This document shows, one piece after another, positions 1-64,000 of a DNA stretch of 64,000 bases. The position numbers and the translations under genes are program-made. The stretch spans positions 53,754,001 to 53,818,000 of the forward strand of contig OZ241831.1 of the NCBI GenBank assembly GCA_965202585.1, given 5' to 3'. The notes beneath the pieces were generated by a model. The model searched no databases and was not told where the DNA came from. It saw only the letters and a list, made by a program, of their open reading frames with translations. The DNA comes from Thalia democratica. Taxonomy: Eukaryota. Positions within the stretch are counted from its first letter, which is position 1. Every line of letters begins with the position of its first letter.

Positions 1-764
1 CCACTTTTTGCTTCGCAGAATAAAATTTTAAAGTCTAACAAAAGTTTATTTTTAGTTGTTTTTTGTTTGTTTTCAAAAATTTTAGCATTTATTCAAGTTT
101 TGGTTTAAAGTTTGTTATAAGAACGCCTTCAACTTTTTTAGACCACTTGGCTTTAAATTACAATTTAACAGCCTTTTTCATATACAAATACAACTTATAC
201 TTCAAATAAACAAGACATGTTTGTACTATCTCTTTATTTTTTCACAAAGCAATAAAAGTTCAGGTTTTCAAATCGGTAATTAGAAAAAAATTGAAACTAG
301 CCTATAGATGAAGGAATTCAAAGTCAGCTTAAACTTGTCACAAGAAACTGTTGTTATGAATGTCAGCTTAACGTATATTTGGCTGAAAATTTTTAGGCTA
401 CATTCTGGGTTAATACAGTTTAGGTTGTTGTTTTCTTAAAAAAAGGAATTAAACTATATTTAAAGTGTTTCCAAATAAGCTAAACCTTTTTCAAAAAGTT
501 GTGGCGAAATCCAAGTTTAAAACAATTGTAACTAAAAGCCATGAGGTCGTATATTTGGTCCCATACGCTTGTTCACTTTAAAAAGAATCGGAAAATTGTC
601 TAAATATTAAGCTTTTACCAAATTAAATTAAACTTTGTAGAAGAAGTTGACGTTACGATTGCCAACTATAAAACGTTTTAAGCTGATCATTATGAGTTCC
701 AAATTCTTAGGATATTACAGTGTAAATTGATATTTTTTTGAGAAAAACCAAAAATTAACTAATA

Positions 765-990
765 AAACTACAACTAGCACATCACAGTAGACTGCAACAC
801 TTCAACTAGAACATCACATTAGGTAAAAACACTATAATTAGCACATCACAGTAAATCACAACACTACAACTAGCACATCACAATAGGTAAAAAAACTACA
901 ACTAGCACATCACAGTAGATTGTAACACTACAACTATCACTTCACAGTATATTGCAACATTACAACGATAACTTTATAGTAGATTGCAAG
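765..990. repeat. ~32-bp minisatellite, about 7 diverged copies
   Basis: Unit ACACTACAACTAGCACATCACAGTAGATTGCA recurs in tandem with substitutions. Confidence 0.85.
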
Positions 991-3221
991 GGAACCGCTC
1001 AGGGTTAGGAGTAACCTGAGTTTTTAAAAAGTCTCTAAAACAGGTTTAACCTAGCCTATTTGTTTTGCAACCCTGTTTAAAATAAAGATCACGAAATAAA
1101 GAAATAACAAAGTTTATTAACAATGAATAATGTATATAGAACAAAAATTATTATAGGTCAGTTTGAACGGACTATTAAATTTATAAGACATTTAAAATAA
1201 AAGTATAAAAGTTTAATGAGCTATTAATGAAGAAGAAAAACTTCTTATTTTTTTTGAGCATTATAGCAATTCTGTATCTGAAAAAAAAATTACATTTTAA
1301 AAGATTAAATGTGAAATACAAGACGAGCTATAAGATTAAAAAACGTTAGTTAGGAGTAATTGTAAGAAACAAAAAAAAAACGAATCGCTAAAGTCAGTAC
1401 CAACAAAGCACATGATCGATCACTTTGAGTAACTACAGGCTGATCGAAAGAAATTCTTAAGGCAAATTTAATTACAAAAAGAAGATTCCGTATGTAATTT
1501 AAAACTTATTTTAATAATTTGTGTTGGCATAATAAAAGATGTTTGTCTATAACTTCAAGACAACAAGAAGTCGAATTTAGGAAATGGCTGAAGATCATAA
1601 AGCCGCATGAATCAAATTATGACTTTAATCAATCTATTAAGATGTGAGCACTGATACAAAAAATATTGCTTACCTGAGAATTTTTATTAGAGGTGTATTT
1701 ACTAACTTTGAAATTTTAGAATAATTATAGGTTTAGTTTTAATGCAAAGCACAACAATAAGTAAATATCTCCTAAATGCAAATGTGCAATGCACCAATAT
1801 AAAGTTTTTGAAATTACAAATTTTCTTATCCTATTTTTAGTATAAAACTAATTTAAAGGTAAAAAAGACTTTCATAAACAACATATCAAAATTAAAAAGA
1901 TGAAATTAAAAATTAATAAGCTTCTTAGAATTTGTATTTTTTAAAAATATTTATATGGTATGTATTTTGTTTCAAATAAAAATTTCACAACTTTACATGT
2001 AAAAATTGTTTGAAATTCTAGGATTTTCAAAGTTCTCAAATTCAAGCTTTTTCCTGATTTTTTAAGCATAAATTGTCAATTTCCAAGATTTACCGGGACT
2101 CAAGTTTTTTGACCACACTAATTGTTTACACTTATATGTATACAATAATATAAAAAATATTTTAAATTACATCGGCTGCAAGACTTAAAATTTAAAATGT
2201 ATTATAATTCAAATCCATACTGTGAATGGAACAAAACATACATAACTAATTTATTTTGCCACTCTTTAAAGCAAAAAAGTCAGCCTGAGTGACAAAAATC
2301 AAGCCTTACATTTTCGTTTACAAAAATCAATTCAAGTCAAAAACTTGAAAATGACTAAATTTGCCTGAGATTTGAAGGCTTCAAATAGTCATTTTTGAGT
2401 GTGTGGCATTGTTTAGATGTTTTTTTTTTGCTTAAATTTGAACTATTTTCAAAAACAATACACAAAATTAATTAATTCACTATACTTCAATTTATTTTGT
2501 TTTAAATAGGTAGTTCGAAAGAACAACAATTGTGTATGCAACGCAAGAAAATTGACTTAATTTGTCAAAAATAAACTGTTTGAAAAATTAAAATGTTTAC
2601 CTAATAAAAAGTAATTGAACTTATGTCATATACATGATTGTTTTAAATGTATCTGTACACACTTAGATATTACCTGTAGAAACGATAACGTTATAAAATT
2701 AGGCATAACCTAAACTTAATCTAACTAAAGTATTAAAAAAGAAGTGGTTTAAAAAATGAGCCTTTTTGTACATTGGTGTGAAAAGAAAACTACTAAAAAA
2801 TCAAATTATATCAAAATCAAAATAAAATGAAACTTATTTCTCATAATTATGTTATTTTAATTGTTTTTGTGTACACTCAAATATAACATTTAGTAATATA
2901 ACAACTATAAAAAAAACTTATCTATAAAAAGCATTTAAAAAGAATAGCTAAACTGAAATTAAATAAATTTGAGTTAATTTTGATAATTTGAGTTAATTTA
3001 ATGTGTATTACTTTTGTACAAAATAGAAAAATTTGCATTTAGTTTTTTTACTAAATAAGTATTATATAACTAACTTACTAAATTCAAGCACTCTTTACAT
3101 CTTTTTTTCAAATAACTGCTTACTGATGTAAGAAGAAAGTTGTTATATAACTGAGAAAAAATACTGTTAGAATAAAATTAAACCAAACTACAGAGAAAAA
3201 TTAAACTTTAATTTTTTTTTC

Positions 3222-3347
3222 TCAGCGGGCCACATTTACATGCTCGCGGACCACAAAATTTTCTTTCGTGGGCCGCATTGCATTCAAACAAAAAATGTGC
3301 TCGCAGGCCGAATATTTACCCTCTGCGGGCCGCACTTTGCCCCCTTG
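3222..3347. mobile_element. Terminal fragment of a hAT (Charlie-like) DNA transposon
   Basis: GC-rich island with repeated GCGGGCCGCA-type subterminal motifs ending ...GGGCCGCACTTTGCCCCCTTG. No partner end found. Confidence 0.5.
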
Positions 3348-4388
3348 GTTAAAAGCATAAATGTTTTTTATTGATTATGAAATTAACTAAAAAATAGTTT
3401 TTTGATTTTGATTAAAAATAAAAATAAAAACTTTACTAAAATATTCTTGATTATTTAATTTAAAATATTCTATTTTATGTTAAAACTTTCATTTTAAATT
3501 ATTTAAGTACTTTACTTAATTAATTCAGTGTATTATAATGAGTCAAATTTTATTTCTACAGTAACCGTTAAAAAATTATAGGTTATAGATATTTAAAATT
3601 TGGTTTATTTGTATATATTATTGAAGTGTTAGAAACTTAGAAAAAAAGGACCCTTTAAAACACAGCAGAAAAAGAAAATTAATAAATATATAAATAAATA
3701 TGTATATACACATACATATTGGTTAGAGTTAAAGTTTATTAAACCTCCGTTAGAGTTACAATTAAAATAAAACATTTCTTTCTAATGGACAATTTTTAAG
3801 AATTCAAACCACAATCCAATGGATTTTTTTAAATTAAAGGCAAAGGAGCACTCTCTATGAAAGAAAAATATTAGACAGCTTTAAGGATAAGGAACATAAT
3901 TTTATCTAAAGTTTATACGTTTTTAAATAAGTGCAAAAAATGCTAATAGTGCTAAGCTAACGCTCGTACAAGGTGTTGTACTCAAATAGACGTTAGTATT
4001 GCTGTATGCATTAACAAAAGTTTTAAAGATTTCTTTTTTTTTCACTAAAAAAGAAAAATAAAAAAAAAGTATGTTCCTTTTAGATATTTCACTCTATAAT
4101 AGCTACTTGTGGTTAAAATTAGTTTGTTATAAGTGGTAACTAGCGAATTTGTTTTTAAGTACTCCGAATACAATTAAAGTTTGAAAGTTATGCCTTCAAT
4201 TTTAGATAAACGCTGTATTTTTTAATTTTGTAGCATCATGCCGAAGATTTAAACAATCAGTGGATAAGTAAAAAATCAAAGAAGTATCTTATACTTAAAT
4301 GATTCTTGAATGTATTTTGACATAAAACGTACGAATAGACTTGTATAGCTTCATTGAATGTAAAATTACTAAGGTATTTTTTGTGCAG

Positions 4389-4620
4389 TTTTTTAAAGAA
4401 AACTTGTAGCTACTCTCGGTCGTAAAATGAGACAAGATTACAAGGACCCTAGAAGCGTGTTGGAACGTGCTGTTTTTTTCATGAGAAATAACAAAAGCGG
4501 TTTTCTCATATGTTGAAATGAATAATTTTTCATGGTTCTGTTTGCATGTTAAATAAACCGTTTGTTTATGCTTTACTGGACTTAACTGCATGTAAAATTT
4601 AAGACAGAACCGCAAATGAA
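4389..4620 (+). pseudogene. Frameshifted last-exon remnant of a UDP-glucuronosyltransferase (UGT)
   Basis: After the acceptor TTTTTGTGCAG the frames read FKEN / VATLGRKMRQDYKDPRSVLERAVFFMRNNKSGFL / YVEMNNFSWFCL. This resembles the UGT C-terminus (YKENAMRLS..RDQP.SPLDRAVFWIEYVMRHKGA.HLR...L.W). Frameshifts and stops are present, and no upstream UGT exons were recognised. Confidence 0.55.
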
Positions 4621-5946
4621 TTAAATTTTTTTTTAATCGTATATTTCGAATAATCAATCTATAAATATTTATTTATTCGTACTGGTTTATCTTCTTGCAA
4701 TTTTTAGATCCATTTAAAGTTTACCCTTAAAGCTTTGTATTGAAAAGGTATAGATTGTTACTTATTTATTAAAACCTTTGTTATGATGTTTTGTTCGATA
4801 TAACGATTGAAACTTTAAAATCTGAATGTTTTAAACATAAAAAATATACTCTTTTGTTGATTTTATATAAAAAATGGTATCTTTTTAAAATTTTATATAG
4901 GTGCAGTATCAGTAAAAGTTATCTAAATTATTTAAAGAAAATCAATCTTAAGTTCATTTTAATTTATTTATAAACACATGTTATTTTTAGTTGAAGTATA
5001 TTTTTATTTAAAGAATCTTAAAAACAATTTAGTATTGTTTTATAAAAACACTTGTGTATCAAATCTGTTACTGTACAAACATAATTTAAATTATTGTAAA
5101 CTAAACTTTCAATAATAGTGAGCAAACATTTAAAAATTCGTAAGTTATTTTCAAAACCGTTAATAAAAATTAGAGTTCTATACATTTTTAAAATTATTTA
5201 ATCTATTACTTTTATATGCTTAATATTATACAAAATTTATATACAGCTGATTAAGAACAGCGTCAAAATTATTTACCATACAGTTGAATACAGACTTAAT
5301 CTGGTTATATCTAATCATTTACGCGCGGAATATATTTGCAACAGCTAGATAGCTACCACTAATTTTTATACGTTACGTCACAACACGCTTTACAAAGCAA
5401 CTTGTTATAAAAGCTTAAAAAAAAGTAAGCTTAAATTGGCATAAATATTAAAGCTCGATTTTGAAAGAAGTTTAATTTAAAAATTTTTGTTTAAAGTGAA
5501 TTTTATCTGTTTTTTCAGTATATCCATCTTATCTTCATAAAAAATTTAAACTTTTAAAAATGATATACAAGTGTTTATGTTTATGGTTTTTAAACGTAGC
5601 AATTATTTTTTAAGTCTAAAACTCAAAGTTTAAACTTTATTACTGCGCCTTTGTGTATGCAGTTTTACTTCATGTTGATTTAACATTTGTAGTATTTGTT
5701 TTCTTTTAAATTTTTATCTGTAAAGTTGAAAGTTTTTTTTCTAAGTTTGTTTTAAACTCATAGAAATAATGTTTAAAGCCAGTGGCGTGTTTTAACTTGA
5801 TTCCTGTTTACTGTGCAATCCCTGAAAAAATAGAATTATAAGGAAAAAAATAGCTCAGAATCTTCAATAAAAATATTTCGCAAAAATAAGAGCGTAGACT
5901 ATAGTCTCACAACAAGCTGACAATGTCTGAGACGTTGGGCTGAGAA

Positions 5947-6035
5947 TAGTGATGTACCGGACTCACTATCCGGATCCGGTTCCGGCCGGATTCTAATTTG
6001 AAAAAAAGTCCGGATCCGGGTCCGGTACATCACTA
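5947..6035. mobile_element. 89-bp Ac-like hAT MITE
   Basis: 16-bp perfect TIR TAGTGATGTACCGGAC...GTCCGGTACATCACTA, internal CCGGATCCGG repeats, and an 8-bp TSD with one mismatch (GCTGAGAA / GCTGTGAA). Confidence 0.85.
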
Positions 6036-6140
6036 GCTGTGAATGATTTAGCTGTGTCATTTTTTCAACTTTACCCACAAACTGTCGCTTTAGTACTTTA
6101 TGCTTAAGCCCGCTCGTTTAAGATCACAATACCGGTTTCT

Positions 6141-6200
6141 CGCGACTAGTCCTACCTGATGGGTCCTAATAAGGACGAAACCGGTCGTAGGATTGTCTCG
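6141..6200 (+). ncRNA. Minimal type I hammerhead ribozyme
   Basis: Stem I TCCTAC/GTAGGA (extendable). Core CTGATGG at 6156-6162. Stem II GTCC-TAATAA-GGAC. GAAA at 6177-6180. Very short palindromic stem III CCGG. GUC cleavage triplet, cut after 6186. Position 9 is G instead of the canonical A. Confidence 0.8.
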
Positions 6201-6559
6201 GATGCTCTTGTTGATGTTGATCTTGCGGTAAAGTTCATTGATTATTATAACTCTAACTGAAAGCTTTACAAAACTTAATAGATTTAATTGTGCATTTAAG
6301 CTAAACTTTTTACTAATTTTTTACCATAATGACGTAGTTTTTCAAGTTTTTATTGTATAAAAATGTTATAATAAATTTAAGTTCAGCTACCTAAAAATAA
6401 TTTTCCCAATTTTTTTCGTCTTTCTTTTCTAAAAATAGATCGTTTGAAGAACACTCACAAAAGTCATCAACAAAATTCAGTTGATCAGGAGATTGAGAGA
6501 GAAATTAAGTTTTTGTTGCTGAGTAAAAAAGTATCTGCTTAAAAAGTTAAAAAAGCTAA

Positions 6560-6760
6560 AGTCCTGTCTTGCAAGAAATCAAACAAGCAAAAAATACACA
6601 AAGCTTGCTAGATTTGCAAGAAGGTATCTTTTGGCACCACCATCTTCTGATCAATCTGAAAGGTTATTTTCTAAAGCTGGTAACTTGTACGAACAAAAGT
6701 GAAATCGATTGCTTCCAAAATCTGGCGTAAAATTTTTATATATTCATTTGAAAATAAGAT
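6560..6760 (+). mobile_element. hAT (Ac/ZBED-like) transposase C-terminal dimerisation domain remnant
   Basis: From 6601 the frame reads KLARFARRYLLAPPSSDQSERLFSKAGNLYEQK*NRLLPKSGVKFLYIH, with the hAT SxxSERxFS motif and an in-frame stop. CCGTATCCGG at 6761 resembles the MITE subterminal motif. Confidence 0.85.
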
Positions 6761-7270
6761 CCGTATCCGGTAGACTACTAGTAACTAATGCGTTGTTGTT
6801 ATCACTAGTATATTTTAAACAGAAAATATTCTTTAAAAAGTTTTTGTATTTTTATATCTTTTTAGACATTAAGACAAAGTATCATATACTGATTAATTGA
6901 AAAAAACAATTATTCAAAAGCAAGCTCATTAAAAAATCCAGAATTTACACAGTTTTTCTGCGAACGGGTACCTAACTGCGATCTACACTAAAAAATTGAT
7001 AATATGACATACTATGAAAATATTAGAATAAACAAAAAATCTTTTTGTAAAATAACTCGATGTTTTCGAAATTTATAGTATAAAAGTGTTTATAGAAGTA
7101 TTTAAGTTTTTTAATGCTACTTTGGTTCTTATATAAGTTTTGTTTTATTCAAAGTTATTTTTTTTAATATTGAAATTAATAAAATAAACTATATTTGAAA
7201 ACAAAAAGACACTTATCAGCTGCATTGCCAGAATTGAAAAGAAAGTACTAAATAATTAATAAACGTTGTT

Positions 7271-7745
7271 TTATTATTATTATTATTATTATTATTAAGT
7301 TTATTTTCCAACGAAGGACCTAGGCATTAAAACCTAAGCCACTTAAACCGAAAGACACTAACATAAAAAGAAAAAACAAATTACAGTGATTAAATAAACA
7401 TAAACATAAAACTTATACAAAGCACAAACCGAATAAATTAAAACTTTCACAACCAAATATTTAACGATTCCATAGTCACCAATCTCCAATTATACGTTCC
7501 AAAGCAACAAATTCCTATAACAAGTATTTCTGTCAAATCTTCAGAACCTGTCTTCATCTTGCAGATCTCAGCTACTATTTGCCACTCGTTATGACGGCAA
7601 ATTCAGTCAAAATTCACTTCAAAATTGTGGCAGCAACAGTTCACAAATCTAGCTCAGGAATCAACTGAGTATCCAATAATTTCAAAATCTATAGCCCAAA
7701 GCACATTAACAATAGCCCTTCCAAAAATCAAAGTTGAAAAGTACC
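7271..7745 (-). mobile_element. Probable decayed 3' end of a LINE (CR1/L2-like) with a (TAA)n tail
   Basis: (TTA)9 at 7271-7297 is next to a less AT-rich block whose minus strand reads ..FDRNTCYRNLLLWNV.., reminiscent of L2-type RT C-termini. Homology is weak. Confidence 0.35.
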
Positions 7746-8084
7746 TAAAATCTATAAGGGGAAAATTTTAATAGCACATATTTTAAATTTTACATTTACT
7801 CTTAAGTTGATAGTGAAAAACAAAAAAAAATGTCTTTGAAAGTTTTCTGAGAAACATTTTCGGAAATGGCTATAGCTTTTTATATATTTCTTTAAAAATG
7901 GCTTCATGATAAATTGCATGGGAAACCCTGCTTTTAAGTAATCTGAACAAAGAATGCATATAAACTACTTTTATAAAAGTTTTAATAGAAAGTTTTAAAG
8001 TTTAAAAATATAAAAAAAAGTGTTTAACATTATTAAACAAAATACATTAATTGAAATATAAACAGCTTTTTTCCGGTGCATAAC

Positions 8085-9165
8085 CTAATTAAAAAGTATT
8101 ACAAAACACATTTCATTTTTTTATAGATTTATTTGAGTACTTTAGTAGTAAAGCTTGTCAAAATTTATATCTTGCTAAATTAAACTGAATTGAAATTGAA
8201 ATAAAATTATTCTGTAGTTTAAAGTTCTAAAATATAAAACGACGTAATAATCAAATGTAAAAACTTACTAAATGCTTATACTTTAGAACTTTGATGTACC
8301 AATAAAACTCGTTAGATTAAAATAAAACTTAAATAAGCCGGCGATATAACTAAAACTTCATTAAAAAATATTAACAAGAAAATAATTACTTAAAAATTAC
8401 TTAATATGAGGATTTAAAAAGTCTAGTTTTGTATACGAACTTTTTCTGCTCACATATACCGTACCTTAAACCTTGAATGCATACGCCTTCTAGAAAGTGT
8501 GGCTGAAAAGAGTTTTCCGCTCTCACTAAAACTAAAAAGTTCTCCTTTTTATAATTTATAGCACACTCAGGATTGTCCTACAAACTTTGCCCGATCGCCG
8601 AGCAGTATTTTTTCGTGTGTTTCTCCGAACGACCATCAAGCCAAGTTTTCAAAATTTTTTGATCATAATGATCGATTCTTACGTGAGACCTTTGATATCG
8701 CGGAAAACGTGGGTAAAACATCTCAAAGGAATTCTTCGCGTATGAATCGATCAACATGTTCCGAAAATGTTGAATAGCTTATTTGATGGTCGTTCGGATA
8801 AAGCTACGGAAAATATTTCTCGGGAATTGGCAACATTTGTTGGACAATCCTGAATGTGCTAATATGTTTTAATTTTTATTAAGTGTAGTTATGTTTTTAT
8901 TTTTATCCAAGGTTGATTTTAGTTTTATTTTAGTCTAACGAGTTTTATTAGTACAGCAAAGTTATACAAAATAAGTATTTAGTAAGTTTTAACATTCGAT
9001 CATTACGTCATTTTATATTTAAAAATTTTAAACTACAGTAAAATTCTATTTCAATTTCAATTCTGTTTATCTTAGTAAGATACAATTTTTGACAAGCCTT
9101 ACAACGAAAGTACTCAAATAAATTTAAGTAAAAGTGAAATGTGTTTTGTTATACTTTTTTAAACA
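8085..9165. mobile_element. ~1.1-kb fold-back (long inverted repeat) element with an inner palindromic core at 8561-8859
   Basis: 8085-8350 is the reverse complement of ~8890-9165. The inner arms start TAGCACACTCAGGATTGTCCTACAAA and end TTTGTTGGACAATCCTGAATGTGCTA, with TA on both flanks. Confidence 0.8.
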
Positions 9166-11212
9166 ATTAGAATATATTATTTAACTAACAATATTTATCT
9201 TAACGAAATACAGGATTAAAGTTTTACTTAAAAAAACTTAGTTGTAATGTTCAAAATGTAAAGTTTAAACCTACACGAAGGTTAAAAAAGCAGATTTAAG
9301 ATGTCAGTTAGCAGTTGTAGATCCTTGAACAAGATGCTTAAAAGCTAGAAATTTATACAAGACTGCAATTGAAATCAATTAGGGTTGAACGTGTTTTTGT
9401 TAGAGTTTATGGTCAAGAATTGTTGTTCACAAACTTTTTTTTTGTTTGTTGACCAGAACAAGTAGTTTTTTATGGTAATCTCTTTCAAATGGACTAATTT
9501 TTATAAATTATATATTGCATAAAACTTGTAGATTCTTCTAGTATTGCCTTTTATTAATTACTTTATTTAATGTTAAAGTATTGCATTTTGAAAACAAAAA
9601 GTTGTCAATTATTTCTTTTAAAGTATACTTTATTTCCGTTTTTAAATATTGGTAAATAAAAAAATCATTACTTATTCGAGATATTGTTTTAATATTTATT
9701 ATTTTATTTAACTTGTCGAGTGTCTAAGTGCTACGAATGTCATCGATATAGTAAATTGACAAACGAAGGTATGAAAATTATCAGTTTTGAATAAACATAT
9801 TGCTTAAGTTAGTTTGAGATAGGATACTCCATCTTAGTTAGGTAAGCCAAAAATTGCACAAAATTGTTTTTTATTAATACAAAAATAAAATTAAATCATG
9901 TTTAAACCTATTAAAAGCGTCAAACTTTTACATTTTATTTTTCGAAATTCTTGATACAAAATTTTATACAATTTTTTTAATTTAAAGGGCTTGATTCAAA
10001 AAAAAAATATTTTAGGAGCTGACCATTTAATTCGCGAAAGTTCATTTTTATCCACGGGCTGGATTACATTAAAACTCTATCAAAATAATTGGTTGGTCAC
10101 TTTCACTTTTAAGACCGTATGCTGCCCACCGCTATTTTAAACTACTATAAACTAAACTATCATAAAATTTTTCATTCACTTACAATTGTTCTGTTGTTTT
10201 GTAAAATGTAAATCAAAAAGTTGATCAATTTGTTTTAAACGGAAAAAGTTATAACTATTTTATTCCGAACATCAGACTAAAGCTATCAATAGACTGACGC
10301 CGTAGCTTTTTTCTCATTGAAGTTAGTAATAAATAGTAAATAAATAAAACGGTAGTCGTTAAAAAAGTAATATCTTATCGTGAACATTGAACATACATTA
10401 GTGTGAGTATCTAAATTAGTTTTTCAGAAAACTCTTGCAAGAAAAAAATGATTAATTTCATCTGACACACTTTGAGTGTAATGAGATCGAAAAGAAAACA
10501 TCAGTGAAAGTCATCAGAGCTAAAGCCTGGTTTCAATATGTTTACCTTTGTATAAAATATATTTACTTACAAGCCTGAACCTCTGAAAGTTTCCTGGAAA
10601 CGTACATAGATAGAAAACAAATAAAAAAAGTTATTCTACTCGTAATTAAATGTTATTCACTCTAAAGGGAGTTGACTATTTACAATTTATTTTCCGAAAC
10701 TCATACTAAAACGTTTAGTTAACAAAACTTTTTTAAACTATAGAAAACTAACTAAACTTATCTTTACACTACAGTAAACTTAAATACTTAGCTTAAGAAT
10801 TAAACTGAATAATTTTATTTTTTAAAAGACTACAGTAATATTTTCTGATGTTTATTTTACTATATATAACACGAGTAATTTTTGAGTTGAAAAGATACTA
10901 ACTAAAATTTGACTTAAGGCAGATGATATTAAAAAAATACTAAATAATTTAAAATTTTAATTTTTAAAACAAGAATCATTTGAAGTATATAAGAGAACAT
11001 TAAGAAACTACAGCAATCTTTAACACTTAATTTTAAACAGTCATAAAACACTTCTAGCTGTTTTAGTTGACATTTTGATGTTGTAAGTTTTTATTTTTTG
11101 GAATAAACTAAAGAAAGGAAAATCAGTTAAGAACTACATTAAAATAATTTAATAAAATCTAATTATTTAACATAATTCAATATAAAAAAGGATAGAATAC
11201 TTTTTATCTATA

Positions 11213-12889
11213 TTATTCATCTAGCTCAAATATAATTAAGTATGCTGGAAATGAATCACAAAGATGATTTACGCATCCATAATTTTCATATCCAAACAAT
11301 CCTTCTCTTGTAACACTATTTCTGCTATCTTTTAAAATTGTTTTGTCTTTACTGACACGCTCATTATAGTTTTCTTCTGAACAGACAACAAACACGAATG
11401 ACAACAATTTTACTGTATTATCTACTTCGCAGTAACTAGCATTGTTATTACTTTCACTTTCTACGTCGGTAGTAAGAAACTTTATGTTTTTACGATAACC
11501 GTTTTTCAAAATATCTTCTACTTGATCCTTTCTAATTCCGTTAAGGTAAAGATACTTGTGTTGTAATTTAACAACTTCAAGTTTGTCAGTAGGGTTTATT
11601 CTGAACAACTGTCTTACTTTCAACATGTTTACATTATTGAATGATCGCGAAATAAACTTGTAATCATCATTCTCTTTCTGCAGAAGTTCTGTACTAAATT
11701 TTCTTTTTTCGTCATCTTTCACATTAAAAATGCTAGTAAATTGAAAGGAAAGTTGTTTAATTAAATAATTGATAGAATTTTCTAAGCTAGAAGTCATACG
11801 CTTTATTTTTTTAAGGTGATTTCTAGTTATTTCTTTCTCTAGCTCTTCTGCTATCGTCGTTTGGGAAAATTTAGAAACTTTATTTTGAGTATTACTATCT
11901 TTGTTTGTTCTTCGATTTATGACAGAACCAGCAACATTTATTGTATAACTCCTTATTTTTAAACAACTATAAAGTATTTTATTGACTATATCATCTATAT
12001 CAGTTTTTTCTTCCATTTCAATTATATAAGCAGGTACTACTAAACTATGATGGGCCAATATTATGTTTTTATGATCAATGCTTTGAAATGAACCATTCAA
12101 AATTTTTCTGTTTTGACTATCAAACAAGTCTAAAGGAGACTTTTCAGTTCTAAATGGTCGATTTAAACCAATTTCAAATGGTTGCATTTTTCGAGTTTTA
12201 TATAAATTTACTGACGGCTCCTTATTCTGATAATCTTCAAAAGATGTTTTATTTTCAAATAGACTATCTTGTTTACATAGCTTAGGATGTGGTACACTAT
12301 TAACAAAAAAGTATCTAAACTTTTTAATGAATTTTTCTTCTGTTGCAAAACACATACCGTAATTATATGCATAACTAAAGCTGTTAGTAAGATACACTCC
12401 AGGACCATAAGATCCTTTTTGAGACGGATTAAATCCTGACTTTAAAATTCCTTCTACGTTTGGTGCTTTTGTTCCATGAAGAAAAAGTATCTGATTAGAA
12501 TCATTCGAGTCTGTTGAATTTTTTTCATTTGAGACAACTTTGTATATTCTTAAACTGTTGATGTTTTTTCTTATGTCTAGCTGATATCTAGAGTATTCCG
12601 TAGTAGAATTATCGTTAATATTAATTGAACCTTTAATGAGTTCGTAGTCAGTATCATTGGTTTTCAACAGCTCAAGTTTGTATTTAAAACCAGGAAGAAC
12701 AGACTTTTTGAAATTTGCAACATTGTATTCACATAACTTTTTAGCTTTTTCAAACACATTTTCGTTTTCGTAATCATCTTTTTCTTTGTTTATTTGTTCT
12801 TCCTTTTTCTGAACAATATCTTGTAAAAAACTTTTACAGTTAGGGTGACTTTTTGAAAATTCTTCCACTTTGTGTTTGATGAATTCCAT
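11213..12889 (-). CDS. 558-aa protein with a PARP-like ADP-ribosyltransferase domain plus a degenerate second ART domain (paralogue 1)
   Basis: Uninterrupted ORF. Motifs FLHGTKAPNVEGILKSGF, GSYGPGVYLTNS and VVPAYII. The second repeat has YLYLNGIRKDQVEDILKNGY ... FPAYLIIFEL. Confidence 0.9.
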   Translation of the reverse strand: MEFIKHKVEEFSKSHPNCKSFLQDIVQKKEEQINKEKDDYENENVFEKAKKLCEYNVANFKKSVLPGFKYKLELLKTNDTDYELIKGSININDNSTTEYSRYQLDIRKNINSLRIYKVVSNEKNSTDSNDSNQILFLHGTKAPNVEGILKSGFNPSQKGSYGPGVYLTNSFSYAYNYGMCFATEEKFIKKFRYFFVNSVPHPKLCKQDSLFENKTSFEDYQNKEPSVNLYKTRKMQPFEIGLNRPFRTEKSPLDLFDSQNRKILNGSFQSIDHKNIILAHHSLVVPAYIIEMEEKTDIDDIVNKILYSCLKIRSYTINVAGSVINRRTNKDSNTQNKVSKFSQTTIAEELEKEITRNHLKKIKRMTSSLENSINYLIKQLSFQFTSIFNVKDDEKRKFSTELLQKENDDYKFISRSFNNVNMLKVRQLFRINPTDKLEVVKLQHKYLYLNGIRKDQVEDILKNGYRKNIKFLTTDVESESNNNASYCEVDNTVKLLSFVFVVCSEENYNERVSKDKTILKDSRNSVTREGLFGYENYGCVNHLCDSFPAYLIIFELDE

Positions 12890-13395
12890 CGTATACTTTG
12901 TTTTATGTATTAAACTACTAAAGTATTACTTAAGTTAGCTCTGGAAATAAATAGAAAAGTTTTGTTTTACAGAAAATAAGTATTTATAACTGGTTTATGA
13001 TTAAGTTTAAAGCAAATGACTGTTGCAGACCCAACAGAGGTGCTGCCATAAATTAGGTGGGTTATGACTGTCTGATACAAGATCTTTGTATCTGAATATT
13101 ATATTTGCAACTAATTTAATTTTAAAAATTAAGTTGCGTTAAAAATTCAATCTACTTAGGTAAATTACAAAAATATGTAACTTAAACATAGTAGTAATAA
13201 ATTTAATCAAAAAAAATGTTTTTTATGGAGATTGATATAAAGAAAGAAATCAATATGAGAATATTAGATTAAAACTAGAAAAAATGAAATAAATTAATAA
13301 CTAATTTTTTGTTTAGTTAAAACTATACAAACATTAAGTTGTGATTAAAAGACAAAAAAATAAAATCAACAAATTTTTACTAATCATATTAGGAA

Positions 13396-13515
13396 TGATC
13401 AGGATATATTGGGTTTGAACAAATTGTTTAGAAGTGATCAGGTTAGAATAAATCGGGTTAGAAAAGATAGGGTTTGAAATAATCAGGTCAGAAATAATTT
13501 ATTAAAAAGTGATCG
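13396..13515. repeat. 15-bp tandem repeat (ATCGGGTTAGAAATA-like), about 7 diverged copies
   Basis: ATCAGGTTAGAATAA / ATCGGGTTAGAAAAG / ATAGGGTTTGAAATA / ATCAGGTCAGAAATA in tandem. Confidence 0.6.
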
Positions 13516-16049
13516 CGAATAGTAATTGATAATTAATTCCAAAAAATACCCTTCGCGATATTTTATTTGAAGAAACTTTCACTTAGGCACCATTCAACTT
13601 TCACGAAGTTTTTAAAGTTCAAACTATATAGGATTCAATATTGCAACTTTTAAATTTTTATTGTATTTAAACTTGTGACATTTATCACTAAACATTGTGA
13701 ACAACTTGAGGCGATGTATGTAAGGTTTAATTGAGCACTAAAACATAAAAAAAATAAAAATAAAACTATAGAAAAGTGATAATAACTACGAAAAATAAAG
13801 TTTTTTACAAAGTAACTTAAAAATAGTTTAAAACTAAATATACCAAAATTCATTGAAATTAGAGAACTATACATTATCTAATGTTATTAATAAATTCTAT
13901 AACTATTATAGTCTCATCATTAAAAAAACATAATTATCCTGTGTCAGCCAGAGCTAAAAAACAAAATTTAAAATATTCTAAGCTGTTCAGAGATTTTTAA
14001 GAAATTCAACATTTTTCTAAGTATTTTTAATGCTTTAAGTTTTGACAAAATTGCAATACATATATTTTTTTCTAGTTTGTAAACCGTTAAGGTTGATTAT
14101 ATATCGGGGTTGTCACTTTTTTTAGCAAAAAACTGAGTATAAAAAGCTAAATAAAGTAAAAAATCTGTCCTTAGTGACTAGAAACTGTCCTTGTGTAGCA
14201 ACCTTGTTAAACGCTAGGATTAAAATAATAATATTTAACTAAATGGTAGTTGTGTTAGAATTCAAATCATCATATAAAATCTCTCACAGTATTTACAAGG
14301 CAATCTTTTGATAAGCTATTATAAGAAAGCAATAATTTAAGTGGTAGTAAGTTTTCAAATTTTAATAATATAATTAGCTGTTACAACTACTATGAAAAAT
14401 AATAAACTGTTAAGATAAAATTAGCTTTGTGAAATATTATAAATAAGCTGTTTGTAATGCAGTATTTTTTTATGGCATTTGTTAACAAGTTTAACAAATA
14501 AATCTATCACAATTAAATCTTTTTCTTGTTAAAAAAACAGCTTGTGTTACCAAAAACTAGTCTTAGTTTTATCAAACTAGCTTGAGTCAGCTTAAGTTAG
14601 TGATAAAAAACAATAACCTTAGTCATGAGAATGTTTTAAAAAGTAAATAAAATGAGCAAAGTTTGAAAAAAATAACAATATTACCTAGTAAAACTGAAAA
14701 AGAAACAAGATAATTTGTTAACAAATTAAATTAACTTTTGAAATAGATTATAAGATTTTAATATGTTATAATGAGTAAGATGCATTTTAAGTGTTTACAC
14801 AATCTAGTAGATTTTTAATATAACTAGTATTATTTCAAAATTAGACAAAACAACTTTAAAAAAAAGTATTAAGCTAAAAAAAAACCACATAACTATTAAA
14901 ATGTTTTAAATAGCTGCATTTTGCAAAAATAATCAAATAAAATTGGATTGACCTGATATATTATTACATTATAATTTAAATTTTTAGTATTAACTTTTTT
15001 TTTGTTATATCATATAGCTAAATATGATTTCTAGAAGTTTGAAATAAATTTCTTTTTTGTATTAACAGACAACTTTAAAAATATTGTAAAATCTATACAA
15101 ATTTTTTTCGAATTTTATTAAAGCTTTAATGTTTACAATAAGGTAAATTTTAAGTAAAAGAAAATAGGCTTTCATAAAATTTTTTAATTTAACTTTTTAA
15201 ACATTACCTTTTGTCTTTGCTTTCCACATAGAAACAGTTTAATTTAAAAAAAATTAAATACATATCTTTCATATGAAAAATTAAACTACTTGAAGCTTAG
15301 TTAAATTGTAAAAAAATGGTAGCAAAGATAATAATGTACATAGCTAGACAAACTTGTAAATATCAATATGGAATCCACTATGGCCTTAAACCATTTATGT
15401 TTGTTCAGATCTTTTTTATGACTTAAGAATTTTTTGTTCTCAGAATTTGTAGTCATCGTTATGATTTATTTTTGAAATTTCATACTTTTTATCAAACTAA
15501 TCGTAAAATGTTTTGATTAAAGTTTTAGGGGAGGGGTCAACGTTGAATATACAAGTTCAACTTGTTTTGTAGAGTTTATCTTAGCTATCAGAAGTTTTGA
15601 ACAACTTAACAAAAGATTTAAGCAATCAAAGTTTGTGAACTCTAAAAGATCCATGTAAATGGAACAAATTAAAAAGTCAGAAAAAAAATTTTTCTGCATT
15701 TTTAAATAATCTTCTTAAATATTTACAGTAGTTATATAATTTAAATACAGGACTTAAACAAGAATAAAAAAATCACACTTTTATTTTAATCAAAAAATAC
15801 TATTTCTTACTAACTATTGAATTCAAAAATGTTAAGTCTTTTAGACAAAAAAAAAGCTTTTTAAAAGTTGAGGTACATGAAAATGAAAGAGATAAAAGAT
15901 TTTCAAGAAATAATAAAAGTGATAGTATCACAATTTTTTTTAATTCTAAAAAGTTTGCACTTAAAGCTTTTGAATAAGAACTAAATTTTACTTTTGAATA
16001 ATTCTTCTGAGGTTTTTAAAAATACCTAAAACTAAACTGACTTTATCTT

Positions 16050-19000
16050 ATAAAAATGAAACTTATCCTAATTCAGCCTGTACTAAAAAAAAATTAAAAT
16101 GTCCTGAGATTATAAAATATCTTTACTTATTTTAAGTGTAAGACAACCCTGAATATTTCGTTAATTTTACTAAAAATAAAGCTACAAAAGCTTATTGATA
16201 AAAACAAATCATAGTTTGGTAATCTACAAATAAAATCTCTAACTAATTCACCAACTTTTAAGCAGTTGATCTGATAAAAACTGCTATTATGTTAAAAAAC
16301 TGATTAGGCCGTGTAAAAAAAAGAGCAAGTTAAAAGAGATTAAATTAACTTTAGTTTGTTTTGTTAATAATGATTTTTTTATATTACATATACAGACATT
16401 GTACATGTACAAAAAGTACATTTTGAGATATAAGTGATCAAAGATGGTGGACTCAAAAGGTTTTTTTTTACAGGAGCAGAATATGAGTTAAAAAAAGAAT
16501 AATTAACTGAAAGTATACCTGCTCGTAATTTTTAAACCCATCTTCTCTAAACTTCTACCACGAGTCTAATTATTTTTTTTTCAGTGTAGAGTTTATTTTT
16601 ATAACAAAAACATCATTTAATTTTTATCTTTTCATCTAGAAAATTTATTTTAAATCATTTCAAATTAAATTATTTAAAGTTTTTAAATAAAAAAAACAAA
16701 AAATGAAGAAAAGATAGATTTTTAGTGAATCTTTAAGTTGACAAGAAAATTTAACTTTATAAAACTTGTGGTCTTTTTTATTGTATTGTAAACTTAAATT
16801 GAAAATAAAAAAATAAATTTTTTGATCCATTAATAGTATAAAATCACACTTAAGATAAAAATTCCTTTAAAGGTTTTTAAAATTACAGGCTTTTGGGTCT
16901 GCTTATTAGTTCAAAATAAAGTTCAAAAATGTGTAAAGTAGTATAACAACATAGCAAAGACACTAGTATTACTAGATTAATGTGTTTTTTAATAAAATCT
17001 TTTGGTGATGATATAAAATGTTTTTAATATGATTGACTTTTTTGTCAAATCAAGATGTAAAAATAGTTTAAAATTCAAGGTTTTTCAATGTTTATAAATA
17101 ACTTTAGTAGCAAATTCCAGATCTTCTTCAGTATTTTTTTAAATTCCATGTACCTAGTCAAAATTATCAAATTTAATTTTTCCAGGATTTCAGGTTTGGT
17201 GGCAACCAAGAACAATAAAAATGTTTTGTAAAGTACAGGGTTGTCAAAGGATCCATGTAAGTTTCTTCCAGGCTTTTTAAAAAAATAAATTTTTTAGTCC
17301 ATTTAAAGAATAAAATCAAACTTTTGATAAAATAATATTAAAAAATATATTCTAGGTTTTTAAAAGTACAGGGTTTTTGGTCTACTTATAGTTATAATTA
17401 AAATTAAAGTTAAAACTGTGTTAAGCTACATAAAAACATTGCAAAGACAATTTAAATATAGTTTAAATGTGTTTTTTGAAATTGAAATTGATGATGATAA
17501 CTTTTTTTTTAGTTATTTTTGGTATGTTAAGATGTAAAAATAGTTTAAAATTCAGATCTTTCAAGGTTTATTAGTAACTTTAGTAGAGAGTCCCAGCTTT
17601 TCTTTTTAATAATTTTCAAATTCCAGGTTTTTCCAGAACTTCAGGTATGGTAGAACCAAGAACAATTTAAAAATTTTGTAAACCTGCTTAAAATGTTTTC
17701 ATATAAAAATAAATTATTAATAATACAATAAAAATTTTTATCCTTCAGAGGCATTATTCCAATTAGATGAAACTTTGTTACTTCACATGTACAAATAGAA
17801 AATATAGGTGTTTTAAAAGTTTTATCAACTTTTTTAGAGATTTCATGTTTAAAAAAAAGTTCTTTAACTAAAAGTTTTTCCAGTTGTTTTTTGCCTAAAT
17901 TGACATACTACAGATTATCCTGGGTTCCTGGTTTTTTTGGCAACCCTGTATAGATATAAAAAATTATATAGATAATAAATAAGTAATTTTACTGCAAAAA
18001 ACAAAACTTAAAGGAATAAAGCAAAACATGACAAAAAGGGATCATTGAAATGATATTGACTATATTTAAACAAAACTGCTTAAATGAACAATAAATTAAA
18101 TTAGTAGATGTAATAATTAGTCTTAATATACAAAAATATAAAATTAGTAAAGACCATATTTTGTTAGACTTTGTTTACATTAATACTATTATTTTAAGCA
18201 CTCTGTTAGATTAAACACATTCATCTATAATTAAGTTTAATTATAAAAATATGCACAATATACTAAGATACTTTATTCATTTAAAAAAATCTTAAAAAGT
18301 AGTGGTCATTAAAATGAATAAAATTATTCTAAAAGTTAAACCTTTTTTCTAAAATGGCATGCATTTAACTTTTAAAATACTCAACAGTTTTTTTCTACCT
18401 TAAACACTTGCAACTGTAGTTGTTGGTTCTAAACTTAAGCACAATAAATACTGTGTGAATAAACATTTATATATTAGCTATCAAAGTTTAAACACATTCA
18501 AAAACTTAAGGTTAGCTGACTGTTATAATGAACTAATCATTGATAATGACAATTTTATTTTCATGGCTGTCTAACTTCTAGTATAAAAAATACAGATTAC
18601 CTTGAAACCATCCTTTATAAACTTTTTATACCTTAATGTATGTAAATATTGTTAATATTGAATTTGACAAAATGGACTAAAACATGCTCTAAATTTTTTA
18701 ATAGAGTTTACTAGTTAATCTTTTTCTAATGATTCAGTAAGTAAAACTCTGAGCAATATTTTTGTACAAAGGTTTATTTATTAATCTGTATAAAAGTTCT
18801 AACATTTATATTAAGTTGAAATAAAAAACTTTTTCTACGCTTTTGTATGGCTTCTAAAGTACCAGAAAAAAAGGAACAAATAAAAAACTATGTTTTTTAA
18901 CATTTTCATTGTAATTTATTTTAAGCTTTCACATAAGTAAACTTTTATAGATAAAAATTTAACAAAATTTACTTAAACAAATTTTAATTTTTTTTCAAAA

Positions 19001-19230
19001 ACTTAAAGCTGTAAAGGTGTTTTTAAGTATTAAGCGTACAAAACTATCAACAATATTTTATAATATTGTATTTTACACTTATATATGCCTTCTAAATTGC
19101 GAATAACAAAAAAACCTAGATAATAAACAAACAATTGTTTCGTTTTACTAAAAAATTATGCTTGAGTAGTTTTTAGCTATTTGCTCAGGGATAATCTGGC
19201 AACCGTATTCTTTTGTAACAGACTTACATA
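16050..19230 (+). repeat. Segmental duplication block, copy 1 (collinear with ~52590-58060)
   Basis: Anchors shared in the same order: 16050/52590, 16930/53220, 17765/54000, 18350/54900+57410, 18670/57725, 19190/58020. Same orientation relative to each ART gene. Confidence 0.75.
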
Positions 19231-20449
19231 AAAACAGAAATAATCATTAAGATATTTAAGAAAATTTTCTGTTTTTTTTTTGATTATTTTTATCTAAGTC
19301 CTATTTTATTGTTTCGACATACATGTATTTAAAAGTGCCGATTTTTTTAAAAATGTGAAAATTGCTCAATTTTGTGAAGCAAACATAAACAATAGGATAT
19401 TTTTCACATAAGAAACACATAAGTAACTAAAAATAAACTGCGAAACAAAATTAGTAACAAATTTAGTCTAATCAAAGAAAAACTATTTAATGATATAAAA
19501 ATAAAGTACTTTCTGAAACAGATAAAGTTAGAAAAAATTGTGTGATTATTAAAATATGATTAATCTTTTGACAAAAGAAATCAGACGTGCACAATTCATT
19601 TACAACTTGACAAAAACTTATACGTTTTTCGCAGTTGTAAATAAAAACAATGTGTATGTGTTTAATTAGAAGTTATAATAAAATATTAAAATCTTCGAAG
19701 TTAGAACTGAAAAATTATTCAATAAGGAAAATTTTAGTTCTTTTATATGAATTAAAAAAATTTATTTTTTAAGTTGTGCAACTTTAGTGATTATAATTTT
19801 TTTTACAGTGTATATAGTTTTATTAGACAAAATACATTTTCTATAATACACTTTTATTTTTGACGTAGTTTTGTCAAAAATAATATAATGCTCTCGGGCT
19901 GAATAACTACAAAACGTGACTATATAATTTGTAATGGTAAAAAGCACTGTGTGAAAGTTAAAAGGCACTCGGCAGTAGCTAGGATTTAAGTTCCTAAATA
20001 AATAACTTAAAATACTATTTACAGATTATTTTTAAACACTAAACACAATGCTAATTAACAATTTTTCTCTATATTACAGTTGAATAGCATTCTTGAACTA
20101 ACTGTTTACACGTCAAATTTCCATATTAAAATATTTTCAAATATTAATCTGTAACATTTGACATTCAACCTTATATTTTAAATTTTTAAACCGTAGTGCT
20201 ATTTAAGTCAGTAAAATAAGAATAAGACTTAAAAGTCGGTCTTACTTGCATATATTTGGTGATATAGCATTAAAAAAAAACTTTTTTTTTATTTTGTTTA
20301 TTTACACCAGGGAACCCTTTTTCAGGTGAACCCCTTTAGAGAGTTAAATAAATCCTCTTTCATTAGATTAACAAAAACCAACCATTAAAAAAAATTAATA
20401 CCTAATTATGCTCTTCATCTGGTACACAAGAATATCTAGTGTAAGTTTT

Positions 20450-20510
20450 AAGCTATGACCTCATGTCCCCCTCACCTTTGGCTCCTTTACTGCTCATGCC
20501 CCAAATAATT
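20450..20510 (-). repeat. Fragment of a dispersed repeat family (also at 45230-45445 + and 60260-60512 -)
   Basis: Shared GGGGC..GAGCAGTAAAGGAGCCA..GGGG..ATGAGGTCATA sequence. Confidence 0.6.
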
Positions 20511-20912
20511 TCTTTTATTGCTGAATTAGTAAATATGTAATTCAAACTGCCGTAGAAATATAAAAGCTAGATAAAACTAGCTTTACATTTTAAGTTTTTA
20601 AAAAGTTAGAAAGAAACTAATTGTCAAAACTAAAAAGTAATAAATTTTTCATAAGTCTGTATAAACTTTACTAAATCATAATTATATAAATATGTCAGAG
20701 AAAACAAAAAACTAACTATGGTTTGATTAAAAATAAATTAAACATAAAAATACTTCTCAAAGTTTACTTTAACAAATGTCACTGATTGAAAACTATTATA
20801 GATTTAATGACAACCTAAATTGCTATGTTTTACAGATTGAAAGTTTAAAAGTTATAAACTTCTATCATCCACTAGACATTATTTATTTTGCAAATGTTGC
20901 TTTCCATCAGTC

Positions 20913-20985
20913 GTCTCCGTGGCGCAATGGATAGCGCGCTCGACTTCTAATCAAGAGGTTCCGGGTTCGAGTCCCGGCGGAGATG
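20913..20985 (+). tRNA. tRNA-Arg-TCT: tRNA-Arg, anticodon UCU, intronless
   Basis: Cloverleaf: acceptor stem GTCTCCG/CGGAGAT, D stem GCGC/GCGC, anticodon loop CTTCTAA, T loop GGTTCGAGTCC. One C-A mismatch in the anticodon stem. No encoded CCA. Confidence 0.95.
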
Positions 20986-20986
20986 C

Positions 20987-20990
20987 TTTT
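20987..20990 (+). terminator. RNA polymerase III terminator (T run)
   Basis: TTTT immediately downstream of the tRNA. Confidence 0.7.
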
Positions 20991-23900
20991 ATTGATGCGA
21001 TAGGTTGTTAATAAAACTTTTTTTAAACTATTTGTATACTGTTGCGTAAACTTGGCTTAAGGCAGTGGTATTCTAGTTAATCAAAATCTGAGAACCCCTA
21101 AAATGAAAATTTATTGCTTTAAAAACGATTTTGATTTTTTGTTTAGTTTGACCTGTAAAACAAAATTAAAGAGCTCACTACTGGACGCTATGCATATAAG
21201 AGACTAAAAACAACTCATAACTTTTATGATCGTACATATACTTTAGAATTTTTAAATATGCTACAAAAACACTTTTTTTATTCCTAATTAAAGTTAATTG
21301 AATATGAAGTTTATTGTAATTAAGTTAATAAGTAATATCAAATCTTATTTGAACTTATTACATAAGCTGATAGCTAAAGATAAATTAAAATTGAGTTTTG
21401 AACAGTTTACTCAAATTAACCAGTTGACAAAACATTATACTAGTACTGCTTCAACATCTAAAGTTACAACAAACTTTCAAAAAAATAGCAAACAAGATGA
21501 ACATGTAGAAATTATTTTTAAGGCTAATATACTTTTAACGTAATCAATTTGGTGGAAAATAAATTTTGTTAAGTTTTATTTTAATAGTTATCCTAAACTT
21601 AATTACTTCTGAGTTAGAAAACTCTTTGATAAAGTTGATAATTATTTATATAAGTAAAGCCTTTTAGTGTAATATGTATTGTTGAAATTAAATTCTTCCT
21701 TAAACTTCGATGGTTGTTTAATTAATGGTATAATAAATTTTTTAAAGACAAATTTTATTAAAGTTTAAAAAAAAAATTATTACTCTATGGGTAAAAATGT
21801 TATTGACTTTGGCTACGACCACATATGTATGATTTTTTTTTCAGAATATATTGAATTCAGTTATTTATGCCATTTTTTTATTTTATATGTAAATAAAGGG
21901 GCTAGAAAATGTCAAATAATTAAAGTTTTTTATTATAATGTATTAAAGGTAAGTTTTAGAAATTTTTGGCAATTATGTCAGTAAACTTCTTAATGATTGT
22001 ATATTTTTTTTTAATAAATTTATTTATAATTCAATAACTTGTCAGAATAAAACAAAGCTAAAAAATTATTTATAAGCAATTAGGCAAAAGTCTGGAGAGT
22101 TTTTTATCCAGTAAACTTAGTAACCAAAAATTTTCAAAACGGTTAAAATTTTGCTTTTTTTTAATATAACAAACAAAACAAAGTATGAGAATATGTCTAT
22201 AAATTTAATTATAGTTAATTTATATTATTTTATCAGAATCGTTACTTAAAAAACAAAGAAAGTTTTTTCATTTGGCAAATTTATACAAAGTTTTTAAGTT
22301 ATGTTGTATATTGTTTGTGAAAAAAAGTTATGTTTAACTTGTACGGAAAGTATACTGTCTTTAGAATTATTCCAAAAAGCAATTTTTAATTGTTAAGCAT
22401 TTTTCTTTAATTATACTTCGAAACAGTCAAAATTTTTGTTACATAAAATAAAGTTAATAATCAATTTTGAACCATAAAATTTTATCTGGTTGAAATTATA
22501 ATCTTATTAAATATAAATTTAATAGTTTACTAAACATTTCGATCAAATTTTTTCTACTGCTTCTTATTTCTAAATCACACAATAAAACTAATTTTGAAGT
22601 GAGGTGAAATAATTAGATTTTAATTAATAGAAGTTCAACTTTGTAAATTTTGAAGTTTTTAGCAAAATTAAATTGTATAAATTACTATAATTATAAAATT
22701 TTATAGAAAATTAGTTCCATATTTTGAACTTGTAGTTTAAACGATTAACTTATAGACTAACTGCACAACTTTTAGAAAAAAATAAAATAGTTATTATATA
22801 AATAAAAACATCTAATAACTTTTCTGCATAATTACAAAAAAAAAAATTCAAACTAAATTCTTAATTAATCTAGTAAAGTTATTAGCTTATTAAAAAACAT
22901 AAAACTAAACTTCTTAGATAATTTTTTCTTAATTCTTTGAAAACAAAAACACCAGAGCAAATAAATTCTTAATTTTTTTACCTACATCTAAAAGTTAACA
23001 TTTAAATTAAAAAACTCAAATTTATTGACTGTTATAAGGCAAATTATTGCTATTAAAGCTAGCAGCTATGATTGATTTAATTTAAAAATTACCTAAAATA
23101 CTAAAACTTTCTTTAAAGTACCATGATAGAACTAATTTCTTTGTCGATATTTTAGTAGGTAAGTAACATTGATAACTGTTTTTAACAAAATTTAATTCCT
23201 TTATTTCAAAGCTATATAACAAATTTTAATTATTAAACTCGATTAAAGTTTAGATTTTTTCAATAAACTTAAGTTAAATTTTATTGTAAAAATTACAGAT
23301 TAATGTCATAGTTTAACTTCTAAAAGGTAATAATGACTAATTTCTACGGAATAAGCTGACTTGAGCTGTTAAATATAAAATTCAAGATTTTTTGTTTAAA
23401 GTTGTTAGAAATAAACATTAAAAGTTGAATTTTTATTATTAAAAAGATTTTTTTACCCAAACACATCTACCTAAGATTTTTCACGGAACTATAAAACATT
23501 ACTAAAAATTTAAAGTCTATCAAAGGTATTTATTTAGCATTTTTTTTTTAAATTAATGTTTTTTATATTAAATTAAAATTGTTTAAATTTCTTGAAATAA
23601 GTATATAGATACAAACCCATTTTAGCTAAATTATTACCTTATCTTCTAACTTTTATTTTATTTTAACATTTAGACTTTTATGTCAAAAAAGTATTTTATA
23701 ATGAGCTATTTTTGTATTCTAAATTATTTGAATGGCTTTAAAACAAAAATAAAATCACTTTTTAGCACAAAAAGCAGTTTTGTATAAATATGTACATGTT
23801 CCCAAATTAAATTATAAGAGAACAAAAATCAAGTCTTTTTAGTTGTTTAATAGCTACGTTTTTAAAAATTTTTCAAAGTTTACATATTATTAATAAAATT

Positions 23901-26450
23901 AACTTAACTTTACAGTAAAAAATAACATAAAACTTTAAAATTTAAGTTTATGACCAAGTTTCTTTTAATCAATCCAGAACTGCAACAACTACTTATAATT
24001 CTATTAAACGCCTTTCATTATTATATGTAATTAAAATAATATTAGCCTTGCAATTTTTTTTTATACATTTAAAGTATTTGGTAAAAATAGTTGAAGAGCT
24101 ACTTTAACGGAACAAATAAAATATATACTAATTATGAATAGACTAATTTACAGATTTTAAAGTAAATAATCTATTTTTCCATACACCCCTTGTGATTTAC
24201 AGACTGCAAAGCTGAATTAAAACTTGAGTTCGAGATTACTTTAAAGTCAGTTAGATTTTATTAACTCAAATTAAGAACAAGTAACTTTTACTTGTATATA
24301 TAAATGTTTTTTTGTAAATTAAGTGTTTTCATACTTCTGATTTTGATAAGTTTAGAAATTTTTTATTTAGTTTACGTTTACCATTAATTGACAAATATTT
24401 TACTTTTTTGTTTTATCCGGAGTATTTTTTAAAAACAATCTTTTAAACTTGATATATTTATTTTCAAGAAAAAATATTGATCTATACCATATTAAATGTT
24501 ATTTAAGTTTATATTTTATCACAAGAAAATCAATAATTTTTTTTTTAATATTTAATTTGATTTTTATTGAAAACGAAAGCTGTTTAATGTAGATAAGTCA
24601 CATTGTAAGCGATACAGTCAAAAGATATATAGTTTTGAAAAACATTCAAAATTTTTTTATATATTTTATTGCAGCAAATATCTCATAAATAAAAGCTTTA
24701 CTTCGAAATTTTCTAAAATATCAAAAAAATAAGTTCAGCCCAGCTGTTTTCTTTAAATTGGAGTTTTAGCTTATAATATTGGTTTGCGTTTCCTGTTAAA
24801 TACACGAATAAAAGGAATTTATAAAAAGTTACATCCTGGTTTTGAAGAAGATAGACAACAGATCAATAAATGATAATACCAAGCAATAAATAATACACAA
24901 AATAAACTGCCAAATTTAAAAACAGACGCTTTTGATCGATTTCTGTTTTTGCATGCTTATAAACAAAAAGTAAAGCATCTTTTTATGCTTGTGCTTAGTT
25001 TGTTTTAGCGGCATTAGCTTTTGTACAAAAACTTGGCTACAACTTTGTTTTCTAAAGCTTGAAAATGTATTTTATCAAAGCCATTACATTGTGGTTTGAT
25101 TTTATTCATGAGCTCTGTATGAGATTACTTCAAAATGCTACAGTAAAAAGTAACTTAGCAAAGCTTTTCAGCAAAAAATTATTTAAAAAAAGAAGTTTGA
25201 ACATTAGTTTTAAATAATTTCAAATAAGATAATTTATCGAATTACTTATTACACATAGCCAACATATGTCCGCTTAAAATACGCATACGTCAATAATGTA
25301 AAATGTTTATAACAAATAAGCAGTACTTGAAGTTTAAATTAATTAAAACTCGCCCCTGCAAATTCCTGCCAATAAACAGTCTGAATTTCGTTTGAAAGTG
25401 TCTGCTGTGTCACATAAGATTAATTGCACACACATTTTGTGATATTAAAGCCTCTTTTTTTTAGAGAGAATTATTTTCTGTTTATTATGGATAAACAACT
25501 GCGACAATGCGAATAAAGCAGCTTGTGTTTAACAATATACACTGTTTATAATGATCCAATTGCACACAATAAAGACTTAATCGAAAATTTATTGTTGTTA
25601 AGTGAACTAAATTTATGTTGTAATTTACAATAAAAAATTAATTTAATTTAATTTGCTATAGTTAGTTCGTTTTATTTTGAATGTAAGAAAAGTCTAAACT
25701 GTAAGTTTTAGTATAAAATTTTAAGTTAAACAAAGTTTTAGTATGCTTTTTAAATTGTTTTGTTGTTGTTTATAGTTTTTTAGAGTTCGTTCAATAAAAG
25801 TATGATTTTTAGTATTAAAAAGTCTTTTTTTTATTTTAAAATTTGTTTAAATATACTTGAAGAGTAACAAAAAATTTATATCATTATAAATAAATCATTT
25901 ACCTTTGCTTAATCAAAAAGGTTAGTTGTGTTTTAACGAAAATTTTTTGTATTTTAGCAATAAAAAGTTTTGCCAACAACTATAAACTACTAAAGAGTTA
26001 TTGTTTTCAATACACATAGGATATATTTAAATTTATCATGTGTTTTTTTAAACTGTACGTCAGACATACATTAATAGAAACAAACTTATTTAAAATAACA
26101 AAATTCTTATGTAATGTAAAAACGGTATATAGGTTGTAAAATGCTTACTTTGTTTCAAAAATAAATCCGTAAAAAGTTTGTATATAAATACACAGAAAAG
26201 TTTGCTTCTAAGCAGCTGCAAAATTGTAAAACTAAACACAATTTATTTCAAAGTTTTTTGATTCTTGCTTACAAAAGTTAACTCTTCAACTGTTCATATA
26301 AAAGATTTTTTAATAGGTTCGTAAACAGACTCATTTAAACTATTACAATTTTAAGTAAGAACTTTTAAATGCATAATAAACATAACCGTTTTTACTAAAA
26401 ACGTTTAATTTACTAAAACTTTAAACTTCTAACAGTATAAATAATAAATA

Positions 26451-26616
26451 ATGGGAGGAAAGTCGTCTTGTTGTATCGAGCCTGAAGAGATGAGATCCCT
26501 GACTGAGGAGACGGGATTTTCTTCCAGGAAATTAAACGAGTTGTACTTCAGGTTCCAATCCCTGGACAACGAAGGAAAGGGATACTTGAACCGGGAAGAC
26601 CTCATGAAAGTTGAAG
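26451..26616 (+). CDS. CHP: Calcineurin B homologous protein, exon 1 of 3
   Basis: MGGKSSCCIEPEEMRSLTEETGFSSRKLNELYFRFQSLDNEGKGYLNREDLMKVE aligns to the CHP N-terminus (ETGFS...LY.RF.SLD). GT donor at 26617, phase 1. Confidence 0.93.
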
Positions 26617-26939
26617 GTTTTTTATTGTTGTTGAAAATTTTTGGTTGTTTGTGAATTTTTGCCATAACCAAAGTAAGACAATTAAGTATTAGAATTATGT
26701 ACACTGCTAAGCTAAGATATAATTAGCTACATATGTTTATAAACTTTAAAATGCAAACTAAAAACTTTTTGTCAAACTTTTTATTTTCGTTTATGTTAGA
26801 GATTTGCATTTTTTAATTATGTACGGTTTATGAAAGCTCTTATTACTGCAAAGTAACTAGCTAAGCAAAAATATAAATTAAAGACTTCAATTTAGATGAT
26901 GTATAAAGATTAAACAAACTATCTATTTTAATCAACCAG

Positions 26940-27165
26940 GACTCAGCATCAACCCGCTCGCCGACCGGATATCCGACTCGTTCTTCGAAGGCAAACGCTC
27001 GTTGGACTTCCGAGGCTTTGTGACGTCACTGTCGACGTTTCAACCGGCGAGGAAGGGGAAGTACGAGATGAACGGGAGGGAGAGGAAGTTGAAGTTCTTG
27101 TTCTCCATGTACGACACCAACGGCAAGGGAGTCATCAGGAAGGACAACGTGGTGGAAATTATCAG
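26940..27165 (+). CDS. CHP: Calcineurin B homologous protein, exon 2 of 3
   Basis: AG acceptor at 26938-39. Reads GLSINPLADRISDSFFEGKRSLDFRGFVTSLSTFQP...RERKLKFLFSMYDTNGKGVIRKDNVVEIIR. GT donor at 27166, phase 2. Confidence 0.93.
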
Positions 27166-29821
27166 GTGGGTGTGACGTCATACTTAGATAATATCAGATG
27201 TGATAAGTCATTATTGTGAAAAGATCAAGTGTAAAGTATAATAATTTAGTCACAAAAAAAGATAGGTTAGCTAAACTATTATTGTGTAATATAAAATAAT
27301 TTTTCTTTATGCCATTAGTTAAATAAGTCTTATCAGTACAATTGTACAATAAAAATTTGATCGTAATTATTATGCATTGTTTTCGGTTTACTTTATTTAC
27401 AATAAAACCCTGTTAACCCTAAATTTCACGTTTTGTAGTAATAAGCATAGAAAAGTAAAATTTAATCTAATAAAACATAATTAACCGTAAAAAACCAAAA
27501 TTTAAACATGCCACATACTTTTATTAACAACATTATATTTATCTAGTTTACTTTTTTTTTTACTTTTATAGCCAATTTTTAAAGTTAAAAGCTAAATTTA
27601 AACTAATTAACGGTTTTAAAGAACTTAAGAAACAAATTTATACGTTTCAAAGTATCATTTTTAAGTTATTTCTTAAAACTATTTTTCTGCCTACAAGCTA
27701 CTATACTGTTTAATCTTTTTTTTTATTAATTTTTATATATTTTGTTAAAGTTTAAGGCTAAACAGTATAAATTTTATTTAAAAGTAAAGACATGTTAAAA
27801 TAATTTGCCAATAAAAAACATCTTAACTTGATCATTAAAAAGACTAAGCATCAGAACAGTAGTTTTTATTTAATTAGTATTACAAAACCAAACAGATTTA
27901 TTATTAATAATCTATTGTAAGCTTATTCAGTATTTCAGCTTTCATCGGTTGTAAAAAGTTAAAATCTCATATATAAAACTTATACGATTAAAATGTCTTT
28001 TTTTGGTAATCATATCAAAAATTATTTTGATTAAGCTTTTGAAAATATTAGAACATTTTTAGTAATTTAAACAGATCTTTATGAAATAATTTATTAAGTT
28101 TCACAGAGAGTTAATAGTCTTTCATATTAAAATGCGTTATCTTTAAGAAAATTATACTCCTAGTAAAAATTAATTTAAAAAATTTTGCTCTAATGTTGCC
28201 TAAACTTTAAGTATAAGTTCATTTTAATTACATCTGCAATAATAGTATTTAGGAAGCTCTTATCTTTATAATTGAAGTAATAGTATGATATGGTATAACC
28301 TCAAGTTTGTTGTATATAAATTTCAATTGTTGTATAAAAATTGAATATTCAAACAACGTTTTTGTTTTTCAGTTTGACATTTTGACATGTAAAATAGGTT
28401 TTCATGTGTTAATAAAACAAATAAAACATGATATATTTAATAAAATAAAGTATTTATATTAAGCAAAGATAGACAAAAAGATTTATTTAAGTTTCTTTTT
28501 TGTTTTTGGATAAATAATTTCTAACCATAGTTTTTTTTCTTAATGACTGTTATGTTTTATATAAACCAAGTTTATTTAACTATTTTACTGCAAAAACTTT
28601 TTGATAACAAACTTAAACTTCTGCTCACAAACTGTTATAGTCAAAAATTATGCCAATAATAAACTTGTTTAAACTCTCCGTTAATAACACTACAAATATA
28701 AACTAAAATAAACTAAAAAAAAAGCTTATAACAAAATATTAGAACTTATGATTCTTTTTGCTGATCAAATACTTGTTTACTACAGTATTTACAATATCTT
28801 AAAACTCAATTTACAAGCTTTTGTTTATATTTTTCCAACTAGCACAACGTTAACTTTGAATATAAAATTAGATGTAGATTTCAGCATAAACTTCTAGTTT
28901 AAGTTGTTATTATTTAAAATATTAAAAATATAGCTGTTGTAAACCAAACAAACTAATTTTGTGTATTTTGTCATTTTTCTCACTAACTTTAACTGCTAGT
29001 ATTTAAAAAGACATTTTTTATTTTAGTATAAATAGTCTAATTTATAAACATTAAAACATTATAAACAAAAACAAACCTCATATAGCTTTAAATTAGTATT
29101 AATAATTTTGGCATATAGAAATTAGTTATTTTTAAAATTGAATAAAAACAAATTTGCACTTAAAAGATTTTAGTAAAAATAAGATTCTGGTTCATAAGTG
29201 TGCCTTATTTATTATGGTCTAAAAACTACAATACTGTTATTAATTTAAACATTATGGTTCTTTTTGGAAGCAGAAACTAAACATGTATTTTATTCTTAGT
29301 ATGACAGTTTTATGTCATAAACCATTACAACTTGAAAAACGACAGGTTTTGAAAGTCATCATTATAATTAACCAAAAGCTAAAAAACATGCAATTAAATT
29401 TTTATAAGTGAAACAACTACTTTCACATGACCAAAATCTTACAAAAACACTTATAAATATTTTTACCACCTTAAAAATCAACAAATTTTTTCATCTAAAA
29501 CAACTACTTCTCATAAGTTAATAAACAAACTTTCTAGTTAGCACTTGTTTTTCACTTTATACCAATAACCAAAGTTTTCTACATTTTTACATGTTGTAAA
29601 GCTCTTGTACTTATTCTAATCAGTCTATCTTAAATCAATGACTCGTTAATCTCATGTGGTTCCTTAAATAAAAATATTTGTTTAATTACTTTGTTAGTTC
29701 ATAAATTGTAACAGGAAAATAATATATCCATAGTTACTAATTATTTAATTTAATTTGTGGTGGTAGTAAATTTTTTTTTTCATTTTATATCGTAATTTAT
29801 ATTATATTTATTAACCCTTAG

Positions 29822-29987
29822 AATGATGGTGGGAGTGGACACGGATCAGGAGATGGTTAAGAACATGGCTGAGAGGATCATCCTGGATAGTTCCCCGTTG
29901 AGCAGGGAGATCACGTATGACGAGTTCAAAATGATCATGAATGACGTCACTATTGAAACCCAGATGAGCGTCAAGTTCCACACGTGA
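29822..29987 (+). CDS. CHP: Calcineurin B homologous protein, exon 3 of 3
   Basis: AG acceptor at 29820-21. Reads MMVGVDTDQEMVKNMAERIILDSSPLSREITYDEFKMIMNDVTIETQMSVKFHT*. Splice phases are consistent and give a 558-nt CDS (185 aa). Confidence 0.93.
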
Positions 29988-31014
29988 TATGTGACGTAAC
30001 ATGTTCCACACGTGATCTGTGATTTCATTGTCGTGACGCAATAATCTTGATTACGTCATAATGTTATTGATCTCCCGATTACGTAATTGTTTTTAAGAGC
30101 TCCTCGATTTGGTACATTGAGGAATTTTTTTCAAAAATTTTAGGTAATTTGTTTAGACTTGTTTTTGAAACTATTTATATCCGTAAAATATGTTAATATT
30201 TTCTTTTTGTTTATAAAAATTTTTTTATTTAAATACTATATGCCGTTTTTTGTTAAACATTAATACTGTTTTCAAACTTAGAGTAGAGACAAAATATTTA
30301 TTTTACCATTTTTATACTATATGTTTTGTAACTAATTTATAAGAGTTTAATTACTATTTAAGTATTTTTTACATAATTTTTAACTTCTTTTATATGAATA
30401 CTTTACTTTTTCTCAGATTATTTTTTAAACGATACATTTATACTTTTTGTCACAAACTTTTGAAATTCAAAGTTTCCTAAACATACCAATTTGACTTTTG
30501 ATTAAAGTTGTACAAATTATCTTGTATACATAAACATCCAAAACTTTTATAACTCAATATTTATTACCGCGTACTTTTTTATCGACAATAAAATTTTCCT
30601 AAATTGTTTTTACAAGAATTTTTCCCACATACAAAAGCAAACCGTAGCAAAAGATTAGAAGAAAAGTTAATTTGGAAAATTTTCGACGTTTACAAAAAAC
30701 CGCAACTTATAAATAATTAATTAGTTTTAATGGCAGTCAATTTGCCTTGTAATGAGGACAAAAACTGGCTTTATAGTCTTTTTATTGTTTGTTATTACAT
30801 CAAAGCAGAACTTCGTTTAAACTATAACTAACTATAAATAAAATAACTATTTTAAAATTTTTTTAGTTAAATGATTCTCTTTGGTAATATTAAAAAATAT
30901 GTATACAAAAAAATTGAAAATTTCAAACTTAAAATTTTTCAATAGAGTTACGAACTAAAGAGTATAAATTTTAATTATATCGCATAATAATTTTTGCATA
31001 TTATTGTTTTCCGT

Positions 31015-34000
31015 CTAATTTTGTGTATTAAAGGCGTTAATATTTTAATTGACACAAGAATTTATTCGTGCTTTAACCTATCTTTTTGTCCTTTTGAATT
31101 CCTTAAATCTATTTTGTGGTTAGAGAATATTAACGCCTAGCCTTGTTTGTAAAGGGGTTAAAATTGAGTTGATAAAAAATATTTACTTATTTTTGTATGT
31201 ATATTGAACCATAACTTAAAGTGTCAAAGTTTTTTCTGTAATGATTAAAATAACAGTAAGAAAACTTTTTAAGTTCAGAAACAGTAAGCCAAAAAGGTAT
31301 GCATAATAGCATGATATTGGTAGAATTCATATTTTATGAAAATTTAATTCAACTTGACTTTATCGGCTTCTAGTCAAAACTCAATATAATTATTTTGACC
31401 TCAACAATAAGCTTTTGTCATGTGAAAGTTTTCAGCTTTTATATTATTGACTTGTTATAAAGTTTTCAATGTTTTTAGTTTTCTATTTTCTCTACGACTA
31501 TTATCTATAAAAGTTTTAATGCTGCTTGTTAGACTTTTCATATAGTATTTCTTACCATTTTTAAAATAGATTCGTCTTTTTACTAATAGATATGATAAGT
31601 AAAATACTTTAGACTAAAGTGCCTATTAATATTGTAAAATTTGGTAAAGTAATTATACTCTTAAACTTATTAAAAAAAACTACAAAAATTATACGGTCTG
31701 TAATTTTTTACATAACAGTATGTTAAAAGTATAACAAATTAGTTTTAATAATTTTTACAATATAAAGTGCTTAATAAGATGACTTCATTTCTTTAAAACC
31801 TGATGAAACCTTGATTTTTATCAAATCAGTGTAATAAAGTTTATGTTTTATTGTTTGTTTAAATACATACAGTTTTTGAGCTGTGTTGAAAAATAAAAAT
31901 AAAACTATTCATTAATTTTAATTTAAACTTAAACAATTAGTTGTAAGTGTAGTTAAAATTAATTCAAACTCTTTAAACATTTTTATTTTACGTTAGCACA
32001 GTATCCACATGAAAGTATTGTATAGTTTTTAATTAAATTTTCTACTTATGGAATAATTTTTAAGTTTTCAGTTTTTGTTTGCACTAAATAAATCCAGATT
32101 CAAAACAATTAGTTATTTCAACTTGTTACACTTTTTTTCAATAACAAGGCTTATTTATTTAAAACTTTATATTCAGCAAAAAAAACAATACACAGTTGAA
32201 AAAAAGCATGCAATTAACTGTATACATAATGTCAATACAATTATGCAGTATACCCATAGCTGACAGGATGGCTTAATTTGAAGTTTGTAATCAATTAATG
32301 CAGTATATCATTTTTTCTGTTTTTTATTGACAAGTTGTGTGTTTTAAAGAGCATTTACATTAACAATTGTTTAATGATAAATACTGACTTAACTTTATTT
32401 AATTTATTATTCAGTTTCAACAGCTGCTAAATAACGGATAGGTTTGAATTTAAGCTTGTTTTGTTTTCAGTTAACAGTTTATACTAATTTAAATATAAGT
32501 AAAAGATTATTTTACAAAAACGAAAATGCTCAAAAATAATTTGTCTTAGTACTCGGTTGCACGGAACTACCTCTCGGTCATGAAGTCGTACACCATGTAT
32601 ATAGCTAGCTTAAGTATTTATAGTCTCAAACATTATATTTTATAAAACTAGCTTTCCTTTTGCTAATTTTTTTTGTTTATGTAATAAGACTAGTAAAAAG
32701 TTTTTAAATACACTCCCATTCTATTCACATAAAAAAAAAATTATGGGCATAAAAACGTGTTTTGTGATTTGTTTAGTATCTGTCTATGAACTAAATTACC
32801 TGATAGAAGGTAATTAAGTCATGTAAAATTTTAAAGTTAACCTAAAATCATATTCATCAACTTATAAAAACATTTATACTTGAAACAATTGTCACAAGTT
32901 TAATTAATTAAACAAATAGAGTCTAAGTACACAAAAAAGCTGAAATTTATCTTATCGTATTTGTTTTAAAAAGAATTAGTTTGACTACTACTAAAACCAA
33001 CGAATCCTAAAACAACAATTTCTGAATTCTAGCTGTTCACAAAATCTTAATATAATTTCTAAACAAAATCATACAAAGTAGAAAATAACAGATTTAAAGT
33101 TTATCTATTTTACTTTAGTTAAATAATTATAAATTTTTTAAATTATTTAAAGTACAGCTTTAGTTATTTGAATTAGTTTCGTTCTGTTTTTTTTTCTACT
33201 TTTATAAAAAAAAGTTTTTAAAAAATTATTGTTAAAATATCAGGTGTGACTTAATTATTGTAAATTTATCAGGTGTGCTACGTCATAGATATAAGTTGCC
33301 GGTAGTGACGTAATAAATAGAAACTTTTAGGCTTGTTACGTCGTGATTGTGTTAAAAAAATTATATAGTTTCTGGGCTCTGAACCCTATTTTAATTTTTC
33401 AACTTAAATAAATGGTTTTTTTGTTTTGTGTTTTTAAAATTATAGTTTTTTAACTTACTTTAAAAGGAGTGGTTGGCTAAATTATAAAAGTATAAAAGAA
33501 TAACCATTTTCTTTTAAGAAATAAATCACGAATTTAAAAACTAACCTAACCAGTAGAAAAACGAACCAGTAGAATTCAAAATATGATCATAATTAGCACA
33601 CTTTGTTTGGTTTATTTACTTAAAGTTAAACCCTGATAAACCTTAACACCCAAAGTTTCAGATATTGTATTGGTAAGCACAAAATAGTAACATTTAATTT
33701 AATAAAAAGGGTATAAACTGTAATCATAACGCAGTTTAATTTTGACATATGGTCTGTATCTACTTGTTATCTAATACTGTGTATTAAAGACGTTAACTTT
33801 TAATATTTTAATTGACATAAAAATGTATTCGTGCTTAAACCTTACTTATTTTTTACTTTTGAATTCCTTTTTATCTATTTACGGTTAAAGAATGTTAAAG
33901 CGAATGTTGTTAGCCTTGTTTGTAAAGAAAGGGATTAAATTGCAGTTGATAAAAAATATTTACTTAATTTTATATGTATATTAAACCATAACCTAAAGTA

Positions 34001-36470
34001 TCAAAGCTATTTCTGTAATGATTAAAATAACAGTAAGAAAACTTTTTAAGTTCAGAAACAGTAAGCCAAAAAGGTATGCATAATAGCATAATATTGGTAG
34101 AGTTCATATTTTATGAAAATTTAATTCAACTCAAATTTAACGGCATCCAGCCTAAAATCAATACAATAATTTGACCTAAAAATATACTTTTATCATGCCA
34201 AAACTTTCAGCTTTTTATTATAATAATTTTTTTTTTAATTTTGAATGTATTTAGTTTTCTATTATTTCTACGAATTTTATCTATAAATGTTTTAATTCAG
34301 TTCGTATCTTTTTTAAGCAAAATTTTATAGTTTATTGTTTAATGTGCTTTTTTTTCTAAAAATGCTTGAATTAAAGTACCTACTAGTAATGTAAGTTTTA
34401 AATAACTTTTCATACAAAACTAATTTTAACAAAGAAATATCGAAGTTATAAGGCCTGTAGACTCTTACATAACAATATATAAAAAATTTAACAGCTTTAT
34501 CTTAGTTCTTCTGTAAGAATACTTATTTTGAGCATAATCGTAAAAGATTAATGTAAAAAGGTTTGTGTTTTTTTAACTGTTTTATTAAAAAGTTTTTTAG
34601 TCGTGATACAAAATAAAACTAATTCAGATCATTATTGATAATTTAAATATTAATAATTACTTCTATATGTAGGTTAACTGTAAATAATTAGTTGTAAATA
34701 TAATTAAATGAGTATTTTGGTCTTTTGCATCGTATCTTGTCGTCAACTGTAAAAAAATTAAACTTAAAAAATTTTAAGTTTTCATGTGCACAGTGTTTAC
34801 ATAACAAATTTATATAGTACTTAAGTAAATGTTTTACTGATGGAACAAATTTAATGCTTAACTCTTATTTCCACTAACTAAATTTATATCCGAAACAAAT
34901 AATCATTTAAACTTGCTACTTCATTTTTCAATAATAAGATTTGTTTGTTTAGAACTTTATTACTCAGCAAAAAAAAAACAATACACAGTTGAATGACACT
35001 AATTGAAAAAGCATGCAATTAATTATAAACATATTGTCAATAAAATTTATGTAGTATATCCATAGATGACTGGTTGGCTTAGCTTTTTAATCAATTAATG
35101 CTGTATATCATAAAATTGCTTTTTTTATTTCTTTTTTTGATTTAGACTTCAAACTGAATTTATGATAAAGTTTATTTTTTAACTAATTAGTTTTACTTAA
35201 TGTTGTTTAATTTATTGCGCAGTTTAAACAGCTACTAAAAGTTATGCATCTTAGCTCGGTTTGTGTTTACTGTTTAAAGTACTTGGTACTTATTTAAAGT
35301 AAAGTTTAATATAAAATACCATTATAAAAAAAACTCTCTAAAACCATAATAATTCAATATTAAACTTAGGTTTTGTTAAACTTTTATATAAAAAAGTAAA
35401 GACTAGTAAAAAATGTTTAAATACACTTTATTTTACTAACAATTTAACAACAAACTTTTTTTTTTGTACATGAAGTAATGTTCTGTTGTTTTTTTTATTT
35501 TTTGCTAATGAACAACTGGGAGAAAGCAGTTTAAATACTTGAAATATCAAAAAGCACTTACATTAGCTAAATAAAAAAGAAAACTAGCTAAAATTTTTGT
35601 AATAAGTTTCAAAATAAACGCATACTGACTTAGTAGAAAAAAGTAATGTAATTTAATTCAACATAACTACCTAATAAGTTTAGTTTAACTACTAGTACTA
35701 TAAGCTTAGACTTTAAAGCGTTCTAAATTTTAGCTGTTTGAAACCTCTCAAAGTTGCACGAGGGCACAAAATTGCACGAAGACAATTTTGCACCAAAGGT
35801 TAATCTTGCACGACTTACAGTTTTGCAAGAGAGAAAAAAAAAAAAAACAGAAATAAAAATATATGAAAAATAAACAGAAAAAAATACTTAAAGAGAAATT
35901 GATAAACAACAAAACGAAAAAAAAGTTACTGACCGAGGGTAAGGGTTATGGGTAACAGTGATAGTGAAAATGAAAAAAATAAAATAAGTGATTAAAATCA
36001 TTATTTAAAAAAATAAATAAACAAAAGTTAAATAGTTAAAGTGAAAAAAAGCGACCGACCGAGGGTAAATGTTAGGGGTAAAAGTGATAGTAAAAAAAAC
36101 TAAATTAAAATAAAAAGATTAAAAATAATATTTTTTTTAAATATATATCCCTTGCATAAATATCTCCGTTCGAAATTGTCTGCTCGTGCAAAAGTGACCC
36201 TTCGTACAATTTTATCGTCGTTCAATATTATCCCCTCGTGCAAAAGTGTCTTCGTGTAAAAATATATTCGTGCTGTTTTGTCTCCTCGCGAAATTTTTTA
36301 CGTTCTTGCAAATTTGACAGCTATCCCTCAAAATAGTTGTTTAACAATATCATACAACATTAAATTAACCATAATTATGTATAATTAACTGTGAAATACT
36401 TAGAAATACATACTAGTAGGAGACTAATTTAGTTCTTTGAATTACTTTTGTTAAGGTTTTTTTTTATCTT
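31015..36470 (+). repeat. Old tandem duplication (~31015-33200 vs ~33770-36470)
   Basis: Collinear anchors 31050/33812, 31235/34010, 32190/34980, 32690/35400, 33030/35730, 33160/36430. The second copy is interrupted by the 35750-36327 element. Confidence 0.8.
35750..36327. mobile_element. Non-autonomous DNA transposon with TTGCACG subterminal arrays
   Basis: TTGCACG repeats at the left, CGTGCAA repeats at the right, right terminus AATTTGACAGCTATCCC. The left terminus is degenerate. Internal GACCGAGGGTAAGGGTTA repeats. Confidence 0.7.
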
Positions 36471-36536
36471 ACTTGTTTACAAAAAGTAATGAAGAAAAAG
36501 TTGGTTTAGTGTTCTTTTTTATTTCGTACTTTAAAC

Positions 36537-39500
36537 CAGTGGTCGGCACGCTAATTTGAATTCGTGAACCCTAAATCACAAAATTAAAATTCGGTGCACC
36601 CCAATTTTCATTCTTTAGCGCCGCTAGTGTTGAAAAATATGTAAATACTTTCAATCGACTTTTTTACTAATAATTCGAGAACACCCAGTTAATTTTTACA
36701 CGCTAACTTAAAATTGACCACTTTACCCTATCCATTTTAATAAACTTATATCGATGATCTAATTTTTACAACAATATTTTACTTGTATCACCCAAGTCTA
36801 AAATACTAACTAGATTACCACAATCCAAATTAACAATCAGCAGTCTTGGTACTTTTTATTGCATGGTAAATTTATTTATTTAGTTAACTAACTTAATGAT
36901 TTTTTATTAAGCGATTACTATATGTGTTTAACAAATGTATTGCCACGAAAAAATAGCGAAAACAAAAATTACACCAAAAAGTAACGAAAAAAAGACATGA
37001 AAAATCTTATCACAGCTAAATCCGTTTTGTTGACCTGGAACTGTCTATGTTGGTCTTGTTGCTAGCACGAGTCTGATCAAACCTAAAATTTAGGTTTTAA
37101 AGTTAATGCCTAGTAATAATTCAGGTCTTAATGAGGTTTATTGAGGTTTATATGCCCAAAAGTTATTTTTGGTTGAAGGACCTGGATACACAAAATGACC
37201 TCTCGGTCATCGAGTTGCATACCCAACTTTAATCAAATTCATAATGAGCTAAAAATTATTAAAAAAAATTAACAGTTAAAATTCAAACTCTAAAACAAAA
37301 AACTTTTCAAAATGAGACTATTAAATTGAAAACATTAACTATTTTTTATAAACTATTATATCAACAAACAAAAAATTATATAATAGTATCTAACATCATA
37401 CACACATAAAATCTATATTGAACTTTACGTTAAAAGGTAAAGTTTTAACCTGAAAGGTTTTTTAATTTAAAACTTATCAATAGTTTAATCTTTTACATGT
37501 CTTAAAAAAAACAAGACTTATATATATTTAAGTTTTGAAAAGTATGTTTAAAAATTTGTATTCTACTATTTAACTTATTAAAATAAGTAAGAATAAAAAT
37601 GAGCTATAACATAAAGAAAATATAACTACAACGTTCAATAAAAAAAGGAAAAAAAAAGCTGTTACAAATAAAAACAAGTAATTTTTTAAACTAATTAAAA
37701 TGTTAATGATTTAAAAAAAACAAGTAAATTAATGAAAATTAATAAAAATTAACATAATAATAATAAGATTTTTCTCAAAAGTTATTAAGCACTTATAAAA
37801 ATGAATAAATCATTTTTGTAAAATTTAAAAATGTAACAACATTAGTAGAAGAGACATTGACTTTTAATTTTTTTAGTGTAATTAAGAGACTAAAATACCG
37901 AGAGACCTAATATTTTTAAACTATCTTACCATAATGAGCTGTTTATTTGAACTGCTACTGGGTTGCGGTTCCTTTTGTCAAGTAAGTTCTTCAATTGAGG
38001 TATAATGTCTCAGCATAAGTATCTTTTTAAAAGTTACTTTGCCAAAGTTTTCCGACCTTTAAAATAGCATAAGAGTTATCCAAAGTAGTTTGAGTGTGTA
38101 AAAAGTTTATCAAAAAACTAATGTCATTACTGATTCCTAATCTAGTTTAATCAATATTAAAAAATACTTTATAGCTTCAAAAAAATTGTCCTGATTAAAC
38201 TTATAAAACTTTTTATTTCTATAAAAAATATAAAAAACCACTTTAAGTAAAATATTTGGTTTAAGATAAGTAATATAGAGTAAATTTGATATCTTACTGT
38301 AAATATTTAAAATTATTATTGTGTTATATTTTTTTTTAGCTTAGTTTAATAAAAGAAGTTATATTTAAAATCAGAGTTTTAGTATGTAAAAGATGTAAAA
38401 TGCAAAAAAAAAGTTAAAAGGACAATCAATAATTTGCAAAAAAATAAGATTTTAAATATTTTAAGACCAGGGTTGCTTTTCTTTGAAACAAAAACATTTT
38501 TTATTATGTCAAACATTTAATGTAGATACTGTTAAATTAGTTTTACAGGATTGTAATCCTTTTGGTTAAAACTGATTTGACAGATCAAGACTGTCCTGAA
38601 TGACTTTAAACTGAACTGTAGTCATCTAGGTTTTTTTCATTTTTTTATTTTATTTTCAAAGGCAAGAAAAACAAATATCTTCAGCAAAAAATACTAAAAA
38701 TTACAAAATAAATTATTGGGACTAAATTAACTGTATCTCATTCAAAATGTAGAAAAAAAATGCCTGAAATCTTAAAACTATACTGAGATAAAAATAACTA
38801 TCTTGAGTCAGCCTGGGTTTAAAAAAGAAATTTAAAGTGTTCCAAGTTATATTATGTCATACTGAGATTTTCAAAATTTTAAAATATCCAGGATTATTTT
38901 GATTGTGTGGCAAACTTGTTGATTACCTGAAATATCAAATTTATAACAAATATACAATTCTAAACTATAATTTTAAAGCAAAAAGGGTTGTTAATCAAAA
39001 ATCAAAACCAGGCTCAAGCTCAGGAAAAACATTCTAACCTAAAATGGGTATTTTTTTAAAATTCTTACTAGTTTGAGTTTTGATAAAGTATCATAAAACC
39101 TTTAAACTGTCTATATTTTTGCATTTACATAATAAAAATACTGAAAAAGATATCAATTAACAGTATGTTTTCTTTCAAAATATTCAAATAAAGTAAAACA
39201 AATGAGGAACTGTACAATATTTTGAAACTTTCAAAAAATAAAACTATATCCAAATAAGCACAACTAAAACAGAAAAAAACTAGCTTAACATTTCACAAAT
39301 AATAAATTTTTAGTTCTAATTATAAAATTATAAACTATTAAATACTAAACAAAATTTTTAGTCTTTTTTTAAATGTTTGTTAAGCATAAAGAAAGATTTA
39401 CATCTTAAAAACACATACTATAACTCTTCTAATAAAAATATTAAAATTACTGCTTAATATATTTCATAAATTTAAGAACAAGCATTAGCACTGTTGTTAC

Positions 39501-41115
39501 TCTTCGAGTTAAAAAACTATCCTGACTCTTTAACTTTGAAATTTTTAAAAAACATCATATATAAATATTCAGTATAAATAAAGTTTAAAAAACAACTCAA
39601 GTTAATCATCAAAATTGGAATTTTAAAAAAAAATGTTAAAACTACAACAAAGAAATTTCATTTAATGAAATAAACAATATTAGAACAAGATTCAAAAAGC
39701 AAATTATCCTGGGAATTGTAAAATATTTATACTGTCCTGAGTTGCACTAAGTGTAGGACTCTGTATTAGTTACAATAAAATTAGCCTTGGTCATCTTGAG
39801 TTTAATAAAGAAAAGAGAAAGCCAAAGCTCAAAAGTGGCAGTATACTTAAAGTAATATTTTGATAAATGACTAAATATATTTTTCATGCTTCAAAAAAAA
39901 ATCATAAATGTATTCAAAGATTCTACACAAGTACCAAAACTAGACTACCTTTTACAAGAAAAAAAAATGCTTTTCAAGACTTTATTTCTAATATAAAAAT
40001 TACTTAGGCTGAGCAACCTTCAATCATAAGACAGATACAACATATTTTGTTAAACCAACAGATCAAAATAGCTAGTAAATAAAATAATTAAGAGAATAAA
40101 TTTTTCAACTTTTAAAGTCAATAAATTTAAGTAACAAGTTGTTTAATAAAAAGCATACCTAGCTAGCCTGAGATTTACAAAAAAAAGAAAAGTTTTAGCC
40201 TTCCTGAGATTTTCAAAAACATTTATAAAATTCAAACTATCCTCAGTGTGTAGTAACTCAATGTCAATTTGAGCCTATAGTTTCTTTACATTTTATATGT
40301 ACTATTCAATTATGGATAGGTTAATAAATTAAATATAAAAATAAATTTAAAGGAATAATATTTACTCAAATTGTGTTATTCAAAATTTAAAGCTGTTACT
40401 TAAAACTTGTTCTTTACTACTGTTATGCATCTATTTAGAGAGAATTATTAATATACTTTAACTATTTTTATCTTAATTTAAGTATTTTTAATTGAACATC
40501 AATTCTTTTATTTTCCTGTAAGTATAAAAATTATCTCTAAATTTTCATCATTATTGAACTATTAATATAATTATCATGTGAATATTCTAATAGAAATTAT
40601 TGTTTAGTTTTAAAAGTAGGTAATATTAATAGTTTATAAAAGGAACTTTCTTCACTAAGAAAAATATTGTAATCTACTAATACTATAAGTAAAATGAAAA
40701 TACTAACCTTTTAAATATAATCATGGTCGTAGCTGGATGAAAGCTTCCTCCACATCAGTCAACTGAATTCAAAAGATCTTAGATCATTCTCTCTATTCTT
40801 TCAGATGCAAACTGCAGCCTCAATGTTTATATAAAGAATGATATGTGATTTTTAAAACCAAAATAGATCATGAGAGTAAAATGGCCAATAAACTAAAAGC
40901 TAAACTAAACACCAGGGCTGGATTTAACTTAAATATTTGAGTATGTTGCTTAAACTAAATAAATATAATAATAATAAGACAAAAAGTAAAGTTTTGTGTA
41001 ATCTCAAAATTTCGTGCACCCCTAAATGACTTTTGTGTACCCTAAAAGTTTCGTGCACCCCAAAAAAAGTTTCGTGTACACTAGTGTGCACCAGTGTACA
41101 CCGTGCCGACCACTG
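36537..41115. mobile_element. 4579-bp non-autonomous hAT element
   Basis: Perfect 14-bp TIR CAGTGGTCGGCACG / CGTGCCGACCACTG. Perfect 8-bp TSD CTTTAAAC (36529-36536, 41116-41123). TTTCGTGCACCCC-type subterminal repeats at both ends. No ORF of 60 aa or more inside. Confidence 0.9.
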
Positions 41116-41343
41116 CTTTAAACGATAATAAATAAATAATATACAAAAATGTTACTGTAATAAAGTGCCAAAAATATAAATAATTAAATCTACCTACTTG
41201 ATAAAATAAGCAGATTTAGAAAAAATAAATGTTAATCTATTTTGATAATCGGCACAAAATTCTATTTTTAGCTACCTTAGTAAAATACCTCTGTTAAATT
41301 AATAGCTTGGTTATAAAAATATTTACAAAAATAAAATAAGATA

Positions 41344-43020
41344 CTACTCATAATTGCATTTGTAAAGTCTAGTTGTTCTTTTCCTTCGAAAGTTTGAAAA
41401 ATTATGTTGTTTTCTTGAAACTTCTAAGCTTTCAACATCAGCAGCTATTTCATTCAAAATATCTTTAGAAACATTAGAATCAATTCTAAGATACTCCTGT
41501 ACTTTATTTAACTTACCATTTATAACAAGTTTAGTTACTTTTTCAATCGAATTACATCTTGCCTTTTGAACTTCAGAAACAACAGTATTGTTTGAATCAA
41601 CAGAAATCGGCTTACTTTTTTGTGCAGTTTGCTCAGATAGATTTTCAACATTACATTTAGTAGCTTTAGGCTGTTCATAAAAACTTTCTCTTTTTGTATT
41701 TTGCTTAGGGACAATACTCTCAATTTTATTTCCTTTATTTTCAATTTTTTCTGATAGGAAATCTTGGTTTGATACTTTTGTTTTTGCTTTAAAAGCTGGA
41801 AATTTTTTGTTTCTACTTCTGTTTATCTTATTTTCGTCTAAAAACTTATTTTTTGTTTCTAAATTTTTAGAGTTTCATAAAGCTCCTTAAATTAAGTATT
41901 CTCTGATTGATCAATAACACAAACTTCAATTTGGACAATTTTACTTTTGATAGATTTCTTAAGGAAGCTGTCAATAATATTAATAACATGATCACTGCTA
42001 CAATTCAGTAATTTTTCCAAATTTCTACCTAAATGAGGCTTCAAATCACTTAATTCCAACCTAATTGTCCTTTTACTCTCTGGTACAGATATTGTTTTAT
42101 AGAAAATTTCTTTACCTAAGATAAAAACCGTAATTTTAAAAAACTGCATACATTTCTAATTCCTTATAATATTTACAATATTTGGGATTTATTTAGAAAT
42201 ATGAACAAGTTTAACTTCATAACTGATTATACTAATATAGTTAACTGATTATCATTAGTTAAATTCTAAACAAAACATTATTTTTAGTTTTAGAACTACT
42301 AATCTACTTTTAAGTTTAGATCTACAAAGATAAAATCTGTTGTTATATTTTCTATAGTTTATTCGGAAAATAACATGGTGTTAAGTTTATAAAACTGTAA
42401 CAAAAAATTTTTAAACTTACTTTTTCATAAACAAACAAAGCATAAAATTTTATTTTAGCATTATTATGTGGTAAAGTTAAGTAAACAAGATAAATTAAGC
42501 AACTTTTTGTAGACTCAAGCTAAAATTTAAAAGCTATATGAGTTTTATGAATGATACCAGAACTTATTAAAACTTAGCAAAAATATATTAATATTATAGA
42601 AACACACTTACCTAGGATATCGTTTATCCAATTCTCTTTTAAGTTATTCAAACAATTAAGGTACTGGAATTTGCTGTATTTGATATTGAGACCCAAATAC
42701 TTCCAATTTTCATTTTAAAAATAATTTTCAGTGTCATTTAAACTTTTAAGTCCGGCTTCAACGTACAAGTAAGTTCGAGAACTGAATTCGTAAAACTCCC
42801 TAATTTTTAACATTTCTTGGAGAATCAAGTCTTTAAAAGCTGTTTTTTCTTTTTTAACAACATAAGCATAAGGGTTTACAAAAGTTTTTCCTCTACTGAA
42901 AAATTCAGTTTGAACTTTTTTTAAGAAATTGTTTCTATTTAGTTTTATGTCTACAATGCTATCTTTTCTTACTAAAAAGTTTCCTTTAGGTCCGATTAGA
43001 ATAAATTGGCTGTCGTTCAT
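41344..43020 (-). pseudogene. Two-exon gene of unknown function with nonsense codons and a frameshift
   Basis: Exon A 43020-42612 has an in-frame TAA at 42715-17 and donor G|GTAAGT. The intron is 42611-42116. Exon B starts at 42115 after TTTTTATCTTAG in matching phase 1. A second TAA is at 41892, then a 1-nt shift leads into a 176-codon stop-free frame (41874-41347). Confidence 0.65.
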
Positions 43021-43294
43021 AATGTTTAGAAATATAAAGTTCTAGCTTTAACCAAGTTAAGATTATGTATTTATACAAGTTCTAAATTTTAATTATTGAA
43101 TACCTTATTATCAATAACTGTTGATTTTGCTTTATTCTTGTAATTTATGTTAACAAAAAAGTTTAATTTACAACAACTGCTAATTACAGTGCATTTTATG
43201 ACTTTAACTTAAACTTAAACTTACATTAGATGCAACTGCTTTATTATTGCAATACTTATACTATTACTAATTCTAGTTATTTTAATTTAATTTT

Positions 43295-43395
43295 TGTATA
43301 GTTATCGATAACCGAAAAGTTTTTTCGTACACCAGGTCCTTGGACCAAATTTTTGAGCGCTTTTTTTTTCGTTCAATGAACAATATACTTTTAAG
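43295..43395 (+). repeat. Copy of a hairpin-bearing dispersed repeat family
   Basis: TCGATAACCG...CCAGGTCCTTGGACCAAATTTTTGAGCG matches 44400-44490, 37140-37235 (-) and partly 32545-32600. Confidence 0.6.
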
Positions 43396-44289
43396 CAGGC
43401 AAAAAGTTTTGTTGTACACTCTGTAGCAGAATTGGGTGTTATCTACAATCTTGGGGTGTTACAAGTTAAGTTTAGCAAAAGCAGAGTTTAAGTATTTTTC
43501 ACCTTATTTTCAAAAACCAGGTCAGGTCGATTTAATAATGAAAATAATTGCATTAGACTTACAAAACTCTTTTATGGAAATACATTCTAAATTGTATAAG
43601 GTTCATTTAGAAGGTTGTGGCTTTAAATGTTCAAAAGTTTAATCGTTTTTATATTTTGATTAAAATTTGTACTCTCAGGGAAGTTGTTTAATTTAATTAT
43701 GTCAAAACCCTAAAAGTACTTTTGATAAAAACGTTTGCTTAATATAAAAAGTAAATAAGCTTCATTACAACTATCAGTAATATAGATTGAATACTTAGTA
43801 CAGCAGATATTATTAGATAAAATTAATTATAGATTTTAACAAAACAAAATTCTTTTTTAAATTCTAAGTAGCTGTTTAATTTCAAAAAGCTAATAAAACT
43901 AGTTTTATTTAAAGTTTCATTAATTACCTTGAAAACATAAAACCTCATTTAGAACATAAAAGGTTTTTTAATGATAAAATAAAACGTAAGCTTTTTTTAT
44001 AGTTTTTTGTTTTGCTTTATAGTTTTACTTTTTTTTCTATTGATTTCTTATAAAGTATAGAAAGTTCTAAATTTATAATTTTATAATTTTTGTTTTATGA
44101 ATGCTTTTTAACAGTTGTTATTATGTATTATCTAGTTATTTATCTTTATAAAACTTCTTAATTTTTTACTTTTAAGTTCATTAAAAATATTATAAGACGG
44201 AAAATGGTTGTTCTTTATTTACTAGTCTAGAAATTATAATATAAGATTTTATAAAACTACATTACTAGTATATAAAGAAGTTAGTTCGT

Positions 44290-44495
44290 ATAGTTGGTTA
44301 TTCAAAAGCAAGTTTTGACTCAAACGTTGGACTACATACATGTCCTGGGCAAGACCGGTATCCATAACTCGGTGTGTGACTCGATAACCGAGTTATGGAT
44401 ACCATTATGGAAACCGAGTTATGATATTTTCGTGAACCATGTCCTAGGACCAAACATTTTGAGCGATATTATTTTTGTCTTCCAATAAACAATAT
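44290..44495. repeat. Quasi-palindromic copy of the same family with a perfect 17-bp hairpin
   Basis: GGTATCCATAACTCGGT (44357-44373) pairs with ACCGAGTTATGGATACC (44387-44403), 13-nt spacer. Confidence 0.7.
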
Positions 44496-45229
44496 ATTAC
44501 TACTAGTTTTTTTCTCGAACCTACAATAAGCAATTTATCAACTTTTTTGACATTTGTACTGGTTAGAATTGACATTATCTTTATGCCTACTTTATTGTAA
44601 GTAGTGCAATTAGATTATATAATAAAATTAAGTCTCTCTAAAGATTTTAAAAAGCTAAACGAATAGATCTATTAATCCAAATTGGTAATATTTAAATTTG
44701 TAAAAAAAAACGCGTAGCAACGAAAAACTTTTCTTTTGTAATTTTAAAAGTTTCTTTTAGTGATTTATAGTAACAAAAACTTTATAACGAAAGGAGCGTG
44801 AAGTAGCTTTGTAACTATTTCATGAAAGTAACTTACGTAAACTTATACACAAGTAAACCTACATTGTATTTAGAGCTTTAATTTTACTAGTCTTTGAACT
44901 AAAACGCATACTTTTTTAAAAAAATTAAGTTTTAATTTTAAGTTTAGCTTTTTTTGTTATTTCGATGCATGAAAATACAGAACTAATAGTACTCACTTTG
45001 TAACCGAACAAATGATAAACAATGTTTTTTCTTTAATAAATATTTCACTTTTTTTAAAACTTTCTAAACTTTCTGAAGCCTAAAGATATTTTGAAACTTA
45101 GGTCAGACTTATAGCAAATTTCAAAAATACATGTTTATACTTTAAAAAAAGTTTAGATTAAAGAAACTCTTTAAACTAAAGTTTCCTAAAGTGGGCTAAG
45201 TGGCCTCGCCCTCTTGGAAGCTTATGGGG

Positions 45230-45445
45230 CCATAGGCAGCAAAGAGGCACAAGGGGATATAAAGTTATAATTTGAAACTTACACTAGATATCCTGGAGTT
45301 GATGATGAAGAGCAAAACAAAGGTCTCAAGCGTTATTAAATGGTAGTTTTCTGAGAAATCTTGTTAGAGGGAGCAATGATTCAGAGCTTATTTTTTATTT
45401 CTTTAAAGGAGCCTTTTGAGAAAAAAAATTGCGAACTCCTGTTTT
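45230..45445 (+). mobile_element. hAT-like MITE fragment
   Basis: Ends in AAAATTGCGAACTCCTG, resembling a hAT terminus. The interior matches 60260-60512 (-) and 20450-20510 (-). Confidence 0.5.
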
Positions 45446-46739
45446 AAACGCTCTAGACAGATACTTTGCTAACAACAATATTTTAGTATGACACAAAAAT
45501 TAATTCATCAAATATCTTAAAAATAAGTTATCTTATTTTTACATATACCATTATTAACACTCCTTTTGCTAAATATTCAGTTTTTCTAAAAAATACAGGT
45601 CTTATTTAAAAACAAATGCTTTATGTTCGAAACTTTGTATCAAAAACTTTTTAATAAACAAAGGTTATAAAATGCTTTCTCTATGCTTGCTGTGACTTTT
45701 CTATACAAGAAGTTGAATTTAAAAATATGAGTTCTGCATGCGTATATTCATTTTAAATCAAGTTTAATATTAAGCTATTTATGAGTTTTTTTTATAGTTG
45801 ACATTCTATAAACTACTTGTAATTTGAAGATGTGAAACATTGCTTTGTTGTACTAATTATTATCAAGTTAGTAGGCAAAAACAAGTAATTTTTAAGACAT
45901 AGGTTTACTTTACATTAGTTTCTTAAGTACAGTTTAAAACAATTCGTCGTATTTCACCAGTTTTCTTTTTTTATGATATAATAACCTCAGCCTCAAACTC
46001 TATCCCTTGCAACGATGAACGTTTTCTGGGGAAAAGCGAGTTTTTTTTTTTTTTCGTTTGATCCTGTGTTTCGATTACTATTACTTATCAAGGTAAAAAG
46101 GTTATACATATTTTTGAAAACATCTTTTTATTGAGGTAACGCAAGTTTATTCAAAATAATAAAAAAATAGTTTTCGAGATGTGTAATAAATTTATGGTTA
46201 ACTAAATAACTGGTTTTCAAGGTGATGTGCTAGGTTACATTTAGTCTCTCTAAACCAAATTAAATCATACTGTATAAACCTATTTCTACATCATATTGTT
46301 TTTAAAACATATCATTCTTTTTTACCAAACTCCTTAAAAATTGATAATTGGAACATTTAAGATTTACTTTTTGAAGTAAATGTGGTATTTAGTTTTTTTG
46401 CTACTGAACCGTTATATCACAAAAATAATTCAACGTTAGTCAGATCTTTCAAAAATAAACATCAAAAGTATGTATGCTAATGCAGATTGTGTTAGTTCAA
46501 CAGCACACTCAAAGAACCTGAGTAATAATAATATCATAGGTCTAAGCTTCTTTAAAATATAAAGAAGTTTTTCATCGTATAAGTTTAAAACAATTTCAAA
46601 GGTTTAGAATTAGTAGTTTTAAAAATTATATGAATTAAGTTAAATAAGCTGAAAATAATTAGCTTAGAAATAAATCATCTTAAATAGCGTTCTATATTTG
46701 CTTTTATAAGTTACATTTCACATTCATAAAACTTATAAA

Positions 46740-47960
46740 CATCATTGAGATTTTTTACAATGCTTTGCATCAGCAGTAACTCCAACCACCCGAAGATAAT
46801 CAAGAAAAACCTACCCAAAATAAATGTATAAATAGACTGTCTGCAGACCTAAGAACCTTTGATAATGCAAAGCATAGCTATCAAGTTGCTCTGCTCCAAT
46901 CCAACTTCAAACACAAACTTGAATATGAAATAAACCAACCCTGTTGACAAAAAGAAACGTAAACGAACAAGAAAAATTAGGTACTTTAATCCTCCATACT
47001 GCCAATCAGTTAAAACTAACTTTGGGAGAAAATTCTTAGATCTAATTGACAAACACTTTAAAATTGAGAGCATTAAAAAGATCTTCAACAGAAGCAACTG
47101 CAAAATATCGTACTGTTGTATGGAAAATGTCAAATCATTAGTAAGTGGCCGCAATAAGACGATACTAAGTAAACTGAATCATAAGAACGACCAAGAGGAT
47201 AAAACATGCAACTGCAGCGACAAAGACTCCTGCCCCTTAAGTGGCGAATGCTTACAAGAGAATGTTGTATATAAGACGACAATTACTAGTCAGTTCGAAA
47301 TGAAGGAATACATAGGATCCACGGAAAGCAAATTCAAAAAGAGATGATATGCATACATTAGTGAAACTAAGAATGAAAATAACAAGGGATAACTTTCTAT
47401 GTACATTTGGAGATTAAAAAAAAAAACACATGATACGATTTAAGGTGAAGCATCATGCATAATATTAGAGAAATAAAAAGTATAAGTAAAGTCTGTAAGA
47501 CTTGCATTCTGGAAAAAATAGAAATAGCGCTTGCTAACAAGAAACAAATTTTAAACAAAAGACAAGAGCTCTTCTACACCTGCCCGCACTTTAGGAATTT
47601 TTTTTTTAAACTTAGCGTATTTCATTCTTTTATCACTTATTTTTGTTATTGCTCGTACCCTTATTTATTAAACGCCATTTTGTTTTGTGTTGTTATAAGC
47701 TAAATCTAAATCTGTATAGAACAAATCAGCTACTGTAAGTATAAATACTATTTAAAATTTATTAATTTTTTTCATTATAATTTTTTTTTAGTTTTGTTAA
47801 TTAGTTATCTAGTAATAACACTATATTTTTTAATTTAACTTAAATTTAATTATAATTTCTGCATTATTATAAATATTTAGTTATCCATCGTCTTATTTTT
47901 ATTATATTTTGCAGGCCTGAAGATTCCTTAGGGGTGAAACATTGTTGCCTTAGTGTAAAC
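46740..47960 (+). mobile_element. 5'-truncated, frameshifted Penelope-like retroelement (RT thumb, linker, GIY-YIG endonuclease, 3' region)
   Basis: SNSNHPKII; YFNPPYCQSVKTNFGRKFLDLIDKHF; CNC..KDSCPLSGECLQENVVYK; YIGSTESKFKKR; CKTCILEK; LNKRQELFYTCPH. These are typical PLE motifs. Confidence 0.9.
47913..47950 (+). ncRNA. Degenerate minimal hammerhead ribozyme at the Penelope 3' end
   Basis: AGGC-CTGAAGA-TTCCTTAGGGGT-GAAA-CATTG-TT-GCCT. Stem I AGGC/GCCT, intact core, weak stem II, short stem III, GUU site. Confidence 0.6.
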
Positions 47961-48202
47961 AAATGAATTTAATATTAACTTTGTCTCTGAAATTAAAATA
48001 GTTGATACCTTTTGTGCCCAAGGAATAGTCTTTGTATCTACCTAATGTAAATTTTATATTAATAAGTATTTATGATTTGAAAAGACATTCTATGTACATA
48101 TAGATAATAGTCATTTTAAATAATGAGCTAAATAGAGTTAGAACTTTATCTAGTGTGACTAAAACTAATATATTATTCAAATGTCATTATAACCAAAACT
48201 TA

Positions 48203-48265
48203 GGCCCGCGAAGACTTTAGAAACTTTAAATTTTGTCCGCGAGCAACAACTGCCTGCCGACCTCT
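48203..48265. mobile_element. Short hAT (Charlie-like) terminal remnant
   Basis: GGCCCGCGA...GTCCGCGAG...TGCCGACCTCT resembles hAT right ends. Confidence 0.35.
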
Positions 48266-48426
48266 TCTATAGGTAATAAGTTTAAAGACTTCATAGTTTA
48301 ATTTACACACTTTTTTTAGTAATAAGTATTATGGATAAGCAAAGTTACGTTGAATAGGTTATTATACTTTAAAGCTAATAAAAATGATATACTCTAAATG
48401 TTAATTAATTTAGTACTATCTCAAGA

Positions 48427-48965
48427 GGGTAGCTGTCAAATTTACGCGAGCGTACAAAATTGCACAAGAGCACAAAATTGAACTGAGATACATTTGCACG
48501 AAGACTTTTTTGCAAGATGGGATAAAATTGCACTAAGAAGAAATTGCACGAAGATACTTTTGCACAAAGCATCACTTTGCACTAGCAGACAATTTTGCAC
48601 GGGTTAAATTTTTATTTATTGAATTTTTTTATCTTTTAATTTTTTATTTTTTATCACTGATACCCCTTACCCTCGGTCGGTAAATTATTTGTCTTTTATG
48701 ACTTTTTTTTTGTTCTGATGTATTTTTTCTATCCTTGTAACCCTTAATCCTTACCCTCGGTCAGTAGTTAAATTATTTATTTTTTCTTTTTTTTTTTTAT
48801 TTATATTTATTTTTTTTACTTTCACAGCTACCTCTAACCCTTACCCTCGGTCGGTAGCTCTTTTTTTTTGATTATTTTTTGTTTATTATGATATATTTAT
48901 TAGTTACTTTTTTATTTTAAATTTTACTATCACTGATCTTCTTACCTTTACCCATGGTCAGTAGT
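48427..48965. mobile_element. One-ended copy of the TTGCACG-array element
   Basis: Starts GGGTAGCTGTCAAATTT, has TTGCACG-like arrays and CCTTACCCTCGGTCGGT repeats. Reverse complement of 35930-36327. Confidence 0.7.
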
Positions 48966-49549
48966 TTTTTCTTTTTTTTATAAGTTTTTATTAGTTTTTT
49001 ATTTTGTTTTTTAATCTATTGACAACTAAAAAAAATTTTCATATTGAAGAATTGTTTATCTTTTTATTTTAAATTGTAATAACTTGTTAGTTATAAACTA
49101 TAACATTACAATTAAGTAAAATTTTGTTAATATTATATTTGAGCATTTTAAAAAAACAATATATTTCTTACAAGACTTTAATATTTCTTACAAGTTCTAA
49201 CATATAAAAATATTAAGTAAACTTATATCTATAAAACATTATAAGTTTTAGAACTTTATCTATTAAAAACGTTCGAAGCGTTTATTTAAAAAATTCTTTT
49301 AAACAGAATTTTTTTAAATGGCAAAAGTAAACAAACCGAAATAAGGATTAAGATTAATACCTAAATAGAAAAAGTAAAGTCAATTAAAAATTTTTTACTA
49401 TCATGAACTCTAAAACTTGAGGAACAATTTATTTTACGTTTGACAAAAATTCGGAACAAAAATATTTAAAAATAGTCTTTTACTAAGAATATTTATAACT
49501 ATTTTAACTTACCATACAAAACAAAAAATTAAGTATATTTTTTACGTTA

Positions 49550-51250
49550 CTACTCATCTAACTCAAAAATAATGAGGTAAGCTGGAATTAAATCGAAACA
49601 ACTTCTTACAACTCCATCATAAAATATTCCTTCTCTTGTTACATTTTTCTTACTATCCTCGATAGCTAGCTTGTTTTTAGAGATTGACTCGTCATAGTTA
49701 CTTTCTGAACTAACAACAAATACAAAAGACAACCTTTTTACTGTATTATCAACTTCACAATAATTACTACGAAAAGCTAATGTTGCGAAACTTAAATTTG
49801 TTGTAGTATGATTTAGTTCTCTGGCAAATTTATCTAGGCCGTTTTGATCATTAGGATAACCATTTGTCAAAACATATTTTACTTCGTCCGCTTTAACTCC
49901 GTTTAGATAAAGGTACTTTTGTTTGCAGTTGAGAACTTCATTTTTATCAGTAGGGTTTACTCTGAACAGTTGTCTAATTTTTCGAATATTTTCTGCGTTT
50001 TCATTATCAAATGAACGTAAAATAAACTTGTAATCATCATTATCTTTATGTAGAAGTTCTGTACTAAATTTTCTTTTTTCGTCATGTTTTACAACAAAAA
50101 TGCTGCTTAATTTAAAAGAAACTTGTTCCATAATTTTATTAGTGTCATTTTCTAACGTTGTGGTTAGACAATCTATTTTCGCATGATAGTTTCTGTTTAT
50201 TTCAATCTTTAGCTCTTCAGCTATCATTGAAAAAGAAAATTCAGATATTTCATTTTGAAGATTATTTTCTTTGTGTCTTTTCCGATCCATCGCAGACTTA
50301 AAAAATTTTTTTGAATACCTTTGAATTTTCAAGCTACTATAAAGTATTCGTTCAACTATGTCGTATACATTAGTTTTTTCTTCAATTTCAATTAAATAAG
50401 CAGGCACTACTAAATCATGATGAGCTAACGTTATGCTTCCTTGACCAGTTGTTTGAAATGAACCTTTTAAAAGTTTCCTTTTATTACTATCATACACGTC
50501 TAGCGGAATTTCTTCATTCATAGTAGGTATCAAAAATCTACTTTGAAATGTTTTCACCAATGGTTCTTTACTTAAATAATCTTCAAATGATAATTTTTTC
50601 AGATATCGACTACGTTTTAGAAATACCTCAGGATTAGTAGGTACACTGTTTACAAAAAAGTATTTGAAATTTTTTATCTTTTTTTCTTCTGTAGCACAAC
50701 ACATACCGTAACTATTTGCATAACTAAAACTATTAGTTAGATACACTCCAGGTCCATAAGATCCCTTTTCGGATGGAATAAACCCTGACTTTAATATTCC
50801 TTCAACATTTTGGGCTTTAGTTCCGTGTAGCAAAAGTATCTGATTAGTATCGCTTGACTTTGTTAAAATATTTTCGTTTGATACTACTCTGTATATTTTT
50901 AAACTTTCAGTCTTAGGTTTTATATTTAGTTGATTGCAAGAATAATTTCTAGTAGAATTAACATTAATTATTGCTGAATTTTTAAAGAGTTGGTAGTCCG
51001 GATCACTGGTTTTTAATAGCTCAAGTTTGTATTTAAAACCAGGAAGAACTGATTTTTTGAAGTTTGCAACATCATATTCACATAATGCTTTAGCTTTTTC
51101 GAACACCGTTCCTTTTTCGTGATTATTTTTTTCTTCATTTATTTCCTCTTCCGCCTTCCTAACAATACTTTGTAGAAAATTTCTACAGTCAGGGTGATTT
51201 TTTGAAAACTCTTCTACTTTGTTTTTAATTAACTGCATTGTTAATTCCAT
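49550..51250 (-). CDS. 566-aa protein with a PARP-like ADP-ribosyltransferase domain plus a degenerate second ART domain (paralogue 2)
   Basis: Uninterrupted ORF. Motifs LLHGTKAQNVEGILKSGF, GSYGPGVYLTNS and LVVPAYLI. Second repeat YLYLNGVKADEVKYVLTNGY ... IPAYLIIFEL. Collinear with 11213-12889. Confidence 0.9.
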   Translation of the reverse strand: MELTMQLIKNKVEEFSKNHPDCRNFLQSIVRKAEEEINEEKNNHEKGTVFEKAKALCEYDVANFKKSVLPGFKYKLELLKTSDPDYQLFKNSAIINVNSTRNYSCNQLNIKPKTESLKIYRVVSNENILTKSSDTNQILLLHGTKAQNVEGILKSGFIPSEKGSYGPGVYLTNSFSYANSYGMCCATEEKKIKNFKYFFVNSVPTNPEVFLKRSRYLKKLSFEDYLSKEPLVKTFQSRFLIPTMNEEIPLDVYDSNKRKLLKGSFQTTGQGSITLAHHDLVVPAYLIEIEEKTNVYDIVERILYSSLKIQRYSKKFFKSAMDRKRHKENNLQNEISEFSFSMIAEELKIEINRNYHAKIDCLTTTLENDTNKIMEQVSFKLSSIFVVKHDEKRKFSTELLHKDNDDYKFILRSFDNENAENIRKIRQLFRVNPTDKNEVLNCKQKYLYLNGVKADEVKYVLTNGYPNDQNGLDKFARELNHTTTNLSFATLAFRSNYCEVDNTVKRLSFVFVVSSESNYDESISKNKLAIEDSKKNVTREGIFYDGVVRSCFDLIPAYLIIFELDE

Positions 51251-54200
51251 TTTATTTGATAAAAATCTAAAAAAGTATTTTAGTTAGTTTTGTGATATGT
51301 TTTGCACTAGTTGTGCTTATAAACAACTTAAATATAATTGATAGTTAAGTAAATTTAAAACTAATACTATTTAAAGCACAACAGTCAGAAAATGGTTTGT
51401 CCTGGCTGATGCCAGATCACCAACAATACATCTTCTATGCACTATTCCGTAAAACGTGCGAACATTATAGAGAGAGAGGAAAATTTAAGATAAAACCAGC
51501 GATTCTAAATATTTTCGAAAACATTTTTCAATGTAGATAAAACATCAATATTACATTAGTAAAATTTTCAATTAAAAAGTAAATAAAAAAATGTAGTCTA
51601 AAGCTTTTTGGCTAATAAACGTTAAAAAAAACTATTTAACAATCAAGTAACTAAATAGCATTTTTATTGAAGTTTACTAAAGTAGTGTCCTTAATGACTC
51701 ATTTGTAAAACTTTACATTTATTTATATAAATTCAATATTTAATTTGTGGAGTTTTTTAACACTTACTAAGCAGAGTTTTAAAAATCATCTAAAAAATTT
51801 CTAAACTTGTCAAAGTTTTTTGAAATATTAAACTAGCTTGATTCTATAACAGCACTCTATAAGGTAATTTATAAGTTCATATCTTCATAATCTAAAATAA
51901 TAAGCAAAAAATTATAAACAAAACTTATATTGAGACAAAAACTTACTTTCGGTATAAAAAACTTTTTAAATTAAAATAAAAAAGTCGCAGTAGTGTAAGA
52001 AAAAAATTTCTATTTAATAAACTAAAAATGATAATTTTTCTATCATTAACACATAAAAAACTTTTTCAAAAAAGGACTTTTTAAAAAACTTTAAAAGTTC
52101 TCTACCAATTCTTTTTCAAAATATCATTAGAGGTTGAGTGGATTGAACTTAAATTATCATTTGCTGCAAAAAGCATACTTAACATAATATTTAGGAAGTG
52201 ATTTTTTAAATGTACTTGTATACAGATCTTTTAGCTTGTCTAAAAGTACTTTACAATTTAATAATCTATAAAAAATAATACAAACTGATTCTAATTTTTT
52301 TTTTGATTAGATCTAGCATTTTTAGAAACATTTCTTCACATTTTACTAATATTCAGGGTTTTACCTTTTTGAGTCAAAAACATTGTCTCATAATTTCCGG
52401 AGCTTTTTTCAGATCTGATTTTTTTACTTAAAAAAAAGACAAAAACAAGTCTTTTAACAAAATTAGTTATAAAATACAAAATATTCAAACTTAATCTAAC
52501 TAAAAATCTCGCAAACAAATTGTCTTCAGCTTATTAAGTAAAACTAAGACTACTCTGAGTTTCCTTTAAAAAGAATAAAAGCTAACCTGTATCAGCCTGA
52601 GTTTAAATAAAAATCAAAATATCCAGAGATATAAAATATTTAAAATACTTTTATATATTATTTGTGTGCTGTGACCCTGAATATTTTCTTAATTTTGATA
52701 AAATTTAAGCTTTAAAATTATCATTATTCATAACCAAAATAACTTTTTTGTAATATACAAAAAAATACAAAAAAAAAAACTATACAAATTGTTTAATAAC
52801 TTTTAAAATGACTAAAACTGACATTATTCCAAAATAGAATATAATGTCAAAGTTTAAAAAAATTTTTGCTAAAATTAATATCTAAAAAAATATTTAAAAT
52901 TTTTGACTCTCTTGAGGCCTTTAGTTTGTAAATTTAATGGTAAATTAATTTTTGCTGATATTGTTAATAAAATTAATACTATAACACCTTTGAAGACAAG
53001 CAAAAAAGAGCTGGTTTAGAAGCTTATAAAAATAACCATAAACAGGATTGTCAAATGATTTTGTTAAGATAGTTCCAGAAATTAAAAAAAACAAGTATTT
53101 TAATACATTAATAGTTTAAAATTAAACTTAAGATATAAGTGTTTTTATGAAATTTCCTCTAGGTTTTTAGAAGTACAGGATACTAGGTCTATTTTTATTT
53201 TAAGGTTAAGTTAATAAATGGGTAAAGTAGTATAACAACATAGCAAAGTCCTGTATTGCTAGTTTATATGTGTTATATAATAAAAAAAAAATTAAATTGA
53301 CAAGAAATTTATTTATAGGATTGTTTTTTTTTTGTCAAGTCAAGATGTAAAAGTAGTTTAAAACTCAAGATTTTTCAAGATTTGGTTGTAACTTCAGCAC
53401 TAAGATTTACTTCTTTTTCAATAATTCTTAAATTCCTTGTTTTTTAGTCAAAATTACCAAATTAAAGGATTTTTCACGATTTCAGATTCGGTGACAACCC
53501 AGAACATTAGAAAGATTTTGTTAAATTACACAAAATGTATTTTTATATCAAAAATCAACTAATAATACAAAAACTTATTTTATCCTTGACTAAGGGTTAT
53601 TACTTTTTTTTTGAAGGTCTTATCCAGGTTTTTAAAAGTACACATTTTTTGGTCTATTACTTGTTTACAGTTAAGTTTAACTGAGTTAAGTAATATGAAA
53701 ACAGTGAAAAGACACTTTAAAGCTACTTTACATGTGTTTTTATTTTTAATTAAAAAATTTGATGATGTCCTCAGTGTGTATCTATAGGATAGAGTTTTTG
53801 TGTCTTGAAATTTTATTATTTAACAATTTAAAGTAGTTACAAATTCCATGTTTTTTTAATAATTATTGTTTAAAATGCCAGGTTTTTCTAGGCTTTTTCA
53901 AAGTTTCTCAAATTCAAGGTTTTTTCTGGTTCTATTTTTGTCTAAATTTTAAACTTCCAGGTGAAGTGGCAAATCTACCCTTAGACGGATTGTTCCACTA
54001 AGATGAAACTTTGTAACTTCACATGTAGAAATAGTTTAAAATTACAGATTGTTACTAGGGTTTTAATAACATTTTTATAATTTTTATTTTTTTACAAAAC
54101 TTCTTAAATTAAAAGTATTTCCAGGTTTTTTGCCTAAACTGTTAAAGTCTAGATTTTTCCAGGATTCTAGTTTTGGCAGACATGTATAGTTATAAGAAGT

Positions 54201-55771
54201 TATATTGAAAATAAGTGAATTAATTTACTAAAAAAAAAAAAAAACTAAAAGGAAGAAAGCATGACATGACAAAAAGGGATTATTGCAATGACTCTTGATT
54301 GGATTTGAAAAAATATGTTTATTGAAAAAGAAATAAAATTAGAAAACATTTAATTTTTTTTATATGGATATCAAAAAAGTTTTGTTTTTTATATATTGTA
54401 CAACATATACTTAGTTGTATAATATATTTAGTAAAAATTAAACAAAATAAACAAGCTGGTGTATAACTAGTAGATGAAGAAATTATTATTAAAATACTAT
54501 AAGATTAAACAGGTAAAGACTATATTTTATTCGATTTGTTTGCATGAAATACTAATATTTTAAGCAATCTGTAAGATTAAACAACTTAATTTATAGTCAA
54601 GAAATATTAAATTAAAATATTTAAAGTATACTTTAAAGTTTAAAGGCTCATTAAAAAAACCACCTTTGTGATAATAAATAGGAACTATATCTTTTTCTGA
54701 AATTGCATGCATTTAATACTTGCATTTTTTTTACATTGAATACTTATATTTAAAGCTATCTCTGAGATTAAACACCTTCATTCATAATTGAGAAAAATGA
54801 AAATAAAATCATACAAAGTATACTATAATATTTTAGGGCTTATTTTGAAAAAACAGTGGTAATAAATATGAACAAAATTATTTAAGGAAATAGATCTCTT
54901 TCTAAAATGGCATGTACATGGTTGCCACAGATCAAGGTGAGAAAAATTTACTGACTTTTTCTTACTTTTTCCTGACTTTTTACTATAATTTTCCGAACTT
55001 TTTTAAATAAAACTCTTTTGTAATTAAAACTTTTCCTCCAGCAGTTGAGATCTCTCTATTTGTTTTCTTAAAACCAAAACATATAATAAAACATACTCTA
55101 AAATATATATAATCAAACACTTTATACTGTCTAAAATGTTTAATGTTATTTTTATACAGGTTAACCCAACAGTTTTTTGCTGAATTCTATCATTTAACTT
55201 CTAATATATCACTTGAACCATCTATGTCTGATTGATATATTTTCAATAAACAGCTCTATCAACAAAATAAAGCCAGACTTAGCATAAAGTTCTAAATTAC
55301 CCTAAATGTAATAATATCTAACAAAAAGAAATATTTATTTAAAACATGTAATACTTATATAACTTGTTCACTTATTTTAATAAAATGGTTTCAAAATATG
55401 TAACAAAAAACAACCTTAAATCAAAAATTAATTAGAAAATAATTTACTCAAGTAACTGTAAAAAATACATAAAAAATTAAAATATATTTTTGTTACAGAA
55501 AATATTTCCTCTTTATCATTTAATATAAAACTTGAAACAAATTAATTTAAGTTATTCTACAAAAAATTACAAATAAGTTAAATTACAATGGAATATTCTT
55601 CTCTTATAACTTATTATTCAAGTTTAAAAGTTATAATAAGGTAAAGTATACACATAAAATTGCAACATAAAATATTAAACTTAGTGCTTGATTATAAGAC
55701 ATTAACTATTAACTTCAACAAACAGCACCTTAATTCTTAAATTCTGCAAGATTAACTTATGTTTGTGTATA

Positions 55772-56731
55772 CATGGTTGCCACTGATCAAGCTGAGAAAA
55801 AATTCCTGACTTTCCCTGACTTTTCCCGACTTTTTACCAAAATTTTCCTGACTTTTCTAAATCAGTTTTACTTATATAAATTGTTCACTTAGTTTAATAA
55901 AATACTAACCAAACTATTTAATCTATTATAAAAGAATATACTTAATTAACTGTAAAAAAAGACATAAAAAAGTAAACTATGTATCTGTTGTATTAAATAT
56001 TTCATCTTATCATTTAGTATAAAATTTGTAACAAATAAATATACTCTTATTTACTTCAAAAACTTAAGTTACTCTACAAAAAATACAAACAATAAGTAAA
56101 TTTAATGTTGGCATATACCTCTCTTATAACTTAATTTATAAATTTTAACAACTTTGAAAAATTATAAAGAGGTAAAGTATACACATTAACTTGTTACATA
56201 AAATACTAAACTAACTGCTTAGTTATAAAGAACTCAATTATTTAAACAAAAAACACTTTGATTCTAAAATTATGCTAGATAAACTTTTGTGTATGTATCA
56301 GTTATATCAGTGTCCTTGCTACAGATCATCAATACTAAAAAGCTAACAAAATCTGCTTGTTCAAGTAAGGTACTTGTTCAGTATGTTGTTAGAAAATGTT
56401 TGCAGTTTTATAAAGGATATTTTTCTAATTTATACCAGGTGAAGGCATTGAAAATAAAATTAAATATTTTTGTAAATTTCTAGGAAAATTTTGGAATTTT
56501 TTCAGACTTTAAAGGACTTTTAATTAATTTTACCATTTGAAGGCTATGGAAAACAAGGAATTTAGTAAATTTAATTTGACAAAATCTGATTTTTTTTTTT
56601 AATTTTATCAATTTTCCTGACTTTTCCTGACTTTTTTCGAAACCCCCCATTTTTTCCTGACTTTTCCTGACTTTTGTATTTTTTTAAGTTTTCCTGACTT
56701 TTTCTGATTTCCAGACCGAGTGGCAACCCTG
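55772..56731. mobile_element. Same-family element nested inside the outer element
   Basis: TIR CATGGTTGCCAC / GTGGCAACCCTG. TSD TGTATA on both sides. The interior is homologous to the outer element, with TTTCCTGAC subterminal arrays. Confidence 0.85.
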
Positions 56732-56775
56732 TGTATATATCACAGTTTCACTATGGAAATTTTCTTTGCCACAGA

Positions 56776-57094
56776 CAGGGTTGCAAAATCATTTTGTAAA
56801 ATTTTTTCAAAGTTTTCAAAAATTCCTCTAGGTTTTTAAAATTAGAAGTTCTAGGGTTTATTTTTAGTTTATAACTAAGTTTAAGGTAAAAAACTGTATT
56901 AAATAGTTTAATAACATGAAAAAGAAATTTTAAAGTTCTTTAACTATGTTTTTTAATAAAAACATTTGATGATGACAAAAAAAATTATCAACTTGATAGA
57001 TTTTTTAAGTCAAGTAGAAATTTTACTACTTAATACATTTACAAATGTTAAAAATCCAGGTTTTTCTAGGTTTTTAAGTTTTTTAGCAACCCTG
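56776..57094. mobile_element. 319-bp MITE of a related family nested in the outer element
   Basis: CAGGGTTGCAAAA...TAGCAACCCTG with a 6-bp TSD, CACAGA / CCCAGA (one mismatch). Confidence 0.7.
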
Positions 57095-58239
57095 CCCAGA
57101 TCATCAATACTAAAAAGCATACTAAAACTGCTTATTCAAGTAGGGCAGTTGTACAATACGTTAGTATAAAATTTTGCAGTTTTATAAAATTTTTATCAGA
57201 TGAAGGCATGAGAAATTAAGTAATGTTGTTAACTTTTTGGAAAATTTTACTATCTTAGTCTGACATAGGAACTTTTAATTATTTTCACCATTTGAAGGAT
57301 TTTGAAGAAAAGGAATTTTTTAAATAACCTTTTAAATTTTTGCCATTACCTAACTTTTTCTAGAATTATGTTAAATTTCCTGACTTTTCTTGACCATGTG
57401 ACAACCTTGCATGTATTTAATATTTAAAATACTCAACAGATTTTTATCAACATTAAACATTTTAAACTGTAATTGTTGGTTCTAACACTTTTACACAATA
57501 AAAAGTGGTGTAATTCAATCTTTATATATATCAAGGAAAAATCAAGCAGGTTTTGAAACTTTAGGCTAATTGTCTATAAAATGATGATTAACAATTAATG
57601 ACATTTATAATTTTTTTTTTCATGGCTGTCCAATTTCTTATTAAAAAATGCAGACTACCTTCAAACAATTCACTGTAAATTTTATGCCTTAGCATGAGTA
57701 AATATTGATATTAAAGAAGTTTGACAAAACGGACTAAAACATGTTCTAAACTTTTTCTATAAAAATTACCAGTTAATCTGTTTCAAAAAACTAAGTATTT
57801 TAAACTTTAAGCAATGTTGTTATAAAGTGACTTTTTTTAGTAAATAACATATAAAAAAAAGTTTTATTTATCATACTATATATACTAAGTTAAAAATAAA
57901 AAACGTTCAGAATTTATATGGCTTCTAAAGTATTAAAATATATAGATCCTCAAATAGTTAATAAAAAATTGTTTGTTTTTAGTTAAAACTTTATGCATGA
58001 GTGATTATTGGCTATTTGCAGGAAAGCAATCTGGCAACCGTGCTCTTTTGTAAAAGACTTACATTAACAAGAAATTAAATTGAGTATTAAAATATAAATT
58101 TTTTAAGTTATTTTATTCAATTCAACAAGAAATAAACAAGTGCTTATTTTAATTAGCTATGTTTAATTTTATGATAACTGTCTTAGCCCACTTTGGAAAA
58201 TCTAGCTTAATATAAGGATTGTCAAAATTAGTTAAAACA

Positions 58240-60890
58240 TTAAACAAGAAGTTGTTGTGACGATTGCCAACCGTAAAACATTTTTCAGCTGTAGGTCTGC
58301 GGTAAAATTTGGCATAATAATTTTTTAAATGCATTTTTTAAGAAAAAAATGTAAAATAGCCTATATATATATATTGAGGACTTTCGAAATCAGCCCAAAG
58401 ATTACACAAAAAATTGTTGTGACAATTGCCCACTGTAAAAATAATTTAAGCTGTAGGTCTACGGTCAAATTTACTGTAATAAAGTTTTAAATGAAGTTTT
58501 TCAAGAAAGAAAAGTAAAATAGCCTATATATATATCGAGGATTTTCGATATCAGCTAAACCTTTACACTTTGAGTCGTTGTGAAAGTTTTCAACAGTAAA
58601 AATACTTCTAGCTTAAAAACTTAAAGTCAAAATTTTCGAGTTTTTCCAGTTTAAGTAGTTGTTTTCTTGAGAAAAACAGAAAACAGACCACATATAGAAG
58701 TTTTTAAAATTATTTAAACTTTTGCATGAGAAGTTGTTGTTACGATTGTCAACTTTAAAACAAACTTAGCTGAAAACATCAAGTTTAATTTCAGCTTTTT
58801 ACAGTTTGAATTGTTGTATTTTTGACAAAAATTAAAAGGAGGTTATATGTGAGGGTTTTTCTATATCAGGTACAAATTGCACCAGAAGTTGTTGTGACGA
58901 TTTCCAACTGTAAAACATTTTTGAGCAGAAATTGCTGAGGTTGCATTTTTTAAATTTAAATAGCTTAAGTTACTATTTTTTTGAGAAAAATTAAAAAATA
59001 GTTAAAATTTTGAAGGTTCTCATAATCATTTAAAATTTTTCACAACTATTTCGGTTGATAAATTTAAAATTATTGTTTTCTTAAGAAATAACTGGAATAT
59101 AAAGTTTAAAATATAAGTAAAAAAAGCCTTAAAAGGTTTTATTTTTATCAGCTAATACTTTGCACAAGAAGTTGTTGTGACGATTGCCAACCGTAAAACA
59201 TTTTTCAGCTGTAGGTCTGCGGTAAAATTTGGCATAATAATTTTTTAAATGCATTTTTTAAGAAAAAAATGTAAAATAGCCTATATATATATATTGAGGA
59301 CTTTCGAAATCAGCCCAAAGATTACACAAAAAATTGTTGTGACAATTGCCCGCTGTAAAAATAATTTAAGCTGTAGGTCTACGGTCAAATTTACTGTAAT
59401 AAAGTTTTAAATGAAGTTTTTTAAGAAAGAAAAGTAAAATAGCCTATATATATCGAGGATTTTCGATATCAGCTAAACCTTTACACTTTGAGTCGTTGTG
59501 AAAGTTTTCAACAGTAAAAATACTTCTAGCTTAAAAACTTAAAGTCAAAATTTTCGAGTTTTTCCAGTTTAAGTAGTTGTTTTCTTGAGAAAAACAGAAA
59601 ACAGACCACATATAGAAGTTTTTAAAATTATTTAAACTTTTGCATGAGAAGTTGTTGTTACGATTGTCAACTTTAAAACAAACTTAGCTGAAAACATCAA
59701 GTTTAATTTCAGCTTTTTACAGTTTGAATTGTTGTATTTTTGACAAAAATTAAAAGGAGGTTATATGTGAGGGTTTTTCCATATCAGTCACAAATTGCAC
59801 CAGAAGTTGTTGTGACGATTTCCAATTGTAAAACATTTTTGAGCAGAAATTGCTGAGGTTGCATTTTTTAAATTTAAATAGCTTAAGTTACTATTTTTTT
59901 GAGAAAAATTAAAAAATAGTTAAAATTTTGAAGGTTCTCATAATCATTTAAAATTTTGCAAAACAAGTTGTTGTAAAAATTGCCACCTTTAAAGCAATCT
60001 TCACCTAAAAACTCTAAGGTTCTATTTGTAATACAGTAGTTTTCGTTAGAACAAAATCAAAATGTTTATATATGAATGTTTTTTTATTTAACTTAAACTT
60101 TGCAAAAAGTTATTGTGATCATTGCCAACTGTAAACCTATTTTCAGCTGAAAACTCAAAAGTCACATTTTTTGAAATTATATAAATCGAAGTTGTTTTTT
60201 TCTTAAGATAAAACGGGAAGTTAGCCTTCATATCAGAATTTTTCTATCTTTTTTAAAACGGCCCCTTTTAAAAAACTAAAAAAGTCTCTACAACAAGCCT
60301 ACTAAAACAACTACTATTAAAAGCAGCTAAAACCTTCTTTTTTTTGCTCTTCATCAGCAACTGCAGAATATAAAGTACAAGTTTTAAAACCACTAATAAA
60401 AACACCTACGACTTTTTTTTTACTCTTCATCATTAACTCCAAAATATATATTTTAAGTTTCAATTTATGACCTCATAGCCCCCTGTGGCTCCTTTACTGC
60501 TCACAGCCCCCTAAAACATTGGACAAGATGTTGATGTGACGATTGACAATCGTAAAAATATTTTCAGCTGAAGAGCTAAAAGTTTTTTTTTAAGTTTATA
60601 CCGTTTAAATAAATGTTATCTTAAGTAAAAATATTAGAAAACAGGAAAATTTATATGGAGGTTTTTCAAAATTAGCCAAAACTTTGCGAAAAGTTTTTTT
60701 GTGACAATTGCCAACTGTCAAACAATTGTTTGCAGAAAACGCAATTGTCTGAATTTTTTTTTGGTTGCTACAATTATTATTTTTCTAGAAAAAAACGGAA
60801 CATAGCTTATATTGGTGTTTTTTTTAAATCAGCTTAAACTTTGCACAAGAAGTTAATGTGACGATTGACAACCGTAAAACAATTTTCAGC
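58240..60890. repeat. ~160-bp satellite array with a ~920-bp higher-order repeat
   Basis: Units begin CAAGAAGTTGTTGTGACGATTGCCAAC-like. 58244-59040 is nearly identical to 59164-59957. Interrupted at ~60240-60515 by a dispersed repeat. Confidence 0.9.
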
Positions 60891-61080
60891 GGGTAGCTGT
60901 CTTAATTGCAAAGCGTACGAAATTGCACGAGGGGACACAATTGCACGAAGATACTTTTGCACGAGAGGATAAAATAGCACGAAAATAGAATTGTAGAAAG
61001 ATACTTTTGCACGTAGGGTCAGTTTTGCGCGAAAAAACTTTTACACAAGAAGACGATTTTGCCCGGAGTCATATTTGCAT
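60891..61080. mobile_element. Truncated third copy of the TTGCACG-array element
   Basis: GGGTAGCTGTC terminus followed by TTGCACGA repeats. It ends the satellite array. Confidence 0.7.
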
Positions 61081-62009
61081 TGGTTAGTTTGTTATTATTT
61101 TTTTAATTTAATAAGATTTTCAACAATTGATTTATTAAAAGCATTTTTCACATAAGTGACATACTTTTATAGTTCTTTTAGTTTTCAACATTTCGTTTTG
61201 CATTTTATTTCAAGTTTCTCATAAAATATTTTTGAGTTTTTTATAGTGGCTAATATACAGTATTTTAGTACAAAAATTACATATTTAATAGTTACTGTGA
61301 TTTTTACAATTGGTTTTGTATTATTAAAGTTCGTTTAATAGAAAAACTCACTCAATTGTTGTGCCTGGTTATTTATAGTAGTATTGATATCTAGTAATAT
61401 TAAAACTAGAGTAGAGTATAAATTATTTCAAATCCAAATAGTAAAGTCACACTCAGATTGAGCCCTAAGCGTAAATGTTCTAGGGTAAAGGAATCTTTGG
61501 GTCATCAGTACTCATCAGCACTCTTTGGTTTCAATGGCGTTATCGAAAATAAGAATTATAAATCTTTTGATAAACAGTTGATTAATAAAAATGTTACAGG
61601 GGGACACATAAAACATAATGCTTTAGGGGATCTAAACAAATTGGAATGAAGGGTGGACAATACAATGATTAAGGCTATTTAGACACAGCGAGCTGATAGT
61701 TACGAGGACCTTGATATAGCTGATCTCGTAAGCAGGTTACACATGCCAAAATTAGGGCAGATACTAAAGCTAGGGAAGAAAAAAAGCAAATAATTTAACA
61801 TTTACGCTTGTATGACAACGAAAGCAACAGGTCCGTCTGCAGCATACAACCGTCAAAAAATGTCACCTATGCTAGTATTTCCCCAAGAAACCGTTTTATT
61901 TGGCCTAATGAATTATACATGGCAACTAATAAACACCATGATGATATAACATATGTTTGACTTAAGAAAGAGAAAGATCTCTCGTAACTGTTCTGTGATA
62001 TCCCCCTAA

Positions 62010-62720
62010 CTTCGAAACGTACAAAATGGAATTGGGGTAGTTTGAGCACCAATGCGAGATGTACAAGATTAGCAACGAACAAAGAAAGTATGAAATTCTA
62101 TTACAAAAATGGCCTCAAAGGGATGTTAAAGATTTCTGGGAGTCAACCTCGAGGCAGGAACGAAACTACAATAATTTATACCGCTTTCTGCAAGACAAAG
62201 GTTGCCCTTTACTAAAATTTATGAGGTCCAGAACAGCGTCTAATGCACCAACAGAATACCAAGATTCGCGTATGGAAGCAACAAAGTGGGCAAAAAGAAC
62301 TTTAGATGATAGGGTATTTTTTTTTACTTGTTACTTGGCGCCAAATTATCTTAAAAGCGAGGTCTGGGCAAACTTTGGACATAATATTGAAGAATTTTAC
62401 CTTAGGATGGCAGCAACCTTTGTAGGTCATAAAGAGAGGCACTTAGATAACACACAAAACATCAACTATGGGGTTCGTGAGCCACGCTTCAGAAAAAATA
62501 GAACAAGGAGACGCAATAACACAGGCTGGCATGAGTACCAAAACAAGTTTTGTAGTGATCATGGCAGTGACCAACCTAATCAGCAGCATAATAGGCTTGG
62601 TAGCGACCAACGCGCAAATTTCATAATGTAAAACTTTGGGACTTGCATTTAGCCCATGGGGAAAATGCAATTAAATTTAGAATACCTGACTCTTGTCCAA
62701 TGGCCCACCTCATAAAACAT
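62010..62720 (+). mobile_element. Degenerate Ty3/Gypsy-like gag with a CHCC-type zinc-knuckle remnant
   Basis: ..FEHQCEMYKISNEQRKYEILLQKW.. resembles Gypsy gag N-termini. After a frameshift, KL(W)DLHLAHGENAIK(F)RIPDSC fits C-x2-H-x8-C-x5-C with two Cys mutated. Confidence 0.55.
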
Positions 62721-62835
62721 CAAAGCCAAAATATTTACCCACGTGAAAATAATAACAGAACAGTAAAACACTTTTCATTTGCAACTGCGAAATCTGCTTC
62801 TTTTAGTCCAATAAAAAAAATTACAAAATTTTAAA

Positions 62836-63125
62836 CCTAAAGCTCCCAGAAAAGTTTTAGCACATGAAATAACTGGCCGAGTGGTATGGTTTAATGTAAA
62901 GAAGGGCTATGGATTCATTCATTGTGATGATAAGGACAGTGATGTATTCATTCATCACACTGACATTGCTAAAGAGAACCCTAACAAGTATTTAAGGTCA
63001 CTTGCTCAAGGTGAGGCTGAACAATCTGATGTGGCAATGAGTAAAAAAATATGCCAAAAGCTACAAGTGTAACAGGACCCAACTTCAGACCAGTTCAGGG
63101 TTCGAAATATGTCCCAGATAGGTGG
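62836..63125 (+). pseudogene. Y-box-type cold-shock domain, frameshifted, directly downstream of the gag remnant
   Basis: PRKVLAHEITGRVVWFNVKKGYGFIHCDDKDSDVFIHHTDIAKENPNKYLRSLAQGE../ATSVTGPNFRPVQGSKYVPDR matches the metazoan YBX CSD (WFNV, GYGFI, DVFVH, KYLRS, VTGP, VQGSKY). Confidence 0.88.
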
Positions 63126-64000
63126 CCTAGCAATAACCAGATGTTTAAGAGGCACCAGAAGCCTCAACACACATGTTAATTGGCCAATGATTATAAAAAA
63201 TTAAGATACAAATTAAGCAAATAGAAAAACAAAATAATTATAAGATAAAACACAACCACCAATCAACCCATCAGGTTAAAACAACTAATTTTAAAAAATT
63301 TCCTAATATAAACAATGAGATTAATTTTTCAAACAAAGTAAATGCTAGTTCAACAGGTTATAAACCTATTAACAATAATAAAGAAATGGTAGAGCCTCAA
63401 AGAGAAATTTCAAACCTACATATAAAGCAAGATGAGTTGATAAAAGAAGATTTAGAAATTAAAAAAATGTTGAGAATATTAAACTTAAGATTAAGGAACC
63501 AAAAAATAAACTTTTAGAACTCCAATGTAAAATAATACTATTCTTGGGGTAAACTAGGCATGGCAATTGGGTGATTTTTTCTTGCGTCTATTCACATTTT
63601 AATACATGTGTGTTTTTCTTCAACCTAATACTGAAAATTTCTGCAGTTTTTTTTGACTCATGTCTAAAATTATTTTTTAAATTAATTTCTAGCGAAAGCA
63701 TTAACAGTTTTTAAATATTACCAAAAATTTATTATAACTTAAGAGAACGGATTAGAATCTTTTATTTGTTTATTCCAAGTTATCTGAAATGTTGTTGTGT
63801 TATAATTTTTTTTTTTGTTTTTCTTTGTTTTTGAAATGCTGGGGTAGAGTTCAATTCCTATAAAATTAAAAAAAAAGGGGGGGTTGAGGATTCTCTTTCA
63901 AAATAGCGGGAAGAGGAAGTGTATAGCTGTTCCAAGTTTCACTTGAAAAATGTTTTGTTTTTAAGAGAAAATTAAGAGTTATTAAGAGCACTTACAAGTC

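Follow-up and report, generated by a model that had tools for sequence, protein, structure and literature searches.

The question raised by this locus is what two long, intron-free reading frames encode in a stretch of AT-rich DNA. The window, i.e., the whole 64-kb stretch analyzed (25% GC), contains three ORFs of at least 150 aa, and genes 1 and 2 are its sole long ones. Both are intact and lie on the reverse strand, exactly where the preliminary description had given them: gene 1 at 11213..12889 (-), with 558 aa, and gene 2 at 49550..51250 (-), with 566 aa. By the ORF list and Pfam, gene 2 shares the architecture of gene 1, in which a short helical N-terminus is followed by a first PARP-type module (ART1) and, beyond a helical linker, by a second module (ART2) that arose through an ancient internal duplication. 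Over their full length, the two proteins share 58% identity. From the base composition of the window, stops are estimated to make up about 8.6% of random codons, and the chance probability of a 558-codon open frame is accordingly ~1e-22. We favor, with fair confidence, the view that both genes are functional and belong to a very large, intron-free, lineage-specific family that combines a PARP with a pseudo-PARP.

The full-length AlphaFold model of gene 1 (pLDDT 82, pTM 0.73) shows the helical parts of the protein. The N-terminal region (residues 1-60; 12710..12889 (-)) comprises three helices with a pLDDT of 85-96, which bundle with the helix of the linker (residues 297-385; 11735..12001 (-); assigned from model secondary structure). 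Within the linker, residues ~319-338 are disordered (pLDDT <50). No Pfam family matches the N-terminal helices, and residues 13-381 return generic helical-bundle matches at Z<=7.9. Judged by eye, the protein has no signal peptide, and it would therefore be cytosolic.

ART1 of gene 1 (residues 61-296; 12002..12709 (-)) is recognized as a PARP-type catalytic domain by Pfam (PF00644, E 7.6e-12), as is its counterpart in gene 2 (50372..51061 (-), boundaries from the family alignment; E 5.7e-12). The two scores, 45.6 and 46.0 bits, compare with a cut-off of 26.7, which only the N-terminal half exceeds in either protein. Searched against PDB sequences, the ART1 profile matched PARP1, PARP15, PARP3, PARP4, and PARP14 at E ~1e-6. 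At the structural level, the ART1 model aligned with PARP3 at Z 15.6-15.9 over 191 residues and with PARP1 at Z 15.1, and at lower scores with PARP10 (Z 12.6, 22% identity), PARP15 (Z 11.5), and PARP16 (Z 11.2). In the module, the NAD+-binding His-Gly is preserved, as are the Gly-x-Gly-Val-Tyr loop and the Tyr-x10-Tyr motif. In gene 1, these correspond to His138 (codon 12476-12478 (-)) and Tyr166 (codon 12392-12394 (-)), the latter followed by Ala174 and Tyr177; in gene 2, to His142 (codon 50825-50827 (-)) and Tyr170 (codon 50741-50743 (-)). Across 41 family members, the first two residues are retained as previously proposed, with His138 in 40/41 and Tyr166 in 41/41, alongside Gly139 in 41/41 and Tyr177 in 35/41. 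In 40/41 members, Ala stands at the position of PARP1 Ser904, a nicotinamide-contacting residue, and this substitution could weaken NAD+ binding.

The full H-Y-E triad is incomplete in ART1, in which His and Tyr are present and Glu is missing. Neither Asp nor Glu occurs at positions -12 to -14 from the PAY tyrosine in either gene; the region reads K274/N275/I276 in gene 1 (I276 codon 12062-12064 (-)) and G271/S272/I273 in ART1 of gene 2 (-). The preliminary description had placed Asn and Ser at the Glu position. These residues do occupy -13, the register given by ungapped alignment to PARP1, and the column is acidic in 0/41 members, but the assignment itself is uncertain by one residue. At -12, both genes carry Ile, as do 30/41 family members, whereas single-module relatives carry Glu. 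Ile, and not Asn or Ser, may be the residue that completes the triad (H-Y-I).

The second module occupies residues 386-558 of gene 1 (11216..11734 (-); hhalign and fold model) and, together with the linker, 49553..50371 (-) of gene 2 (boundaries from the family alignment). The repeat openers quoted earlier fall at gene 1 residues 69 and 397, with PAY at 286-288 and 548-550, and the internal duplication proved statistically real when ART1 and ART2 were compared with hhalign (probability 99.2%, E 2.8e-19, 170 columns). No Pfam match to ART2 was obtained in 27 family members scanned. A model of the C-terminal half (pLDDT 77), built from an alignment with gene 2 as row 2, matched PARP domains in Foldseek, these making up all of the top-ranked matches listed (E 1e-6 to 1e-5). 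In VIA-align, the best 17 matches to ART2 were all PARP-type ARTs, with Z from 11.6 to 7.4, including PARP3 at 11.6 and PARP1 at 11.4; unrelated matches came after these at Z <=6.5, the next of them being put at 4.2. The C-terminal half folds as a PARP-type ART, and the outcome named beforehand as speaking against the original claim, a non-ART fold, did not occur. ART2 has nonetheless lost all three triad residues. Its His is replaced by Asn450 in gene 1 (codon 11540-11542 (-)) and by the identically numbered Asn450 in gene 2 (codon 49901-49903 (-)), and the column holds Asn in 24, His in 6, and other residues in 11 of the 41 members. In the same alignment, ART2 has neither a Gly-x-Gly-x-Tyr loop nor any conserved acid, in line with the degeneration first described from two sequences; D521-S522-R523 and P548-A-Y550 of gene 1 are conserved. 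As modeled, ART2 is a pseudo-PARP, a PARP fold without the NAD+-binding His/Tyr/Glu.

The two genes had been introduced as a pair; instead, they are neighbors within an array of ~70 copies (C7:51.08-54.50 Mb, 3.4 Mb), and the 0.8-Gb genome holds at least ~125 two-module copies, ~49 of them in other clusters. Matches to single-module relatives in the same genome number at least 150. Among the 78 or more full-length copies scored, of which ~70 belong to the array, 52/78 lack an internal stop and about a third are broken, with the stops verified as real in five copies. With pseudogenes making up a third of the copies, each copy taken singly may be dispensable. The closest paralogue of gene 1 (L004), found at 516 kb from it, shares 96% identity; gene 2 belongs to a young seven-member clade and has a near-identical copy (L028, dS 0.006) at a distance of 0.9 Mb. 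Between 52.78 and 54.50 Mb, the copies are co-oriented and irregularly spaced (8-140 kb), and flank homology between copies declines as their coding sequences diverge, as happens with segmental duplication. Pairwise dN/dS ranges from 0.35 to 0.65 and is ~0.45 overall, well under 1, which bears out the selection suggested at the outset. The value is ~0.45 for ART1 and ~0.5 for ART2; the minimum of 0.11 falls on gene 1 residues 136-150, which include the HGT/NAD+ motif, and a value of 1.5 is reached at residues 316-330 in the linker. The family grows and decays through duplications, both tandem and segmental, and the purifying selection acting on it is moderate. An overall value of 0.45 is in itself fairly relaxed and counts against the explanation favored here. 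Homologues from Tara Oceans are likewise single-exon and lie on AT-rich metagenomic DNA contigs, and a check of 20 of the 150 closest proteins in a set of 1.84 billion returned unnamed metagenomic proteins throughout. Outside this AT-rich genome, the two-module family has so far been met in ocean metagenomes only.

Among known PARPs, the catalytic fragment of PARP1/2/3 is the best structural match to both modules, as the Z scores of PARP3 and PARP1 indicate, and ART1 is closer to PARP1-4 than to the mono-ART PARPs, which score lower. An Atlas shape search also aligned residues 1-330 with proteins carrying a helical domain plus ART, at TM 0.33-0.37, i.e., below 0.5. Relative to PARP1-3, however, PARP_reg (PF02877) and WGR are missing (Pfam, E<=1), the Glu is lost, and the helices before ART1 fall far short of the regulatory helical domain in length. 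The H-Y-[I/L/Y] mono-ART PARPs (PARP10, PARP14, PARP15, PARP16, and others) share with ART1 the common fold, the His and Tyr, and a replaced Glu, by Ile if the -12 register is right. The two-module proteins differ in having no macro, WWE, RRM, zinc-finger, or other accessory domain, in their additional pseudo-ART module, and in the Ala at the Ser904-equivalent position. ART2, for its part, resembles the pseudo-PARPs, namely the C-terminal domain of PARP13/ZAP (Z 10.0), TASOR (8.4), RCD1 (8.1), and SRO1 (7.4). Unlike these, it resides in one chain with a seemingly competent PARP module of which it is the ancient duplicate. A comparable arrangement is known from the enzymatic components of the bacterial binary toxins VIP2, iota Ia, and C2I, in which the ART fold is duplicated in one chain, one copy being catalytic and the other an inactive adaptor. 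The toxins are, however, members of the R-S-E (cholera-toxin-like) class in which the N-terminal copy is the inactive one, and none of the three was found among the structural matches at Z >=5. By analogy, the resemblance is to be taken as convergence in principle and not as kinship.

Could the catalytic module be dead as well? Both modules would then act as pure pseudo-enzymes, serving as a scaffold or as an NAD+/ADP-ribose reader in the manner of PARP13/ZAP, TASOR, or plant RCD1/SRO. We regard this as unlikely, though still an appreciable alternative. It accords with the missing acid in ART1 of both genes, the Ala at the Ser904-equivalent position, the clear degeneration of ART2, and structural matches to PARP13 (Z 10.0-11.6), TASOR (Z 8.4-10.0), and RCD1 (Z 8.1-10.2). 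Yet conservation of His-Gly-Thr, Gly-Val-Tyr, and Tyr-x10-Tyr is complete or almost so, and these motifs are the most constrained part of the gene (the dN/dS minimum above), as an occupied NAD+ site predicts. Furthermore, loss of the Glu is compatible with catalysis, given that PARP10, PARP14, PARP15, and others carry H-Y-I/L and are active mono-ARTs. The same combination of a kept NAD+-binding motif and a lost acceptor-activating Glu might instead point to a module that is mainly an NAD+ glycohydrolase, i.e., an effector of the abortive-infection type that depletes NAD+ and leaves targets unmodified. Conflict systems commonly use effectors that deplete NAD+, an argument by analogy only; however, NADase-specific features were not found and the structural neighbors are all transferases or pseudo-transferases, making this reading improbable.

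The remaining alternatives concern the origin of the genes. Intron-free copies in the hundreds within repeat-rich, gene-poor surroundings might be expected of genes carried by an integrated virus or a mobile element and multiplied by transposition. This explanation is nevertheless very improbable: terminal inverted and long terminal repeats are absent around both genes, two peptide patterns scanned against viral contigs found no relatives, and the co-orientation and irregular spacing, the parallel decay of flanks and coding sequence, and the dN/dS below 1 all argue against it. Descent as ordinary orthologues of a canonical PARP (PARP1-16) is harder still to credit, despite the detected catalytic domain and the best structural matches to PARP3 and PARP1. 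Identity to any solved PARP is just 13-22%, several subfamilies are matched equally weakly, canonical PARPs lack a two-ART architecture, and the nearest relatives checked are the unnamed metagenomic proteins. WWE, macro, WGR, BRCT, ankyrin, and zinc-finger domains were not detected in either protein (Pfam, E<=1); together with the lack of preference for any PARP1-16 subfamily, this agrees with the initial view that no canonical architecture is represented.

The favored PARP plus pseudo-PARP reading leads to a likely function as a predicted cytosolic mono-ADP-ribosyltransferase with a pseudo-enzyme partner module. ART1 would bind NAD+ and act as a mono-ADP-ribosyltransferase like the H-Y-[I/L/Y] PARPs, and ART2 may serve as a scaffold, a regulator, or a target-recognition module. 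The size of the family, its turnover, and its fast protein evolution would fit a part in genetic conflict, such as antiviral or anti-parasite defense; this role is plausible by analogy but unproven.

A further parallel is offered by Gig2, a family of virus- and interferon-induced PARP-like proteins of fish and amphibians (PMC3617106). Both families consist of a small PARP-like unit without accessory domains and have undergone lineage-specific tandem expansion; some Gig2 proteins contain two or four tandem units, and marine-metagenome matches have been reported (PMC3617106). Compared by eye with the Gig2 supplement (PMC3617106), ART1 appears to share HGT, a distance of 13 residues between the GF motif and the GVY tyrosine, Ala (Ser in canonical PARPs) at Tyr+8, and Tyr at Tyr+11. 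In contrast, Gig2 units span ~130-170 aa and, after a PARP-like N-terminal part with a short donor loop, close with a conserved part specific to Gig2; the C-terminal endings, compared unaligned, look different, and a text search of the supplement for the LAHH...PAYLI ending (motifs PAYLI, PAYLV, AHHD) found none (PMC3617106). Moreover, tandem Gig2 units are described as highly similar to each other (PMC3617106), whereas the second unit is degenerate in the two-module family, and 0/20 nearest relatives checked carry the Gig2 name. A broader, rather doubtful proposal is that the several hundred PARP-like genes form an innate defense repertoire based on ADP-ribosylation, related to and older than fish Gig2. 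It would comprise single-module proteins with the catalytic acid and two-module H-Y-I/pseudo-ART proteins, the pseudo-ART and variable loops acting as diversifying target-recognition or decoy modules.

The union, within one chain, of a seemingly competent PARP and a degenerate duplicate of itself provides a natural system for the study of pseudo-PARP function. As the closest relatives checked are all unnamed, ocean metagenomes also appear to contain an ADP-ribosylation gene family that lacks annotation. Mono-ARTs of the PARP family turn up repeatedly in host-virus conflict, and, to our knowledge, what is understood of them comes almost entirely from vertebrates. A marine eukaryote with more than 100 two-module copies, besides the many matches to single-module relatives, would demonstrate that PARPs have also diversified massively outside vertebrate interferon systems and may set the fish Gig2 genes against a deeper evolutionary background.

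Both genes are carried on the minus strand as single open frames, gene 1 at window positions 11213-12889 (558 aa) and gene 2 at 49550-51250 (566 aa); both were recovered at exactly the coordinates given in a preliminary description of the sequence. Their proteins share 58% identity from end to end. At the window's GC content of 25%, stops would by estimate make up ~8.6% of random codons, so frames of 558 and 566 aa lie far beyond chance; only three ORFs in the window reach 150 aa. A tblastn search with both proteins detected no further copies or fragments in the window, and the sole other recognised gene there is an intron-free tRNA-Arg(TCT) between the two genes (20913-20986, plus strand; 63.9 bits against the Rfam tRNA model). 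Five other window ORFs of at least 90 aa matched no Pfam family, among them a 190-aa ORF in the GC-richer end (30-34% GC; 62059-62631, plus strand). The window further contains an inverted repeat at 8091-9159, with 265-nt arms (8091-8355 and 8895-9159; 85% complementary) separated by 539 nt and a smaller hairpin nested within it; the structure could represent a foldback or MITE-like element. Local tandem duplications were found at 16806-17619 (period ~480 bp) and at 54915-57405 (period ~780-850 bp); within the latter, a CCTGACTTTT-like motif forms short arrays.

The N-terminal half of each protein, here called ART1, contains a Pfam PARP domain (45.6 and 46.0 bits; cut-off 26.7), and nothing else credible emerged from the Pfam scan of either protein. 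In the full-length AlphaFold model (pLDDT 82, pTM 0.73), ART1 was superposed via residues 55-295 (gene 1 numbering) on PARP3 (Z 15.6-15.9; 191 residues, rmsd 3.4, 19% identity), PARP1 (Z 15.1), PARP2 (Z 14.5), PARP4 (Z 13.4), PARP10 (Z 12.6), PARP15 (Z 11.5), and PARP16 (Z 11.2). Among 41 family members, His138 is conserved in 40 and Tyr177 in 35, Gly139 and Thr140 are kept, and Gly164-Val165-Tyr166 is present in every sequence; the position equivalent to PARP1 Ser904 is Ala in 40 of the 41.

The third catalytic position depends on the alignment register. The preliminary description had placed it 13 residues before the tyrosine of the PAY motif, where gene 1 has Asn and gene 2 has Ser. These residues are correct, and the register is that of an ungapped alignment of ART1 to PARP1; the alternative comes from single-module relatives, in which an Asp-Glu pair is conserved at -13/-12 within a "DEFVAD...PRYLI" stretch. 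When the window genes are aligned to these, Ile276 (gene 1) and Ile273 (gene 2) occupy the Glu position. Across the 41 members, the -12 column holds Ile in 30, Thr in four, Glu in three, and Asp in one, and the -13 column is acidic in none of the members tallied. A Glu at -12 is seen in three deeper-branching ocean homologues (P0016, P0018, and P0020). Thus, the ART1 triad reads H-Y-I or H-Y-N/S according to register, and the claim that both window genes lack the catalytic acid holds for all of positions -12 to -14.

The C-terminal half (ART2) is a degenerate duplicate of the first. When its halves within the family alignment were compared profile to profile, the match had a probability of 99.2% (E 2.8e-19, 170 columns), lending statistical support to the internal duplication described earlier; at 23% identity between the halves, this duplication is real and old. 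ART2 had no Pfam match across 27 members scanned, and its profile retrieved PARP3 alone among PDB sequences (E 0.076); only the internal profile comparison and the structure reveal the module. When ART2 was folded separately from a 27-sequence alignment (pLDDT 77), the top-ranked Foldseek matches shown were all PARP catalytic domains (E 1e-6 to 1e-5). In an independent search against structural representatives, the best 17 matches were all PARP-type ARTs, including PARP3 (Z 11.6), PARP1 (Z 11.4), PARP2 (Z 11.2), PARP16 (Z 10.6), PARP10 (Z 10.4), PARP13 (Z 10.0), the TASOR pseudo-PARP (Z 8.4), and RCD1 (Z 8.1), with unrelated folds at Z 6.5 or below. The predicted fold of the second repeat is therefore ART-like, as had been proposed. 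The residue tallies likewise bear out the proposed replacement of His by Asn (24 of 41 members, both window genes among them; His in six) and the missing Tyr loop, the Gly-x-Gly-x-Tyr motif being gone from all 41; no conserved acid precedes the last strand in the same tally. ART2 has invariant residues of its own (Leu461, Gly464, Ser497-Phe-Val-Phe, Asp521-Ser-Arg, Pro548, and Tyr550) and a dN/dS of ~0.5, close to that of ART1; it is thus a maintained pseudo-PARP rather than a decaying tail.

In the AlphaFold model, the N-terminal helices appear to pack into a single bundle with the long linker helix, and generic helical-bundle matches cover residues 13-381 at Z 7.9 or below. Similarity between the N-terminal helices and the linker alone is not significant (E 0.054), and the whole-unit alignment reaches only ~35 residues upstream of each ART. 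Residues 319-338 of the linker are modelled as disordered, and dN/dS in this stretch is 1.5.

The preliminary description had presented the genes as a pair, a framing that proved to be a sampling effect of the window (C7:53.754-53.818 Mb) within a genome of 802 Mb in 1833 contigs. Genome searches, whose copy numbers are lower bounds, matched gene 1 to at least 78 full-length copies free of introns (weakest E 1e-152), of which ~70 lie within C7:51.08-54.50 Mb; the minus strand carries every copy found at C7:52.78-54.50 Mb, at spacings of 8-140 kb. No internal stop interrupts 52 of the 78 copies, and genuine internal stops or frameshifts were verified in five. With a divergent ocean homologue as query, ~49 additional two-module genes (ORFs of 541-684 aa) were found in clusters on C1 (notably 92.76-92.99 Mb), C2, C5, C6, C8, C9, and C10 and at other sites on C7. 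A single-module ocean protein retrieved at least 150 matches of ~200-280 aa, scattered in clusters over many contigs (e.g., C7:56.18-56.54 Mb, C1:105.7-106.2 Mb, and C4:28.6-29.5 Mb). Some of these sit in much longer open frames (up to 1536 aa), a hint of more fusion architectures.

In the family tree, gene 1 branches off early within the C7 clade together with locus L004 (96% identical, 516 kb away), and gene 2 belongs to a young clade of seven members. Since ocean-metagenome sequences fall between the genomic copies in the tree, the subfamilies are older than this species. Gene 2 (L024) and its next neighbour past the window end (L025), at C7 53.80-53.82 Mb of this genome (G000), are mirrored ~0.9 Mb away, at 52.90-52.91 Mb, by L028 and L026. 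The L024-L028 comparison gives a dS of 0.006 with flanks 98-99% identical, and L025-L026 a dS of 0.025, which indicates that a block of several genes was duplicated recently, or possibly that the assembly contains a duplicate. The 500 bp upstream of gene 2 align at ~72% with many paralogues, about what neutral divergence would give at their dS; the flanks of gene 1 can be aligned with L004 only.

Selection on the ORFs, as the preliminary description had implied, is apparent from substitution rates. Nei-Gojobori estimates for 24 genomic paralogues gave a median dS of 0.51, a median dN of 0.23, and a dN/dS of 0.35-0.65. In a sliding-window analysis of 14 representatives, dN/dS was 0.45 overall, 0.11 at residues 136-150 (the HGT motif and following helix), and 0.24-0.26 at residues 151-180, rising to 0.55-0.78 in surface loops (91-105, 196-255, 466-480, and 526-540) and to 1.5 in the linker at 316-330. 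By these values, purifying selection is moderate and concentrated on the NAD+ site, and the loops evolve fast; combined with the share of pseudogenes, this is a birth-and-death pattern.

Word-index searches with the full-length protein, the family profile, and the ART1 profile gave unnamed ENA metagenome proteins and no named relatives; the contigs traced were all from metagenome assemblies, mostly Tara Oceans, and on metagenomic DNA contigs the gene has one exon and lies in AT-rich sequence (25-30% GC, one contig at 38%). On a 6.3-kb Tara contig (L002:1101-2785), the homologue is called as a 416-aa ORF next to a 142-aa one (558 aa together), which probably reflects a single break in this copy in an ocean relative. 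In an exhaustive HMMER search, the ART1 profile matched 938 proteins at E 1e-3 or better; 216 reach 1e-10 and 64 reach 1e-30, and the best 150 are made up of two-module proteins, fragments, and single-module proteins 210-265 aa long. Of the nearest single-module relatives, 20 were looked up and none carried a name or accession; language-model look-alikes in the Atlas were generic PARP clusters only. A described parallel is fish Gig2, small PARP-like units that form two- and four-unit proteins, show lineage-specific expansion, and have a few marine-metagenome hits (PMC3617106). Compared by eye with the Gig2 sequences in the supplement of that paper, ART1 shares the HGT motif, Ala at Tyr+8, Tyr at Tyr+11, and a 13-residue distance between the GF motif and the GVY tyrosine; the C-terminal motifs of the two-module family (PAYLI, PAYLV, and AHHD) gave no match in a text search of that supplement (PMC3617106). 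On this motif comparison, kinship with Gig2 is a reasonable but unproven lead.

The window genes thus encode a PARP fold in which the NAD+-binding signature is intact and the catalytic acid is missing, fused to a maintained pseudo-PARP. PARP enzymes with an H-Y-[I/L/Y] triad are mono-ARTs, and by analogy ART1 would mono-ADP-ribosylate its targets. The missing acid also fits a pure pseudo-enzyme in which both modules are dead, a reading that seems unlikely beside the purifying selection at the NAD+ site; that ART1 acts instead as an NADase, with the same signature, is distinctly improbable. The tandem copies could be viewed as mobile-element cargo, which is very doubtful: no terminal repeats flank the genes, and a scan by two peptide patterns found no viral-contig relatives. 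Least credible of all is that these are canonical PARP orthologues; the ART1 profile does match the PARP1, PARP15, PARP3, PARP4, and PARP14 chains, at ~E 1e-6, with no subfamily preferred.

As far as it could be tested, the interpretation of the preliminary description as a whole is supported, and what it observed is confirmed. No signal peptide is visible by eye, so the protein is probably intracellular. A mono-ADP-ribosylating ART1 would be joined to an ART2 that may serve as a scaffold, regulator, or recognition module. It is only the family size, the tandem turnover, the fast loops, and the analogy with Gig2 that suggest a conflict or immune role, which this family may have.
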